The notes: generated from the sequence alone by a model not told the origin. 64,000 nt of DNA from Alphaproteobacteria bacterium (GCA_965261735.1 OZ253470.1:672001-736000); one strand, 5' to 3'. Shown: positions 1 through 64,000, numbered from the stretch's first letter. Numbers and translations are program-made.

Positions 1-282
1 TCCCATGACCCGGTGCTCCCCGGCCACCGCCCTCATCCCGGCTTTCGCTCGCGGTCTGTATTTGGCGGCCTCGGTCTCGGGTGCAGGCTCTCATGGGTCC
101 CCCAGTAGCCCGCTTCGGTCCAATATCGTCCTGGTGCCGCCCATCCGATGGGATGGACCCCGCCCTTCATAGCGGCCTTTCGCGTCGACGATATGTCGGC
201 TTGCCAAGCCGACATCAGCGCGGCGGGCACCTCCCGCCTCTCGTGAGGTCTTGGCTGTCTTGCCAGCGTTGCGTGGGCATGG

Positions 283-672
283 TCAGGCCGCCTCGGCGCG
301 TCGGACCGTCGCGGCGTCGAAGCCGTTGCGCTCCAACTCCTCGGGGCTGAGCTCAGGGATGATGTCGATCACGGCTTGCACATAGCCGCCGGCGAGATCC
401 CATTCGTCGGCCGCGATTTCCTCGGGCGTCTTCTGCCACGGCATAGGATGCGGGTCGGCCCTCGCGAGATCGATAGCCCCCGCCGTGGTCCGCCGTGACG
501 CAGCGATCAGCCGGTCGATGTACCGGACTCCCAAAACGGCCACGTGGCCGTTTTGAACGCCCGCCATGGCGAAGGCAAGCATCCGGCGCGCCGAGCGTTG
601 GGGGATGCCGGCGACGTCCGACAATAGTGATTCGCACCTTTCGGCCGACCATAATTCCGTAAATTCGACCAT
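283..672 (-). CDS. hypothetical protein (129 aa)
   Basis: ORF with protein-like composition; no family recognised; start uncertain. Confidence 0.45.
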   Translation of the reverse strand: MVEFTELWSAERCESLLSDVAGIPQRSARRMLAFAMAGVQNGHVAVLGVRYIDRLIAASRRTTAGAIDLARADPHPMPWQKTPEEIAADEWDLAGGYVQAVIDIIPELSPEELERNGFDAATVRRAEAA

Positions 673-849
673 AATTCGGAATTAGATCTCATGATTTCAG
701 GTACTTGTCCTACGGGACCCAGATTTTAAAACCACAAATTGTGCCATAAATACGGATCGCTTCTTGTAGCGGCATGGAACGGTCCTTTTCGCCCAGATCC
801 AAAACATTCCGAGCCAACCGAGTTTTTCCTCAAGCGATTGGCAAAGAGA

Positions 850-2282
850 GGTCGTGTCCCAGGACGTGGTGTAGGAGTTGTTGGAGCCTCTGTTAGCTGT
901 GGGTAGGCGGCTTGCCGTAGCGACCGCCGAGAGTCTGGCGTAGGCAAGCCGGCTATCCACAGCGGAGGCCATCGCGGTTCCGGTTTAGGGTTGGGCTAGT
1001 GCAAACCAACCTGACCCGAAGGAGAACCACGATGACCCAGGACATGATGACCCTGCGCGCGCTTTTGGAGAAGAGCTCCGATGCCGATCTGCTTTGCGAG
1101 ATGATCGGCTTCACGGCCGAGCGGCTGATGGCACTGGAGGTTGAGGGCCTGACCGGCGCCGGGCACGGCGAGCGCTCGGCGGATCGTATCACCCATCGCA
1201 ACGGCTACCGCGACCGGTCCTGGGAGACGCGGGCCGGCACGGTCGAGCTGAAGATCCCGAAGCTGAGGAAGGGAAGCTACTTCCCGGGCTTCCTGGAGCC
1301 GCGGCGGATGGCCGAGAAGGCGCTGGCTGCGGTGATCCAGGAGGCCTACATCCAGGGGGTGTCGACCCGCTCGGTCGACGATCTGGTTCAGGCGATGGGG
1401 ATGTCGGGCGCCTCCAAGAGCCAGGTCTCCAGGCTGTGCGGCGAGATCGACGATAAGGTCACCGGCTTCCTCGATCGACCGCTGGAGGGCGACTGGCCCT
1501 ATCTGTGGCTCGACGCCACCTACGTGAAGGTGCGCCAGACCGGACGCATCGTCTCGGTCGCGGTGACCGTGGCTGTGGCCGTCAACGACCAAGGCCGCCG
1601 CGAGGTCCTGGGCGTGGCGATCGGCGCGTCGGAGGCCGAGACCTTCTGGACCGAGTTCCTGCGCTCGCTGGCCCGGCGCGGGCTGCGCGGCGTGAAGCTG
1701 GTGATCTCCGACGCCCACAAGGGCCTGAAGGCCGCCGCGACCCGGATCCTCGGCGCCACATGGCAGCGCTGCCGCGTGCACTTCGCCCGCAACCTGCTGG
1801 CCCATGCCGGCCGCCAGGGCCGGCGCGTCGTCTCCGCCTTCGCCCAGGAGACGCCGACAGCGCGAAGGTCCAGTGGCGCCAGGTCGCCGACCAGCTCAGG
1901 CCCAAGGTGCCCAAGCTGGCAGTTCTCATGGACGAAGCCGAGCACGACGTCCTCGCCTACATGAGCTTCCCCAGGGAGCACCGCCAGAAATTGCACTCCA
2001 CAAACCCGATCGAACGGCTCCATGCCGAGGTCAAGCGTCGCACCAACGTCGTCGGTATCTTTCCCAACGAAGCCGCCATCACACGGCTCGTCGGCGCCAT
2101 CCTTCTCGAGCAGAACGACGAGTGGGCCGTCTCAAGGAGATACATGACGCTGGAATCCATCGCTCCGCTGAGCGATGGTGTCCCCATCACGCTGCCCACC
2201 GTGGCAGCCTGAACGTCCCGGCCCTACCCGCCGGGAGCCGCGTAGAGCGCAACGCTCTTACACCACTCCGCGGGACACGATC
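850..2282 (+). mobile_element. IS256-family element, copy 1
   Basis: Imperfect terminal IRs GGTCGTGTCCC.../GATCGTGTCCC...; 8-bp TSD CAAAGAGA at 842-849 and 2283-2290. Confidence 0.95.
1032..2212 (+). pseudogene. IS256 transposase, frameshifted
   Basis: RNGYR, LWLDATY, ISDAH, QRCRVH and STNPIER motifs; 1-nt deletion near 1850 (CAGGAGAC vs CAGGAGGAC in copy 2). Confidence 0.93.
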
Positions 2283-2415
2283 CAAAGAGAGCACAGGCGA
2301 TGCTTCCGCGCCCCTCAAGCAAGGGGAGATGAGATCCTGCACAGTCGCCCTAAGAGATCTCGTTCGCCTTTTGGCGCGCCAGGCCGCGCGCGAGGCCACT
2401 TTAGCTTCATCCATC

Positions 2416-2524
2416 CTTGCCTATCCGGTTTACACCCACACCCACTAGGGCTAGAATGGGCGCAAACCGGATATAGGGGAGCGCGCCATGGATGTTCTCG
2501 ACCGCGCCGATCTCCCATTCCCGC
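2416..2524 (+). mobile_element. IS1595-family left-end fragment
   Basis: CTTGCCTATCCGGTT end plus first 12 codons of the transposase ([12 protein letters not shown]), then fused to IS1380 sequence. Confidence 0.9.
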
Positions 2525-3145
2525 GTTCGCCTACGCCGCCCGCTCCTGGAGCCGCCAGCGCCGGGTCGTCGCCCGGCTGGAGGCGACCGCGCGGGGCTTC
2601 GCCGCCCGCTACATCGTCACCTCGCTCGGTGGCGAGCCCCGACATCTCTATGAAGGTATCTACTGCGCCCGCGGCCAGGCCGAGAACCTCATCAAGCTGC
2701 ACAAGGGCCAGCTCGCCTCCGACCGGACCTCCTGCCAGAGCCCGCTCGCCAACCAGTTCCGCCTCGTCCTGCACACCGCGGCCTACTGGCTCATGCTCGC
2801 CCTGCGCGATGCCGTGCCCCGCCGGATGCCGCTTGCCTGGGCCGAGTTCGCGACCCTCAGGAAAAGCCTGCTCAAGATCGGCGCCCGCGTCGTCGAAAAG
2901 GCCGCCCGCATCCGCATCCACTTCGCTTCGGCCTGTCCGGATGCCGCCCTGTTCCGCCTGCTGGCCGGGCGCCTCGCCGCCGCGGGCCCCTGATCGCCGG
3001 GGCGCCGTGCCCCGCCAACCCGAGCCCATTCAACCCCAAACCCCGACACCGCCAACCTCAAATCCCGGCACCGCAAGGCGCCGAACACAAACCTTCGCGC
3101 GCTCAAAATCAACCGATAAACTCTGCCTCCGATGAATAAGTCAGG
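2525..3145 (+). mobile_element. IS1380-family 3' remnant (transposase C-terminus and right end)
   Basis: YCARGQAENLIK...SDRTSC...ANQFRL...LLKIGARV motifs, stop at 2993; end GATGAATAAGTCAGG followed by CTAG. Confidence 0.85.
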
Positions 3146-3432
3146 CTAGTTACGCGCTCGGCGTGCGGCACATACTTGAAGGAAGTGTGCGCAAAGCCGG
3201 TAATCGCGTTCGGATCACCGCCCAATTGGTCGATGGGACAAGCGGCGGACATCTTTGGGCCGAACGCTACGACCATGATCTCAAAGACATTTTTGCGGTG
3301 CAGGACGACGTTAACCAGCAAATCGTTTCCGCCCTTGAGGTAGAACTGAAGGCGGGAGAGGACAAGCGGTTGGTTGAGCACGAAACCGATGACGTGGTCT
3401 GTTACGACTTTTTGTTGCGCGGCCGCGAGCTG
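3146..3432 (+). pseudogene. fragment of TolB-like domain of an adenylate cyclase/TPR-type protein
   Basis: LGVRHILEGSVRKAGNRVRITAQLVD...HLWAERYD...IFAVQD; both ends missing. Confidence 0.8.
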
Positions 3433-3610
3433 CCCGGACGCGCTAGTCCGCCGCATCGAGCAGGCGAGCCAGTACGTACCGCTCGAACGCCTGGCGCTCA
3501 GCCCCCAGTGCGAGTTCGCGACCTCGATCGTTGGCAACCGGCTGTCGATCAACGACCAGAGGTGCAAGCTCGAGGTCATGTGCCAAACCGCCCGCAAGGT
3601 ATGGGGTTAG
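3433..3610 (+). pseudogene. C-terminal fragment of cobalamin-independent methionine synthase II family protein
   Basis: RRIEQASQYVPLERLALSPQCEFATSIVGN...ARKVWG*. Confidence 0.75.
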
Positions 3611-3694
3611 GGCGCGCCGACGCCGATCATTCGGCGCGACGCGGTGAAGCCGCAGCACGTCAGGGCGTTGATGGCCTTTTTGAAGGTCTCAATC

Positions 3695-5329
3695 GGGTGC
3701 GAGTCTCGCATGGCAGTGATGTCTGCGGCTTGGTTCGTTGAGTTCAGGCAGCGATTGCCATGGCTGCTGCACGTGGACTGATGTTGTCGTTGGCCGGTGT
3801 GTCGGTTGCGCTGATCAGGGCCTTCCATGCGCGCTCGAAGCGGCCGGATTTGATCAGGGCGCGGAAGGTCAGAACAGCCTGTCCGCCGACGATCCGCCAG
3901 CGCATGCCGGAGCGCTTCATGCGCTGTGTCACCAGGGTCTTGTTGGCAGCCTCGACCACGCCTGAGCCGATGGCGATGCCCTCTTCCTTCAGGGCGTGGT
4001 AGCGCATGCGATGGCGATGCTTGCGGAAGAAGGCGAGTTCCCGCTCGGTCTCGGCCCGGTCCGGCGCAGCGGCGGCATCGCGAAGGTGGCGCAGCGCCCG
4101 GATCACCTTGGCGACGCCACGGGGATCGTGACGGATGGATCTCGCGGCACTTCTCGAACCAGCCGGGCGCCACGGCATGGTCAGACGCGGTTTGCAGATG
4201 TTCGCAAGCATGCCAGAAGTCGATCACCTCGGTTTCGGGCGACAGGGTCTCCAGGAAGGTCCAGTTGTCGGCGGCGCCATCGGCGATAGCGACGATCCCG
4301 ATCTCGGGGCGTGCTCGCCTGATGTGTGCGACTTCGCTTGCAAGCTGCGCCTTCAGCGTGAGCTTGCCGCTCTCCGGCATGGGGCCGAGATAGAGGGTCT
4401 TCAGGCGCTTGCCCTCGGCGTCGTGGAAGGAGACCGTGCCGCAGGCGGCCTCGCGCCAGGAGGCCTTGGCGCGACCGTCCTCGCCGGGTCTCAGCGGCAC
4501 CATGACGCCGTCGAGGGAGACCGAGGCGGTGGTCGCGTCCTGCGGTATGCCCTCGGCCTCACGGATGCTGCCCAGCGTCTCCGGGCCGAGGCTCTCCCAG
4601 CATTCGTGCATGCTCAGGGTCAGGCGCTCACCGACGGCGTCATGGCGCCGGTCTTCGCAAAGAACGCCGCCGCTTCCCGGGCCGTGCAGCGACCCATCAT
4701 CAGCAGACCGAGCTCGGCCGCCGGCCGCGTCAGGTAATCGTCGACGAGGCCCAGGCTCTCGTCGACCGGCACCGGCGATGCCCCGCTCGCGCCGCTGCGG
4801 TAACGCGCTCGCCGGTAGGCGAGCGAGGTCATGATCGTCTTCGGCGTCACCGCGACCCGGAACCAGCTCTGCCCGTCCCGCTCGATCCGGGAAGCGCCAT
4901 CGTCCCGGTTCTCGATGACGGCGCCCATGACATCGCGAGCGAACTCGTTCGTGGCCTCACGCACCCGCAACTCGACCTCCTCGGGCGCCTCGGGGCGCGG
5001 CTCGGAACGAAGCTCCTCGCGACACAGTGCGAGCACCCGGGCGACCGCCTCGACGACCCGAGGAGGCAGGCCGGAAAGATCGATGGACGAAGGCGCCGGA
5101 GGCGGGGATACTGCCATGGGAATGCTCCCGATGTTGGGTTTCGAGACACGGCATCGTACCGCTTCTGGCGGTGCGGAGCGTTCCCACCTTCCCCTGCTCG
5201 ACCCTGCCGTCGTGACAAAATCCTGCCTTGGGGCGGCCCATTGTCACGAATAGCCGTTTTCGGCCGTTCGTCTCGACACAAAAACGCACTAAATCAATGA
5301 CTTGGATTTTCCATACCAGACCCACACCC
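3695..5329 (-). mobile_element. ISKra4-like element with multiply frameshifted transposase
   Basis: IRs GGGTGCGAGTCTCGCATGG / GGGTGTGGGTCTGGTATGG (15/19); SLDGVMV, IADGA, IDFWHA and IGSGVVEAANK...QRMKRSGMRW motifs split over three ORFs; no TSD. Confidence 0.85.
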
Positions 5330-5929
5330 AGCCGCCACCGCGTTGGCCAGCGCCACCGTCGTCAGCGGGATGGTCGCGACCGGGGTTCCCAGGCTCAGGT
5401 TGATGATCTGGGCGCCGTTGGCAACCGCGTGGTTGACGCTGTTGGCGATGGCGGCGTCGGTGAAGGTTCCGCCGGTACCCTCGGTCTCGGCGCGGATGGC
5501 GAGAATAGTGGCGTTGAAGGCGACGCCGTGGGTCGCGACGCTGTTGCGGCGTGCGGCCGCGACCCCGGCAACGGCGGTGCCGTGCCCGTTGACGTCCTGC
5601 AGGCTCGCCCCGTTGGGCGAGAAGTTGGCGCTCGCGGCGGCAATGGCGCCCGCGAACTCGGCATTGGCGACGTCGATCCCGGTGTCGATGACGGCGATCG
5701 TAACGCCGGTCCCGGAAAAGCCGGCCTTATAGGCGCCGAGGGCGTTGATGGTGCCAAGCGCGAAGTTGGCCTGGAACTCGGCGGTGTTGAAGACCGCCGC
5801 GAGGCCGCCGCCGCTACCGCCGCCACCCCCGCAGCCGGCGAGGAGGAGCGCGGCGAAAACGATCGCGCGGGCGCGCCACGGCGGCGCACACAACGGCCCG
5901 GCGCCGCGAATGCGCGTAGTTGCGCTCAC
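5330..5929 (-). pseudogene. S8 subtilase lipoprotein, N-terminal fragment
   Basis: Lipobox LLLAGC, VIDTG (Asp), HGTAVAG (His), INLSLG; truncated by the ISKra4-like end before the catalytic Ser. Confidence 0.85.
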
Positions 5930-6079
5930 CCCAATTCCCCCTACCTCCTATGATTGCAGGACATACGGAAAACGCTCGTCGTCGCGGAATCTCCCTCGCG
6001 CCCGCTGTGCGTCGGTGCCGGGCGGAGTGTTGCGTATATACTGGAGTCGGCGGGGCGCAACGGGACGTCAGGCAGGGTC

Positions 6080-6744
6080 ATGGAGAAGAAGCACCAGCTC
6101 AACATCTGGTACGTCATCATCGCCTTTTTCGGCGTCCTGCTGCTGCAGTATCTGTATACTCAGAGCCAACAGGTCGAGCCGATTCCCTATAGCGAGTTCC
6201 AGCGCTATCTCGAGGCCGGCGACATCTCCGAGATCGTCGTCAGCAAGAACTTCATTCGCGGCACCCTGAGCGAGCCTCTGGCCGACGGCAAGACGCAGTT
6301 CGTGACCACGCGGGTCGATCCGGGCCTGGCCGATGAACTGACGAAGTACGGCGTCCGCTACTCGGCCCAGGTCGAGCAAACCTTCCTGCGCGACCTGTTG
6401 TCCTGGATCCTGCCGGTCCTCATCTTCGTCGGCGTCTGGTACTTCCTGTTCCGGCGCATCGCCGAGAAGCAAGGACTCGGCGGCGGCTTCATGACCGTCG
6501 GCAAGAGCAAGGCCAAGGTCTACATGGAGCGCGACACCGCGGTCACCTTCGACGACGTCGCCGGCGTCGACGAGGCCAAGGTCGAGCTGGTCGAGATCGT
6601 GACCTTCCTGAAGGAGCCCGAGGCCTACGGGCGGCTCGGCGCGCGGGTGCCCAAGGGCGTGCTCCTGGTCGGACCCCCGGGCACCGGCAAGACGCTGCTC
6701 GCGCGCGCGGTCGCGGGTGAGGCGAGGGTGCCGTTCTTTTCGAT
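6080..6744 (+). pseudogene. ftsH: FtsH-family AAA protease, truncated
   Basis: Two TM segments, [21 protein letters not shown]; homology ends at PFFS where a GGGGATTAT element end begins. Confidence 0.9.
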
Positions 6745-6778
6745 GGGGATTATATACCGGAGTCACAATTCGGGCGCA

Positions 6779-6940
6779 TCAGTCATCCTTGATGGTTTTA
6801 ACGGCCATGAGCTGAAGTGCCACCCGCGCAAGTTCTTCGGGCGTCGTGTCGATGGTAGCGTCTTCCTCTAGCTCGGCCTTGCTCGGTTGGTAGGTCGCGG
6901 GACGCACCCACAGATCAGGTTTGGTCTTCGGTTTGGTCAT
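6779..6940 (-). CDS. 53-aa protein with YQPSKAE motif
   Basis: GGAGG RBS before ATG; related to 58368-58565. Confidence 0.7.
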
Positions 6941-6951
6941 GGTCTTCCTCC

Positions 6952-8780
6952 CTATGCCGCACGCGGCAATTGCAGCTTGGCGATCAAATATTCCATGCCC
7001 CGGTCGCCCTTCACACGGTTGCAGTGCCCACAAAGCAGTTGCAGGTTGTCGATGTGATCGGCGCCGCCCTTCTGTCGGGCAATGATGTGATCAATCTCCA
7101 GGTGCCTCATCTCAAAATGACTGTCGCAGCCTCGACAGTGCCCGCCTTGCTCGCCATAGAGCAGCTTGCGGTTGCGCAGATCGTTGTAGCGGATGATCTG
7201 GCCCAGATCGGTTCGCCGGGGGATGTCATCACGATGCGCTCCTGCAAAGAACAATCCCAACTCATCGCGCATCCTGATCTGAACCAACTCGGCCGCCTTC
7301 GGCGAGATGTCGATCCCTACCCATTCTCGTTGCAGCTCTTCCGCCGCGATGCAGGCTGTTGCACATCCGCAAAAGGGGTCCAGAACAATATCTCCCTCAT
7401 TGGAACTGGCCTCTATTACACGGCGTACTAGATTTAGGGGCTTCTGTGTCGGGTAGCCCGTTCGCTCTTTGGCTCGCGGATTGATCGGCGAAATATCTGA
7501 CCACAGATCGGCCACAGCTTGTCCCGGCATTTCGTCCAAGGATCGCTTCAACTGCGCGACCCTGCTCTTTGTATATATCCTTCCTTCCGCATCTAGCTTC
7601 CTTGCCTATCCGGTTAACGCCCATGACCGCTACATGTAGGGTGCCGCCACTCTCCCGAGTAAAGCTCGGCATAGGTTGGAGCAGAGGTGTCGCCCGCGAT
7701 GCCGAGCAATGAGCGGAAGGCGTTGAACGGGTAGAACCGCCTGTTGAAGCGGAAGGTGAACTCGTTGAGGTAGGCTTGTAGGTGCTGGTGGCTAACGCCG
7801 TGGTGGATACCGATCAGCCACGTCTTCAGGTTGGCGAAAACCAGATGGATGATCGGCAGGTATTGCTCGGCAACCTCTGGATCACCACACTCGGCAACAG
7901 CGAAGTGCTCATAGCCGCGCTTCCCGAGGCCAGCATAGCCGCTCCAATCGTCAGTAACGATCAGCGATCGCGGCGCGACGGTGCTCTCGACGAACCCACA
8001 GAGCGACTCGGCGCTACGGTCGAGCACGACGGCGAGCCGAACGCGTCCGGCATAGCGTCCGTCTTTCCGGTTGTCGAGCTTGGTGCCCGGCTTTCGATGA
8101 CGCACCTCGATGGCACAGGAGACGGGAACCTTGTGGTGAACACCACGGCCTTCCCCACGCGTTCGCCCGCCAACCCAGGTTTCGTCCACCTCAACATGGT
8201 TCTTGGGCTGTCCACCGATCCTGTCTTGGTTGGGCCGCACCATGCCCGAGCGGAGCTTGTGGAGAATTTGAAAGGCCGTCTCGTAGCGCGAAAGACCAAG
8301 TTGCCGCTGAAACTGCACGGCGGACATGCCGGGCGTCTGACTGGCGACCAGATAAGCGGCCCAGAACCAGACGTTCAGCGGAGTGTGGCTACGCTCCATC
8401 ACTGTTCCCACCGTCAGCCCGGTGTTCTGGCGGCACTTGCGGCAGCGCAGGACGCCAGGGCGGTTTTCAAAGTGGAACGGCTCTCCCGCCGTGCCGCAGT
8501 GCGGGCAGGCAAAGCCGTCTCCCCAGCGGGCTTTCTCCAGGTAGGCGGCGCAGGCCGCATCATCGGGGAAAAGTCGCTGGAACTCGGGTAGCGAATGCGG
8601 GAATGGGAGATCGGCGCGGTCGAGAACATCCATGGCGCGCTCCCCTATATCCGGGTTGCGCCCATTCTAGCCCTAGTGGGTGTGGGTGTAAACCGGATAG
8701 GTAAGCTAGCTTCTTCATTTTGTCTTCGGTAAGACGCCACGGTTTGGTGACTCCGTGGAAGTCATAGACAGGCCCACGCC
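6952..8780 (-). pseudogene. N4/N6 DNA methyltransferase fused to C-terminal HNH nuclease; IS-interrupted and 5'-truncated
   Basis: GYPTQKP, VLDPFCGCAT, GIDIS motifs; HNH CxxC...DHII...NLQLLCxxCN; frame continues across the IS into 8706-8780 (PVYDFHGVTKPWRLTEDKMKKL). Confidence 0.88.
7601..8705 (-). mobile_element. IS1595-family (ISSod11-type) element, copy 1; transposase 7614-8633
   Basis: 15-bp IRs CTTGCCTATCCGGTT; 8-bp TSD CTAGCTTC; Zn ribbon, VEVDET, VTDDW and YLNEFTFRFN motifs. Confidence 0.95.
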
Positions 8781-10214
8781 GATCGTGTCCCGCGGAGTGG
8801 TGTAAGAGCGTTGCGCTCTACGCGGCTCCCGGCGGGTAGGGCCGGGACGTTCAGGCTGCCACGGTGGGCAGCGTGATGGGGACACCATCGCTCAGCGGAG
8901 CGATGGATTCCAGCGTCATGTATCTCCTTGAGACGGCCCACTCGTCGTTCTGCTCGAGAAGGATGGCGCCGACGAGCCGTGTGATGGCGGCTTCGTTGGG
9001 AAAGATACCGACGACGTTGGTGCGACGCTTGACCTCGGCATGGAGCCGTTCGATCGGGTTTGTGGAGTGCAATTTCTGGCGGTGCTCCCTGGGGAAGCTC
9101 ATGTAGGCGAGGACGTCGTGCTCGGCTTCGTCCATGAGAACTGCCAGCTTGGGCACCTTGGGCCTGAGCTGGTCGGCGACCTGGCGCCACTGGACCTTCG
9201 CGCTGTCGGCGTCCTCCTGGGCGAAGGCGGAGACGACGCGCCGGCCCTGGCGGCCGGCATGGGCCAGCAGGTTGCGGGCGAAGTGCACGCGGCAGCGCTG
9301 CCATGTGGCGCCGAGGATCCGGGTCGCGGCGGCCTTCAGGCCCTTGTGGTCGTCGGAGATCACCAGCTTCACGCCGCGCAGCCCGCGCCGGGCCAGCGAG
9401 CGCAGGAACTCGGTCCAGAAGGTCTCGGCCTCCGACGCGCCGATCGCCACGCCCAGGACCTCGCGGCGGCCTTGGTCGTTGACGGCCACAGCCACGGTCA
9501 CCGCGACCGAGACGATGCGTCCGGTCTGGCGCACCTTCACGTAGGTGGCGTCGAGCCACAGATAGGGCCAGTCGCCCTCCAGCGGTCGATCGAGGAAGCC
9601 GGTGACCTTATCGTCGATCTCGCCGCACAGCCTGGAGACCTGGCTCTTGGAGGCGCCCGACATCCCCATCGCCTGAACCAGATCGTCGACCGAGCGGGTC
9701 GACACCCCCTGGATGTAGGCCTCCTGGATCACCGCAGCCAGCGCCTTCTCGGCCATCCGCCGCGGCTCCAGGAAGCCCGGGAAGTAGCTTCCCTTCCTCA
9801 GCTTCGGGATCTTCAGCTCGACCGTGCCGGCCCGCGTCTCCCAGGACCGGTCGCGGTAGCCGTTGCGATGGGTGATACGATCCGCCGAGCGCTCGCCGTG
9901 CCCGGCGCCGGTCAGGCCCTCAACCTCCAGTGCCATCAGCCGCTCGGCCGTGAAGCCGATCATCTCGCAAAGCAGATCGGCATCGGAGCTCTTCTCCAAA
10001 AGCGCGCGCAGGGTCATCATGTCCTGGGTCATCGTGGTTCTCCTTCGGGTCAGGTTGGTTTGCACTAGCCCAACCCTAAACCGGAACCGCGATGGCCTCC
10101 GCTGTGGATAGCCGGCTTGCCTACGCCAGACTCTCGGCGGTCGCTACGGCAAGCCGCCTACCCACAGCTACCAGAGGCTCCAACAACTCCTACACCACGT
10201 CCTGGGACACGACC
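8781..10214 (-). mobile_element. IS256-family element, copy 2; transposase ORF 8851-10032 open
   Basis: Near-identical to 850-2282 in inverted orientation; flanks CCCACGCC / CGGGCGCC do not form a TSD. Confidence 0.95.
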
Positions 10215-10548
10215 CGGGCGCCGGCCTCGGCGCGTTTCGGCTCCCTGGTATCAGTGGTGTAGTCGCGCAGAATTTCCGCGACCCGTATGTGGTACGCGGC
10301 GAAGATGTCACCCTTGCCTCGTGCCTGCGCGACTTGGTACTCGGCGGTGTCCTTCCAGGCCCGGACCGCCTCCTCGTCGCGCCAGATCGAGAGCGACACG
10401 TACTTGCTGGGCGTGGTCACGGCGCGAAGCGCTCGACCGAGACGAAACCGTCGACTCGCTCAAGCTCCGGACGAAGCGCCTCGGCAAGGTCGAAGTACGC
10501 CTGATCCCTACCTTCGCGCATCGTCACTTCGAAGACGACTATGATCAT
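10215..10548 (-). pseudogene. antibiotic biosynthesis monooxygenase (ABM) family, frameshifted
   Basis: MIIVVFEV...YFDLAEALRPELERVDGFVSVERF, shift near 10425, then KYVSLSIWRDEEAVRAW...IFAAYHIRVAE. Confidence 0.8.
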
Positions 10549-10664
10549 CGCTATGCTCCTCGGAACCCGCATTCCGTCGGTGTCCATACCAACCGGTGGT
10601 TTCGCCGCCAGCGTCGGCTACAGGTACGCGGCGCGCGCCGTAGCGCCACCGGCGGGGGATTAGC

Positions 10665-10910
10665 GTGAACATCCTGGTGGGTCTTGTTCGCCTCATCGAC
10701 TTGATCAACGACGCGGTTGGTCGCACCGTTTCGTGGCTCACCGTCTTGATGGTGCTCGTCGTCTTCGCCGTGGTTGTCCTGCGCTACGTGTTCGCGGTGG
10801 GCTGGATCGCGATGCAGGAGATCTACGTTTGGATGCACCGCACCGTGTTCATGCTGGGAGCCAGCTACACGCTGCTCCACGATGGGCACGTGCGCACCGA
10901 CCTCTTCTAA
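10665..10910 (+). pseudogene. TRAP small permease (DctQ) N-terminal fragment
   Basis: VVVLRYVF...QE...FMLGASYTLLHDGHVRTD, then premature stop. Confidence 0.85.
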
Positions 10911-11073
10911 GTGCCTGCAACTGGCGGCCGAGGATGCCGGCCTTGCCGAACGCCGAAACCGCCGTCCACTGCTTGCGGCCCTGTGAGATCGCAGGAGCCG
11001 GGAAACTGGAAGCCGCGGCCGTCGCAGCAACGCCTGCCGCGGCCGTGCGCGTAATGAATCTACGGCGTTTCAT
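10908..11073 (-). pseudogene. TRAP solute-binding protein (DctP-type) N-terminal fragment
   Basis: Tat signal MKRRRFI...FPAPAISQG.KQW; truncated at the DctQ junction. Confidence 0.75.
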
Positions 11074-11451
11074 GGGTGTCTCCCCTAGCTGGGGCGCGAG
11101 TCGGCAACGACGCGCGTTTTCGCCTCGGGCGGGGGCCGAGGTATTGCTAAAGATAGAAGGGCTTCTGGAATGTCGCGACGGAACAAACGCGCGCCCTATG
11201 CTCCCATACGGTGCGCCTCCCTCATCCGTATTGATTCCCAGTTTGTGGCGCGACCCCACCCGTTCTGGCCTCGACAACGGAGTGGGGAACGTGCACACTT
11301 TCGGCGGCATCGGCCCGTTTGGCGGCCGACCAAATGGTTGTCGCTACCGGCGAGGGTGCCGGAGGCAACGGGGGCAATTCCGTCATTGGTTTCGGAGCGG
11401 GCTGCCGCTGCGACGAGGTGGCGTACTCAGAAACGTCCGAGGGAGGTGGTC

Positions 11452-12618
11452 ATGAAAAAGTTCATTACGCTTTTGGTAGTTGGCTTGGCACTGCCTGCGG
11501 TGCTGCTCGCGAGCACCGCCGACGCGGCGGAGAAGGTCCTTCGTATCCCGTTCATGACGAACTTCACGGGTCCGAGCTCGCCCTTCAGCTTGAGGCTGTG
11601 GCGGGGCGGCGAGATGGCCATGAAAGACATCAACGCCGCGGGCGGCGTTCACGGCGGCTACAAGCTCGAGTTCTACAAGGTCGACACCCGGTCCGAGACC
11701 CAGACGGCCCTGACCGAGTATCGCCGCGCCTGTCGCGACCCGTCGATTCCGATGTTTTGGGCGAACGTGGGGTCCAAGGACGTCAACGCGCTCTACGCGG
11801 TCTCGAAGGACTGCAACATGGCGACGTTCGCCACGTCGTCGGGCGCGCATTGGGTCCACCCGGATCAAGGTAAGTGGATGTTCCGCTACCTGCCGGTGCC
11901 CGCGCTCGTGCAGCCTGTGCTTTTCAAAAAGCTGAAGGAGAAGTTCAACGTCAAGAGGGTCGCGATGGGGGTCGAGATCGACAACGATTTCGCCGTTTTC
12001 AACGCCAAGTCTGCACGCAAGTTCCTTGAAGAGCTGGACATGGAGATCGTCGTCAACGTCGATTCGAAGATGCATGAGACGAACTTCTCGGCTCAGGTGG
12101 CGGCGATACGCGGCGCGCGCGCCGACCTCATCATCCTCAGCCACAACTCCGACGCCGGCGGCCGGTTCGCGCGGCAGATTCGCGAGCGCGGCATCGATAC
12201 CCAGATCTCGGATACCGGGTACACCATCGGCAGCCGCGACTTCTGGAACAATTCGAAGGGGATGGGCATCGGCGCGATCACCTCGTCCATCTACAACCCC
12301 ACTGATCCACGCCCTATCGTCCAGGAGTGGGTCAAGCGTTGGCGCGCGGAGACTGGCAAGGATCAGGATCCCGATCCCTACGAGACGTCGACCTACGACG
12401 CGGTCAAGGTGTTGGCCAAGATCCTCGACAACGCCAAGTCGCTCGACCGCAAAGACATCGCGGACGCGTTCTTGACCATCAAGAACGTGGCGACCATCAG
12501 CGGCACGGTCTCGTTCCGGCCCCAGGACCTCCCCGACATCTACCGGTCCGAGCCGATCCTGGTGCAGATCGGTGAGAACGGCAGCTTGGTTCCGTGGCCC
12601 AAGATGGCCACCAACTAG
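11452..12618 (+). CDS. ABC transporter substrate-binding protein, LivJ-like (PBP type 1)
   Basis: GGAGG RBS, signal peptide, FTGP, DINAAGGV.G, YDAV motifs. Confidence 0.88.
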   Translation: MKKFITLLVVGLALPAVLLASTADAAEKVLRIPFMTNFTGPSSPFSLRLWRGGEMAMKDINAAGGVHGGYKLEFYKVDTRSETQTALTEYRRACRDPSIPMFWANVGSKDVNALYAVSKDCNMATFATSSGAHWVHPDQGKWMFRYLPVPALVQPVLFKKLKEKFNVKRVAMGVEIDNDFAVFNAKSARKFLEELDMEIVVNVDSKMHETNFSAQVAAIRGARADLIILSHNSDAGGRFARQIRERGIDTQISDTGYTIGSRDFWNNSKGMGIGAITSSIYNPTDPRPIVQEWVKRWRAETGKDQDPDPYETSTYDAVKVLAKILDNAKSLDRKDIADAFLTIKNVATISGTVSFRPQDLPDIYRSEPILVQIGENGSLVPWPKMATN

Positions 12619-12662
12619 CGGGTCGGGGAAACTAGCCCGACCAAGCCGAACGCGTTTCGACT

Positions 12663-12694
12663 GGGCCCCGGCCAGAGCCGGGGCCCCTTTCTTT
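12663..12694 (+). terminator. Rho-independent terminator
   Basis: GGGCCCCGGC-caga-GCCGGGGCCC stem followed by CTTTCTTT. Confidence 0.75.
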
Positions 12695-12739
12695 AGGGAC
12701 TGGTGGTCCGTGCCGGGACAAGTTCGTTGGAGGACACCA

Positions 12740-13399
12740 ATGTGGAAACGAATGTTGGTGCTGGCGTGGCTTGCACTCGGGCTCACAGGCTGTGTGACGG
12801 ACGGCGGCGGGACCGTCAGCCAAAACCAGGTCTCGCTCCATGACGCGGCGTGTACACAGGCGGCAAAGAGCAGCTCGCCGTGGAACATCAAGAATCTCTA
12901 TAGCTGCGAGGAACGATCCCTCTTTATTCCCTACCAGCTCTGGACCGGAGGCGACTGGGACGGCAACAGAGATGCACCTTGCATGCATCCGGCCCGCTCT
13001 CTCTTCTACGTGAACGGTAGCAGCAGCACGACCATCAGGGGTCCCAAGCGATGGGAGAATCCGTCGAGCGGCGAGGCCCACATCGTGTGGGAGAGGGTGA
13101 AGACGGACGGCTCGAAAACCCAACGGTTCGTGTGCGATGGCATGGGGATAGGCCGCGTGTACGATAGCCGCGGCCCCAGGTACTACAGTGCGGGAAGATG
13201 CAAGTTCCCCGCGGGTTACGGTTGGAGGATGTCAGAGCGCCGCCACTGCAGAGACACATCGATCGAAATCACGTCGGTGTCCCTCGACGACAGCAACAAC
13301 CTCCGCTCCCTGACGTTTAAATGGTGGTATGGGTCAACTCTCGATCACATCTACCGGTACAAACCCAACACAGGCATGGTCAATGCCTGGCCGCAGTAG
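12740..13399 (+). CDS. Cys-rich hypothetical lipoprotein
   Basis: GGAGG RBS; lipobox LGLTGC. Confidence 0.75.
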   Translation: MWKRMLVLAWLALGLTGCVTDGGGTVSQNQVSLHDAACTQAAKSSSPWNIKNLYSCEERSLFIPYQLWTGGDWDGNRDAPCMHPARSLFYVNGSSSTTIRGPKRWENPSSGEAHIVWERVKTDGSKTQRFVCDGMGIGRVYDSRGPRYYSAGRCKFPAGYGWRMSERRHCRDTSIEITSVSLDDSNNLRSLTFKWWYGSTLDHIYRYKPNTGMVNAWPQ

Positions 13400-13438
13400 A
13401 GCGTTCCTGCCTAGCCGCCACGTATCGCGAGCCTATCG

Positions 13439-14647
13439 ATGAGCGCTTCCGATCGGATACTGATCGCCGGCGCCGGGCCCGTCGGCTACGCGGCCGCGCT
13501 CAACCTGGCGACCCGCGGTATTCCGTTCATCCTCTTCGAGTCGGGGCCCGACATATTCAAGGACCCGCGCGCCGGCACCATCCATCCGCCGTCGGTGGAG
13601 ATGTTCGACCAACTCGGCATCGCCAAGACGCTCATCGAGCGCGGCTACATCGTCTCCCGCTACCACTATCGCGACCGCAAACAGGGCCTCATCGCCGATT
13701 TCGATCTTGGACTGCTCGCCGAGGACACACCCTTCCCCTTCCGGCTGATGCTCGAGCAGCACAAGGTCTCCGCGATCATTCACGCCAAGCTCGGCGAATC
13801 CGCAAGCCACCGGATATTGCGCAACCACCGCGTTGTCGACGTTCGCCAGGACGATGGCGGGGTTGTCGCGACGGTGGAGACGCCCGACGGCGTCGAGACC
13901 TTCGACGGCAGGTACATGATCGGCTGCGATGGTGGCCGCAGCCAAGTGCGAAAATGCATGTCGGTCGCCTTTGATGGATTCACCTACCCCGAGCGTTTCC
14001 TCATCGTCACGACACCGTACGACTTCGAAAAAGTCGGCTACGCGCAAACCAACTATGTCGCCGACCCCGAGGAGTGGTGCGCGCTGTTCAAGGTGCCCGG
14101 TGCCGACGATTCCGGAATCTGGCGGGTGGTTTTTCCGACCAACCCCGGGCTCCCCGAGGCGAACGTGCTCGACGATCTATCGATCGAGCGCCGCCTCCAA
14201 GGGTTCAACCCGAAGAACGGGCTTTACGATGTGGTCCATCGCAACCTCTATGAGGTCCATCAACGGGTGGCGAGTTCCTATCGGGACCGCCGCGTCCTGC
14301 TCGCCGGGGACGCCGCGCACATCAACAATCCGCTCGGCGGCATGGGCATGAACTTCGGTTTCCACGACGCCTTCAACTTGACCGAGAAGCTTGCCAGGAT
14401 CTGGTCCGGTGAGGCCGACGAGGACCTGTTGGACCTCTATGACCGGCAGCGGCGGACCGTCGCCGTGGAGTTTCTCCAACGGCAAACCATCGACAACAAG
14501 AAGAACATGGAACAGCGCGATGCGGCTGCCCGCGAACGCTTCCACGACGAGCTACGGGCCATCGTCGCCGACAAGGGCCGGCAGCGTGCCTACCTGCGGC
14601 GCGTCGCCATGATCGAAGGGGTCGAGCGCGCCGCGTCGATCGGTTAG
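13439..14647 (+). CDS. FAD-dependent monooxygenase (aromatic hydroxylase type)
   Basis: GAGPVG, IGCDGGRS, LAGDAAH...GGMGMN motifs. Confidence 0.92.
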   Translation: MSASDRILIAGAGPVGYAAALNLATRGIPFILFESGPDIFKDPRAGTIHPPSVEMFDQLGIAKTLIERGYIVSRYHYRDRKQGLIADFDLGLLAEDTPFPFRLMLEQHKVSAIIHAKLGESASHRILRNHRVVDVRQDDGGVVATVETPDGVETFDGRYMIGCDGGRSQVRKCMSVAFDGFTYPERFLIVTTPYDFEKVGYAQTNYVADPEEWCALFKVPGADDSGIWRVVFPTNPGLPEANVLDDLSIERRLQGFNPKNGLYDVVHRNLYEVHQRVASSYRDRRVLLAGDAAHINNPLGGMGMNFGFHDAFNLTEKLARIWSGEADEDLLDLYDRQRRTVAVEFLQRQTIDNKKNMEQRDAAARERFHDELRAIVADKGRQRAYLRRVAMIEGVERAASIG

Positions 14648-14660
14648 GGCTCGATCGGGC

Positions 14661-15413
14661 TTAGTGCGCCGCCAGCAGCAACCCGTAATTCGGGAACTGG
14701 TCCGCGATGTCGGCCGCTCGGAGTGCCGCCCAGAACGTGGCCTGATTGCCGGTGATCACCGGCTTGCCGATCTCCGCCTCAAAGCGCGGTATCAGCCCGA
14801 GCACCGGAAAGTCGGTGCACGATATCATCATCACGTCCGCCTCGGCGCGATCGGCCGAGAGGACATGATCGTGGATTCGCGCCGGCGGGGTCTTGGCGAT
14901 CTGCGGTATTTCGCTGGCGTCCTTTTCGCCGATGCCCAACCCCTCGAGGCTCACGAGTTCGAAGCCGAGGCTCTCGAAGAAATCTCGTTCGTGGGCATTG
15001 ACGGTCTTGCCGTAGGGCGTCGCCGCCGCGACCCGCTTGGCGCCGAGTAGGGTGAGGGCGTTCACCAGCGAGGCCGCGGTCGTGACGCAGCGTATCCCCG
15101 ACAGCCGTTCCATGAAGTCGCTCAATTGGGTGGTCGGCAGAACCATGGAGCCGGCCGTGCAGCCGTAGGCGATGCAGTCGAGCCCGGCCTGCGCGAGGTC
15201 GGCGGTCGCCTTTTCGATGTCGGCGTAGAGGGCCCGCCTGCCGGCCTCGCTGCTGGTGTCCGCGTGGAGCGGCATCCGGGTCGTATGGATGGTGACGCCC
15301 TGGGGCGCCATCGCCTGCCATTCGGCCTCGTTCACGGTGTTGGTCGGCGGGACGATGAGGCCGATCTTGGCGCGCCACCCGTAGGTCGTCGGATGCCGCC
15401 TCTCGGCAGGCAC
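14661..15413 (-). CDS. maleate cis-trans isomerase / Asp-Glu racemase family protein
   Basis: IGLIVPPTNTVNE; both catalytic Cys motifs (YGCTAGS, ISCTD); GTG start overlaps upstream stop. Confidence 0.88.
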   Translation of the reverse strand: MPAERRHPTTYGWRAKIGLIVPPTNTVNEAEWQAMAPQGVTIHTTRMPLHADTSSEAGRRALYADIEKATADLAQAGLDCIAYGCTAGSMVLPTTQLSDFMERLSGIRCVTTAASLVNALTLLGAKRVAAATPYGKTVNAHERDFFESLGFELVSLEGLGIGEKDASEIPQIAKTPPARIHDHVLSADRAEADVMMISCTDFPVLGLIPRFEAEIGKPVITGNQATFWAALRAADIADQFPNYGLLLAAH

Positions 15414-16078
15414 TACGCGCGCCTGGCCCGATGGCCGGCCGCTTCGGTGGGCGGGCAAAGCTCGCGGATTTGCGCGCACACCTCGTCCAGGGCCATGACG
15501 TCGGCGTATTTCTGGTCCATATCGAACAGGCTAGCGTCGTGCGGCGCCAAAGCGCGGTCGCCGACGCACTCGCGCGGCACGATGGGGCGAAACCCGTAGC
15601 TCACCGCATCGACGACGGTTGCCCTGACGCATCCGCTCGTGGTGCATCCGGTAACGATTGCCGTGTCCACCCCCCGGTGGGCGAGCCATGCCGAGAGGTC
15701 GGTGCTGAAGAAGCCCGAGGCGTAACGCTTCTCGATGAGGCGCTCGCCCGCGCGCGGCGCGAGCGCGTCCACGACCTGCGCGCTGTGGCCGCCGGGATGA
15801 ATGCTCCTGAGCCCCGGCACTTTCATGGTGAACGCGCCGTCCTCGCTGCCGTCGGCGGCGTAGACGTTCGTCGTGAAGACGACCGGGATCGCATGATCGC
15901 GCGCCAGCGCGAGGAGCCCGACCGTGTGGTCGATCGCCGATTGGATGTTGCCGCCGCCAAACAGCGCGGCGTCGTTGAAGGCGTTGATGAAATCGATCAC
16001 CAGTAGGGCCGGGGCGCGCCCAAACCCGAGGCGAGCGCCGAAACCCTGCCGCTCGTAGATATGCGTGTCGTCGGACAA
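15413..16078 (-). CDS. isochorismatase-family cysteine amidohydrolase
   Basis: ALLVID, IEKRYASGFF, GCTTSGCVRATVVDA, KYADV. Confidence 0.9.
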   Translation of the reverse strand: MSDDTHIYERQGFGARLGFGRAPALLVIDFINAFNDAALFGGGNIQSAIDHTVGLLALARDHAIPVVFTTNVYAADGSEDGAFTMKVPGLRSIHPGGHSAQVVDALAPRAGERLIEKRYASGFFSTDLSAWLAHRGVDTAIVTGCTTSGCVRATVVDAVSYGFRPIVPRECVGDRALAPHDASLFDMDQKYADVMALDEVCAQIRELCPPTEAAGHRARRA

Positions 16079-16097
16079 GGCGATCTACCCTCTGATC

Positions 16098-16847
16098 CTA
16101 GTGCTCGAGCGGTAGCGAGCCGTAGCCGTCGAACCTGTCGTCCATGCCGTTTTGCCGCAGCGCGTACCAGAAGGTCGCCGTGTTGATCGCCAGCACCAGC
16201 TTACCCAACTCCCGCTCCTTCTCGGCCGCGACCTTGGCCATCGACAGGTTGGTGCCGCACTGCACGATCGCATCGACGTCATCGCCGTCGAGCTCATCGA
16301 TGGTGTTGCGCAGCTCGTCGGGCGTCACGTGGGCGATCACGACGGGCCCGCCGCACTTCAAGCCCTTCAGTCGGACGATTTCGTAGCCATAGTCGGCGAA
16401 GAAGCCGCGCACCTGTTCGTCGCCCGGCGGCATATAGGGGGTGATGACGGCGATGCGCTTGACCTCGGGGTAGCATTGGAGCGCCGCGATACAGGCCTCC
16501 GATCCCATGGCCACGTTCAGGCCACCGGCGCGCTCCACGAAGCGCTGGCGCATCGCGGCGGCGCCCGTCTTGCCGTCCCAGAACGTCTCGCCGGATACGC
16601 CGAGAACGATCGAGTCGGGCTCGCAGGTGAGGACCGGATCGATCGCCGGCAGCAGCGCTTCGCGGATGAGGGTGATCATCTCGAGGAAGCTCGCGTCGTC
16701 GGTGACCGACATGTTGGGGATGAGCGCGCGCGAAAAGTGGTTCGTCACCCCATCGGGCCGCATGCCCTCGAAGTCAGGCTGGACGATTGTGTTGGTGGAG
16801 GGTGCGACGACGCCGAACTTGTGGCGCCAACCCAATGCGTCGGCCAT
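16098..16847 (-). CDS. arylmalonate decarboxylase / maleate isomerase-like protein (non-canonical)
   Basis: FGVVAPSTNTIVQ, ITPY, VQCGTNL, AINTATFW. Confidence 0.85.
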   Translation of the reverse strand: MADALGWRHKFGVVAPSTNTIVQPDFEGMRPDGVTNHFSRALIPNMSVTDDASFLEMITLIREALLPAIDPVLTCEPDSIVLGVSGETFWDGKTGAAAMRQRFVERAGGLNVAMGSEACIAALQCYPEVKRIAVITPYMPPGDEQVRGFFADYGYEIVRLKGLKCGGPVVIAHVTPDELRNTIDELDGDDVDAIVQCGTNLSMAKVAAEKERELGKLVLAINTATFWYALRQNGMDDRFDGYGSLPLEH

Positions 16848-16871
16848 GTCGCGCTCCTCGACGAGGGGGTG

Positions 16872-17531
16872 TCAGGCGTCCGCCGCCTCTTTGATCCCGG
16901 CGCTGGTCTGAGCGGATACGGGGTAGGGGAAGGCCATGGTGAAGACGCTGTCGACCACCGTGTAGTCCTGGTAGCCCATGCGCGCGACAGGCCGAAACTT
17001 CGACATGTCGACCAGCCCGTCGGTCATCACGTCGTCGCTGATATGGACCCCGATGACTTCCCCGAACACGATGAAGTTGCGAAATTCGGGGCGATCGCTG
17101 AGTAGCTCTACGGTGCGAATATGTCGGCACTCGAGGTGTGTCGGCGACCCCTTGACCCGCGGCGGTTTGACCAGCACCGAGGGCTCCATTTCGAGACCCG
17201 CCATCGCCGCCTCGTCGACCGAGCTCGGGACGTGTCGCGCCGTTTCGTTCATCCGCTCGCGTAGTTCCCAGGTCACCATGTTGGCGACGAACTCCCCGGT
17301 TTCCTCAACGTTGGACATGGAGTCCTTGTAGCGGCCGTCGCCGTATCCCGTCGAGTTGTGGAACAGCACTTGTGGCGGTTCGGTTCCGCAGCCGTTGAAG
17401 AAGCTGAACGGGGCCAGATTGACGACGCCGGCGGCACTCAGGCTCGATATCCATCCGATCGGCCGCGGGACGACGAGGCTCTTGAACGGATCGTGCGGCA
17501 GTCCATGGCCCTTGCTGACCTCGTAAAACAT
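16872..17531 (-). CDS. flavin reductase family protein
   Basis: VVPRPIGWISS, NLAPFSFFN, TGEFVAN, PVARMGY. Confidence 0.9.
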   Translation of the reverse strand: MFYEVSKGHGLPHDPFKSLVVPRPIGWISSLSAAGVVNLAPFSFFNGCGTEPPQVLFHNSTGYGDGRYKDSMSNVEETGEFVANMVTWELRERMNETARHVPSSVDEAAMAGLEMEPSVLVKPPRVKGSPTHLECRHIRTVELLSDRPEFRNFIVFGEVIGVHISDDVMTDGLVDMSKFRPVARMGYQDYTVVDSVFTMAFPYPVSAQTSAGIKEAADA

Positions 17532-17628
17532 GGACATCTCCTCCACGGCTTACAGCCGGCGACGCGCCGACTGTAAGCAGAGAAGGCGCGGCCGTCCAGC
17601 CGCAACATCGGGCGCGATCGGCGCCGAG

Positions 17629-17976
17629 CTACTCGGCAACGATATCGAGGCCCGCGACCATCGAGGGATGGAACTGGCAGAAATAACTCTTGAAGGTGTC
17701 GACTTCGACCACGGTCTCCCAGGAGCCGCCCGCCTTGATCTGGCCTGAGTCCCAGCTGCCGTCCTCGGCCGAAACGGTGTGCGACACGATGTCCCTGTTC
17801 ATCCAGACGATCACGTCGCCCGGCTTAACGACCGGGGTTTCCGGGCGGAACTCGAAGCCCTCGATGTCGACCACGAAACGTGTACCCGTCGCGGCCTCGC
17901 CTTCGAGCAGAAAGGAAAAGGAGATCGTGGCGACGAGCGCCGCCACGATCAGTTTGACGAAAGTTTTCTTTTGCAT
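17629..17976 (-). CDS. secreted cupredoxin (amicyanin/plastocyanin-like)
   Basis: Signal peptide; type 1 Cu ligands HTV...YFCQFHPSM. Confidence 0.85.
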   Translation of the reverse strand: MQKKTFVKLIVAALVATISFSFLLEGEAATGTRFVVDIEGFEFRPETPVVKPGDVIVWMNRDIVSHTVSAEDGSWDSGQIKAGGSWETVVEVDTFKSYFCQFHPSMVAGLDIVAE

Positions 17977-17986
17977 GGGAGGGGGC

Positions 17987-18517
17987 CTAGTGGGTCAGGG
18001 TATCGACCATACGAACGGCATGCCGCTCGTGGGCCTTGAAGATCTGGAGCGCCTGTTGGAAGAGCGCCTTCACTTCCTGGTTCTCGATGTTGGGGATGAA
18101 GGTGAACTCGACCAGGGCATTAACGGCCTTGTGGTAGCCGAGTTCGTTCTCGGCGTAGCGGCGATCGAAGGCATCGCCACTCAGCTGCTTCATTTCGTCG
18201 ACCAGCTGCTCCGACTGCTCGATGAGCTGCTGGCTCAGGAAGTTATCCTGCGCCGTGGCGCCGAGCTTCTTGAGCAGGGCCAAAGCCATCTCATTCACGG
18301 CTTCGTGGTCCCGGACCATGGTCTTGGCGAACGCACGCACGGCCGGATTGTTGGTGATACCCAGCGCCAGGTGGGCATAGCGGATATCGATCAAATCCGC
18401 CGTGTAGGCGGCGTGAGCGATTTGTAGGTCGTTGAGGTCGGCCGCCTTCTCTGCGTGAGCGTTGGCCGAGAAAGTCACGAGCAGCGCCAGAGACGCCATC
18501 ATTACATGTTTGAGCAT
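17987..18517 (-). CDS. DUF4142-like secreted protein
   Basis: Signal peptide; VRAFAKTMVRDH, FDRRY...YH, HERHA. Confidence 0.8.
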   Translation of the reverse strand: MLKHVMMASLALLVTFSANAHAEKAADLNDLQIAHAAYTADLIDIRYAHLALGITNNPAVRAFAKTMVRDHEAVNEMALALLKKLGATAQDNFLSQQLIEQSEQLVDEMKQLSGDAFDRRYAENELGYHKAVNALVEFTFIPNIENQEVKALFQQALQIFKAHERHAVRMVDTLTH

Positions 18518-18522
18518 GGTTC

Positions 18523-19627
18523 CTTGCCTATCCGGTTAACGCCCATGACCGCTACATGTAGGGTGCCGCCACTCTCCCGAGTAAAGCTCGGCATAGGTTG
18601 GAGCAGAGGTGTCGCCCGCGATGCCGAGCAATGAGCGGAAGGCGTTGAACGGGTAGAACCGCCTGTTGAAGCGGAAGGTGAACTCGTTGAGGTAGGCTTG
18701 TAGGTGCTGGTGGCTAACGCCGTGGTGGATACCGATCAGCCACGTCTTCAGGTTGGCGAAAACCAGATGGATGATCGGCAGGTATTGCTCGGCAACCTCT
18801 GGATCACCACACTCGGCAACAGCGAAGTGCTCATAGCCGCGCTTACCGAGGCCAGCATAGCCGCTCCAATCGTCAGTAACGATCAGCGATCGCGGCGCGA
18901 CGGTGCTCTCGACGAACCCACAGAGCGACTCGGCGCTACGGTCGAGCACGACGGCGAGCCGAACGCGTCCGGCATAGCGTCCGTCTTTCCGGTTGTCGAG
19001 CTTGGTGCCCGGCTTTCGATGACGCACCTCGATGGCACAGGAGACGGGAACCTTGTGGTGAACACCACGGCCTTCCCCACGCGTTCGCCCGCCAACCCAG
19101 GTTTCGTCCACCTCAACATGGTTCTTGGGCTGTCCACCGATCCTGTCTTGGTTGGGCCGCACCATGCCCGAGCGGAGCTTGTGGAGAATTTGAAAGGCCG
19201 TCTCGTAGCGCGAAAGACCAAGTTGCCGCTGAAACTGCACGGCGGACATGCCGGGCGTCTGACTGGCGACCAGATAAGCGGCCCAGAACCAGACGTTCAG
19301 CGGAGTGTGGCTACGCTCCATCACTGTTCCCACCGTCAGCCCGGTGTTCTGGCGGCACTTGCGGCAGCGCAGGACGCCAGGGCGGTTTTCAAAGTGGAAC
19401 GGCTCTCCCGCCGTGCCGCAGTGCGGGCAGGCAAAGCCGTCTCCCCAGCGGGCTTTCTCCAGGTAGGCGGCGCAGGCCGCATCATCGGGGAAAAGTCGCT
19501 GGAACTCGGGTAGCGAATGCGGGAATGGGAGATCGGCGCGGTCGAGAACATCCATGGCGCGCTCCCCTATATCCGGGTTGCGCCCATTCTAGCCCTAGTG
19601 GGTGTGGGTGTCAACCGGATAGGCAAG
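18523..19627 (-). mobile_element. IS1595-family element, copy 2; transposase 18536-19555
   Basis: Perfect IRs; flanks CATGGTTC / AATCTTTC differ (no TSD). Confidence 0.95.
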
Positions 19628-20859
19628 AATCTTTCTGGGTTCTTACTTGACAAAATAGGCCTGAATGCAAAACGAATACTTCGAAGCAAAACTAAGGGAA
19701 CGACACAGAGCCTAAGCTTCAGAAACCTCGCACGCTTGGTCATAGTTCAAGAGGGAGAAATTCAACAGACAGGCTCCCCGTTCTGGGGCGGACAGTATAC
19801 ATTAAAGACGGCCGAAATGGCTGCTATCAAGCTCCTCCTTACTGGTGTAGATGATTCCGCCATAGTGTCGACCGACCACGTCGGTCAGGACAGAACCACA
19901 CAGATCGCATTAATCGATGAGTTGCTTGAAGATATTCGGACAGAGTTGTCTGACGTCGGCGAGGAGAGGGAAGACCTTGAGGAGCAACTCCATCAACTCA
20001 ACTCATCGATCGAAGAACGACGGGAAAGCCTAGAGGCGGCCCAGCGGGAGCTTGACGCTGTCCTAACGCAACGGCGCGAACTGGTAAAACACCGCACATC
20101 CACCCAAAATCGCATCGATGAGATCTCCGACCACCTCATACGTTTCGACCTATTGCTGAAGCACTATAGTGTGGATGAGGAGCGGCTACGCGCGATTCTC
20201 GAAAGTGGATCGACATTTGCCCACGTGGAGGCCGTCCCCTGCCCCTTATGCGGTGCACCACCAGACGCACAGCGGCACGAGGAGGCCTGCGACGGGGACG
20301 TCGGTGCTATCGTTCAGGCCGCTAAGGCGGAGATTGAAAAGATTGAAAGGCTAAGGCAGGAACTGCAAACAACAGTTGAGGAGCTTCGACACGAGTCCAC
20401 AGCGCTCGAAGATACTCTTTCAGACGAGAATGAACATATTGAACGCGTAAGTGCAGAAATTCAGGAAACCGTCGCTCCGAACGTCACGGAAGAGCGCTTT
20501 TCTTTTTCAAAGATGGTTGAGCTACGGGCGAGTGTTCAGACGGCGCTTGGTATTTTTGCTCGGGAGGAAAGCTTGGAGGCACGAAAAAGGGGTTTGGAAC
20601 AGGAAGACCAGGACGATGAGCCACAAGGATCAATCGCAACTGGCCTTCCAGACTCTGTTGCACTTCAGTTTTCCCTGAAAGTGTCAAGTTTGTTGAGGGA
20701 GTGGGATTTTCCGGGCGACTGCATTGTGCACTTTGACAAGGAAACGACAGATTTCGTGATTGACGGAAAGCCTCGTGCCAGTCGTGGCAAAGGACTTCGA
20801 GCGATTACCCACGCGGCAGTCACAATATCCCTCCTAGAATACTGCCAGGAACACGACCT
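19628..20859 (+). pseudogene. internal fragment of coiled-coil ABC/SMC-like ATPase (ABC-three-component / Lamassu LmuB-like)
   Basis: SLSFRNL, coiled coils, CPLC zinc hook, DFVIDGKPRASRGKGLRAI; lacks Walker A and B; visibly lower GC. Confidence 0.7.
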
Positions 20860-21115
20860 GGACGCCAGGGCGGTTTTCAAAGTGGAACGGCTCTCCCGCC
20901 GTGCCGCAGTGCGGGCAGGCAAAGCCGTCTCCCCAGCGGGCTTTCTCCAGGTAGGCGGCGCAGGCCGTATCATCGGGGAAAAGTCGCTGGAACTCGGGTA
21001 GCGAATGCGGGAATGGGAGATCGGCGCGGTCGAGAACATCCATGGTGCGCTCCCCTATATCCGGGTTGCGCCCATTCTAGCCCTAGTAGGTGTGGGTGTA
21101 AACCGGATAGGCAAG
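20860..21115 (-). mobile_element. IS1595-family left-end fragment
   Basis: Left IR plus about 61 transposase codons; same orientation as copy 2. Confidence 0.92.
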
Positions 21116-21914
21116 GTTCGAGGTTCGGCTTCATGCGAGCGGCGGGTACCGTCCAGGTGGCTGCGTCCATATCGATTTCGCTCCAAGCGGTACCCCGCGC
21201 CTCGCCGCTCCGCACGGCCGTTAGGATCAGAAACTCAAGACACCACTTGGCCGCCAGGGACGCTTGCGATCGTCGTATCGCCTCGACCAGCCCGCCGACT
21301 TCCCGATAGGGCAACGCCCGCAGGTGGTTCTTGACCTTCGGCATCGTCGGCAGCGCGCCGTCAATGGCTTCGCCCGCCGCGTTGTGTTCGACGAAGCGAT
21401 GAGCCTGTGCCCACTTGAGGATGGTGCGGATACGTTGGCGAACCCGGCGCGCAGTCTCCGGCGTGGTCCCCCAGATCGGCGTCAGGACGCGAAGCACGTC
21501 CTTCTGGTCGATGGTATCCACCGGCATATTGCCGAGGACCGGGTATGCGTGGCGTTCGAGAGACTGACGCCAGGTCACCGTGTGCTTGCCGTTGCGCCAG
21601 CGTGGGCGGTTCGCTTCGAAGACCTGTTCGGCCGCCCCGCGAAAGGTCGGCACGTTGACCCGGCGCTTCTCGGCGAGTGGATCGCCGCCCGACGCGATCA
21701 GCGCACGGTTGCGCGCCGCCGCCTCGCGCGCCTGGGCGAGCCCCACATCGGGGAAGCGCCCGAGGCCGATATCGCGCCGCCGCCGCCCGTACTTGATGCG
21801 CTGTATCCAGGAGCGCGCGTCACCACGTCCGATCTTCAGATAGAGCCCGACGCCGTCGCCATACATGCCCGGCGCCTTGAGCGTCCGCAACCGCGTCGCC
21901 GTCAGCTTTCCCAT
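21116..21914 (-). pseudogene. P4-type tyrosine integrase, C-terminally truncated
   Basis: Arm-binding N-terminus (YGDGVGLYL, IGLGRFP), LTAVRSGEARG, WTVPAARMK; HxxR and Tyr region replaced by IS. Confidence 0.9.
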
Positions 21915-22063
21915 CGCGCCATCCCCTCACTCCCAACATATATCCCCACACGGATGTTGAGAAGATAGGAGAATGCACGGGAAGATTCAAGAACGAATAT
22001 CGCGGTAATTCAGGATCTTAAGAGAATTCCCCGGGAACCTAAGGAATACCCGGGGAGGAGGGT

Positions 22064-22139
<76 letters not shown>

Positions 22140-22259
22140 ATGTGCCGGCTGCCGGCGCCGCGGCCGCCAGCCGCGGCAGGCGCCGGACCCTAAGGCGCGA
22201 TTGCGGCGAAATCAAGCCGGCGGCGACCGGGCGCGCCGGCGTGGCACCGCGGCGGCGCC

Positions 22260-22631
22260 CTAGCGCTCCTCGCTGCTCTCCTCGGGGCTCGACTCGAGGG
22301 CGACGGCCACATCGTCCTCGTCCTCGCCGAGTTCCGAGGCATCCTCGATGAGCGCCTCCTCCTTGTCTTCGCTCTCGACCTCCGCGCCGCCTTCTTCGAG
22401 CGCGGCGCCGCCCTCGACCTTGGCCACTTCCTTGACCGCCTTGGCCTTTTCCTTGGCTGGCTTGGGCGGGCTTGGCGCGACCAGGCGCACCTCAGCGGCG
22501 CCCTTGCCCTTGCCGCTCTCGACCCACGGCGCCTCGCATTTCGGGCACACGACGGGTGTTCGACTGAGATCGTAGTAGCGCGCGCCGCAACCCGGGCACT
22601 CGCGCTTGCTTCCCCATTCTGGCTTGATCAC
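22260..22631 (-). CDS. TIGR02300 / FYDLN-acid family protein
   Basis: KPEWGSKRECPGCGARYYDL...CPKC plus acidic tail; usual neighbour of aroA. Confidence 0.85.
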   Translation of the reverse strand: MIKPEWGSKRECPGCGARYYDLSRTPVVCPKCEAPWVESGKGKGAAEVRLVAPSPPKPAKEKAKAVKEVAKVEGGAALEEGGAEVESEDKEEALIEDASELGEDEDDVAVALESSPEESSEER

Positions 22632-22844
22632 GCCTACCCCTCGCCGACAGTAGGTTCGTCGGGATGCCGAGACTTGCGGCGAATCCCAATTGCCATGATC
22701 GCCGGTCGCTGTCAAAGCCTAATCGCGGGCGCCGCGCAAGGTGCCACCGCGTGGCCGGCGGCGCCGCTGGCGAGGCCGGCGCCCGTGTGCTAGACAGGCG
22801 CACCCTGCGGCCCGACCGCGATCCCACCCGAAACCGCGACCGTC

Positions 22845-24170
22845 GTGTCACCCCTCGTTGCCCATCCCGCCGCCCGGCTCTCGGGCAGGGTGCGCGTGCC
22901 GGGCGACAAGTCAATCTCGCACCGCGCCCTCATCCTCGGTGCCCTCGCGGCCGGCGAGACCAGCGTCGAGGGCCTGCTCGAGAGCGACGACGTGGCGCGC
23001 ACGGCGGACGCGCTGCGCGCCTTGGGTGCGGTCATCGAGAAGGGCGGGGACGGCCTTTGGCGCGTCCACGGCTGCGGCGTCGGGGCCCTGCGCGAGCCCG
23101 CGTGCGTGCTCGACCTCGGCAACTCGGGCACAGGCGTACGCCTGCTGATGGGCGTCGCCGCGAGCCACGCGTTCACCTCGTTCTTCACCGGCGACGCCTC
23201 GCTCGCCGCGCGGCCGATGCAGCGGGTTGCGGCCCCGCTCGAGATGATGGGCGCGCGTATCATCGCGCGCGAGGGCTGCCGGCTGCCGCTCGCCGTCGTC
23301 GGCGCGCCCGAGCCGATGCCGATCAGCTACACCCTGCCCGTCCCGTCGGCCCAGGCAAAGTCGGCTATCCTGCTCGCCGCGCTCAACGCGCCGGGCACCA
23401 CCACCGTGACCGAACCCGCGCCCACGCGCGATCATACCGAGCGCATGCTTAAGCACTTCGGCGCCGAGGTCGAGGTCGTCGGCGACGGCAGCACGGCGAT
23501 CGCGCTCCGCGGACAGCCCGAGCTCGAGCCGCGCGCGCTCGCCATACCCGGCGATCCCTCCTCGGCCGCGTTTGCCGCCGTGGCCGCGCTGGCGGTGTCG
23601 GGTTCGGCCGTCACCATCGCCGGCGTCGGCGTTAATCCCCACCGCATCGGCCTCTATGATTGCCTGCGCGAGATGGGTGGTGACATCACGCTGGCGCCGC
23701 GCCCACCCCTCGGCGGCGAGGAGACGGCCGACTTGACAATCCGTGGCGGCCCGCTCGAGGCCATCGAGGTTCCGGCGGCGCGGGCACCCTCGATGATCGA
23801 TGAATTCCCCGTTCTCGCGGTCGCGGCCGCCTGCGCCAAGGGCACGAGCGTCCTGCGCGGGCTCGGCGAGTTGCGCGTCAAGGAGAGCGATCGCCTCACC
23901 GCCATCGCCGATGGTCTCGCGCGCAGCGGCGTCGACGTCGAGCAGAGCGGTGACGACCTAATCATCCACGGCGTCGGCGGGCGGCCCGCCGGAGGCGCCA
24001 CGATCGCCTCGCACCTCGATCACCGCATCGCCATGGCGTTTCTCGTTCTCGGCCTGATCGCGCGCGCCCCCGTCGCGGTCGACGACGCCGCGACGATCGC
24101 CACCAGCTTCCCCGGGTTCGCTCGGCTCTTCGCGGCCATCGGCGCGGATATGGCGCCGCCGCCGCCATGA
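22845..24170 (+). CDS. aroA: EPSP synthase
   Basis: PGDKSISHR, GNSGT, RVKESDR, DHRIAM. Confidence 0.97.
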   Translation: MSPLVAHPAARLSGRVRVPGDKSISHRALILGALAAGETSVEGLLESDDVARTADALRALGAVIEKGGDGLWRVHGCGVGALREPACVLDLGNSGTGVRLLMGVAASHAFTSFFTGDASLAARPMQRVAAPLEMMGARIIAREGCRLPLAVVGAPEPMPISYTLPVPSAQAKSAILLAALNAPGTTTVTEPAPTRDHTERMLKHFGAEVEVVGDGSTAIALRGQPELEPRALAIPGDPSSAAFAAVAALAVSGSAVTIAGVGVNPHRIGLYDCLREMGGDITLAPRPPLGGEETADLTIRGGPLEAIEVPAARAPSMIDEFPVLAVAAACAKGTSVLRGLGELRVKESDRLTAIADGLARSGVDVEQSGDDLIIHGVGGRPAGGATIASHLDHRIAMAFLVLGLIARAPVAVDDAATIATSFPGFARLFAAIGADMAPPPP

Positions 24171-24802
24171 TTATCGCGATCGACGGTCCGGCGGCTGCCG
24201 GCAAGGGCACGCTGGCCGCCAAGCTCGCCACCCACTTCAGATTGGCCCATCTCGACAGTGGGGCGCTCTACCGCGCGGTGGCGCTGCGGTTGCGCCGCGC
24301 GGGCGGCGATCCCGCCGATGTCGAGTCCGCCGTCCGTGCGGCACAGGGGCTGACGGCCGAGGACCTCGCCGATCCCGAGTTGCGCACCCAGCGCGTGGGT
24401 CAGGCCGCCTCCGTCGTCGCCGCGATCCCCGACGTCCGGCGCGTGCTGATTGATTTCCAGCGCCGCTTCGCCGCACACCCCCCCGGCGACGTCAAGGGCG
24501 CGGTGATCGACGGGCGCGATATCGGTACCGTCGTATGCCCCGACGCCGACGCGAAGCTGTTCGTGACGGCGAGCGTCGAGGAGCGCGTCCGCCGCAGGCA
24601 AAGCGAGCTAACGGGCCGCGGCGTCGAGGTCTCCGAGGCGGCGGTGCGCGAGGAGCTCGCGCTGCGCGACGCGCGTGACCGCGAGCGCAGCGTGGCCCCG
24701 CTGCGCCGCGCCGACGATGCCCACTTGCTAGACACCACGAATTTGTCTATAGACAGCGCCTTTACGGACGCTAAGGCCTTTATCGTCGGGCGTCTGAGGT
24801 AA
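24167..24802 (+). CDS. cmk: cytidylate kinase
   Basis: IAIDGPAAAGKGT, DGRDIGTVV. Confidence 0.96.
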   Translation: MIIAIDGPAAAGKGTLAAKLATHFRLAHLDSGALYRAVALRLRRAGGDPADVESAVRAAQGLTAEDLADPELRTQRVGQAASVVAAIPDVRRVLIDFQRRFAAHPPGDVKGAVIDGRDIGTVVCPDADAKLFVTASVEERVRRRQSELTGRGVEVSEAAVREELALRDARDRERSVAPLRRADDAHLLDTTNLSIDSAFTDAKAFIVGRLR

Positions 24803-24907
24803 TCCCGTGACGGTCGGGCCGGCGCCATGGGCGGCCGGTACCATGGCGCCTTGCATCGACGGGGTCCAGCCCCTAGCCTTTCGCAAATGGGTTGATGAGG
24901 AGTCCGC

Positions 24908-26920
24908 ATGAGCGCAGAGACCGACACCGATACCGCGCCCCTCGCCGAGAGCTTCGCGGCGCTTCTGGAGGAGACCTACGGCACCGGCGACAATCTCGAA
25001 GGGACCGTGATTCCGGGCACCGTCATCGCCATCGAGGGCGATGCGGCGCTGATCGACGTCGGCCTCAAGTCCGAGGGCCGCGTGCCGCTGAAGGAGTTCG
25101 CGACGCCAGGCCAGCCGGCGGAGATCAAGGTCGGAGACACCGTCGAGGTCTATCTCGAGCGCATGGAAAACCGCGCCGGCGAAGCGGCGCTGAGCCGCGA
25201 CAAGGCGCGCCGCGAGGAGGCGTGGACGGTCCTCGAGGCGGCCTTCGAGAAGAACGAGAAAGTCTCCGGTAACATCTTCGGCCGCGTCAAGGGCGGCTTC
25301 ACCGTCGACCTGTCGGGCGCCGTCGCCTTCCTCCCGGGGAGCCAGGTCGATGTGCGGCCGGTGCGCGACATCGGCCCCCTGATGGGGACACCTCAGCCGT
25401 TCCAGATCCTCAAGATGGACCGCAGGCGCGGCAATATCGTCGTTTCGCGCCGCGCCGTGCTCGAGGAAACCCGCGCCGAGCAGCGCTCGGGCCTCGTGGC
25501 CAGCCTCAAGGAGGGGCAGGTGATCGACGGCGTGGTCAAGAACATCACCGACTACGGCGCCTTCGTCGACCTCGGTGGCATCGACGGACTGCTGCACGTC
25601 ACCGACATGGCGTGGCGGCGCGTCAACCATCCAAGTGAGGTGCTGAACATCGGCCAGACGGTCAAGGTGCAGCTCATCCGCGTCAACCCCGAAACCCAGC
25701 GCATCTCCCTCGGCATGAAGCAGCTCGAGCAGGATCCGTGGGAGAACGTCGTCATCAACTACCCCGTCCGCGTCAAGCTCAAGGGCAGGGTCACCAACAT
25801 CACCGACTACGGCGCCTTCGTCGAGCTCGAACCCGGGGTCGAGGGTCTCGTGCACATATCCGAGATGAGCTGGACCAAGAAGAACACGCCACCGGGCAAG
25901 ATCATCTCGACGAGCCAAGAGGTCGAGGTCATGGTGCTCGAGGTCGATCCCGTGAAGCGGCGGGTCAGCCTCAGCCTCAAGCAGTGCCTGGACAATCCGT
26001 GGCAGGCCTTTGTCGATGGCCACGAGCCCGGCAGCCTTGTCGAGGGCGAGGTCAAGAGCATTACCGAGTTCGGCCTGTTCATCGGCGTCGACGCGGGCGT
26101 CGACGGCATGGTGCACATGTCCGACATCGACTGGGTCAAGCCAGGCGACGAGGCGATCGCCGCCTACAACAAGGGCGACGTGGTCAAGGCCAAGGTGCTC
26201 GATGTCGACGTCGCCAAGGAACGCATCAGCCTTGGCATCAAGCAGCTGACCGACGATCCCTATGAGGCGGTCGGCAAGCTCAAGCGGGGCAACACGGTTA
26301 CCTGCACCGTGGCCGCCGTCCGTGACAGCGGCATCGACGTCACCGTCGGCGACATGGTCGGCTTTATTCGCCGCGCCGACCTGGCACGCGACCGCTCGGA
26401 GCAACGGCCCGATCGCTTCGCGGTCGGCGACAAGGTCGACGCCAAGATCAGTGCCATGGACCGTGACTCGCGCAAGTTCACGCTGTCGATCAAAGCCCTC
26501 GAAATCGCCGACGAGAAGCAGGCGATGGAGCAATACGGCTCGAGCGATAGCGGCGCGAGCCTAGGCGACATCCTCGGCGCGGCGATGGACCGAACGCGGC
26601 TCAAGCAGCAGGAAGAGGAAGCCGAGGGCGCGGCCAAGGCGAGCGCCGAGGCGCCCGAGGACGGCGCCACCGAAGCGAGCGCGGAGTCACCCGAGGAGGA
26701 AGCCGCCGAGGCGAACGCGGAGTCACCCGAGGAAGGCACCACCGAGGCGAGCGCGGGGGCACCCGAGGAGGGCGCCACCGAGGCGAGCGCCGAGGCAACG
26801 GAGGAGGGCGCCGCCGAAGCGCCAGCCGAGGCGGCCGCCGAAGACGAGAACAAGGCCGAGGCCGAAGCGCCCGCGGAAGACGAGAGCAAGGCCGAGGCGC
26901 CGGCCGACAAGCCGACGTAA
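24908..26920 (+). CDS. rpsA: 30S ribosomal protein S1 with acidic repeat tail
   Basis: Repeated S1 domains, IDVGLKSEG, YGSSDSGASLGDIL. Confidence 0.97.
   Translation: MSAETDTDTAPLAESFAALLEETYGTGDNLEGTVIPGTVIAIEGDAALIDVGLKSEGRVPLKEFATPGQPAEIKVGDTVEVYLERMENRAGEAALSRDKARREEAWTVLEAAFEKNEKVSGNIFGRVKGGFTVDLSGAVAFLPGSQVDVRPVRDIGPLMGTPQPFQILKMDRRRGNIVVSRRAVLEETRAEQRSGLVASLKEGQVIDGVVKNITDYGAFVDLGGIDGLLHVTDMAWRRVNHPSEVLNIGQTVKVQLIRVNPETQRISLGMKQLEQDPWENVVINYPVRVKLKGRVTNITDYGAFVELEPGVEGLVHISEMSWTKKNTPPGKIISTSQEVEVMVLEVDPVKRRVSLSLKQCLDNPWQAFVDGHEPGSLVEGEVKSITEFGLFIGVDAGVDGMVHMSDIDWVKPGDEAIAAYNKGDVVKAKVLDVDVAKERISLGIKQLTDDPYEAVGKLKRGNTVTCTVAAVRDSGIDVTVGDMVGFIRRADLARDRSEQRPDRFAVGDKVDAKISAMDRDSRKFTLSIKALEIADEKQAMEQYGSSDSGASLGDILGAAMDRTRLKQQEEEAEGAAKASAEAPEDGATEASAESPEEEAAEANAESPEEGTTEASAGAPEEGATEASAEATEEGAAEAPAEAAAEDENKAEAEAPAEDESKAEAPADKPT
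26639..26818 (+). repeat. 5 x 36-bp coding tandem repeat (about ASAExPEEGATE)
   Basis: Units start at 26639, 26675, 26711, 26747, 26783. Confidence 0.85.
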
Positions 26921-26975
26921 GATCGCGGCTGATCGCACCCTCACTGCGAGCGCCCCGATTCGCATCGGCTAGCGC

Positions 26976-27881
26976 ATGGCGCTCGACGCTGACCACCTTC
27001 TCGACCGCCGCCGCCTCAAGCGGCGCCTCACCTTGTGGCGCGCCCTCGCGATCATCGGTGCCCTGGCTCTGATCGCGGTTTTGTTCGCCGACCGGCTGTC
27101 TGGGTATGTGGCCGGGCCGCACGTCGCGCGCCTTGCCATCCACGGACTCATTATCGACGACCGAGAGCGCATCGCGGCCCTTAGGCGCCTGGCCGAGGAT
27201 AACCGGGCGCGCGCGCTGATCATCCGGCTCGACAGCCCCGGTGGCACGACGCAGGGGGCGGAGGAGCTGTATCTGGCGCTACGCGAGGTCGCGGAACGCA
27301 AGCCGGTAGTTGCCGTGATCGGCGCGTTCGGCGCCTCCGCCGCCTACCTCGCGGCGCTCGCCGCCGACCATATCGTCGCCCGCACGACCTCGCTGACGGG
27401 ATCGATCGGCGTGCTCGTGGAAACCGCCGAGTTCTCGGGCTTGCTCGATTCTTTCGGGATCACGACCGACACCGTGAAGAGCGGCGCGTTGAAGAGCGAG
27501 CCGTCGCCGCTGCGCCCGATGAGCGAAGAGGGCCGCGCCGTCCTGGCGGCCGTGGTCGAGGATAGCTACCAGTGGTTTGTCGCCTTGGTCGCGGAGCGCC
27601 GCCACCTCGATCGCGCGGACGCCCTGGCCTTAGCCGACGGCCGCATCTTCACCGGGCGCCAGGCGCTCGCCGCCGGGCTCCTCGATGCTCTTGGCGGCGA
27701 GGCCGAGGCGCGCGATTGGCTCGCCGAAACGAGCGGCGTCAGCCTCGGAATACCGACGCGGGACATCGCGATCGAACGCCGCGAGGGCCTCTGGCGCCTG
27801 CTCCGCTCGGCCGGAAAAACATTGCTGTCAGAACGACTTACGCTTGACGGCCTGGTTTCGGTCTGGCAACCTCCTCGGTGA
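26976..27881 (+). CDS. sppA: signal peptide peptidase SppA
   Basis: DSPGG, ASAAY, TGSIGV, DGRIFTGRQA. Confidence 0.93.
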   Translation: MALDADHLLDRRRLKRRLTLWRALAIIGALALIAVLFADRLSGYVAGPHVARLAIHGLIIDDRERIAALRRLAEDNRARALIIRLDSPGGTTQGAEELYLALREVAERKPVVAVIGAFGASAAYLAALAADHIVARTTSLTGSIGVLVETAEFSGLLDSFGITTDTVKSGALKSEPSPLRPMSEEGRAVLAAVVEDSYQWFVALVAERRHLDRADALALADGRIFTGRQALAAGLLDALGGEAEARDWLAETSGVSLGIPTRDIAIERREGLWRLLRSAGKTLLSERLTLDGLVSVWQPPR

Positions 27882-27960
27882 AGCGCGGCAGGGCGGCGGG
27901 AGTGCCGGCAACGGCCGCCGCGCTACCGCCGATTGAAGCGGAGCACTGCGAGTACGGCAG

Positions 27961-28260
27961 ATGGTGAAGTCGGAGCTCATCGTTCGGTTAGCGGAACGCA
28001 ACCCGCACCTGTTCCAGCGCGATATCGAGCGCATCGTGACGACGATTTTCGATGAGATTTCGGCCGCGTTGGCGCACGGCCAGCGCGTCGAGCTACGCGG
28101 GTTCGGGGCTTTCTCGGTCAAGCAGCGCCCGGCCCGGATCGCACGCAATCCGCGCACCGGAACGCCGGTCGAGGTTGCCGAGAAGTACGTACCCTTTTTC
28201 AAGACCGGCAAGGAACTGCGCGAGCGCCTCAACGCCGCCGCCCCGACCGGCAGCCCATAG
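27961..28260 (+). CDS. ihfB: integration host factor beta
   Basis: KSELI...[10 protein letters not shown]...RNPRTG...[12 protein letters not shown]. Confidence 0.96.
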
Positions 28261-28322
28261 CCCGCTCTTGAGCGGCGGGCCGGCGCGTTCGCAGCTGCCG
28301 GACGCCCGTGGAGCCAAGCGAC

Positions 28323-28739
28323 ATGCGTTCGACCGCCGCGAAACTCTTTCGCTGGGTCCTCTTCATCATCGTTGCGGCAGCCGCGGCGTTGTTCGCCGTC
28401 GCCAATCGCGAGGCGGTGGTGGTGAGCTTCGACCCGCTGCCCTATTCGGTCGAGCCGCCGCTGTATCTCGCGATCTTCGCCATGGTGGTCGCCGGCGGGC
28501 TCATCGGCGCGCTCGTTACTTGGCTTTCGGGCCACCGGGCGAGGCGTGAGCTCGCGCGCGCACGCCGTCGCCTGACGGCGATGGAAAATGAACTCCACGG
28601 TGTGCGCGCGCAGCTCGCCGAGCCGGCCGAACCGGCCGCGCCCGCAGTGCTCGAGGACGTCGCCCAACGGCCGGCGCCCGCGCCGGCGCGCCCGCCACCG
28701 CCGACGGTACCGACGGCGGGCAGGTCGGAGGACGAGTGA
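28323..28739 (+). CDS. lapA: LapA (DUF1049) family membrane protein
   Basis: FAVANR.....SFDP, two TM helices, coiled coil; follows ihfB. Confidence 0.8.
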   Translation: MRSTAAKLFRWVLFIIVAAAAALFAVANREAVVVSFDPLPYSVEPPLYLAIFAMVVAGGLIGALVTWLSGHRARRELARARRRLTAMENELHGVRAQLAEPAEPAAPAVLEDVAQRPAPAPARPPPPTVPTAGRSEDE

Positions 28740-28916
28740 GACTTGCGGTCGTCGGCGCCGGCATCATGGGCCTGTCGATGGCGTGGGCTCATCCGCTTTC
28801 CCTACGGCGCCGAAGAGGGCTACTGCCGGACGGTGGCGAACGCCTTTGCCGCGATTCGCGCTATAACGGCGGCCATTGGCGGCGCGCGCCAAGGGATGAA
28901 GGGCGGCGGTGACTGA
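28736..28916 (+). pseudogene. deletion scar: FAD-oxidoreductase stump joined to the tail of another gene
   Basis: VRLAVVGAGIMGLSMAWA, shift to LIRFPYG...AFAA, then IRAITAAIGG...* ending just before trpF. Confidence 0.7.
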
Positions 28917-28919
28917 CCG

Positions 28920-29564
28920 ATGACGGTCTCGGCGAAGATATGCGGCATCAACGCGCCGGCGGCGATGAACGCGGCCGTGGCCGGCGGCGCGGCCTATGTC
29001 GGGCTCGTGTTCTACCCGCCCTCGCCGCGCTACGTGACACCGGCCGAAGCCGCCGCCTTGGCCGCCCTGGGCGGCGCGGCGTTGCGCGTCGGCCTCTTCG
29101 TCGATGCCGACGACGATCTCCTGGCCACCGTGCTCGACGCCGTCGCGCTCGACTTGCTGCAGCTGCACGGCGGCGAGACGCCGGAACGCGTAGCCGAGGT
29201 GCGCGCGCGCCACGACATCGCGGTGATGAAAACGATCAGCGTTGCCGGCGAGGCCGACATCGCCCGCGCCCACGACTACGAGCACACGGCAGATCGCCTG
29301 CTGTTCGACGCCAAGCCGCCCGCGGACATGGCCCATGCGCTTCCGGGGGGCAATGCGCTAAGCTTCGACTGGCGGCTCCTCGGCGGGCGCGCGTGGGCCT
29401 GCCCGTGGATGCTGTCGGGTGGTCTCGACGCCGACAACGTCGCGGAGGCGGTGCGTATCAGCGGCGCGCCCGCGGTCGATGTATCCTCGGGCGTCGAGGA
29501 CGCGCCCGGCCACAAGAGCCCGGAGCGCATCGCCCGCTTCCTTGAAGCCGTCGGCCGTATCTAG
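28920..29564 (+). CDS. trpF: phosphoribosylanthranilate isomerase
   Basis: [23 protein letters not shown]. Confidence 0.96.
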
Positions 29565-29580
29565 CAGGAGTTTCTTCGTC

Positions 29581-30788
<1,208 letters not shown>

Positions 30789-30792
<4 letters not shown>

Positions 30793-31676
30793 GCGCGCCG
30801 AGCCGAATCGACGCCCGCTTCGCCGAGCTGCGCGCGGCGGACCGCGCCGGCTTCGTCGCCTTCGTCACTGCCGGCGACCCGGAGCCTGCGGCCGCGCTCG
30901 ACATCCTGCGCGGCCTGCCCGGCGCCGGCGCCGACCTGATCGAGGTCGGCATGCCGTTCACCGACCCGATGGCCGATGGCCCGGCCATCCAGGCGGCGAG
31001 CCTGCGCGCCCTTCGCGCGGGCGCCACGATGCGCGGCACGCTCGACCTAGTGCGCGCCTTCCGGCGCGAGGACGAGGCGACGCCGCTCGTGCTGATGGGC
31101 TACTTCAACCCGATCTTCGTCTACGGCGCCGAGGCGTTCGCGCGTGACGCGGCCGCGGCCGGGGCCGACGGCCTGATCGTCGTCGACTTGCCACCGGAGG
31201 AGGATGCGGAGCTGCGCCCGCACGCGGCCCACGCGGGCTTGCGCTGCGTCCGCCTCGTTACGCCAACGACGGACGAGCAGCGCCTGCCGACCGTGCTCAA
31301 AGCCGCCGAGGGCTTCGTCTATTACGTGTCGATTACCGGTATCACCGGCGCCGCAAGCGCTAACGCCGAAGCCATCGCCCCGGCGCTCGCCCGGCTGCGC
31401 CGGCACACCGAGCTGCCGGTCGCTGTCGGCTTCGGCATCCGGACATCGGCGCAAGCCGAGGCGGTCGCCCGAATCGCCGACGCCGCCGTCGTGGGATCGG
31501 CCCTGGTTAACCGTATCGCCGAGCGCGTGTCGGCTGCGGAGGGCCGAGCCGGCCTTGTCGAGCACGTGCTGTCGCTCGCGCGCGAGCTCGCCGATAGCGT
31601 TCACGCCGCGCGTGACGCGGCGGCCGCACCGGTCGCACCGGTCGCGGCTAATGGCCCGGCAGGATCTCGCGGCTGA
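30789..31676 (+). CDS. trpA: tryptophan synthase alpha with extra C-terminal tail
   Basis: [30 protein letters not shown]. Confidence 0.96.
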
Positions 31677-33001
31677 GCACGAGCGCCGTCCTCGACCGTC
31701 TCGTCCAGCTTCACCCCAAGCTGATCGACCTGTCGCTCGGCCGCATGGAGCGGCTGCTGGCGGCGCTTGGCCATCCCGAGCGACGCCTCGCCCCCGTCGT
31801 CCATGTCGCCGGGACCAACGGCAAGGGCTCGGTGATCGCCTATCTCGGCGCCGTGCTACGCGCCGCGGGCTACCGCGTCCAGGCCTATACCTCGCCGCAC
31901 CTGCAGCGCTTCAACGAGCGTATCCGACTCGTCGGCGGCGACATCGACTCGCGCCCCCTGGTCGCCCTGCTCGAAGAGTGCGAGGCCGCCAATGCTGGCC
32001 AACAAATCACCTTCTTCGAGGTGACGACGGCGGCGGCGCTCCTCGCCTTCGCGCGCGAGCCGGCCGATTTCCTGCTGCTCGAAGTCGGGCTCGGTGGCCG
32101 CTTCGATGCGACCAACATCGTCACGCCGCGGCTCGTCGCCATCACGCCCGTCGCTATCGACCACGTTCAGTTCCTGGGCCGCACCCTCGCAGCCATCGCG
32201 AGCGAAAAGGCGGGAATCCTTAAGGCTGGCGTTCCCGCCGTGATCGGCCGCCAGCCGGCCGCGGCGATGCGCGCCATCGCGGCCCGGGCCGCGGACCTCG
32301 GCGTCGCCCTTACCCGCCGCAGCGAGCGGCGGCGGGTAAGGGCGGGCGTCGACGACTGGAGCGCCTGGCCCGACGGCGAGGCGATGGTGGTCAGGACCGG
32401 TCGGGCGCGCCTGCGCCTACCGCGCCCCGCGCTCCCCGGGCGCCACCAGATCGATAATGCGGGTCATGCCATCGCTTGCCTTGCCCACCTCGAAGAGTCC
32501 GCGGTGGGGGCGTGGGCCACCGCTACGGGGCTGACCGACGTGGTATGGCCGGCGCGCATGCAACGGCTCGAGCGTGGGGCCCTCGCCGCGCTGCTGCCGC
32601 CGGGGGCCGAGCTATGGCTCGACGGCGGCCACAACCCGGCCGCGGGTCGTGCGGTCGCCGCGGCTGTGCGCGAGCTAGCGGCGGCCGATCCCATGCCGCG
32701 CCCGCTCCAACTCGTCATCGGGATGATGGCGACCAAGGATGCGCGCGGTTATCTACGGCCCTTGGCGGCGCTCGCGGATTCCGCCGTCACGGTCGCGATC
32801 CCGGACCAGGCAGCGAGCTTGGATGCCACGCGGATGGCGGCGCTGGCGGTCAATTGCGGCCTCGCCGCGCGCCCCGCGGGCGGAGTCGGTGAGGCGCTTG
32901 CCGCCATTGCCGGCGAGGCCGGCGTGGTGCCTCCGCGCGTGCTGGTGTGCGGCTCGCTCTACCTCGCGGGCGCGGTGCTCACGGCCAACGCGGCGCGCTG
33001 A
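31673..33001 (+). CDS. folC: folylpolyglutamate / dihydrofolate synthase
   Basis: [40 protein letters not shown]; conserved N-terminus begins at a CTG (first ATG 31745). Confidence 0.93.
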
Positions 33002-33014
33002 GGCGAGTGCGAGG

Positions 33015-33356
33015 CTAAGGGCGAGTGACCGCCGGCTGCAACGTGGATTCGATCCAATCGACGAGCTTGCCCTTGGGCAGCGCGCCTACCTTGGTCGAAG
33101 CGATCTCACCGTTCTTGAACAGCATCAGCGTCGGAATACCGCGCACCCCGAACTTGGTCGGCGTCACCGGATTGTCGTCGATGTTCAGCTTGGCGATGGT
33201 CAGGCGGCCGTCCATCTCGGCCGCGATCTCCTCCAGTGCCGGCGCGATCTGCTTGCACGGCTGACACCACTCCGCCCAGTAGTCGACGAGGACCGGCGTC
33301 GACGCGCCGACCACATCCTGCTCGAACGTTGAGTCGCTCACATGGGTGATGGCCAT
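33015..33356 (-). CDS. trxA: thioredoxin
   Basis: [17 protein letters not shown]; position after addA. Confidence 0.95.
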
Positions 33357-33365
33357 AGGTCATTC

Positions 33366-34472
33366 CTTGCCTATCCGGTTAACGCCCATGACCGCTACAT
33401 GTAGGGTGCCACCACTCTCCCGAGTAAAGCTCGGCATAGGTTGGAGCAGAGGTGTCGCCCGCGATGCCGAGCAATGAGCGGAAGGCGTTGAACGGGTAGA
33501 ACCGCCTGTTGAAGCGGAAGGTGAACTCGTTGAGGTAGGCTTGTAGGTGCTGGTGGCTAACGCCGTGGTGGATACCGATCAGCCACGTCTTCAGGTTGGC
33601 GAAAACCAGATGGATGATCGGCAGGTATTGCTCGGCAACCTCTGGATCACCACACTCGGCAACAGCGAAGTGCTCATAGCCGCGCTTACCGAGGCCAGCA
33701 TAGCCGCTCCAATCGTCAGTAACGATCAGCGATCGCGGCGCGACGGTGCTCTCGACGAACCCACAGAGCGACTCGGCGCTACGGTCGAGCACGACGGCGA
33801 GCCGAACGCGTCCGGCATAGCGTCCGTCTTTCCGGTTGTCGAGCTTGGTGCCCGGCTTTCGATGACGCACCTCGATGGCACAGGAGACGGGAACCTTGTG
33901 GTGAACACCACGGCCTTCCCCACGCGTTCGCCCGCCAACCCAGGTTTCGTCCACCTCAACATGGTTCTTGGGCTGTCCACCGATCCTGTCTTGGTTGGGC
34001 CGCACCATGCCCGAGCGGAGCTTGTGGAGAATTTGAAAGGCCGTCTCGTAGCGCGAAAGACCAAGTTGCCGCTGAAACTGCACGGCGGACATGCCGGGCG
34101 TCTGACTGGCGACCAGATAAGCGGCCCAGAACCAGACGTTCAGCGGAGTGTGGCTACGCTCCATCACTGTTCCCACCGTCAGCCCGGTGTTCTGGCGGCA
34201 CTTGCGGTAGCGCAGGACGCCAGGGCGGTTTTCAAAGTGGAACGGCTCTCCCGCCGTGCCGCAGTGCGGGCAGGCAAAGCCGTCTCCCCAGCGGGCTTTC
34301 TCCAGGTAGGTGGCGCAGGCCGCATCATCGGGGAAAAGTCGCTGGAACTCGGGTAGCGAATGCGGGAATGGGAGATCGGCGCGGTCGAGAACATCCATGG
34401 CGCGCTCCCCTATATCCGGGTTGCGCCCATTCTAGCCCTAGTGGGTGTGGGTGTGTAAACCGGATAGGCAAG
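33366..34472 (-). mobile_element. IS1595-family element, copy 3; transposase 33379-34398 with Zn-ribbon Cys-to-Tyr change
   Basis: IRs; 8-bp TSD GGTCATTC (33358-33365, 34473-34480). Confidence 0.95.
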
Positions 34473-34546
34473 GGTCATTCCTGTGTCTGACTTCGGCGGC
34501 GCGGCGCGCCGGCCTTGCGGGTCGGCTGGCAGATTGTTGCCTTAGA

Positions 34547-34575
34547 CATTAGGTGCGCACCTCCCGGTCGTCAAG
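34547..34575 (-). promoter_or_regulatory. candidate native trxA promoter (RpoH-like)
   Basis: CTTGAC-N16-CCTAATG resembles the alphaproteobacterial CTTGAA-N16-CCTATAT consensus. Confidence 0.45.
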
Positions 34576-34583
34576 CCGAGGGC

Positions 34584-37500
34584 TTAGGGAGGTGCGATAT
34601 CGAGCATTGATTCCGGTAGCGGTATCAGTGCCGGACCCTCCGTCCAAATCAGGGCACACCGCATTGTTTTTCCCGGATAAATCTCTGACAGCGCCGCCCT
34701 GTAGGCGGACATCTGCGCCAGGTGGGAGGGTGCAACATCTCGTGCCGCTAGCGGAGCGCGACCGGTCTTGAAATCGACCAGGAACACCTCGTGCGCGGTC
34801 ACCGCGAGACGGTCGATTCGCCCCGAGATGGTGCGCTCGCCGACCTGGCCGGTGATCGCCACCTCGGCTCGCGAATGCGGCCCGAATAGGACCGAAAAAT
34901 CAGGATGGGCGAGAACGCCGAGGACCTCGGCGACGATCGCGGCCCGCGCCGGCGCACTCAGTTCGGGCGCGCGCTCGGCGAGAATACGGCGCGCGGCCGG
35001 GGCTCGCCCGTCACCGGGAAGCGAGGGCAGCGCCTGGAGCAGGGCGTGGACGAGGCGGCCGCGCCGGCGGCGCTCAGCCGTATCCTCGTCGGGCGAGGAG
35101 GGCGCGCCATCGATCTCTGGTCGCGAGGGCGCCAGCGGGCTTGCGGGAGCTGGCTCGCGCGCCGGTTCTCTCCCGGCCCACGCCGGCAACGGCGTCTCCG
35201 CCGGCGCCTCGACACCCGCGGGCTCGGCCTTGTCGGGCGCCGCCTCCTGGCGTGCCGCCAGCCTCAATCCGGGCCGGCCGTCGGCCAGCGTCACCCGCTC
35301 CGCCACGCCGGCGAGACCGCTCTCGATCAGGTTGTACCAGCAGCCGGGATCGAGCTTGGGCTGGGCCCGCCAGCCGCAGACGTAGAGTCGGTCCTCGGCC
35401 CGCGTCATCGCCACGTACAGGAGACGGCGGTATTCCTGGTCGCGGCGCCGGCGCGCCTCGTCGCGGGCGCGCCGCGAGACCGCGTCCTCCATGTCCCGTC
35501 GCGGCGGCCATAGCAGCGCGGCCTCGTGTTCGCCGAGCCACAGCAGGCGTTCGTCCGCGCCCGGGGTGCGGCACGTATCGGGCAGAAACACGATCGGCGC
35601 CTCCAGGCCCTTGGCCCCGTGCACCGTCATGACCCGGACCTCGTCGCGGCCCTGTTCCATGTCGCGCACGATCTCGGCCGGCTGGGCATCGAGCCAATGC
35701 AAAAAGCCCTGGAGCGAGGGTACGTGATCGCGCTCGAAGGCGAGTGCGAGCGCGAGGAACTCATCGATGGGATCGTTGACCTGCGCGCCGAGGCGAGCGT
35801 GCAGCTTGCGCCGCCCCTCGCCGGCGCCGAGAACCTCGGCGAAAAACTCGAACGGCGGCGTGTAGTCGGCGCGTGCCAGCAGGCCGGCCAGCCATTCGTG
35901 CGAGCGCCCGAAGAGCGTACGCTCGTCGGCGCGCGCCACGAGCGTGCGCCACAACGAGCGCTCGCGCCCATGGGCGAGGTCGAAAAGGGCGGCGTCATCG
36001 AAGCCGACGAGTGGCGATTTCAGCACCACCGCGAGGGTCAGGTCGTCGTCGGGCAGGAGAACGAAGCGGCCCAGGGCCATGAGGTCCATCACCGCGAGCT
36101 GCTCGGTCAGGATCATGCGATCGATTCCGGCAACGGTGACGTCGCGCGCCTTGAGCGCCCGCACCATGTCCTCGACGAAGCCCGAACGGCGCTGGACCAG
36201 GATCAGGATGTCGCCGGGGCGGATCGGCCGGCCCCGCGAGGGCAACCGCTCGCCGCTCTCGAGCCAGGCCACGATCCGGGTCGCGATGTCGCCCGCGAGC
36301 TCGGCCGAGGGGCTGTGGCTCGGTACCGCGGCGACGGGTGGCGACCAGGCCGCGGGCGCGGGCGCCGTCTTGCCGGTCGTCGCCGGCCACAGCTCGACCA
36401 GCCCGGCCTGACCCTCGCGCTCGGGCACGTGGTGCACGGCGCCACCGTCGAGTAGCACGCCGTCGCGGGCGGTCGCGCTGGCGAAGACACGGTCCACGCC
36501 CATTAGCACCGGTTGTGCCGACCGGAACGAGCGCTCCAACGCGACCGGCCGCCAGTCCTGCCCGGCCTCGCGGACGCGGCGCGCGAAGGTATCGCGCCAG
36601 CGCGCAAAGCCGGACGGGTCGGCGCCCTGGAAGCTAAAGATCGATTGTTTGGCATCGCCGACCGCGAAGACCGTGCGGCCACCGGCGCGTGCGCCGACAC
36701 CGGCAAAGAACTCGTCGGCCAGCGCGGCGATCACCTGCCACTGCTCCGGACTGGTGTCCTGGGCCTCGTCGATCAGGATGTGATCGAGGCCGCCGTCGAG
36801 CTTGTAGAGCACCCACGGGGCGAGCCCGTCGCCGCGCAGTAGGTCGCGCGCACGCAGGATCAGGTCGTCGTAGTCGAGCAGCGCGTGGCGCGCCTTGGCC
36901 GCGGCGTAGGCGCCGATCAGCGCCTCGCCCAGGGTGAGCAGGGCTTGGGTCGCGGCGTACACCTGCAGCCGCTTGAGGCGGTCGCGCACCCGGTCCAGGC
37001 GCTCGGCCTCGCGCGCCAGCACCGCGTCCGCGCCCGGCGCTAAGTCCAGAGCCACCTTGTGGATCAGGGACCGGAATCGATCGCCGGCCCCGTGGTCCTT
37101 GAAGAACGCGCCGAAATACTCATCGAGCCCCGCGCCTCTCGCCGCAGGCTCGGACAGCCAGTGTGCGATCGTGGCGCCGTGCGCGCGGTCCTGGGCGCCG
37201 CCTCGGCGCATCGCCTCGGCGGCCGCGGAGAGGCCACGCCCGTCGATGCTCGGGTCATGACAGGCCGCTCCGAGGGCCGAAGGGCGATCCTCATGGGGCG
37301 CGAGCCCAAGAGCGCCGCGCGTCGCCGCCGCCGGGCCGTCCGGCCCGCGCGCGCGGGCGCCGACCCACCGCAGTCGGCCTCGCGCCGAGGTGACATCGCC
37401 GATCAGCTCGGCGAATCTCTGCTCGCCGAGGTGCGAGGTAACTTCCGCGAGCGCGGCCGCGAGCTCAGGGTCGCCGCCCCTGCGGGCACGCGCCAGCACC

Positions 37501-37964
37501 TCATCGCGGGCGGCGCCGAGCAGCTCGGCCGTCGTGCGCTCGTCCATGACCGAGAAGTGGGGCGCCAGACCGGCTTCGAGCGGAAACCGCGCGAGCAGGG
37601 ATTCGCAGAACGCGTGGATCGTCTTCACCTTGAGCCCATCGGGCGCATCGAGGACGCGCGCGAACAACCGCCGCGCGCGCTCGATCTCGTCCGCTTCGGG
37701 CGCGCGGCCGCTCAGGCCGGTGAGCGCCGCGACCAGGCCGGCCTCGGGCAGGATCGCCCACTCGCCCAAGCGCTGATGCACGCGGTTGGCGATCTCGGCC
37801 GAGGCCGCCTTGGTGAAGGTGAGGCACAGGAGCCGGCCGACCGGCGCCCCCGCGAGCAACAGCCGCAAGACGCGGTCGGTGAGCACGAAGGTCTTGCCGG
37901 TGCCGGCCGAGGCCGCGACCCACGCCGAGGCGCGCGGATCGGACGCGTCGTGCTGGGCGGTCAT
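34584..37964 (-). CDS. addA: helicase-nuclease AddA
   Basis: ASAGTGKT, IDEAQDT, VGDAKQSIF, TVHGAKGLE, GRIDRL...VDFKT; ATG overlaps addB stop. Confidence 0.96.
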   Translation of the reverse strand: MTAQHDASDPRASAWVAASAGTGKTFVLTDRVLRLLLAGAPVGRLLCLTFTKAASAEIANRVHQRLGEWAILPEAGLVAALTGLSGRAPEADEIERARRLFARVLDAPDGLKVKTIHAFCESLLARFPLEAGLAPHFSVMDERTTAELLGAARDEVLARARRGGDPELAAALAEVTSHLGEQRFAELIGDVTSARGRLRWVGARARGPDGPAAATRGALGLAPHEDRPSALGAACHDPSIDGRGLSAAAEAMRRGGAQDRAHGATIAHWLSEPAARGAGLDEYFGAFFKDHGAGDRFRSLIHKVALDLAPGADAVLAREAERLDRVRDRLKRLQVYAATQALLTLGEALIGAYAAAKARHALLDYDDLILRARDLLRGDGLAPWVLYKLDGGLDHILIDEAQDTSPEQWQVIAALADEFFAGVGARAGGRTVFAVGDAKQSIFSFQGADPSGFARWRDTFARRVREAGQDWRPVALERSFRSAQPVLMGVDRVFASATARDGVLLDGGAVHHVPEREGQAGLVELWPATTGKTAPAPAAWSPPVAAVPSHSPSAELAGDIATRIVAWLESGERLPSRGRPIRPGDILILVQRRSGFVEDMVRALKARDVTVAGIDRMILTEQLAVMDLMALGRFVLLPDDDLTLAVVLKSPLVGFDDAALFDLAHGRERSLWRTLVARADERTLFGRSHEWLAGLLARADYTPPFEFFAEVLGAGEGRRKLHARLGAQVNDPIDEFLALALAFERDHVPSLQGFLHWLDAQPAEIVRDMEQGRDEVRVMTVHGAKGLEAPIVFLPDTCRTPGADERLLWLGEHEAALLWPPRRDMEDAVSRRARDEARRRRDQEYRRLLYVAMTRAEDRLYVCGWRAQPKLDPGCWYNLIESGLAGVAERVTLADGRPGLRLAARQEAAPDKAEPAGVEAPAETPLPAWAGREPAREPAPASPLAPSRPEIDGAPSSPDEDTAERRRRGRLVHALLQALPSLPGDGRAPAARRILAERAPELSAPARAAIVAEVLGVLAHPDFSVLFGPHSRAEVAITGQVGERTISGRIDRLAVTAHEVFLVDFKTGRAPLAARDVAPSHLAQMSAYRAALSEIYPGKTMRCALIWTEGPALIPLPESMLDIAPP

Positions 37965-40900
37965 GAGTCTTCGGCGCCCGCGTCCGACCACTCGGCGACG
38001 CGGGCGAGATGGTGATAGTCGGGATAGGCGCGGGCGAAGCCGGGGCGCGGGTAGGCGAGATAGGGCGTGGCGGGATCGTCGAAGGCGGCGATGAGCGCTT
38101 CGAGGCCGGCGCGGGCCTCTTCTCCGAGGACCGTGGCGTCCTCTTTGATTTGCTTGATCTCGCCCGCCGGGTCGCCGCCGGCGAGGCGCCAAAAGCAGAG
38201 CGCCGCCACCGGCGCTGCGCCGAGACCGTCGAATCCGCCCGCGGCCGCGATGGCGGCCTCCAGGGGTAGTTGCGGCGCGACCCCGGCCCGCACGTCCTTT
38301 TGCGTCGGCAGCGCGCCGGTCTTGTAATCGATGAGCACGAGGCGACCATCGTCGCGAACGTCGATGCGATCGGCCCGCGCCGTGAGCTTGAAGGGCCCGG
38401 CCGGGGCGGCAACGACGAGCTCGCCCGTTAGCTCGCCGCCGAGCGGGCGGGCACCGCTCCGAAGGCCGGGTTCGGTGGCCACGAGCCAGCCGGCAATGCG
38501 CTCGAATCGCGGCCACCAGAAGGCCCACACGCCGGGAAAGGCGAGCACCGATTCGAACTCGTCCCGGCCGATGTCGAGAAGGCGCTGGAGCGCATCGGGC
38601 GGCCACGCGTCGATGGCCTCGTGAAGGAAGCGCTCGAGAACGCGGTGGATGAGCTTGCCGCGCTCGGCCGCGCCGGGGTCGGCCTCGAGCGGATCGAGGG
38701 GCCTCAGCCGCAGGATGTCGCGCGCGAAAACCGCGTAGGGATCGCGCATCAGCGTCTCGATCCGCGTCACCGACAGCTTGCGTGGGCGCGCCTCGATCGG
38801 CGGCGCGAAGCTGGGCGCGGGCGCCGGCGCGATACGGTCGGGGCGGTCAAGCCGGCCCTGCCAGCCGAGGCTCGCCGCCGGCTGGGGCCCCCAGGCGCGG
38901 CCCGCGCCCGCCAACGCCGTCCTCAGGCGCAACAGCCAGCGCGCAGGCACGGTCGGCGTCCCGTCGACCTTGGTGCTGCGGCACAGAACCACGCGCGGCG
39001 CCGCCGCCGCTTGGACGAAATCGTGCGCACTGAGGCCGATACGCCGCTCCGGCGGCGACAGCCCGAAGGCGGCGCGCATGGGCCGGCTGAGCCAAGGATC
39101 GCTGACCGGCTCGGGCGGCCAGGTACCCTCGTTGAGCCCGCCGAGGATGAGCAGGTCGGCCTGCTGTAGGCGCGCCTCCAATGGCCCCCAGATGTGAAGC
39201 CGGAGGTGGCGGCCGAAGCGCGGCCGCACGGCCCGTCCTTCGAGCAAGGACTCGAGCAATGCCAGATAGGAGGTGCCGGGCAGCGCCGGGGCATCGGACG
39301 CCGCCAGGCCCGCCTCCTCGAAAAACATTGCCGCCGCGAACCCGGCCTCGCCGGCCCACAAGCGCTCGGCCCCGCTCTCGTCTGCGGTCGCAGCGAGGTA
39401 TTCGGCGAAGGCCAGGTGGCGCGCCAACAGATCGCCGAGGCGAGCCCGCGGCGAGGCTATCGCCGCCGCGAAGGGCTCGAATGCGCGGGCGAGCGCGGCG
39501 AGCCGGTCGACGAGGCCGGACGGCACGCGCGCGCCGTCGTGTTGCATTGCCTGCGCCAGGGCGTGCGCCAGGCCCGCGAATCCGGCGGCCGGGCGCGGGC
39601 CGTGCAGGACCAGCGTCTCGAGCGCGCGGACCTGGGCCTTAAAACGCCCCGGCGCGAGGCCACCGGCCGCGAGTGGATGCTTCAGGCACGCGAGCAGGGC
39701 GACGGGCGCGACCTCCTCGACGGCAAGGGCCGCGGTGAGGCGGAGGAACGCGCCGGGCGGTGTCGCGACGAGCGGCTGACCCGCCGAATCGTCGACCTCG
39801 ATCCGCCACCGCCGGAGCTCGGCGCCGACCCGGCGGGCAAGAGCGCGATCGGGCGTCACCAGGGCGGCCGTCCGACCCGGCGCTTCCAGCGCCTCGCGCA
39901 TGAGTAGCGCGATCGTTCCCGCCTCCTCGTGCGGACCGGGGCAATCGATCCAGGTCAAGCCGTCGAGCGCGGAGGCCGGCGGTGGCGCCGAATCGAGCCA
40001 CGCCGGTGCCGTGGCCGCCGGTCCCAGTGCCCGGCCGAGGAGCGCGACGCGGCCCACGGGCGCGGCGACAGGTACGGCCGTCGGCCAGTCGGCAACCGCG
40101 TTACGGCTGGCGCCTATGCGCTCGAGGAGTTGCTTCATGCCGAACTGGGGATGGGTCGCATCGAGGGCGTCCCAGCTCTGCTCGTCCATGTCGCGGTCGA
40201 GGCCCGGCAGCAGGACCGCGCCCCGGGGCACGCGGGCGACGACATCGAGCAGCTCGGCGGTCGCCGGGATACTGCCCGTGGAGCCCGCCGCGATCACCGG
40301 GTCCTCGGGCGGCGCTGCACGCCAGCGCGCGGCGAGCGCGGCCCGCGCGCGGTCGCGCCGATCGGCGGGATCGAGGAAGCCGTGCTCGGCCAGGATGTCG
40401 GGCCAGTGGCGGGTGAGGATGCCGAGAAAATCCACCGTGATCTGCCAATGGGCGGCGTAGTCCTCGGGCACGAGATTCTCGAGGGCGTCGAAGCCGACGC
40501 GCTCGGTGTGGACCTGATCGAGAAAGCGGGCGAGCGCGGCGGCAAGCCGTGCCGCCTGGGCCACGTCCATCGCCGGCCGGCCACCCGCGCGCCGCTCGGC
40601 ATCGAACTTCAGGACGAGGCGGGTGAGCAGGAGCTGACGCCTGAGCGGTGGGATAGCCGGGGATAGGCCCGGCGCGCCGGCACCGGCGGCCGCCGGCTCT
40701 TCGGGCGCGGCGATGAACCCGTCCTCATCGTCGAGGTCACCGAGCGGGCGCATGGTCGGCAGGAGGAGCGGCGCACCGCGGCTCGCGCGCAGGAGCGCCT
40801 CGCCGAGGGCGCGGCAGGCGCGCCGCGTCGGCAGCAGCACGGTGACGCCACTGAGCCCTAGCGGCTCGGCGCGATAGCGCGCCCACAGGCTCGCCGCCAG

Positions 40901-40969
40901 CGCGTCGACGAACGGGGTGCCCGGAGGAAGCGTGTAGACGCGCGGTGGGGACGCTTCGGGCACGCGCAT
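37961..40969 (-). CDS. addB: double-strand break repair protein AddB
   Basis: LLPTRRACR, AGSTGSIPAT, ADRID...IDYKTG, PQLPLEA. Confidence 0.95.
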   Translation of the reverse strand: MRVPEASPPRVYTLPPGTPFVDALAASLWARYRAEPLGLSGVTVLLPTRRACRALGEALLRASRGAPLLLPTMRPLGDLDDEDGFIAAPEEPAAAGAGAPGLSPAIPPLRRQLLLTRLVLKFDAERRAGGRPAMDVAQAARLAAALARFLDQVHTERVGFDALENLVPEDYAAHWQITVDFLGILTRHWPDILAEHGFLDPADRRDRARAALAARWRAAPPEDPVIAAGSTGSIPATAELLDVVARVPRGAVLLPGLDRDMDEQSWDALDATHPQFGMKQLLERIGASRNAVADWPTAVPVAAPVGRVALLGRALGPAATAPAWLDSAPPPASALDGLTWIDCPGPHEEAGTIALLMREALEAPGRTAALVTPDRALARRVGAELRRWRIEVDDSAGQPLVATPPGAFLRLTAALAVEEVAPVALLACLKHPLAAGGLAPGRFKAQVRALETLVLHGPRPAAGFAGLAHALAQAMQHDGARVPSGLVDRLAALARAFEPFAAAIASPRARLGDLLARHLAFAEYLAATADESGAERLWAGEAGFAAAMFFEEAGLAASDAPALPGTSYLALLESLLEGRAVRPRFGRHLRLHIWGPLEARLQQADLLILGGLNEGTWPPEPVSDPWLSRPMRAAFGLSPPERRIGLSAHDFVQAAAAPRVVLCRSTKVDGTPTVPARWLLRLRTALAGAGRAWGPQPAASLGWQGRLDRPDRIAPAPAPSFAPPIEARPRKLSVTRIETLMRDPYAVFARDILRLRPLDPLEADPGAAERGKLIHRVLERFLHEAIDAWPPDALQRLLDIGRDEFESVLAFPGVWAFWWPRFERIAGWLVATEPGLRSGARPLGGELTGELVVAAPAGPFKLTARADRIDVRDDGRLVLIDYKTGALPTQKDVRAGVAPQLPLEAAIAAAGGFDGLGAAPVAALCFWRLAGGDPAGEIKQIKEDATVLGEEARAGLEALIAAFDDPATPYLAYPRPGFARAYPDYHHLARVAEWSDAGAEDS

Positions 40970-40975
40970 CTCGGC

Positions 40976-41695
40976 TCAGGGTGCCTTGAGCAGGGCCTCT
41001 GCCGTCGCGATCGCGGCCGGAGAGCCGACGTGAACCCAGGCGCCATCGTGGCGCAACCCGAACAGCCGCCCCACGGCGGTGGCCGCGTCGTGCACCCGGT
41101 TGAGCGAATAGGCGCCGGGCGGCTGATCGGCGAACAGCCTGGGGTGAAGGATCTGCAGGCCGGCGAAGACGAACGGCGCGACCTCGCGCTCGCGGCGCCG
41201 GCGCAGCTTGCCGTTGGCTTCCATGTGGTAGTCGCCGGGCCCGCCGTAGCCGTGGGCGGTCGTGGTCGGGTGCATCAACAGGAGGGCGTCCATCTCGTCG
41301 TCGTTCCAGCGGCGGGCCAGGCGCAGCAGCGTGTTGGCGGTACCGTCGAGCCAGAGGACGTCACTGTTGATGACAAAGAAGGGCGACGCGCCGAGCAACC
41401 CTAACGCGTGGGCGACGCCGCCGCCGGTTTCCAGGAGCTCATGGGTCTCGTCCGAATAGACGACGTTCGGGTGCTCCCGCCCGGCGAGGTGGGTGCGCAC
41501 GTCGTCGGCCAAGTAGTGGAGGTTGACGACGACCGAGGCGACACGGGCCTGGACCAGGCGGTCGAGAATGCGATCGATCATCGTCCTGCCACCGACCTCG
41601 ATCAGCGGTTTGGGCCGCTCCAGCGTCAGCGGCCGCAAGCGGAGGCCGAGGCCGGCGGCCAGGACCATGGCCGAGTCCGGGTGCGTTCCGCCCAT
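40976..41695 (-). CDS. murU: nucleotidyltransferase (MurU-like)
   Basis: MVLAAGLGLRLRPLT..RPKPL, LLETGGG. Confidence 0.88.
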   Translation of the reverse strand: MGGTHPDSAMVLAAGLGLRLRPLTLERPKPLIEVGGRTMIDRILDRLVQARVASVVVNLHYLADDVRTHLAGREHPNVVYSDETHELLETGGGVAHALGLLGASPFFVINSDVLWLDGTANTLLRLARRWNDDEMDALLLMHPTTTAHGYGGPGDYHMEANGKLRRRREREVAPFVFAGLQILHPRLFADQPPGAYSLNRVHDAATAVGRLFGLRHDGAWVHVGSPAAIATAEALLKAP

Positions 41696-41705
41696 CACCG
41701 TCCGC

Positions 41706-42719
41706 TCAGGCGGTGGCGAGCGCGGGCGGCCGCGCCCGCATCTCGCTCGGAACGCGGGCATCGAACCAGGACTTGAGCTCGGCGAGCGCGGGGTGGCTGA
41801 GATCGCGCTCGAGGTGACGCCATACGCGCGGAATCAGAGACAAGTAGCGCGGCTTTCGGTCGCGCGCATAGAGGCGGGTGAAGATGCCGATGATCTTGGT
41901 GTTGCGCTGCGCGCCGAGGATCGCGTAGGCGGTGCGGAAGGCGGCTTCCGCGGGCCCACCGATGGCGCTGCCCTCGAGGTAGCGGCGGATCATCGCCGCA
42001 GCTAACGGCGCCGGCACGTCGCGCCGCGCGTCCTCGAGCAGCGAGACGAGATCGTAGGCAGCGGGACCGACGACCGCGTCCTGAAAGTCGAGGAGACCGA
42101 CCCGCGCCACGCTGCGCCGCGCCGCCAGCCACATCAGATTGTCGGCGTGATAATCGCGCAGGCACAACACTTGGGCGCCTGCGCGTGCGAGGTCGAAGAG
42201 CGGGCACCATAGTGACTCGAACTCGCCGCGGTCGCGGTCGCGCGGCGCCGAGTCGAGCGCCGGCAAATACCAGTCGGTAAACAACAGCGCTTCCGTCATC
42301 AGGCGCGCGTCGTCGTAGGGCGGCGCGAACGCGGGCGGCACAAGTCGATGGAGCGCGAGCAGCAGATCGATGGCCGCACCGTAGAGCCGGCCCGCATCGC
42401 CACCGGCGTCGACCACCCGCGAAAACGCCGCATCGCCCAGGTCCTCGAGGAGTACCAGACCGTTCAATTCATCGGCGGCGAGCACTTTAGGCGCGCTGAG
42501 GCCGTGGCGGCGCAAGTAACGCGCAATCGCGAGGAAGGGGACCACGTCCTCGTGCGCCGGCGGCGCATCCATCAGGACGGCGCTGCGACCGGCAACGCTT
42601 AGCCTGAGATAGCGGCGGAACGAGGCGTCGCCCGCCAGCGAATCGCGCGCCGCCTCGCCCCAGCCGTGGCAGTCGAGGAACGTCTCGACCAAGTGACTGC
42701 GCTCACCCGCGGTCATCAT
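41706..42719 (-). CDS. amgK: AmgK-like phosphotransferase
   Basis: LAGDASFRRY, RDYHADNL, LDFQDA. Confidence 0.88.
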   Translation of the reverse strand: MMTAGERSHLVETFLDCHGWGEAARDSLAGDASFRRYLRLSVAGRSAVLMDAPPAHEDVVPFLAIARYLRRHGLSAPKVLAADELNGLVLLEDLGDAAFSRVVDAGGDAGRLYGAAIDLLLALHRLVPPAFAPPYDDARLMTEALLFTDWYLPALDSAPRDRDRGEFESLWCPLFDLARAGAQVLCLRDYHADNLMWLAARRSVARVGLLDFQDAVVGPAAYDLVSLLEDARRDVPAPLAAAMIRRYLEGSAIGGPAEAAFRTAYAILGAQRNTKIIGIFTRLYARDRKPRYLSLIPRVWRHLERDLSHPALAELKSWFDARVPSEMRARPPALATA

Positions 42720-43207
42720 CCCGCCTCGTCGAGCGCCCCGAGGCGCACCGACCAGTCGCCCGAGGCGCGCACGAGCGCGGTCCGTTCCGCTTCCGCCGGG
42801 CCGATCTCGAGGCGCACCTCGAGGCTCTCGGGGGGTAGCAACGAACCCAACCGCTCAGGCCACTCGATCAAGCTGATGGCGTGGGCAAAGGCCTCTTCGA
42901 TGCCGAGCTCGTAGGCCTCCTCCGGCGCTTCAAGTCGGTACAGGTCGAAGTGCCAGACCTCGGCGCCGGCAAGCGCGTAGCTCTGGGCGAGCGTAAAGGT
43001 GGGGCTCGGCACGTCTTCGTCGGCGCCTCCGAGGGCGCGGATGAAGAAGCGGGCGAAGGTGGTTTTGCCGGCGCCGACCTCGCCGCTGAGCGCTATGACG
43101 TCGCCGGTACGGGCGAGTCCGGCGAGACGCCCGGCCAGCACCTCGCTCGCCGCGAGATCGGCGAGCGCGAATACGCGCGAGGCGGGGGCCCGTGGCGGCG
43201 CCGGCAT
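42716..43207 (-). CDS. tsaE: t6A ATPase TsaE
   Basis: GEVGAGKT, VPSPTFTL, HFDLYRL, IEWP. Confidence 0.93.
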   Translation of the reverse strand: MPAPPRAPASRVFALADLAASEVLAGRLAGLARTGDVIALSGEVGAGKTTFARFFIRALGGADEDVPSPTFTLAQSYALAGAEVWHFDLYRLEAPEEAYELGIEEAFAHAISLIEWPERLGSLLPPESLEVRLEIGPAEAERTALVRASGDWSVRLGALDEAG

Positions 43208-43310
43208 GGCGTTGTTGTAGCGCGGCCGACCGGGGCCCCGCAACCGAGCCGGCCCGGACGCCTTGATAAAGAGGCCGCACACGGCCATGTTACGCGCACC
43301 CTCGACGGTC

Positions 43311-44333
43311 ATGAAGACACCCGATCACGCCACCGACATAGCGATCATCGGCGCCGGCCCGGTCGGGCTGTTCACGGTGTTCGAGGCCGGCATGCTGGGC
43401 ATGCGCTGCCATGTCATCGACGCGCTCGATGCGCGCGGCGGGCAATGCTACGCGCTCTATCCGCAAAAGCCGATCTACGACATCCCCGGCATCGTCCGCA
43501 TCGACGCGCTCGACCTCGTCGACCAGCTCGCCGATCAGGCCGCCCCCTTTGCGCCCGTCTACCACCTCGGGCAGCAGGTCACGACGCTCACTCGAACCGA
43601 CACCGGACGCTGGCGCATCGCTACGACCTCGGGCCTCGAGGTCGAGGCGGCGGCCGTGGTCCTGGCCGCCGGAGTGGGCGCCTTCGGTCCCAACCGGCCG
43701 CCGCTCGAGGGGCTCGCCGAGTTCGAGGGCAAGAGCGTGTTCTACATGGTACGCTGGCGCGAAGACCTGGCCGGCAAGAGAGTAGTGATCGCCGGCGGCG
43801 GCGATTCGGCTCTCGATTGGGCCTTGGACCTGGTCGGCCATGCGGCCCATGTCGCTCTCGTCCACCGCCGCCGCAAGTTCCGCGCCGCCCCGCACAGCGA
43901 GCGCCGGCTCTCGGAGCTCGCGCGCGACGGCGACCTCGAGCTCGTCGTGCCCTGTCAACTGGTCGGCCTGGAGGGGCGCGACGGGGTGTTGGAGGCGGTG
44001 CGCGTGTCCACCCTCGACGGCGAGGAGCGGCGGCTCGCGGCGGACGTGCTCCTCGCCTTCTACGGTCTGGCGATGAACCTGGGCCCGATCAGCGAATGGG
44101 GGCTTGCGCTCGAGCGCAGCCACATCACCGTCGATGCGGCCACCTGTGCGACGAATCTGCCGGGCATTTTCGCCGTCGGCGACATCGTCACCTACCCGGG
44201 CAAGCTGAAGCTGATTCTGACCGGGTTCGCCGAGGCCGCGATCGCGGTGCGCTCCGCTTATGCCCTTGTCTACCCCGGCCGCGCGCTGCACTTCGAGTAC
44301 TCGACCCACACCGGCGTGCCGGGGCGCGAGTAG
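43311..44333 (+). CDS. thioredoxin-reductase-type ferredoxin-NADP+ reductase
   Basis: GAGPVGLF, GGQC..LYPQKPIYD, GGGDSALD, YPGKLKLI, FEYST. Confidence 0.9.
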   Translation: MKTPDHATDIAIIGAGPVGLFTVFEAGMLGMRCHVIDALDARGGQCYALYPQKPIYDIPGIVRIDALDLVDQLADQAAPFAPVYHLGQQVTTLTRTDTGRWRIATTSGLEVEAAAVVLAAGVGAFGPNRPPLEGLAEFEGKSVFYMVRWREDLAGKRVVIAGGGDSALDWALDLVGHAAHVALVHRRRKFRAAPHSERRLSELARDGDLELVVPCQLVGLEGRDGVLEAVRVSTLDGEERRLAADVLLAFYGLAMNLGPISEWGLALERSHITVDAATCATNLPGIFAVGDIVTYPGKLKLILTGFAEAAIAVRSAYALVYPGRALHFEYSTHTGVPGRE

Positions 44334-44370
44334 GTTTCGCCCCCCCCCCCCGGGGCCGCGAGACGCCCGG

Positions 44371-47300
44371 CTAGGCCTGGGCCAGGGCCGTCGAGGGCGG
44401 CGACAGGCTCGCCTCGTCGCGGACGGGGAGACGGCAGGTCACGCGCGTGCCTCGGCCCGGCTCGGACTCGAGATCGACGCTGCCGCCGTGCAATTCGATG
44501 AAGCTCTTGACGAGCGACAGCCCGAGCCCCGGGCTCGGGTTGCGACCACCGCCGCGCCCGCCCTTGTGGAACCTGTCGAACACCCGAGACTGCTCGCCTG
44601 CGGCGATGCCGACGCCGGTGTCGGCGACCCACAGGGGCGACCTCGGCGCCGTCGCGACGGGCGCCGAGTGCCACGGTGCCGCCGGCGGGCGTGAACCGCA
44701 AAGCATTGCTGACGAGGTTGAATAGGACCTGCTTGATCCGGCGCTCGTCGGCATCGAGGCGGCCGATGTCGCGCGGGCAGTCGAACTCCAGCGTCACCTT
44801 GCGCCGCAGGGAGCGCTCACGAGCGAGCCCGAGCACGCTCGTCAGCATCGGCTGAATCTCGAAGGGGTGGGTCTCGAGCACCATGCGTCCGGCCTTGATC
44901 ATCGCCAGATCGAGGATGTCGTTGATCAACGTCAGTAGGTGTTACGAAGATTCGAGGACGCCCGTGTTGTACTCCCGCTGCCGGTCGGTCAAGGGGCCGA
45001 AATACGCGTCGCGCAGGATCTCGCTGAAGCCGATGATGGTGTTGAGCGGTGTCCTGAGCTGGTGCGAGACGTTGGCGATGAACTCCGACTTGAGCTTGTC
45101 GGCGGCCTCCAGCGCCTCGGTCCGGTCGCGCAGCGCACGCTCGACGTGAGTGCTGTCGGTTACGTCGAGGTAGGTGAACAGCATGCCGCCGTCGGGCAGC
45201 GGCGCGCTGGCATAGTCGAGCACGAGGCCGTCCGGCCGCTCGACGCGCGCGAAGCGGGGCTCGCGTTCAAGCGTGTGGGCGATGATGCGCGCTCGACGCG
45301 CCTGCCAATCTTCGTCCACGTCGAGCAGCGCACGCCCCCTATCGACCACGTCCGACACGTGCGGTCGGGTGTCGAGATAGCTCGGGTCGAGCTGCCAGAT
45401 CTGCGCAAAGACCGGATTGAACAGCTTGAGCCGCCCGTCGCTGCCGAACACCGCGATACCCTGCGAGAGGTGATCGATGGTCGCGCGCTGGACGGCGACC
45501 AGGGTGTTGCGCGCTCGTTCGAGCTCGAGCCGGTCGCTCACGTCCTCGTAGAAGAACAGCAAACCACCGTAAGCGTGCGGTGTCGTGACGGCACGCAGCG
45601 TGGTGCCGTCCGGGAGATGCAGCAGCTCCTCGCGCGAGTCGATCAGCGTCGTGTAGAGGTCGAAGATCGATTCTTGCCTATCCGGTTTACACCCACACCC
45701 ACTAGGGCTAGAATGGGCGCAACCCGGATATAGGGGAGCGCGCCATGGATGTTCTCGACCGCGCCGATCTCCCATTCCCGCATTCGCTACCCGAGTTCCA
45801 GCGACTTTTCCCCGATGATGCGGCCTGCGCCGCCTACCTGGAGAAAGCCCGCTGGGGAGACGGCTTTGCCTGCCCGCACTGCGGCACGGCGGGAGAGCCG
45901 TTCCACTTTGAAAACCGCCCTGGCGTCCTGCGCTGCCGCAAGTGCCGCCAGAACACCGGGCTGACGGTGGGAACAGTGATGGAGCGTAGCCACACTCCGC
46001 TGAACGTCTGGTTCTGGGCCGCTTATCTGGTCGCCAGTCAGACGCCCGGCATGTCCGCCGTGCAGTTTCAGCGGCAACTTGGTCTTTCGCGCTACGAGAC
46101 GGCCTTTCAAATTCTCCACAAGCTCCGCTCGGGCATGGTGCGGCCCAACCAAGACAGGATCGGTGGACAGCCCAAGAACCATGTTGAGGTGGACGAAACC
46201 TGGGTTGGCGGGCGAACGCGTGGGGAAGGCCGTGGTGTTCACCACAAGGTTCCCGTCTCCTGTACCATCGAGGTGCGTCATCGAAAGCCGGGCACCAAGC
46301 TCGACAACCGGAAAGACGGACGCTATGCCGGACGCGTTCGGCTCGCCGTCGTGCTCGACCGTAGCGCCGAGTCGCTCTGTGGGTTCGTCGAGAGCACCGT
46401 CGCGCCGCGATCGCTGATCGTTACTGACGATTGGAGCGGCTATGCTGGCCTCGGTAAGCGCGGCTATGAGCACTTCGCTGTTGCCGAGTGTGGTGATCCA
46501 GAGGTTGCCGAGCAATACCTGCCGATCATCCATCTGGTTTTCGCCAACCTGAAGACGTGGCTGATCGGTATCCACCACGGCGTTAGCCACCAGCACCTAC
46601 AAGCCTACCTCAACGAGTTCACCTTCCGCTTCAACAGGCGGTTCTACCCGTTCAACGCCTTCCGCTCATTGCTCGGCATCGCGGGCGACACCTCTGCTCC
46701 AACCTATGCCGAGCTTTACTCGGGAGAGTGGCGGCACCCTACATGTAGCGGTCATGGGCGTTAACCGGATAGGCAAGGATCGATTTCTTGTAGGCCGGGA
46801 AGTCGGCTTGCTCGGGTAGCCGGCGCAGCTCCCGCATCTTCTCGAGAATATCGCCATGGTGGGGCGTGCCGCGGAGCCAGTGCTCGTCGAGCTGCCAGAG
46901 CCGCGCGTAGGCCCGGTTGTAGAACTGGAGCCGCTTGTCGGGGCCGGTGATCGCTACCGCGGTCGTCAGCGTCTCGAGAAGCGCCGCGTTGGCGTCGGTG
47001 TGGCGCATGAGTTCGGCACGCAGCGCATCGAGATCGCTGATATCGCGGGCAAAACCGATGAAGGCGGCGCCGTCCGCGACGGGGGCCTCCGTGATCTCGT
47101 AGGTGCGCAGCTCGCCGCCAACGACCACGCGCCGGGCCTCGCTCTGCGCCACGCCGCTATCGCGCGCCCGCCGCGCCAAGCGCCCCGCGGTGTCCGGCCC
47201 GGCGGTCGCCGACAGCTCGATGCCGGCGCCGGCCACGGCGGTCGCGGGGTCGGTGTCGACGAGGCGGGCGTAGGCCTGGTTGCACCAGGAGAGGGCGAGG

Positions 47301-47929
47301 TCGCCGTCGCGCCGCCACATCGGCAGGGGGGCGCTATCGAGCACTTCGGCGAGGCTGCGGTGCCGGTTCTCGGCCTCGGCGAGGTGATGCGCGGTGCGCG
47401 ACAGCGCCCCGGCGCCCGCGCTCACATCACGAAACCACAGGACGAAGTCCTGCCCGCCTTCGGCGCCGCCGGCGAGCGGCCCACCCTCGACCTCGAAGGT
47501 GCGGCGGCAACCGGCGTCAACGAGGGTGAGGCTGAAAGGCGCGGCGGCCTCGCCAGCGGCGAGCCGATCCATCAGGCGGGCAAACGCCTCGCGGTCGAAA
47601 TGGCGGGCTAGCTCCTCCAGCGTCGTCACGGACCCCGCGGCCACGCCGAGGAGCCGGGCGAGCTGCGGCGAGCACACCGCGCCGCTGGCGCCAACGTGGA
47701 CGTGACCGCCCGGCGCCGAGTCCACGAGGCTCGCGAGCCGGTTTTTGTCGAGGACGAGGCGGGCGGCGCGCCGGCGCTGCATGACCCACAGAGCAACGAC
47801 GGCAGCGCCGACGACGGCAAGCGCGATGGTCGGCAGCAGAGCGATGGTCGTGTCAGCGGCGGCCAACGCCGGTCCTGGCACCACCGCCGCGAGCACACCG
47901 TTGATCGCGCCGAACCCTTTAGCTGTCAC
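44371..47929 (-). pseudogene. multi-PAS sensor histidine kinase (DivL-like), three lesions
   Basis: PAS domains, H-box [12 protein letters not shown] boxes; IS at 45673-46777, in-frame TAA at 44942, frameshift near 44635; downstream of ahcY. Confidence 0.88.
45673..46777 (+). mobile_element. IS1595-family element, copy 4; transposase 45745-46764
   Basis: IRs; 8-bp TSD GATCGATT. Confidence 0.95.
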
Positions 47930-48072
47930 CGTTGCCGCCTCCTGGCGCTCGCGTCGATCGCCTCCGGCGCCACGGCACGAGCCGAGCGGCACCCCACCGC
48001 GCACAAAACGCTATCAGCGTTAATAAAGCGTGAGTCGCCGGGGGAGTCGATACGGATTCATCGGCGTGCGAC

Positions 48073-49368
48073 CTAGTAGCGGTAGTACTCGGGCTTGAAC
48101 GGGCCCTCCCCGGCGATCCCCAGATAGGCGGCCTGGTCGGGCGTGAGCGCGGTCAGCTTGACCCCGAGTTTGGCTAGGTGCAGCGCCGCGACGCGCTCGT
48201 CAAGATGCTTGGGGAGCACATAGACCTTGTGCTCGTAGTTGGTGTGGTTGCGCCAAATCTCGATCTGCGCGAGCACCTGGTTGGTGAAGGAGTTGCTCAT
48301 GACGAAGCTCGGGTGGCCAGTGGCGCAGCCTAAGTTGACGAGCCGCCCCTCGGCCAGCACGATCAAGCGCTTACCATCGGGGAACACGACCTCGTCGACC
48401 TGGGGCTTGACGTTTTCCCACACGAGGTTGCGCAGGGCCGCGATCTGGATCTCAGAGTCGAAGTGGCCGATGTTGCAGACGATGGCGCGGTCCTTCATGA
48501 GGCGCATGTGCTCGATGGTGACGACGTCGATGTTGCCCGTCGCGGTGACGAAGATGTCGCCGGCCGGCGCCGCCTCCTCCATGGTCGTCACCTCGAAGCC
48601 CTCCATCGCCGCCTGCAGCGCGCAGATGGGATCGATCTCCGTGATCAGGACCCGGCACCCGTGGCCCTTGAGCGCCGCCGCCGAGCCCTTGCCGACGTCG
48701 CCGTAGCCGCACACCACCGCGATCTTGCCCGCGAGCATGACATCGGTCGCCCGCTTGATGCCGTCGACCAGGCTCTCGCGGCACCCGTAGAGGTTGTCGA
48801 ACTTCGACTTGGTCACCGAGTCGTTGACGTTGAAGGCAACCGTCTTGAGGGCGCCGGCCCTCGCCATTTCGTAGAGCCGATGCACGCCGGTGGTCGTCTC
48901 TTCGGATAGTCCCCTCACCTGCGACAGCAGCTCGGGGTACTTCTCGTGCATGACCTTGGTGAGGTCACCGCCGTCATCGAGCAGCATGTTCGGGCGCCAG
49001 CCGTCGGGCCCGACGATGGTCTGGTCGATCGCCGTCCAGAATTCCTCCTCGGACATGCCTTTCCAGGCGAATACCGGAACCTCGACCGCGGCGACAGCGG
49101 CGGCCGCATGGTCCTGGGTCGAGAAGATATTGCACGAGCTCCAGCGCAGCTCGGCGCCGAGCGCACGCAGGGTCTCGATAAGGACCGCCGTCTGGATGGT
49201 CATGTGCAAGCAGCCGGCGATGCGCGCCCCGGCGAGCGGGGCCTGCGGCCCGTACTCCTCGCGCAGCGCCATCAGGCCCGGCATTTCGCCTTCGGCGATC
49301 GAGATTTCCTTGCGCCCCCATTCCGCGAGGCCGATATCGGCGACCTGATAGTCCTTGAACGCGCTCAT
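48073..49368 (-). CDS. ahcY: adenosylhomocysteinase
   Basis: [39 protein letters not shown]; GGAGG RBS. Confidence 0.97.
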
Positions 49369-49544
49369 CAAGCCTCCTCTCGTCCGCTGCTCACCGACAT
49401 CGTGTTGTCGAAGAGATGCGGGCATGTCGTAAGGGCGCTGGCTGTATAGCAGCGCCACCCCCCACCCTCAAGACCACAAGGAGCCACCTTGCCGGTTCAA
49501 GGTTAAGAAAGCTCGCGCGCGCCCGAGCGGACCGCGCATGCCGA

Positions 49545-50429
49545 TCACGCGCGCGCACCGATGTCGCGATGGCGGACGTCGACGGGTCGGCCCTCGCCTT
49601 CGAGGAGAGCCGCGAAGCGCCGCGCGACGTACACCGAACGGTGGCGCCCTCCGGTGCAGCCGAACGCGAGCGTCAGGTACGTCTTGCCCTCACGCGCATA
49701 GTGCGGCAGCAGCGAAACAATCAGGGCGGCCAGGCGATCGAAGAAGGGCGTAAAGCGGGCGTCGGCCGCGATGTACTCACCCACCTCGTCGTCGAGGCCG
49801 GTCAAGGGGCGTAGCCGCTCTTCATAGTGCGGGTTGGCGAGGAAGCGAACGTCAATGACCAGATCGGCCTCGCGTGGCACGCCGCGGCCATAGGCGAAGG
49901 AGATGACGGAAGTCGTCATCTGCGGACTCTCCTTCAGCCGGAAGTGGCCGCCGAGAAGATCGCGCAACATGGCCGTCGTGAGGTCGGTGGTGTCCACCAC
50001 CAGCTCGCTGCTATCGCGCAAACCGGCGAGCAGCTGGCGCTCGTGGCGAATGCCGTCGATGAGCGGGCGGTCCTCCGCGAGGGGATGGCGGCGGCGCGTC
50101 TCGGTGAAGCGTCGGCGCAAGACCTCATCGTCGCAGTCGAAGAACACGAGCGTGAGCGTGAGGTCGTCTCGGGCCCTGAGAGCGGCGATTTCGGCGATCA
50201 GCGTATCGGGACGAAAGCCACGCGTGCGGATATCGGCGTCGACCGCGAGCGCGCTGCCGGCCTCGAGCCCGCCCTCGCCACCGCGATGCAGAAGCCGGCC
50301 GAGCAGCGACAGCGGCAGGTTGTCGATGGCCTCGTAGCCCAGGTCTTCGAGCACGGCGAGCGCCGCCGAGCGGCCAGCACCCGACACCCCCGTGACCAGC
50401 AGGATTCGCGCGCGCTTGTCCGCGCTCAT
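49545..50429 (-). CDS. rapZ: RapZ-family P-loop protein
   Basis: TGVSGAGRS, ETRRRHPL, DVRFLANP, GCTGGRHRSV. Confidence 0.92.
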   Translation of the reverse strand: MSADKRARILLVTGVSGAGRSAALAVLEDLGYEAIDNLPLSLLGRLLHRGGEGGLEAGSALAVDADIRTRGFRPDTLIAEIAALRARDDLTLTLVFFDCDDEVLRRRFTETRRRHPLAEDRPLIDGIRHERQLLAGLRDSSELVVDTTDLTTAMLRDLLGGHFRLKESPQMTTSVISFAYGRGVPREADLVIDVRFLANPHYEERLRPLTGLDDEVGEYIAADARFTPFFDRLAALIVSLLPHYAREGKTYLTLAFGCTGGRHRSVYVARRFAALLEGEGRPVDVRHRDIGARA

Positions 50430-52018
50430 GCCGGCAGCCGAACGGTGAAGCGGGCGCCGAGGACGCGGCCCCCGGGGTCGCGAACGTTGGCGGCGCGAAT
50501 GGTTCCGCCATGGGCCTCGACGATCTGGCGCGAGATGCTGAGGCCGAGTCCGGAATGAACCCCGAACGCCTCGCCCGCCGGCCGTGCCGTGTAGAAGCGA
50601 TTGAACACCGCTTCGAGGTCGCTCTCGGGCACGCCCGGCCCCTCGTCCTCGACCTCGATCTCGACCATGCGTTGCCCCGCCGAGGCCGTGAGGCGGATGG
50701 TGCCGCCGGCCGGGCTGAAGGAGACAGCGTTGCCCACAAGGTTGCGCACCACCTGGCCGATGCGGTCGGCGAGGCCGGCGACGACCAGCCGATCGCGATC
50801 GCGCACGGCGAGCTCGAGCTTGCTCCCGCCGAGCTCCGACGTCGCCTGGTAGGCTTCCGCCAGCCCCTCTATGAGCGCCGCGACATCAACCTCGGCAAAG
50901 GCCGCCCGCGATAGCTCGGCGTCGAGCCGCGAGGCGTCGGCGATGTCCGTGATCAGGCGGTCGAGGCGCCCGACGTCTTCGAGCATGATGGCGGCGAGGC
51001 GCTCGCGCTGCTCGGGCTCGCTCGTGCGAGCGAAGGCCTCGACGGCGCTGCGCACCGAGCTCAGCGGGTTCTTGATTTCGTGAGCGACGTCGGCGGCGAA
51101 GGCCTCGATGGCGTCGAGCCGGCCATAGAGGGCCGAGGTCATGTCGCGGAGCGAGCGCGACAGATCGCCGATCTCGTCGCGGCGGGCCGTGAAATCGGGA
51201 ATGTCGACGTAACGGCCGTGGCCGCTACGCACCCGATCAGCCGCCTGTGCGAGCCGGCGTACCGGTCGCGTGATGGTGCCGGCCAGGAACAGCGACAGCA
51301 ATACGGTGACCGCCAGCGCCGCGGCGAAGACCTGGAGGATGGCGAGCCGTTGGGCGCGGACGCTTTCGTCGATGTCGGCGGTATCGGCCGACAGCATCAG
51401 TGCCCCCAGCACCTTCTTGAATTTCTGCACGGGGAGAGCGACGCTGAGGATCACCATACCGTCGGCGGCGACGCGCCGTGCGGCGCTCGTCGCGCCGCCG
51501 AGGGCGCGGACGACCTCCGCATAATCATTCGCGTTCTGCGTCTCGGCCTCGCGGTAGGGCGGGAGGTCGGGCTGCAGTGGAAGCCGTTCGAGGACCGCGT
51601 CGTAGAACGTGTTGAGCGCGCGTTTCGCCCACCCATATTGCTCGGGTGGCGGCAGCGCGCGGCTCAACACGTCGCGCCGGGCCGCCGCGAGCCGGCGGCT
51701 GTCGACGGCGAGTCCGCCGGCGGGCAGGAACAGGCGCGCCCGCGTACCCGTGGGCAGCACGAGCCGGGGAACGAGCCGCCTGGCGCGCTCGATATCGAGC
51801 TCGATACGGGCCGGCGCGCCGCTGACCGCCTCTTCACCAATCGCACCGGCGATGATTTCCGCCTGCGTAGCGAGCGCCGCGGTCTTCACCGCCAGCAGAC
51901 CGGCGCGGTATTGGTCGAGGTGGAGCAGGCCGCCGACAAGGATAGCCAGCGCGAGCGCGTTGACCGCGAGGATGCGCCAGGTCAACGGCGACACCCGCCG
52001 CGGCCTACGCAGGCGCAA
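50426..52018 (-). CDS. chvG: sensor kinase ChvG/ExoS (start uncertain)
   Basis: RILAVN, HAMP, FAADVAHEIKNPL, SRLDAEL, HSGLGLSI. Confidence 0.9.
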   Translation of the reverse strand: MRLRRPRRVSPLTWRILAVNALALAILVGGLLHLDQYRAGLLAVKTAALATQAEIIAGAIGEEAVSGAPARIELDIERARRLVPRLVLPTGTRARLFLPAGGLAVDSRRLAAARRDVLSRALPPPEQYGWAKRALNTFYDAVLERLPLQPDLPPYREAETQNANDYAEVVRALGGATSAARRVAADGMVILSVALPVQKFKKVLGALMLSADTADIDESVRAQRLAILQVFAAALAVTVLLSLFLAGTITRPVRRLAQAADRVRSGHGRYVDIPDFTARRDEIGDLSRSLRDMTSALYGRLDAIEAFAADVAHEIKNPLSSVRSAVEAFARTSEPEQRERLAAIMLEDVGRLDRLITDIADASRLDAELSRAAFAEVDVAALIEGLAEAYQATSELGGSKLELAVRDRDRLVVAGLADRIGQVVRNLVGNAVSFSPAGGTIRLTASAGQRMVEIEVEDEGPGVPESDLEAVFNRFYTARPAGEAFGVHSGLGLSISRQIVEAHGGTIRAANVRDPGGRVLGARFTVRLPA

Positions 52019-52070
52019 CTCGGGATTCGCGACCAGGCGCGGCCCGGCGATGAGCCCGCTGTTCGCGCCG

Positions 52071-52781
52071 CTACGCTTTGAGGGGGTCAGCGTAGCGGTA
52101 GCCAAGGCCGTACAGGGTCTCGATATGGGCGAATCCGTCGTCGACCGCCTTGAACTTCTTGCGCAGGCGCTTGACGTGGCTGTCGATGGTGCGGTCGTCG
52201 ACATAGACGTGTTCGTCGTAAGCGGCGTCCATGAGCTGATCGCGGCTCTTGACGTGGCCGGGCCGCGTCGCCAACGCCCACAGGATGAGAAACTCGGTGA
52301 CCGTCAGATCGACGCTGCGGCCGCACCACGAGCACATGTGACGGCCCGGGTCGAGCACGAGATCGCCGCGCGATATGGCCTCGCGCCCGCGCTCCTCGGC
52401 GGGGCTCCCGGCACGCAAGTCGGCGCGCCTTAGCACGGCCCGAATGCGCTCGATCAGCAGGCGCTGCGAGAAGGGCTTTCGAATATAGTCGTCGGCGCCC
52501 ATCTTCAGGCCCAGCATCTCGTCGATCTCTTCATCCTTCGAGGTCAGGAAGATGGCGGGAATCTCGCTGTGCCGGCGCAGCCGGCTGAGAAGCTCCATGC
52601 CATCCATGTGCGGCATCTTGATATCGATGACGACGAGATCGGCGGGCTGATCCGCGAGCCCGCACAACGCCGCGGTACCGTCGGCGTAGGTATGCACGCG
52701 AAACCCCTCGGCCTCGAGCGCGATCGACACCGAGGCCAGGATGTTGCGGTCATCATCGACAAGCGCGATCGTGCTCGTCAC
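52071..52781 (-). CDS. chvI: response regulator ChvI
   Basis: [35 protein letters not shown]. Confidence 0.95.
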
Positions 52782-52862
52782 GCGAGACCTCCCATGGGCT
52801 GCAACCAATGTAGCGCAATATGGTCCGGCGCCATACGGTCCTTGTGCCCTGGGGCCGGGTAC

Positions 52863-54260
52863 TCAGGCACCGCGGGAGGCGACCACAAGAGGGCGGATGT
52901 GGCGCCGCGAGATGACGCTGAAGCGCCACGCCAGCGCCGCCGCCGCCATGGCCAGGCCGGCGCTCAAGCCGGCGAGCAAGCCCGCCACCCCGCCCTCGAG
53001 CCAGAAGGCGAATAGGGTGGCCAGTGGCACCATCAGGAAAAGGTTGGTCGTGATCACGATCCAGGCCGGCACCCACACGTCGCCGGCACCCCGCAGCGCC
53101 CCGAGGAGGACCTGCTGGGCGCCGGAAACCGCGAGCGCCAGTGCGGCCAGGGCGAGCAGCGCGGCGGTCACCTCCTGGACCGCGCTATCGAAGGTGTAGA
53201 CGGCCGAAATCGTTTTGGGCACGGCCATCATCGGGACGGCAAATCCGGCCATCAGCACGACGAGAAGCGCGAACCCGGTCCAGCCGGCGATCGCGGTACC
53301 GTGGCGGTCACCGCCGCCGACGGCGACGCCCACGCGCACCGTCGTCGCGGCCGCCAACCCCGCCGAGCAAAGGATCCCGAGGGTGATGACGTTATTGAGA
53401 ACGTTGAAGGCCGCGAGCGCCAGGGTCCCGAGATAGCCCGCCAGCACCACGAGCGTCTGCGAGGCCAGGGTTTCCAGCCCCTGGGCGAAACCGACCGGAT
53501 AGCCGAGCCGGCGCAGCGTGCGCCCCTCGGACCAGGCGCCGCGCAGGCTGCCGCGCACGCCGTAGCGGCGGTGTTCGGTGCGCAGCACGATGACGGCGAT
53601 AAGCGCGCCGGCGGCGAGCCAGCGCACCGTCGACGTAGCCAGCACCGCACCCATGGCGCCGAGCGCCGGGGCGCCGAGGTTGCCGTAGATGAGCACCCAG
53701 TTGAGCCCGGCGTTGATGAGGTTGGCGACGAGCATGATCACCATGGCCGCGGCCGGCCGGCTCACGCCCTCGAGGAAGAAGCCCGAGGCCGCGAACAGTA
53801 GAACGCCCGGCATGCCCCAGGCATACATGAGCAGGACCTGCCCGCCGCCGGCGGCGATGGCCGGGTCCTGGCCGATGGCGAACAACAACGGCCCGCCGGG
53901 CACGCACAAGAGCCCGCCGAGGATACCAAGGCCTGCGGCATGGACGAGGGCTACGCGCCAGGTTCGCCCACAGCGCGAGACGTCACCGGCGCCGTAGGCT
54001 TGGGCGGTCAGGATTGCGGTGCCTCGCAGCATGCCGAGGCCAACCAGCATCAATACGGTCTGTACCGCCGAACCGATGCCGAGGTAGGCGAGTTCCGCGG
54101 CACCGGCATGGCCCGTCATCACCATGTCGATGACGATGAGGAACAAGACGCCGGCCCGCGTAACGATAACCGGTGCCGCCAGCCGGGTGATGGCGCCCGT
54201 ATGAAATCGCAACGACTGCACGCTCGATGCCCCGGCCCGCGGCGGCTGCGCTTGTGGCAT
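52863..54260 (-). CDS. MATE family efflux transporter
   Basis: LAAPV..., LNWVLIYGNLGAPALGAMGA, GALRGAGD; about 12 TM. Confidence 0.88.
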   Translation of the reverse strand: MPQAQPPRAGASSVQSLRFHTGAITRLAAPVIVTRAGVLFLIVIDMVMTGHAGAAELAYLGIGSAVQTVLMLVGLGMLRGTAILTAQAYGAGDVSRCGRTWRVALVHAAGLGILGGLLCVPGGPLLFAIGQDPAIAAGGGQVLLMYAWGMPGVLLFAASGFFLEGVSRPAAAMVIMLVANLINAGLNWVLIYGNLGAPALGAMGAVLATSTVRWLAAGALIAVIVLRTEHRRYGVRGSLRGAWSEGRTLRRLGYPVGFAQGLETLASQTLVVLAGYLGTLALAAFNVLNNVITLGILCSAGLAAATTVRVGVAVGGGDRHGTAIAGWTGFALLVVLMAGFAVPMMAVPKTISAVYTFDSAVQEVTAALLALAALALAVSGAQQVLLGALRGAGDVWVPAWIVITTNLFLMVPLATLFAFWLEGGVAGLLAGLSAGLAMAAAALAWRFSVISRRHIRPLVVASRGA

Positions 54261-54536
54261 GGGCGCCACTCTACACCGCGCGCCGATCGGGGTGACAGAA
54301 CGGCACCGCCGGGGGCATGGCGCGACCACGGCCGCCGCGCAGCTCGCGCGCGGCCGGGGAATAGCGGTTGCACCGCTTTTACGCGCACCGTATCTTGGCG
54401 ATGGAGGGACGATCGTCGGAACCTGCCGTAAAACCGCCCGTTAAGACGGACGGCAGAACCGTCGCCGGGACGAGGTGAGGCGCGCCGGCCGGAGGGTCAT
54501 TCGGACCCTTCCTGGAGTGCCAAACTGGAGGTTTGC

Positions 54537-56144
54537 GTGGAACAGGTTGGACGCTTTCGCAGCAGCCATGGCCTGGAGCGCCTCGGCCTGCACAACGTAT
54601 CCCGCGTTCATTGGAACTACTCGGTCGCCGAGCTCTATGAGGAGGCGATCCGGCGCTACGAGGGGATGCTCACCGTCGGCGGCCCGCTGGTCGTCAACAC
54701 CGGCGATCACACCGGGCGCTCGGTCAACGACAAGTTCATCGTGCGCGAGGCGTCGAGCGAAGCCGACATCTGGTGGGGCGATGTCAACCGGCCGATCTCG
54801 CAGGAAGCGTTCGCCGGCCTCAGGCTGCGCCTGCTCGCCTACCTCCAGGGCCGAGAGCTGTTTGCCCTCGACTCGTGGGCCGGATCGGATCCCAAGCTTC
54901 GCCTGCCGGTGCGCGTCGTCACCGAGACCGCGTGGCACTCGCTGTTCGCGCGCAACATGTTCATACGCCCTTCGACCGAGGAGCTCGCCGATTTCACGCC
55001 CGAGTTCACCATCATTCACGCGCCCAATTTCCACGCGGTGCCCGAGGTCGACTCGACCAACTCGCACGTCTTCATCGTCGTCAACTTCGACGCCCGATTG
55101 GTGCTGATCGGCGGCACCTCCTATGCCGGCGAGATCAAGAAGTCGGTGTTCACGGTGCTGAACTACCTGCTGCCGCCGCGTGACGTGCTGCCCATGCACG
55201 CCTCGGTCAACGTCGGCCGCGACGGCCACGCGGCCCTGTTCTTCGGCCTGTCGGGAACCGGCAAGACGACGCTGTCGGCCGACCCCGAGCGCACTCTGAT
55301 CGGCGACGACGAGCATGGCTGGGGCGAGCACGGCGTGTTCAATTTCGAGGGCGGCTGCTACGCCAAGGTCATCAACCTGAGTGCCGAGGCGGAGCCCGAA
55401 ATCCACGCCACCACGCAGATGTACGGCACCGTGCTCGAGAACGTCGTCGTCGATTCCGATCTGCGCGTGCTCGATCTCGACGACGCGAGCCTGACCGAGA
55501 ATACGCGCGCCTCCTACCCGCTCTCGTTCATTCCCAATGTTGCCGAGTCGGGCATCGCCGGGCACCCCAAGGACATCGTCATGCTGACCGCGGACGCGTT
55601 CGGCGTGCTGCCGCCGATAGCGCAGCTGACGCCCGAGCAGGCGATGTATCATTTCCTTTCCGGCTATACCGCCAAGGTGGCGGGTACCGAGAAGGGCCTC
55701 GGCAACGAGCCGTCGGCGACGTTCTCGACCTGCTTCGGCGCACCCTTCATGCCGCGCCATCCCAGCGTGTACGCCAAGATGCTGGGCGAGCGGATCTCCC
55801 GGCACGGCTCCAATTGCTGGCTCGTCAACACGGGCTGGACGAGCGGCGCCTACGGCGTCGGCCACCGCATGCCGATCGCCTATACGCGCGCCCTGCTGAA
55901 AGCGGCGCTCGACGGGGTTCTCGCCGAGACGCCGACGCGCCGCGACGAGAATTTCGGCTTCACGGTGCCGGAGCACTGCCCGCAGGTGCCCGACGCCCTG
56001 ATGCGACCGCGCGAGACCTGGTCGGACAGCGCCGCCTACGACGAAACGGCGAAGAAGCTGGTCGGCCGTTTCCAGGAGAACTTCGCCCAGTTCGAGGCGT
56101 ACGTCGACGCCGACGTCAAAGCCGCGGCGCCGCGCGCCGCCTGA
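54537..56144 (+). CDS. pckA: PEP carboxykinase (ATP)
   Basis: [28 protein letters not shown]. Confidence 0.97.
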
Positions 56145-56274
56145 GCGCGGGCCCAGGCGGCGCGCGCAGGACCACTCGCGCTGCGGTTAGCGCGCTTTCT
56201 CATGATTTTGCTATTTGCTATATTGAGCGGGCGGACTGTGTTCTGGCCGCTTTTTCAGGAGGTAGACTCGAGCC

Positions 56275-56602
56275 ATGGCGATCATGTCGATTGTCGCCGT
56301 CCTAATGAGTTTCGCGCTCGTCGCCGCTGGGGTCGGTCTCGCCACCACTGATTTCGGGGTGTTCTTCAGCGGCGTGAGCTTTCTCATCGTGTTCGGGCTG
56401 ACCCTGACCGCCGCCTTCGTAGGCTACCAACCGCGCTACGTCGTCGAGGCGCTCAAGGCGATCGCCGGCCCCTTCCGCAAGGCCAACGTCGACCGCTCGG
56501 TGTTGACCGAGGAGACCGGCAGGATCATCCGCTGGGGCTATCTCGTGAAGAAGCACGGCATTCTCGCGCTCGAGCGCGAGATCAAGGGGGCCAAGAACCA
56601 GG
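56275..56602 (+). pseudogene. motA: MotA/PomA-like stator protein, truncated by IS
   Basis: Two N-terminal TMs, SFLIVFG, KKHGILALE. Confidence 0.75.
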
Positions 56603-57647
56603 CTTGCCTATCCGGTTGACACCCACACCCACTAGGGCTAGAATGGGCGCAACCCGGATATAGGGGAGCGCGCCATGGATGTTCTCGACCGCGCCGATCT
56701 CCCATTCCCGCATTCGCTACCCGAGTTCCAGCGACTTTTCCCCGATGATGCGGCCTGCGCCGCCTACCTGGAGAAAGCCCGCTGGGGAGACGGCTTTGCC
56801 TGCCCGCACTGCGGCACAGCGGGAGAGCCGTTCCACTTTGAAAACCGCCCTGGCGTCCTGCGCTGCCGCAAGTGCCGCCAGAACACCGGGCTGACGGTGG
56901 GAACAGTGATGGAGCGTAGCCACACTCCGCTGAACGTCTGGTTCTGGGCCGCTTATCTGGTCGCCAGTCAGACGCCCGGCATGTCCGCCGTGCAGTTTCA
57001 GCGGCAACTTGGTCTTTCGCGCTACGAGACGGCCTTTCAAATTCTCCACAAGCTCCGCTCGGGCATGGTGCGGCCCAACCAAGACAGGATCGGTGGACAG
57101 CCCAAGAACCATGTTGAGGTGGACGAAACCTGGGTTGGCGGGCGAACGCGTGGGGAAGGCCGTGGTGTTCATCACAAGGTTCCCGTCTCCTGTGCCATCG
57201 AGGTGCGTCATCGAAAGCCGGACACCAAGCTCGACAACCGGAAAGACGGACGCTATGCCGGACGCGTTCGGCTCGCCGTCGTGCTCGACCGTAGCGCCGA
57301 GTCGCTCTGTGGGTTCGTCGAGAGCACCGTCGCGCCGCGATCGCTGATCGTTACTGACGATTGGAGCGGCTATGCTGGCCTCGGTAAGCGCGGCTATGAG
57401 CACTTCGCTGTTGCCGAGTGTGGTGATCCAGAGGTTGCCGAGCAATACCTGCCGATCATCCATCTGGTTTTCGCCAACCTGAAGACGTGGCTGATCGGTA
57501 TCCACCACGGCGTTAGCCACCAGCACCTACAAGCCTACCTCAACGAGTTCACCTTCCGCTTCAACAGGCGGTTCTACCCGTTCAACGCCTTCCGCTCATT
57601 GCTCGGCATCGCGGGCGACACCTCTGCTCCAACCTATGCCGAGCTTT
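56603..57647 (+). mobile_element. IS1595-family element, copy 5, right end deleted
   Basis: Left IR and transposase from 56675; identity ends after PTYAEL. Confidence 0.93.
56616..56644 (+). promoter_or_regulatory. sigma70-type transposase promoter
   Basis: TTGACA-N17-TAGAAT, 30 nt before ATG; same allele at 19586-19614 (-); TTTACA in other copies. Confidence 0.75.
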
Positions 57648-57649
57648 GG

Positions 57650-57997
57650 TCAACCCCCCTGCTTTTCAAGCAGCTCCCGAATCGCCTTCAACTCAGCAAG
57701 AATCCTGTCCTCCATCGTCGGCTCCGGCTGTCCCAGTTTTCGCTGAATCTCAGCCGCAACCTTCAGAAATTCCCGAGCGTCGGCCACAAAAGCGTAGCGG
57801 TCCCTCCACTCCCCAGGACCTAGATCGTTTGCGTCAATCCCGTCAAGGATCAGAACCCACCGGTCGGCTTGATTTTGGCTCTTTGCATCCAGTCGAGAAA
57901 ATTTGCGAGATTTCAGAAGATGAATATTGGGAAATCGCCGACGCGCTTGCTCGAATGTAAGTGGCGTTGCCTCGCTAGATTGTTCATCATCACTCAT
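57650..57997 (-). CDS. hypothetical protein (115 aa)
   Basis: AAGGAG RBS; C-terminal amphipathic helix. Confidence 0.65.
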   Translation of the reverse strand: MSDDEQSSEATPLTFEQARRRFPNIHLLKSRKFSRLDAKSQNQADRWVLILDGIDANDLGPGEWRDRYAFVADAREFLKVAAEIQRKLGQPEPTMEDRILAELKAIRELLEKQGG

Positions 57998-58098
57998 GAG
58001 AACTCTCCTTCTCGTGGGTTGGCCCGCCCGCTGGCACGGGCGGGGCTAATAGGGTCGCCGGCTGGTGCCGGGCCGACATCGGCACAGGGAAGGGAATC

Positions 58099-58371
58099 GT
58101 GAAAAAGGGATTGGGATTTGTTTGCGTGGCCCTCTCCCTGGTCACGGGTGTATGGCTGTGGCTGGGCTATCTCGATGCCCTGTCGGATTGGTTCGGCTCC
58201 GTGCTCGGAACGATAATCGCGGTGGTGGTCATCCCAGGAATACCGTTCTTCCCATTTGTCTATTGGTACGTCGAGGGACGGTTCCCCGATTTGTATTTCC
58301 TGCTGATGGCGATCTCCGCAGGTGCTGGCATGCTGGCGGGATGGACTTTCTCAAAGGAGACGCGATCATGA
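58099..58371 (+). CDS. small membrane protein (about 3 TM)
   Basis: Hydrophobic ORF; ATGA overlap with next gene. Confidence 0.65.
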   Translation: MKKGLGFVCVALSLVTGVWLWLGYLDALSDWFGSVLGTIIAVVVIPGIPFFPFVYWYVEGRFPDLYFLLMAISAGAGMLAGWTFSKETRS

Positions 58372-58565
58372 CCAAAGACCCCAAGCCCCTCGCCAAACGG
58401 CCTATCCTGGAGGAACGCGAGATCGCACTCCCGCCGCGCGGCTACCAGCCGACCAAGGCCGAGAGCGAGCAGGAATATGATATGCCAGGAGGCGATATAG
58501 TGACCGTTCGCAATGCCTTCTTTCGGCGCGTGAGAGTGAAAAAGGAAAAGGCCAAGGCCGATTAG
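58368..58565 (+). CDS. 65-aa protein with YQPTKAE motif
   Basis: AAGGAG RBS; related to 6779-6940. Confidence 0.7.
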   Translation: MTKDPKPLAKRPILEEREIALPPRGYQPTKAESEQEYDMPGGDIVTVRNAFFRRVRVKKEKAKAD

Positions 58566-58604
58566 CGGGGGTAGTAGAACAACGTAAGAATAGGAGCCCG
58601 AGAA

Positions 58605-59175
58605 ATGTCTGAATGGTCCGTCGCAACGATTGCCGGGGGCATTGCGGCTTCGCTTATCGCCAGCATCGCGGCACTTACCGCCATCGGCGTGGCAATCTTC
58701 AAGGCCGGCCGATGGACGGGGGCTGTCAACACAACCCTTGAATCCTTCAAGGGAACAATAACCAAAGTCCAGGAGGACATAAAGGATGCGGTGCGTGAAA
58801 TCAAGGAAGCAGTGACCAAGACTCAGGCGGACATCAACAGCTTGCAGCTTGAGCTCACGTCCAAAACGCTAAGCCCTGGCAGCCCACTCGAGCCAAACGA
58901 ATTGGGCAAAAAAAGTTTCTGAGACCATAGGCGTCCCTTCAATAGTGAAGGGCCTTGCCGCTGGTTTGAGTGAAAAGGCTGAGGGCAAGCATCCATACGA
59001 TATTCAGGAACTATGCTTCAATTTTGTCCGCGATGATTACGATCCAAGCGATGAAGTTGAGAAGAATATCAAGGAATTCGCCTATGAAAATGGTATTAGC
59101 CGCGCCGATGTTATGGATGTTCTGGCGGTTGAATTGCGTGACGAGATACTTCGGTTGATCAAACAGAAAGCCTAG
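58605..59175 (+). pseudogene. membrane-anchored coiled-coil protein, frameshifted at an A7 run
   Basis: A7 to A6 at 58908-58914 joins ...NELGKK to VSETIG...YDIQ...VELRDEIL. Confidence 0.65.
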
Positions 59176-59337
59176 CCCCCGCACACGCACTGGAATGTGA
59201 CTATCCGACATAATTCCCCTTATTTTGTATGTTCGGGCTTGCATCGGCAGGGGGTACCCAGGGCATGTGCAGCCACCCAATAAACTCGGGGCAGTCATTG
59301 GTGCGCTGGCCAGGGCGGCCTCGCTCTATGCGTGCAA

Positions 59338-59769
59338 TCACCCATCGCCGCGCCGCTGCGGCCCTTTCGGGGCGATAAGCTGTAGGGTCGGGAAGTTGGC
59401 GCGGTAGCGGCCGGTGTCTCGACTGAGGAGCGGCAACCCAGCGACGGCGGCGTGCGCACCGATGAAGAAATCGGGCAGCACTCCGGACTTGCGCCCACCT
59501 TTCCTCCGGTACGCGCGAAAGACCTTGCCTGCGAGAAAGAGGGCGGGGCGCGGAATCTCTAGGAGCTTGACGGCAATGGCCGCCAACACAGCTTCCAATT
59601 CCTCGATGCGACGGTAGCCAATCGAAACCTCGGCATAGACGACGGCATTGATGAACAAGGGGCCCTTCAACGCCAGGGCCTCCATCTGCTGCTGCGACCA
59701 GCTTGCCCACGTCGGATCGTCCGTCACCACGTCGAGCAAAACGCTGGTGTCGAGTAGGGCGCCGCTCAC
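59338..59769 (-). CDS. vapC: VapC PIN-domain toxin
   Basis: LLDTSVLLD, VVYAE, LPDFFIGAHA, LLSRD. Confidence 0.9.
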   Translation of the reverse strand: MSGALLDTSVLLDVVTDDPTWASWSQQQMEALALKGPLFINAVVYAEVSIGYRRIEELEAVLAAIAVKLLEIPRPALFLAGKVFRAYRRKGGRKSGVLPDFFIGAHAAVAGLPLLSRDTGRYRANFPTLQLIAPKGPQRRGDG

Positions 59770-60005
59770 CCTTCGCCCCTCGTTAGCTCCATGATCTCGT
59801 CGGTGCTCATCCCGGCGGTCGCGCTTCCCCGAATCCGGTAGAACGGGCTCACTTTCCGCCGCACACTCTTGCCGGCCTTGCAGACCACCACCCGACCGTC
59901 CTCCTGCAGCTCGAAGTCGACGGCGGTTCCGGGCGTAATGCCAAGGTGCTCGCGGACCCTCTTGGGGATCGTGACCTGGCCCTTGCTGGTGACCTGCGTG
60001 CTCAT
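59766..60005 (-). CDS. vapB: AbrB/MazE-type antitoxin
   Basis: VTSKGQVTIPKRVREHLGI.PG; GTGA overlap with toxin. Confidence 0.9.
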   Translation of the reverse strand: MSTQVTSKGQVTIPKRVREHLGITPGTAVDFELQEDGRVVVCKAGKSVRRKVSPFYRIRGSATAGMSTDEIMELTRGEG

Positions 60006-60017
60006 CTCTACCTCGTT

Positions 60018-60044
60018 GTAATACCTCTCTTGGAAAGGTAATAC
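60018..60044. promoter_or_regulatory. probable TA autoregulatory operator
   Basis: Two palindromic GTA-A-TAC boxes at 20-bp period just upstream of the antitoxin RBS. Confidence 0.55.
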
Positions 60045-60228
60045 TACCGAAATGCACGATCCGTCACAAGCTTGAGCGGCGGCACCCCAAAAACGAGGCA
60101 AACCTCCTTGCTGAACCAGGCGATGATGCGATCCACGGCCATGGCCCCAGAGAACCTCGTTTCGGTGCGATGCCCGTTGCGACGCACCTCTTCGTGACGC
60201 AGCGCGCGCGGCCACGAGAGTGCTGCCC

Positions 60229-61444
60229 ATGATCTCCGCCCGCGCCACCGCCATCGCGCTGATTGCGCTCTCGCAGGTGGCGGCGATGGCGCTGTGGTTC
60301 TCGGCTTCGGCGATCGTGCCGGCGCTGCGAGCCGAGGTCGGGCTCGCGCCGCTCACGGCGTCCCTGTTCACGAGCGCGCTCCAGGCGGGCTTCGTCGTCG
60401 GTACGCTGGCGAGCGCGGTGCTCGGGCTCGCGGACCGGCTCGATCCGCGCCGCTTCTTCATGGCCGCGGCCCTTGTCGCGGCGGCCGCAAACGCAGCCAT
60501 CCTCCTGCTCGACCCGGCCTCGCCCGCGGTCATCGGCTTGCGCTTCGCCACCGGCGTGTGCATGGCCGGCATCTATCCCGTCGGCATGAAGCTCGCGACG
60601 ACCTGGGCCAAGGACGACATGGGGCTGATGGTCGGCCTGCTGGTCGGCGCGCTGACCCTGGACTCGGCCTTTCCGCACCTTTCCAATGCGCTCGGCGGCA
60701 TCGACTGGCGCTTCACCCTGGCCGCCGCCTCAGGTTCCGCCGTGGTCGCCGCGGCGGCCATCCGCCTCGTCGCCATCGGCCCCAATCGCGCGAACGCGCC
60801 GCCGTTCGATCCCGGCGCCGCCCTGCGCGCATGGACGAACCCTGCCCTGCGCCTCGCCAACCTCGGCTACCTCGGCCACATGTGGGAACTCTATGCGATG
60901 TGGGCCTGGATCGGCATCTTCCTCGATGCATGCTTCCGGCTGTCGATGGCCGACGATGCGGCACCGCTCTTGGCCGCGCTCGCGACCTTCGCCACCATCG
61001 GGGCGGGCGCCGTGGGATGCATCGCGGGCGGCGCCCTCGCCGACCGCATCGGCCGCACCACCTTGACCATGGCCGCGATGGGCGCAAGCGGCACCTGCGC
61101 CCTAGGTGTGGGCTACCTGTTCGGCCACAGCCCTGCTAATCCTCGTCGCGGTGTGCCTCGTTTGGGGGGTCGTCGCGGTCGCCGATTCGGCCCAGTTCTC
61201 GGCCAGCATTGCCGAACTCTCCGAGCCGTCTCACGTCGGCACCATGCTCACCATCCAGACGAGCATGGGATTTCTACTCACCCTGCTGACGATCCACCTC
61301 ATCCCGCCGCTCGTGGAGGCGGTGACGTGGCGCCACGCCTTCGCTTTCGCTTTCCTCGCCATCGGGCCGTTTCTCGGGGTGGTCGCGATGTGGCGCCTGC
61401 GCCAGCACCCGCACGCGGCCAAGCTCGCCGGCGGGCGCGGCTAG
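60229..61444 (+). pseudogene. MFS transporter, frameshifted near 61130
   Basis: LWFSASA, YPVGMKL, GHMWELYAMW; C-terminal ADSAQFSA...GTMLTIQTSMGF in another frame. Confidence 0.85.
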
Positions 61445-61469
61445 CGCGCGCCGAGCGCCACGAGCGCGC

Positions 61470-64000
61470 CTAGTGCGCCTCGTCCCAGTTGGCGCCGGTG
61501 CCGGTATCGACGGTGAGCGGGATGCTGAGGTGGGCGGCCCCCTCCATCACTCCCTTGGCGAGCGCGGCGGTGTCGGCGACCTCGTCCTCGGGCACCTCGA
61601 AGAGGAGTTCGTCGTGCACGCTGAGCAGCATGCGCGCGCCCGCGCCGGCGCGCCGCAGCGCCGGCGGCATGCGGATCATCGCCCGCTTGATGATGTCGGC
61701 GGCCGAGCCCTGAAGCGGCGCGTTGATGGCGGCGCGCTCCGAGAAGGCGCGGTGGTTGGGGTTCTTGTCGTGGATGCCGGGCAGGTGGCAGCGGCGCCCG
61801 AAGATCGTCTCGACGTAGCCGTGGCCGCGGCAGAACTCCTTGGTCGCTTCCATGTAGCCGCGGATGCCGGGGTAGCGCTGGAAGTAGGTCTCGATATAGG
61901 CCGCCGCATCGGCGCGAGGGATACCGAGCTGGCGCGCCAGGCCGAAGGCGCTGATGCCGTAGATGATGCCGAAATTGATCGCCTTGGCGGAGCGGCGCAC
62001 CGCCGCGTCCATGCCGGCGACCGGCACGCCGAACATCTCGCTCGCCGTTAGCGCGTGGATGTCGAGGCCGTCGCGGAAGGCTTGGCGCAGCGGAGCGATA
62101 TCGGCGATATGCGCGAGCAGGCGGAGCTCGATCTGCGAGTAGTCGGCGGACAGGAACACGTAGCCGGGCTCGGCCACGAAGGCGCGGCGAATCTTGCGCC
62201 CCTCCTCGGTGCGGACGGGGATGTTCTGCAGGTTGGGATCGTTGGACGCGAGGCGCCCGGTGGCCGCGCCGGCCATGTCGTAAGCGGTGTGGACGCGCCC
62301 CGTGTTCGGGTCGATCTGCTCCTGCAGGGCATCGGTATAGGTGTTCTGGAGCTTGGTGAGCTGGCGCCAGTCGAGGACGCGGGCCGGCAGGTCGTGACCC
62401 TGCTGGGCCAGGGTCTCGAGAATATCGGCGCCGGTGGCGTAGGCGCCGGTTTTGCCCTTGCGCCCGCCCGCGAGGCCCATTTCGTCGAACAGCACCTCGC
62501 CGAGCTGCTTGGGCGAGCCGACGTTGAAGGGATGACCGGCAAGCTTACATATCTCGGTTTCGAGGTGTGCCGCGCGGCCCGCGAAGTCCTCGGACAGCTC
62601 CGCCAGCTGGGCCCGATCGACCCGGATACCCGTGCTCTCCATGGCGGCCAGTACCGGGATCAGCGGCCGCTCGAGGGTTTCATAGACGCTGACGAGGCGC
62701 TCCTCGACGAGGCGCGGCTTGAGGCGCGCCTGCAGGCGCCATATGAGATCGGCGCCCTCGGCGGCGTAGGCCACGGCCGTATCGAGCGCGACCTCGGCGA
62801 ACGGGACGCGCGCCTTGCCGCTGCCGACAATCTCGGCAACCGGAGGCCGCCGGCGCCCGAGATGGTGCTCGGCGAGATCGTCGAGGCCGTAGCCGCGCGC
62901 CCGCCCGGCATCGAGGACGAAGGCGAGCAGCATCGTGTCCTCGAGCGGCGCCGCCGTGATGCCGCGGCGCGCCAGCGCCACCACCAGCTCCTTGATGTTG
63001 TGGCCGACCTTGAGCACGGAGGGGTCTTCGAGCACCGGCTTGAACAGGGCCAGGGCCTCGTCCGCGCCGATCTCGGCCGCACCGTCGTGGCCGAGCGGCA
63101 GGTAGGCCGCGCGCCCGGCCGCCGTGGCGAGCGCAATGCCGACGAGATCGGCCCGCGTCGGGTCGGGTCGATCGGTCTGCAGGGCGAGCGCCAGCGCGCC
63201 CTCGCGCACCGCTTCGGCGAGCACGCGGGCGACATAGTCGGCGCCGAGCAGCGGGCGATACTCGGCATCGGCCTCGGGCGCGAGCGCCACCGCGGGAGCG
63301 ACCGGCGCCGCGGCCACGCCCGCGGCCGCCATGCGCCGCTCGATGCGGCCGATGAGCGCCTTGAACTCCTGGGCCCGCAGGAAGGCGAGCAGGGCCTCGA
63401 GGTCGGGCTCGCGCCGGGCCAGAGTCTCGACGCCCTCGGGCAACGGCACGTCGTTCCTGAGGCGGACGAGCTCGCGGCTCATGCGCGCCTCGTCCGCGTT
63501 CTCGAGCAGCCGCTCGCGCCGCTTAGGCTGGCGTATCTCGCTAGCGCGCGCGAGCAGCGTGTCGAGATCGCCGAACGTGGTGATGAGCTCGGCCGCGGTC
63601 TTTACGCCGACCCCGGGGACGCCGGGCACGTTGTCCGTCGAATCCCCGGCCAGAGCCTGGACGTCGACTACCTTGTCGGGGTCGACGCCGAACTTCTCGC
63701 GCACCTCGGCGACGCCGATCGGGCGCACCTTCATCGGGTCGAACATCGTGATGCCGTCGTCGACGAGCTGCATCAGGTCCTTGTCGGACGAGATGATGAC
63801 GACCTCGAGCCCGGCAGCGTGCGCCTCGCGGGCGTAGGTCGCGATGACATCGTCGGCCTCGAAGCCTTTCATCTCGACGCAGGCGACGTTGAACGCCCGC
63901 GCGACCTCGCGGATCAGCGGGAACTGCGGCACCAGGTCCTCGGGCGCCGGCGGCCGGTGGGCCTTGTAATCGGGGTAGATGTCGTTGCGGAAGGTGCGCC
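61470..64000 (-). CDS. polA: DNA polymerase I (5' end outside window)
   Basis: FEADD, SSDKD, TGRLAS, ADYSQIELR, AKAINFGIIYG, VHDEL. Confidence 0.97.
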   Translation of the reverse strand, partial: RTFRNDIYPDYKAHRPPAPEDLVPQFPLIREVARAFNVACVEMKGFEADDVIATYAREAHAAGLEVVIISSDKDLMQLVDDGITMFDPMKVRPIGVAEVREKFGVDPDKVVDVQALAGDSTDNVPGVPGVGVKTAAELITTFGDLDTLLARASEIRQPKRRERLLENADEARMSRELVRLRNDVPLPEGVETLARREPDLEALLAFLRAQEFKALIGRIERRMAAAGVAAAPVAPAVALAPEADAEYRPLLGADYVARVLAEAVREGALALALQTDRPDPTRADLVGIALATAAGRAAYLPLGHDGAAEIGADEALALFKPVLEDPSVLKVGHNIKELVVALARRGITAAPLEDTMLLAFVLDAGRARGYGLDDLAEHHLGRRRPPVAEIVGSGKARVPFAEVALDTAVAYAAEGADLIWRLQARLKPRLVEERLVSVYETLERPLIPVLAAMESTGIRVDRAQLAELSEDFAGRAAHLETEICKLAGHPFNVGSPKQLGEVLFDEMGLAGGRKGKTGAYATGADILETLAQQGHDLPARVLDWRQLTKLQNTYTDALQEQIDPNTGRVHTAYDMAGAATGRLASNDPNLQNIPVRTEEGRKIRRAFVAEPGYVFLSADYSQIELRLLAHIADIAPLRQAFRDGLDIHALTASEMFGVPVAGMDAAVRRSAKAINFGIIYGISAFGLARQLGIPRADAAAYIETYFQRYPGIRGYMEATKEFCRGHGYVETIFGRRCHLPGIHDKNPNHRAFSERAAINAPLQGSAADIIKRAMIRMPPALRRAGAGARMLLSVHDELLFEVPEDEVADTAALAKGVMEGAAHLSIPLTVDTGTGANWDEAH

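What the first reader, a model, noticed from the sequence alone, without database searches (positions are those of the whole stretch)
6745..59218. Two unlinked ISNwi1-type cargo-element ends, each carrying a related YQP[ST]KAE microprotein
Seen: 6745-6767 (GGGGATTATATACCGGAGTCACA) and the reverse complement of 59196-59218 (GGGAATTATGTCGGATAGTCACA) share GGG.ATTAT-N7-AGTCACA. The first marks the exact break in ftsH. Each has a small RBS-led ORF transcribed toward that end: 6779-6940 (MTKPK...[13 protein letters not shown]) and 58368-58565 (MTKDPK...PRGYQPTKAESEQE). The other cargo differs (MTase-HNH versus membrane and coiled-coil genes). Known: ggnnatTAT is the end consensus of the ISNwi1 group of IS1595, which includes passenger-carrying elements. 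Inference: a transposon family with a conserved uncharacterised accessory microprotein (regulator, targeting or cargo-capture factor) and swappable cargo. Neither cognate transposase survives in this window.
Basis: partly seen in the sequence, partly recalled or inferred. Interest (0 to 1): 0.8.

Follow-up and report, generated by a model that had tools for sequence, protein, structure and literature searches.

The report
Conserved microprotein of IS1595 cargo transposons
Two broken ends of cargo-carrying IS1595-type transposons each keep a small conserved gene that travels with the transposase across many bacterial phyla and is predicted to bind the transposase, so it is probably an undescribed accessory or regulatory protein of these elements.

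Summary
Observation confirmed; interpretation supported and extended.

- **Ends.** Both 23-nt ends are real termini of ISNwi1-type IS1595 cargo elements. The shared pattern occurs 2 times in the window against 0 in 100 shuffles.
- **Element 1.** It sits in an ftsH paralog. Its other end, its IS1595 transposase and the methylase N-terminus lie 2.97 Mb away.
- **Element 2.** It is a one-ended remnant.
- **The small ORFs.** They belong to two conserved families that are distant relatives (hhalign 87.5%, E 3.6e-6). A joint profile finds 942 cluster representatives, none named and none in Pfam or NCBIfam. dN/dS is 0.10-0.43.
- **Linkage.** Nine intact elements with perfect 8-bp duplications enclose transposase, variable cargo and microprotein. 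In five other genomes 14 of 19 microprotein genes lie within 5 kb of a clade transposase, but only 14 of 42 transposases have one.
- **Binding model.** A complex model places the microprotein on the three-helix region between the zinc ribbon and the DDE core. Scores were 0.78, 0.00 and 0.80; the best control was 0.00.

Most likely it is a transposase-binding regulator. This is inferred, not shown.

The parts
5954..6744 (+). 5' part of an ftsH paralog, cut at 6744/6745 by element 1
   Evidence: Pfam FtsH_ext and the start of AAA. The frame ends ...GEARVPFFS. The continuation lies at genome 3645122 downwards. DNA-run contigs bridge the junction. The start coordinate is the ORF-list start, not verified.
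6745..6770 (+). Transposase-distal terminal inverted repeat of element 1 (E1), outer base at 6745
   Evidence: Identical over 26 nt to the end at genome 3645123. Homologous to the right ends of intact elements L004-L010.
6779..6940 (-). Microprotein P0001 (53 aa, family A1). Its stop lies 8 nt from the repeat.
   Evidence: 62 cluster representatives, 48-86% identity. dN/dS 0.10-0.29 against 7 of 8 homologues; the eighth pair was saturated. A Shine-Dalgarno stretch precedes the ATG.
6952..7598 (-). C-terminal part of the cargo gene: N6/N4 DNA methyltransferase fused to an HNH nuclease
   Evidence: Pfam N6_N4_Mtase 1.7e-23 and HNH 9.7e-14. 81% identical to residues 230-414 of the intact L010 cargo protein.
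7599..8705 (-). Unrelated 1.1-kb IS1595-family IS (copy c1) inserted into the methylase gene, with an 8-bp duplication at 7591-7598 and 8706-8713
   Evidence: The 339-aa transposase is about 29% identical to the cognate one.
8706..8780 (-). Short remaining piece of the methylase gene of E1, ending at an IS256-type copy (8781-10214)
   Evidence: The assignment to the methylase rests on continuity across the c1 duplication. No BLAST match to L010.
57648..58367 (.). Left part of the element 2 (E2) remnant. It holds a 115-aa ORF (57650-57997, -) and a 90-aa hydrophobic ORF (58099-58371, +). It starts where the truncated IS copy c5 (56591-57647) ends.
   Evidence: No family and no homologue in the fetched loci.
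58368..58565 (+). Microprotein P0002 (65 aa, family A2). Its ATG overlaps the stop of the upstream ORF.
   Evidence: 76 other cluster representatives. Related A2 genes lie in intact elements L044 and L045.
58605..59175 (+). Two further cargo ORFs of E2: 105 aa (hydrophobic N-terminus, then a helical part) and 76 aa
   Evidence: (DUF948 at 4.4e-4, below the cut-off).
59194..59218 (-). Transposase-distal terminal inverted repeat of E2, outer base at 59218. It is the only copy in the genome.
   Evidence: Close to the ends of L024 and L044.

Best explanation
Both loci are the transposase-distal ends of two dead ISNwi1-type IS1595 cargo transposons.

Shown:
- Element 1 had the order repeat, transposase, methylase-HNH, microprotein, repeat. 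It inserted into an ftsH paralog, was then hit by three other ISs, and was split by a 2.97-Mb rearrangement.
- Element 2 kept only its distal part.
- The microprotein is a real protein-coding gene under purifying selection.
- It belongs to one broad, unnamed family.
- It is inherited together with the transposase of this clade while the cargo is exchanged.

Inferred:
- The microprotein binds the N-terminal three-helix region of its own transposase. Contacts come from its extended N-terminal segment with the YQP motif, its acidic helix and the TPEELA helix.
- That region probably reads the terminal repeats.
- The microprotein thereby modulates transposition. The most likely mode is stoichiometric inhibition by blocking end binding. 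A role as an assembly cofactor is also possible.
For: - **Anatomy of element 1.** The intact 2492-bp L010 element is collinear with the pieces of element 1 in the window and at genome 3645123-3648260. The cognate transposase has the IS1595 DDE domain (4.6e-39) and the zinc ribbon. The flanking 8-mers match in 7 of 8 positions. Removing one copy restores the ftsH frame.
- **Family.** 62 and 76 homologous cluster representatives. The joint profile finds 942 representatives at E<=1e-3 and 143 at E<=1e-10, with the 150 listed hits 42-140 aa long. Intermediate sequences link the two families.
- **Coding.** dN/dS is 0.10-0.43 in 33 of 36 pairs; 3 pairs were saturated.
- **Linkage within the genome.** All 4 motif-bearing ORFs in the own genome lie at ISNwi1-type ends.
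- **Linkage elsewhere.** 9 intact elements with 8/8 duplications hold both genes: E3, L006, L009, L011, L015, L025, L044, L045 and L014. Their cargo differs. In L014 the transposase stop overlaps the microprotein start. 14 of 19 microprotein hits in five genomes are within 5 kb of a clade transposase.
- **Co-inheritance.** Identities of transposase and microprotein correlate over 11 pairs (r 0.66; 1 of 5000 permutations reached it).
- **Binding model.** Complex prediction scored 0.78, 0.00 and 0.80 (median 0.78) against a best control of 0.00 in 3 controls. That mark was reached by 58 of 80 solved complexes and 2 of 110 mismatched pairs. The runs agree in at least 12% of their contacts, and the partner's pLDDT is at least 35. 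Own alignments were used, so the calibration counts hold only roughly.
- **Interface.** Transposase residues 32-45, 76-83 and 92-139 form the interface. In the AF2 model this region holds helices 89-101, 108-115 and 119-131, between the zinc ribbon and the DDE fold.
- **Not from memory.** Neither protein has a solved relative by sequence.
Against: - One of three complex runs scored 0.00, with partner pLDDT 35. The score is a model's confidence, not a measurement.
- The monomer model is only two short helices (pTM 0.29).
- 28 of 42 clade transposase hits have no microprotein within 5 kb. Ten microprotein-less cargo elements have perfect duplications. The protein is therefore not needed for transposition of the clade.
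- Its place and direction inside the element vary (E3 convergent; L014 before the cargo; E2, L011 and L044 with genes after it). That also fits an ordinary passenger gene.
- The correlation of identities follows from physical linkage alone.
- That the contacted region binds DNA is inferred from its position and helices. It was not tested.
- No evidence of expression was obtained.
Confidence: 0.5

Rival explanations
1. The microprotein is just a frequent passenger gene of these elements. It could be an anti-defence or host-directed factor, or a regulator of co-carried restriction-modification genes. On this reading it plays no part in transposition.
For: - Cargo often consists of DNA methylases, some fused to HNH.
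- Two thirds of clade transposases lack the microprotein, and microprotein-less elements transpose.
- Its position and direction vary.
- It is small and acidic, as some anti-restriction proteins are (recalled, not tested).
Against: - It is kept while the neighbouring cargo changes completely: methylase-HNH, membrane proteins, an 861-aa protein and others.
- In L014 it is translationally coupled to the transposase.
- The complex model favours the transposase as partner over 3 controls.
- No hit in PADLOC-type or other libraries was sought beyond Pfam and NCBIfam, so this rival is weakened, not excluded.
Confidence: 0.3
2. The microprotein acts on DNA or on a host factor at the transposon end. 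Examples would be choosing AT-rich targets or protecting the end. It would not act on the transposase.
For: - In 20 of 28 loci the stop codon lies within 90 nt of the terminal repeat (read by eye).
- The N-terminus is basic.
- The duplicated target 8-mers are AT-rich in GC-rich genomes.
Against: - No DNA-binding family or fold was detected.
- Microprotein-less relatives make the same kind of AT-rich 8-bp duplications.
- The closeness to the end is not kept in E2, L011, L014 and L044.
Confidence: 0.1
3. The small ORFs are not genes. On this view the conservation reflects subterminal transposase-binding DNA, and the likeness of the two ends and ORFs is chance.
For: - The ORFs are very short and lie beside the terminal repeats.
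- Pairwise BLASTP aligns only 14 residues.
Against: - dN/dS is 0.10-0.43.
- The amino-acid motif is kept between high-GC Alphaproteobacteria and low-GC Flavobacteriaceae loci.
- The gene keeps its sequence at varying distances from the end and in both directions.
- 942 profile hits.
- The end pattern was absent from 100 shuffles.
Confidence: 0.03

Closest known systems
Transporter ISs (ISs with passenger genes) of the IS1595 family, ISNwi1 group. Siguier, Gagnevin and Chandler 2009 was not readable here. It is cited from passages of PMC3129680 seen.
   Same: - DDE_Tnp_IS1595 plus zinc-ribbon transposase.
- Terminal inverted repeats that start GGnnATTAT.
- 8-bp target duplications.
- Passenger genes between the transposase and the far end.
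   Different: The library I could search gives no description of a conserved small gene shared by these elements. Whether ISfinder entries list it as a second ORF could not be checked.
Small transposon-encoded regulators of transposition such as Tn5 Inh, IS1 InsA and IS911 OrfA (recalled, not tested here)
   Same: A small protein made by the element that is proposed to act on the transposase or its end binding, and so to set transposition activity.
   Different: Those are N-terminal or truncated versions of the transposase reading frame, and some carry its DNA-binding helix-turn-helix. This one is a separate gene at the opposite end of the element. It has no similarity to the transposase and no recognised domain, and it is absent from many related elements.
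Small acidic inhibitor proteins that occupy a DNA-binding surface (DNA mimics such as Ocr or ArdA; recalled)
   Same: It is short and has an acidic core (ELEED...TPEEL). It is predicted to sit on a probable DNA-binding region.
   Different: There is no sequence or structural relation. The target would be the element's own transposase, not a host restriction enzyme. DNA mimicry is an idea, not a result.

Membership tests
IS1595 family, ISNwi1-type cargo element (element 1) | Transposase with an IS1595-type DDE domain and an N-terminal zinc ribbon | tested here: met
   The cognate gene at L001 5286-6221 has PF12762 at 4.6e-39 and PF12760 at 2e-6. It is 71% identical to the transposase of the intact L010 element. 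It lies outside the window and is damaged: a 1-nt gap at about codon 8 relative to relatives, and an IS inserted near its 3' end.
IS1595 family, ISNwi1-type cargo element (element 1) | Terminal inverted repeats | tested here: met
   The two ends are identical over 26 nt (genome 678745 and 3645123).
IS1595 family, ISNwi1-type cargo element (element 1) | 8-bp target site duplication | tested here: met
   The flanking 8-mers agree in 7 of 8 positions, and the ftsH frame is restored when one is removed. Relatives show 8 of 8.
   Both ends fit the quoted string. The consensus itself comes from recall, and no paper holding it could be read.
IS1595 family, ISNwi1-type cargo element (element 2) | Cognate transposase and second end | tested here: not met
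   There is no second copy of the end in the genome. The neighbouring transposase gene belongs to a truncated IS of another type. Element 2 is assigned by its end and by homologous microproteins in the intact elements L044 and L045.
YQP[ST]KAE microprotein family (defined here, profile A3) | A significant match to the family profile that includes the motif | tested here: met
   P0001 scores E 1.3e-21 and P0002 scores E 1.9e-24 against A3 in the own genome. Both sequences are in the profile, so the independent support is the 62 and 76 homologues and the A1-against-A2 comparison.
Transposase-derived inhibitors (Tn5 Inh, IS1 InsA, IS911 OrfA type) | Shares the transposase reading frame or its DNA-binding domain | tested here: not met
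   It is a separate gene at the other end of the element. It has no Pfam or NCBIfam domain.
Type II antitoxins or other known small-protein families | Match to a curated family model | tested here: not met
   0 families for P0001 and P0002 in Pfam at E<=1 and in NCBIfam at E<=1. Of 40 sampled family members, 37 had no Pfam hit at E<=0.1 and 3 had hits unrelated to the motif. PADLOC and PHROGs were not searched.

The most novel reading that the evidence does not exclude
The YQP[ST]KAE microproteins are a widespread, undescribed class of transposon-encoded regulators. They clamp the end-recognition domain of IS1595-type transposases and so set the mobility of cargo-carrying ISs. The diverged small ORFs in 'microprotein-less' relatives share only the TPE-LA helix and would do the same job. 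On that reading, such a partner protein is a general feature of this clade.
Probability: 0.3. Interest if true: 0.75.

Novelty: new variant of a known kind. Interest (0 to 1): 0.62.

Why it matters
IS1595-type elements with passenger genes blur the line between insertion sequences and transposons, and they move methylases, nucleases and other cargo between phyla. A conserved 50-65-aa protein co-inherited with the transposase, and predicted to bind it, would be a new handle on how such elements are controlled. It is also a clear case of a large microprotein family that gene callers and family databases leave unnamed: 942 cluster representatives at 50% identity. The genome itself is a strong example of IS expansion, with about 200 IS1595-family transposase hits and 78 IS256-type pieces. 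That shows how such elements are broken and scattered.

Tried and rejected
- **Expression.** One metatranscriptome run (X1) held 16% of the sampled words. Its contigs cover 7225-7438 and the neighbouring IS but nothing over 6779-6940. The run is kept as contigs and may hold DNA, so this says nothing either way.
- **Plasmid collection.** tblastn with P0001 and P0002 found no match.
- **JGI metagenome scan with A2.** It gave only 3 distant loci (32% identity), with no transposase found by my tblastn.
- **Search of the order.** It covered only 8 genomes, with one further A2 hit at a contig end.
- **ESM Atlas.** It returned only unnamed 'hypothetical protein' clusters.
- **PDB by sequence.** The best match to A3 is E 0.07, to viral glycoproteins, taken as chance. 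There was none for the transposase profile.
- **Promoter and terminator scan of 6700-7700.** Nothing found.
- **Simple inversion model.** A single insertion followed by a single inversion between IS256 copies would explain the split of element 1. I rejected it because both methylase break points abut the same end of same-oriented IS256-type copies.
- **Cargo and the microprotein.** I tested whether the microprotein marks cargo-carrying elements as against plain ISs. It does not: 10 microprotein-less relatives with perfect duplications are 2226-3606 bp long.
- **Earlier findings of this scan** were not open.
- **Supplements of papers** were not consulted.


Full report
**What is in the sequence**

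Their shared pattern has 2 matches in the window, and none of 100 shuffles had any. It has 3 matches in the whole 5.03-Mb genome. ORF 6779-6940 (-) encodes the 53-aa P0001. ORF 58368-58565 (+) encodes the 65-aa P0002. Each is preceded by a Shine-Dalgarno stretch, read directly.

The window also holds five copies of a different 1.1-kb IS1595-family IS:
- c1 at 7599-8705
- c2 at 18516-19636
- c3 at 33364-34454
- c4 at 45664-46784
- c5 at 56591-57647, truncated

This IS has a 339-aa transposase, other terminal repeats and 8-bp duplications. The window further holds two IS256-type copies. One copy of the 1.1-kb IS lies beside each locus. That transposase is only about 29% identical to the cognate type.

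**Element 1**

The third genomic copy of the end, at 3645123, is identical over 26 nt. It is flanked by the reverse complement of the rest of ftsH. An intact ftsH paralog elsewhere in the genome reads ...VPFFTISGSDFVEMF.... The broken gene reads ...VPFFS at the window end and FAINGSEFVEMF at the distant end. The two flanking 8-mers agree in 7 of 8 positions, and deleting one copy restores the frame.

Behind the distant end lie the following:
- an IS1595-type transposase (DDE domain 4.6e-39, zinc ribbon 2e-6);
- an inserted IS of another kind;
- the N-terminal half of an N6/N4 DNA methylase.

An intact 2492-bp element from another genome, L010, has the order repeat, transposase, methylase-HNH, microprotein, repeat. 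It is collinear with all of these pieces at 79-82% DNA identity over the aligned DNA segments. Element 1 was therefore a complete cargo IS in ftsH that was later broken.

The transposase has a 1-nt gap at about codon 8 relative to its relatives. Its last residues are replaced by an IS insertion. The methylase gene was hit by c1 and by IS256-type copies. The two halves now lie 2.97 Mb apart.

How the split arose is unresolved. Both methylase break points abut the same end of same-oriented IS256-type copies, and one insertion plus one inversion cannot produce that. Short-read contigs of other runs bridge the ftsH-to-element junction without differences, so the junction is not an assembly artefact.

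**Element 2**

This end has no second copy in the genome. To its left lie a 76-aa ORF, a 105-aa ORF, P0002, a 90-aa hydrophobic ORF and a 115-aa ORF on the other strand. None has a significant family or a homologue in the fetched loci. The remnant stops where the truncated IS copy c5 ends. Its identity as the same kind of element rests on two things: the end sequence, and A2-type microproteins inside the intact elements L044 and L045.

**The microprotein family**

- P0001 has 62 homologous cluster representatives and P0002 has 76.
- The two profiles align over 39 columns (probability 87.5%, E 3.6e-6).
- Several sequences score with both profiles or look intermediate, for example in L031 and L047.
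- A joint profile of 147 sequences finds 942 representatives at E<=1e-3 and 143 at E<=1e-10 among 1.84 billion. The 150 listed hits are 42-140 aa long.
- Pfam gives nothing for P0001 or P0002. Of 40 sampled members, 37 had no Pfam hit and 3 had hits unrelated to the motif. NCBIfam gives nothing. Ten clusters carry no name.
- The motif strings occur in no paper of the library.
- dN/dS is 0.10-0.43 in 33 of 36 pairs; 3 pairs were saturated.
- The motif is kept from high-GC Alphaproteobacteria to Flavobacteriaceae.
- Some members carry the motif twice.

**Linkage to the transposon**

In the own genome the motif occurs in exactly 4 of 96,926 six-frame ORFs. All four lie at ends of this type: E1, E2, E3 and E4.

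A scan of one genome per species returned 28 loci in MAGs of at least six phyla-level groups, often in several copies per genome. Of these:
- 14 have a clade transposase within 5 kb upstream on the same strand; in L028 that transposase belongs to a separate complete element;
- 20 show an end of this type within 90 nt after the stop codon, read by eye.

Nine elements with perfect 8-bp duplications enclose both genes: E3, L006, L009, L011, L015, L025, L044, L045 and L014. The cargo between or beside the two genes differs. It includes a 506-aa, a 414-aa and a 475-aa methylase-type protein, an 861-aa protein and small unknown ORFs.

In five further genomes (26.6 Mb) 14 of 19 microprotein hits have a clade transposase within 5 kb. 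Thirteen are upstream on the same strand and one is convergent. From the density of 42 transposase hits about 1.6% would be expected by chance. Pairwise identities of transposase and microprotein correlate over 11 pairs (r 0.66; 1 of 5000 permutations reached it). Linkage alone would also give this result.

**Results against a core role**

- Only 14 of the 42 transposase hits have the microprotein.
- Ten microprotein-less relatives with perfect duplications are 2226-3606 bp long and carry other cargo.
- The gene's position varies. It lies last before the repeat in most elements and directly after the transposase in L014. Further genes follow it in E2, L011 and L044. It is convergent with the transposase in E3.
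- Some microprotein-less elements hold other small ORFs that share only the helix around TPE-LA, at weak E-values.

**Mechanism**

The monomer model shows an extended N-terminal part and two short helices (pLDDT 78.9, pTM 0.29).

A complex model was run for the L006 transposase and its microprotein, each given as an alignment. Scores were 0.78, 0.00 and 0.80 (median 0.78). The best of three controls was 0.00. That mark was reached by 58 of 80 solved complexes and 2 of 110 mismatched pairs. The runs agree in at least 12% of their contacts, and the partner's pLDDT is at least 35. My own alignments were used, so the calibration counts hold only roughly.

The interface covers microprotein residues 6-45 and transposase residues 32-45, 76-83 and 92-139. 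In the transposase model (pLDDT 78.2) the 89-131 segment forms three helices between the zinc ribbon and the DDE fold. Neither protein has a solved relative by sequence, so the pass is unlikely to come from memory of a known complex.

My reading is that the microprotein binds the probable end-recognition domain and modulates transposition, most likely as an inhibitor. The binding is a model result. The DNA-binding role of that domain and the direction of the effect are inferences.

**Comparison and verdict**

The elements meet the features of IS1595-family cargo ISs. The ISNwi1 label and its end consensus are recalled and could not be checked in the library. The microprotein is unlike the known transposase-derived inhibitors. 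It is a separate gene with no recognised domain.

I rate it a new variant of a known kind: a new accessory-protein family in a known IS group. The linkage is well supported. The function is open.

Noticed in passing
window 7599-8705, 18516-19636, 33364-34454, 45664-46784, 56591-57647; fragments 2409-2530 and 20860-21132: There are five copies and two fragments of one 1.1-kb IS1595-family IS in 64 kb. Three copies have clear 8-bp duplications (c1, c3, c4). The whole genome gives about 200 tblastn hits to IS1595-family transposases. It also holds 78 pieces of an IS256-type IS, 47 of them full length. This is a massive IS expansion.
   Followed up: partly
window 8781 and L001 8258 (genome 3648258): Both break points in the methylase gene of element 1 abut position 1 of same-oriented IS256-type copies. 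The L001 copy also has a 188-nt internal deletion. A single insertion plus a single inversion cannot give this arrangement.
   Followed up: partly
L001 4442-5122 (genome 3644442-3645122, minus strand): The 3' part of the broken ftsH paralog seems to lack most of the protease domain. By eye the AAA module runs straight into the C-terminal helices. Relatives' best matches to the 5' part are only 68-77% identical, so this looks like a diverged extra copy.
   Followed up: no
genome 1128568-1128783 (-), 3676697-3676894 (-), 4323211-4323450 (+); L064 element 930-1133 (-); L073 element 2728-2904 (+): A second kind of small ORF occurs in microprotein-less elements of the same clade. In four of these places it is convergent with, and overlaps, the 3' end of the transposase gene. 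It shares only the '...TPE.LA.A.F...' helix with the microprotein profile (E 0.006 to 18).
   Followed up: partly
L014 4975-7238: This is a 2264-bp element with a perfect 8-bp duplication, inserted in what looks like an IS6-type transposase gene. The stop of its transposase overlaps the start of the microprotein, and the cargo follows the microprotein.
   Followed up: partly
L047 8076-8237 and 8246-8404; proteins P0141, P0145, P0202, P0229, P0256: Two microprotein genes lie in tandem in one genome, one intermediate between the families and one A2-like. Single proteins elsewhere carry the YQP-KAE motif twice.
   Followed up: no
window 57995-58043 and genome 4335073-4335122, inside 4334258-4335206: A 50-nt stretch (start region plus a GC-rich hairpin) is shared at 98% with a 949-bp transposase-less element. 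That element has inverted repeats of the same general type.
   Followed up: no
window 59338-60572 (-): Just outside the end of element 2 lies an AbrB/MazE-type antitoxin domain (PF04014, 4.6e-12) in ORF 59766-60572. Downstream of it is an ORF that by eye looks like a PIN-type toxin. This is probably a VapBC-like pair, and the element end lies about 120 nt from it.
   Followed up: no
L004 (Dehalococcoidia MAG contig, 2859 bp) compared with L005-L009: The short contig binned as Dehalococcoidia carries the same microprotein sequence, and the same 2769-bp element length, as the multi-copy element of an alphaproteobacterial MAG. This is either recent transfer or a binning error.
   Followed up: no
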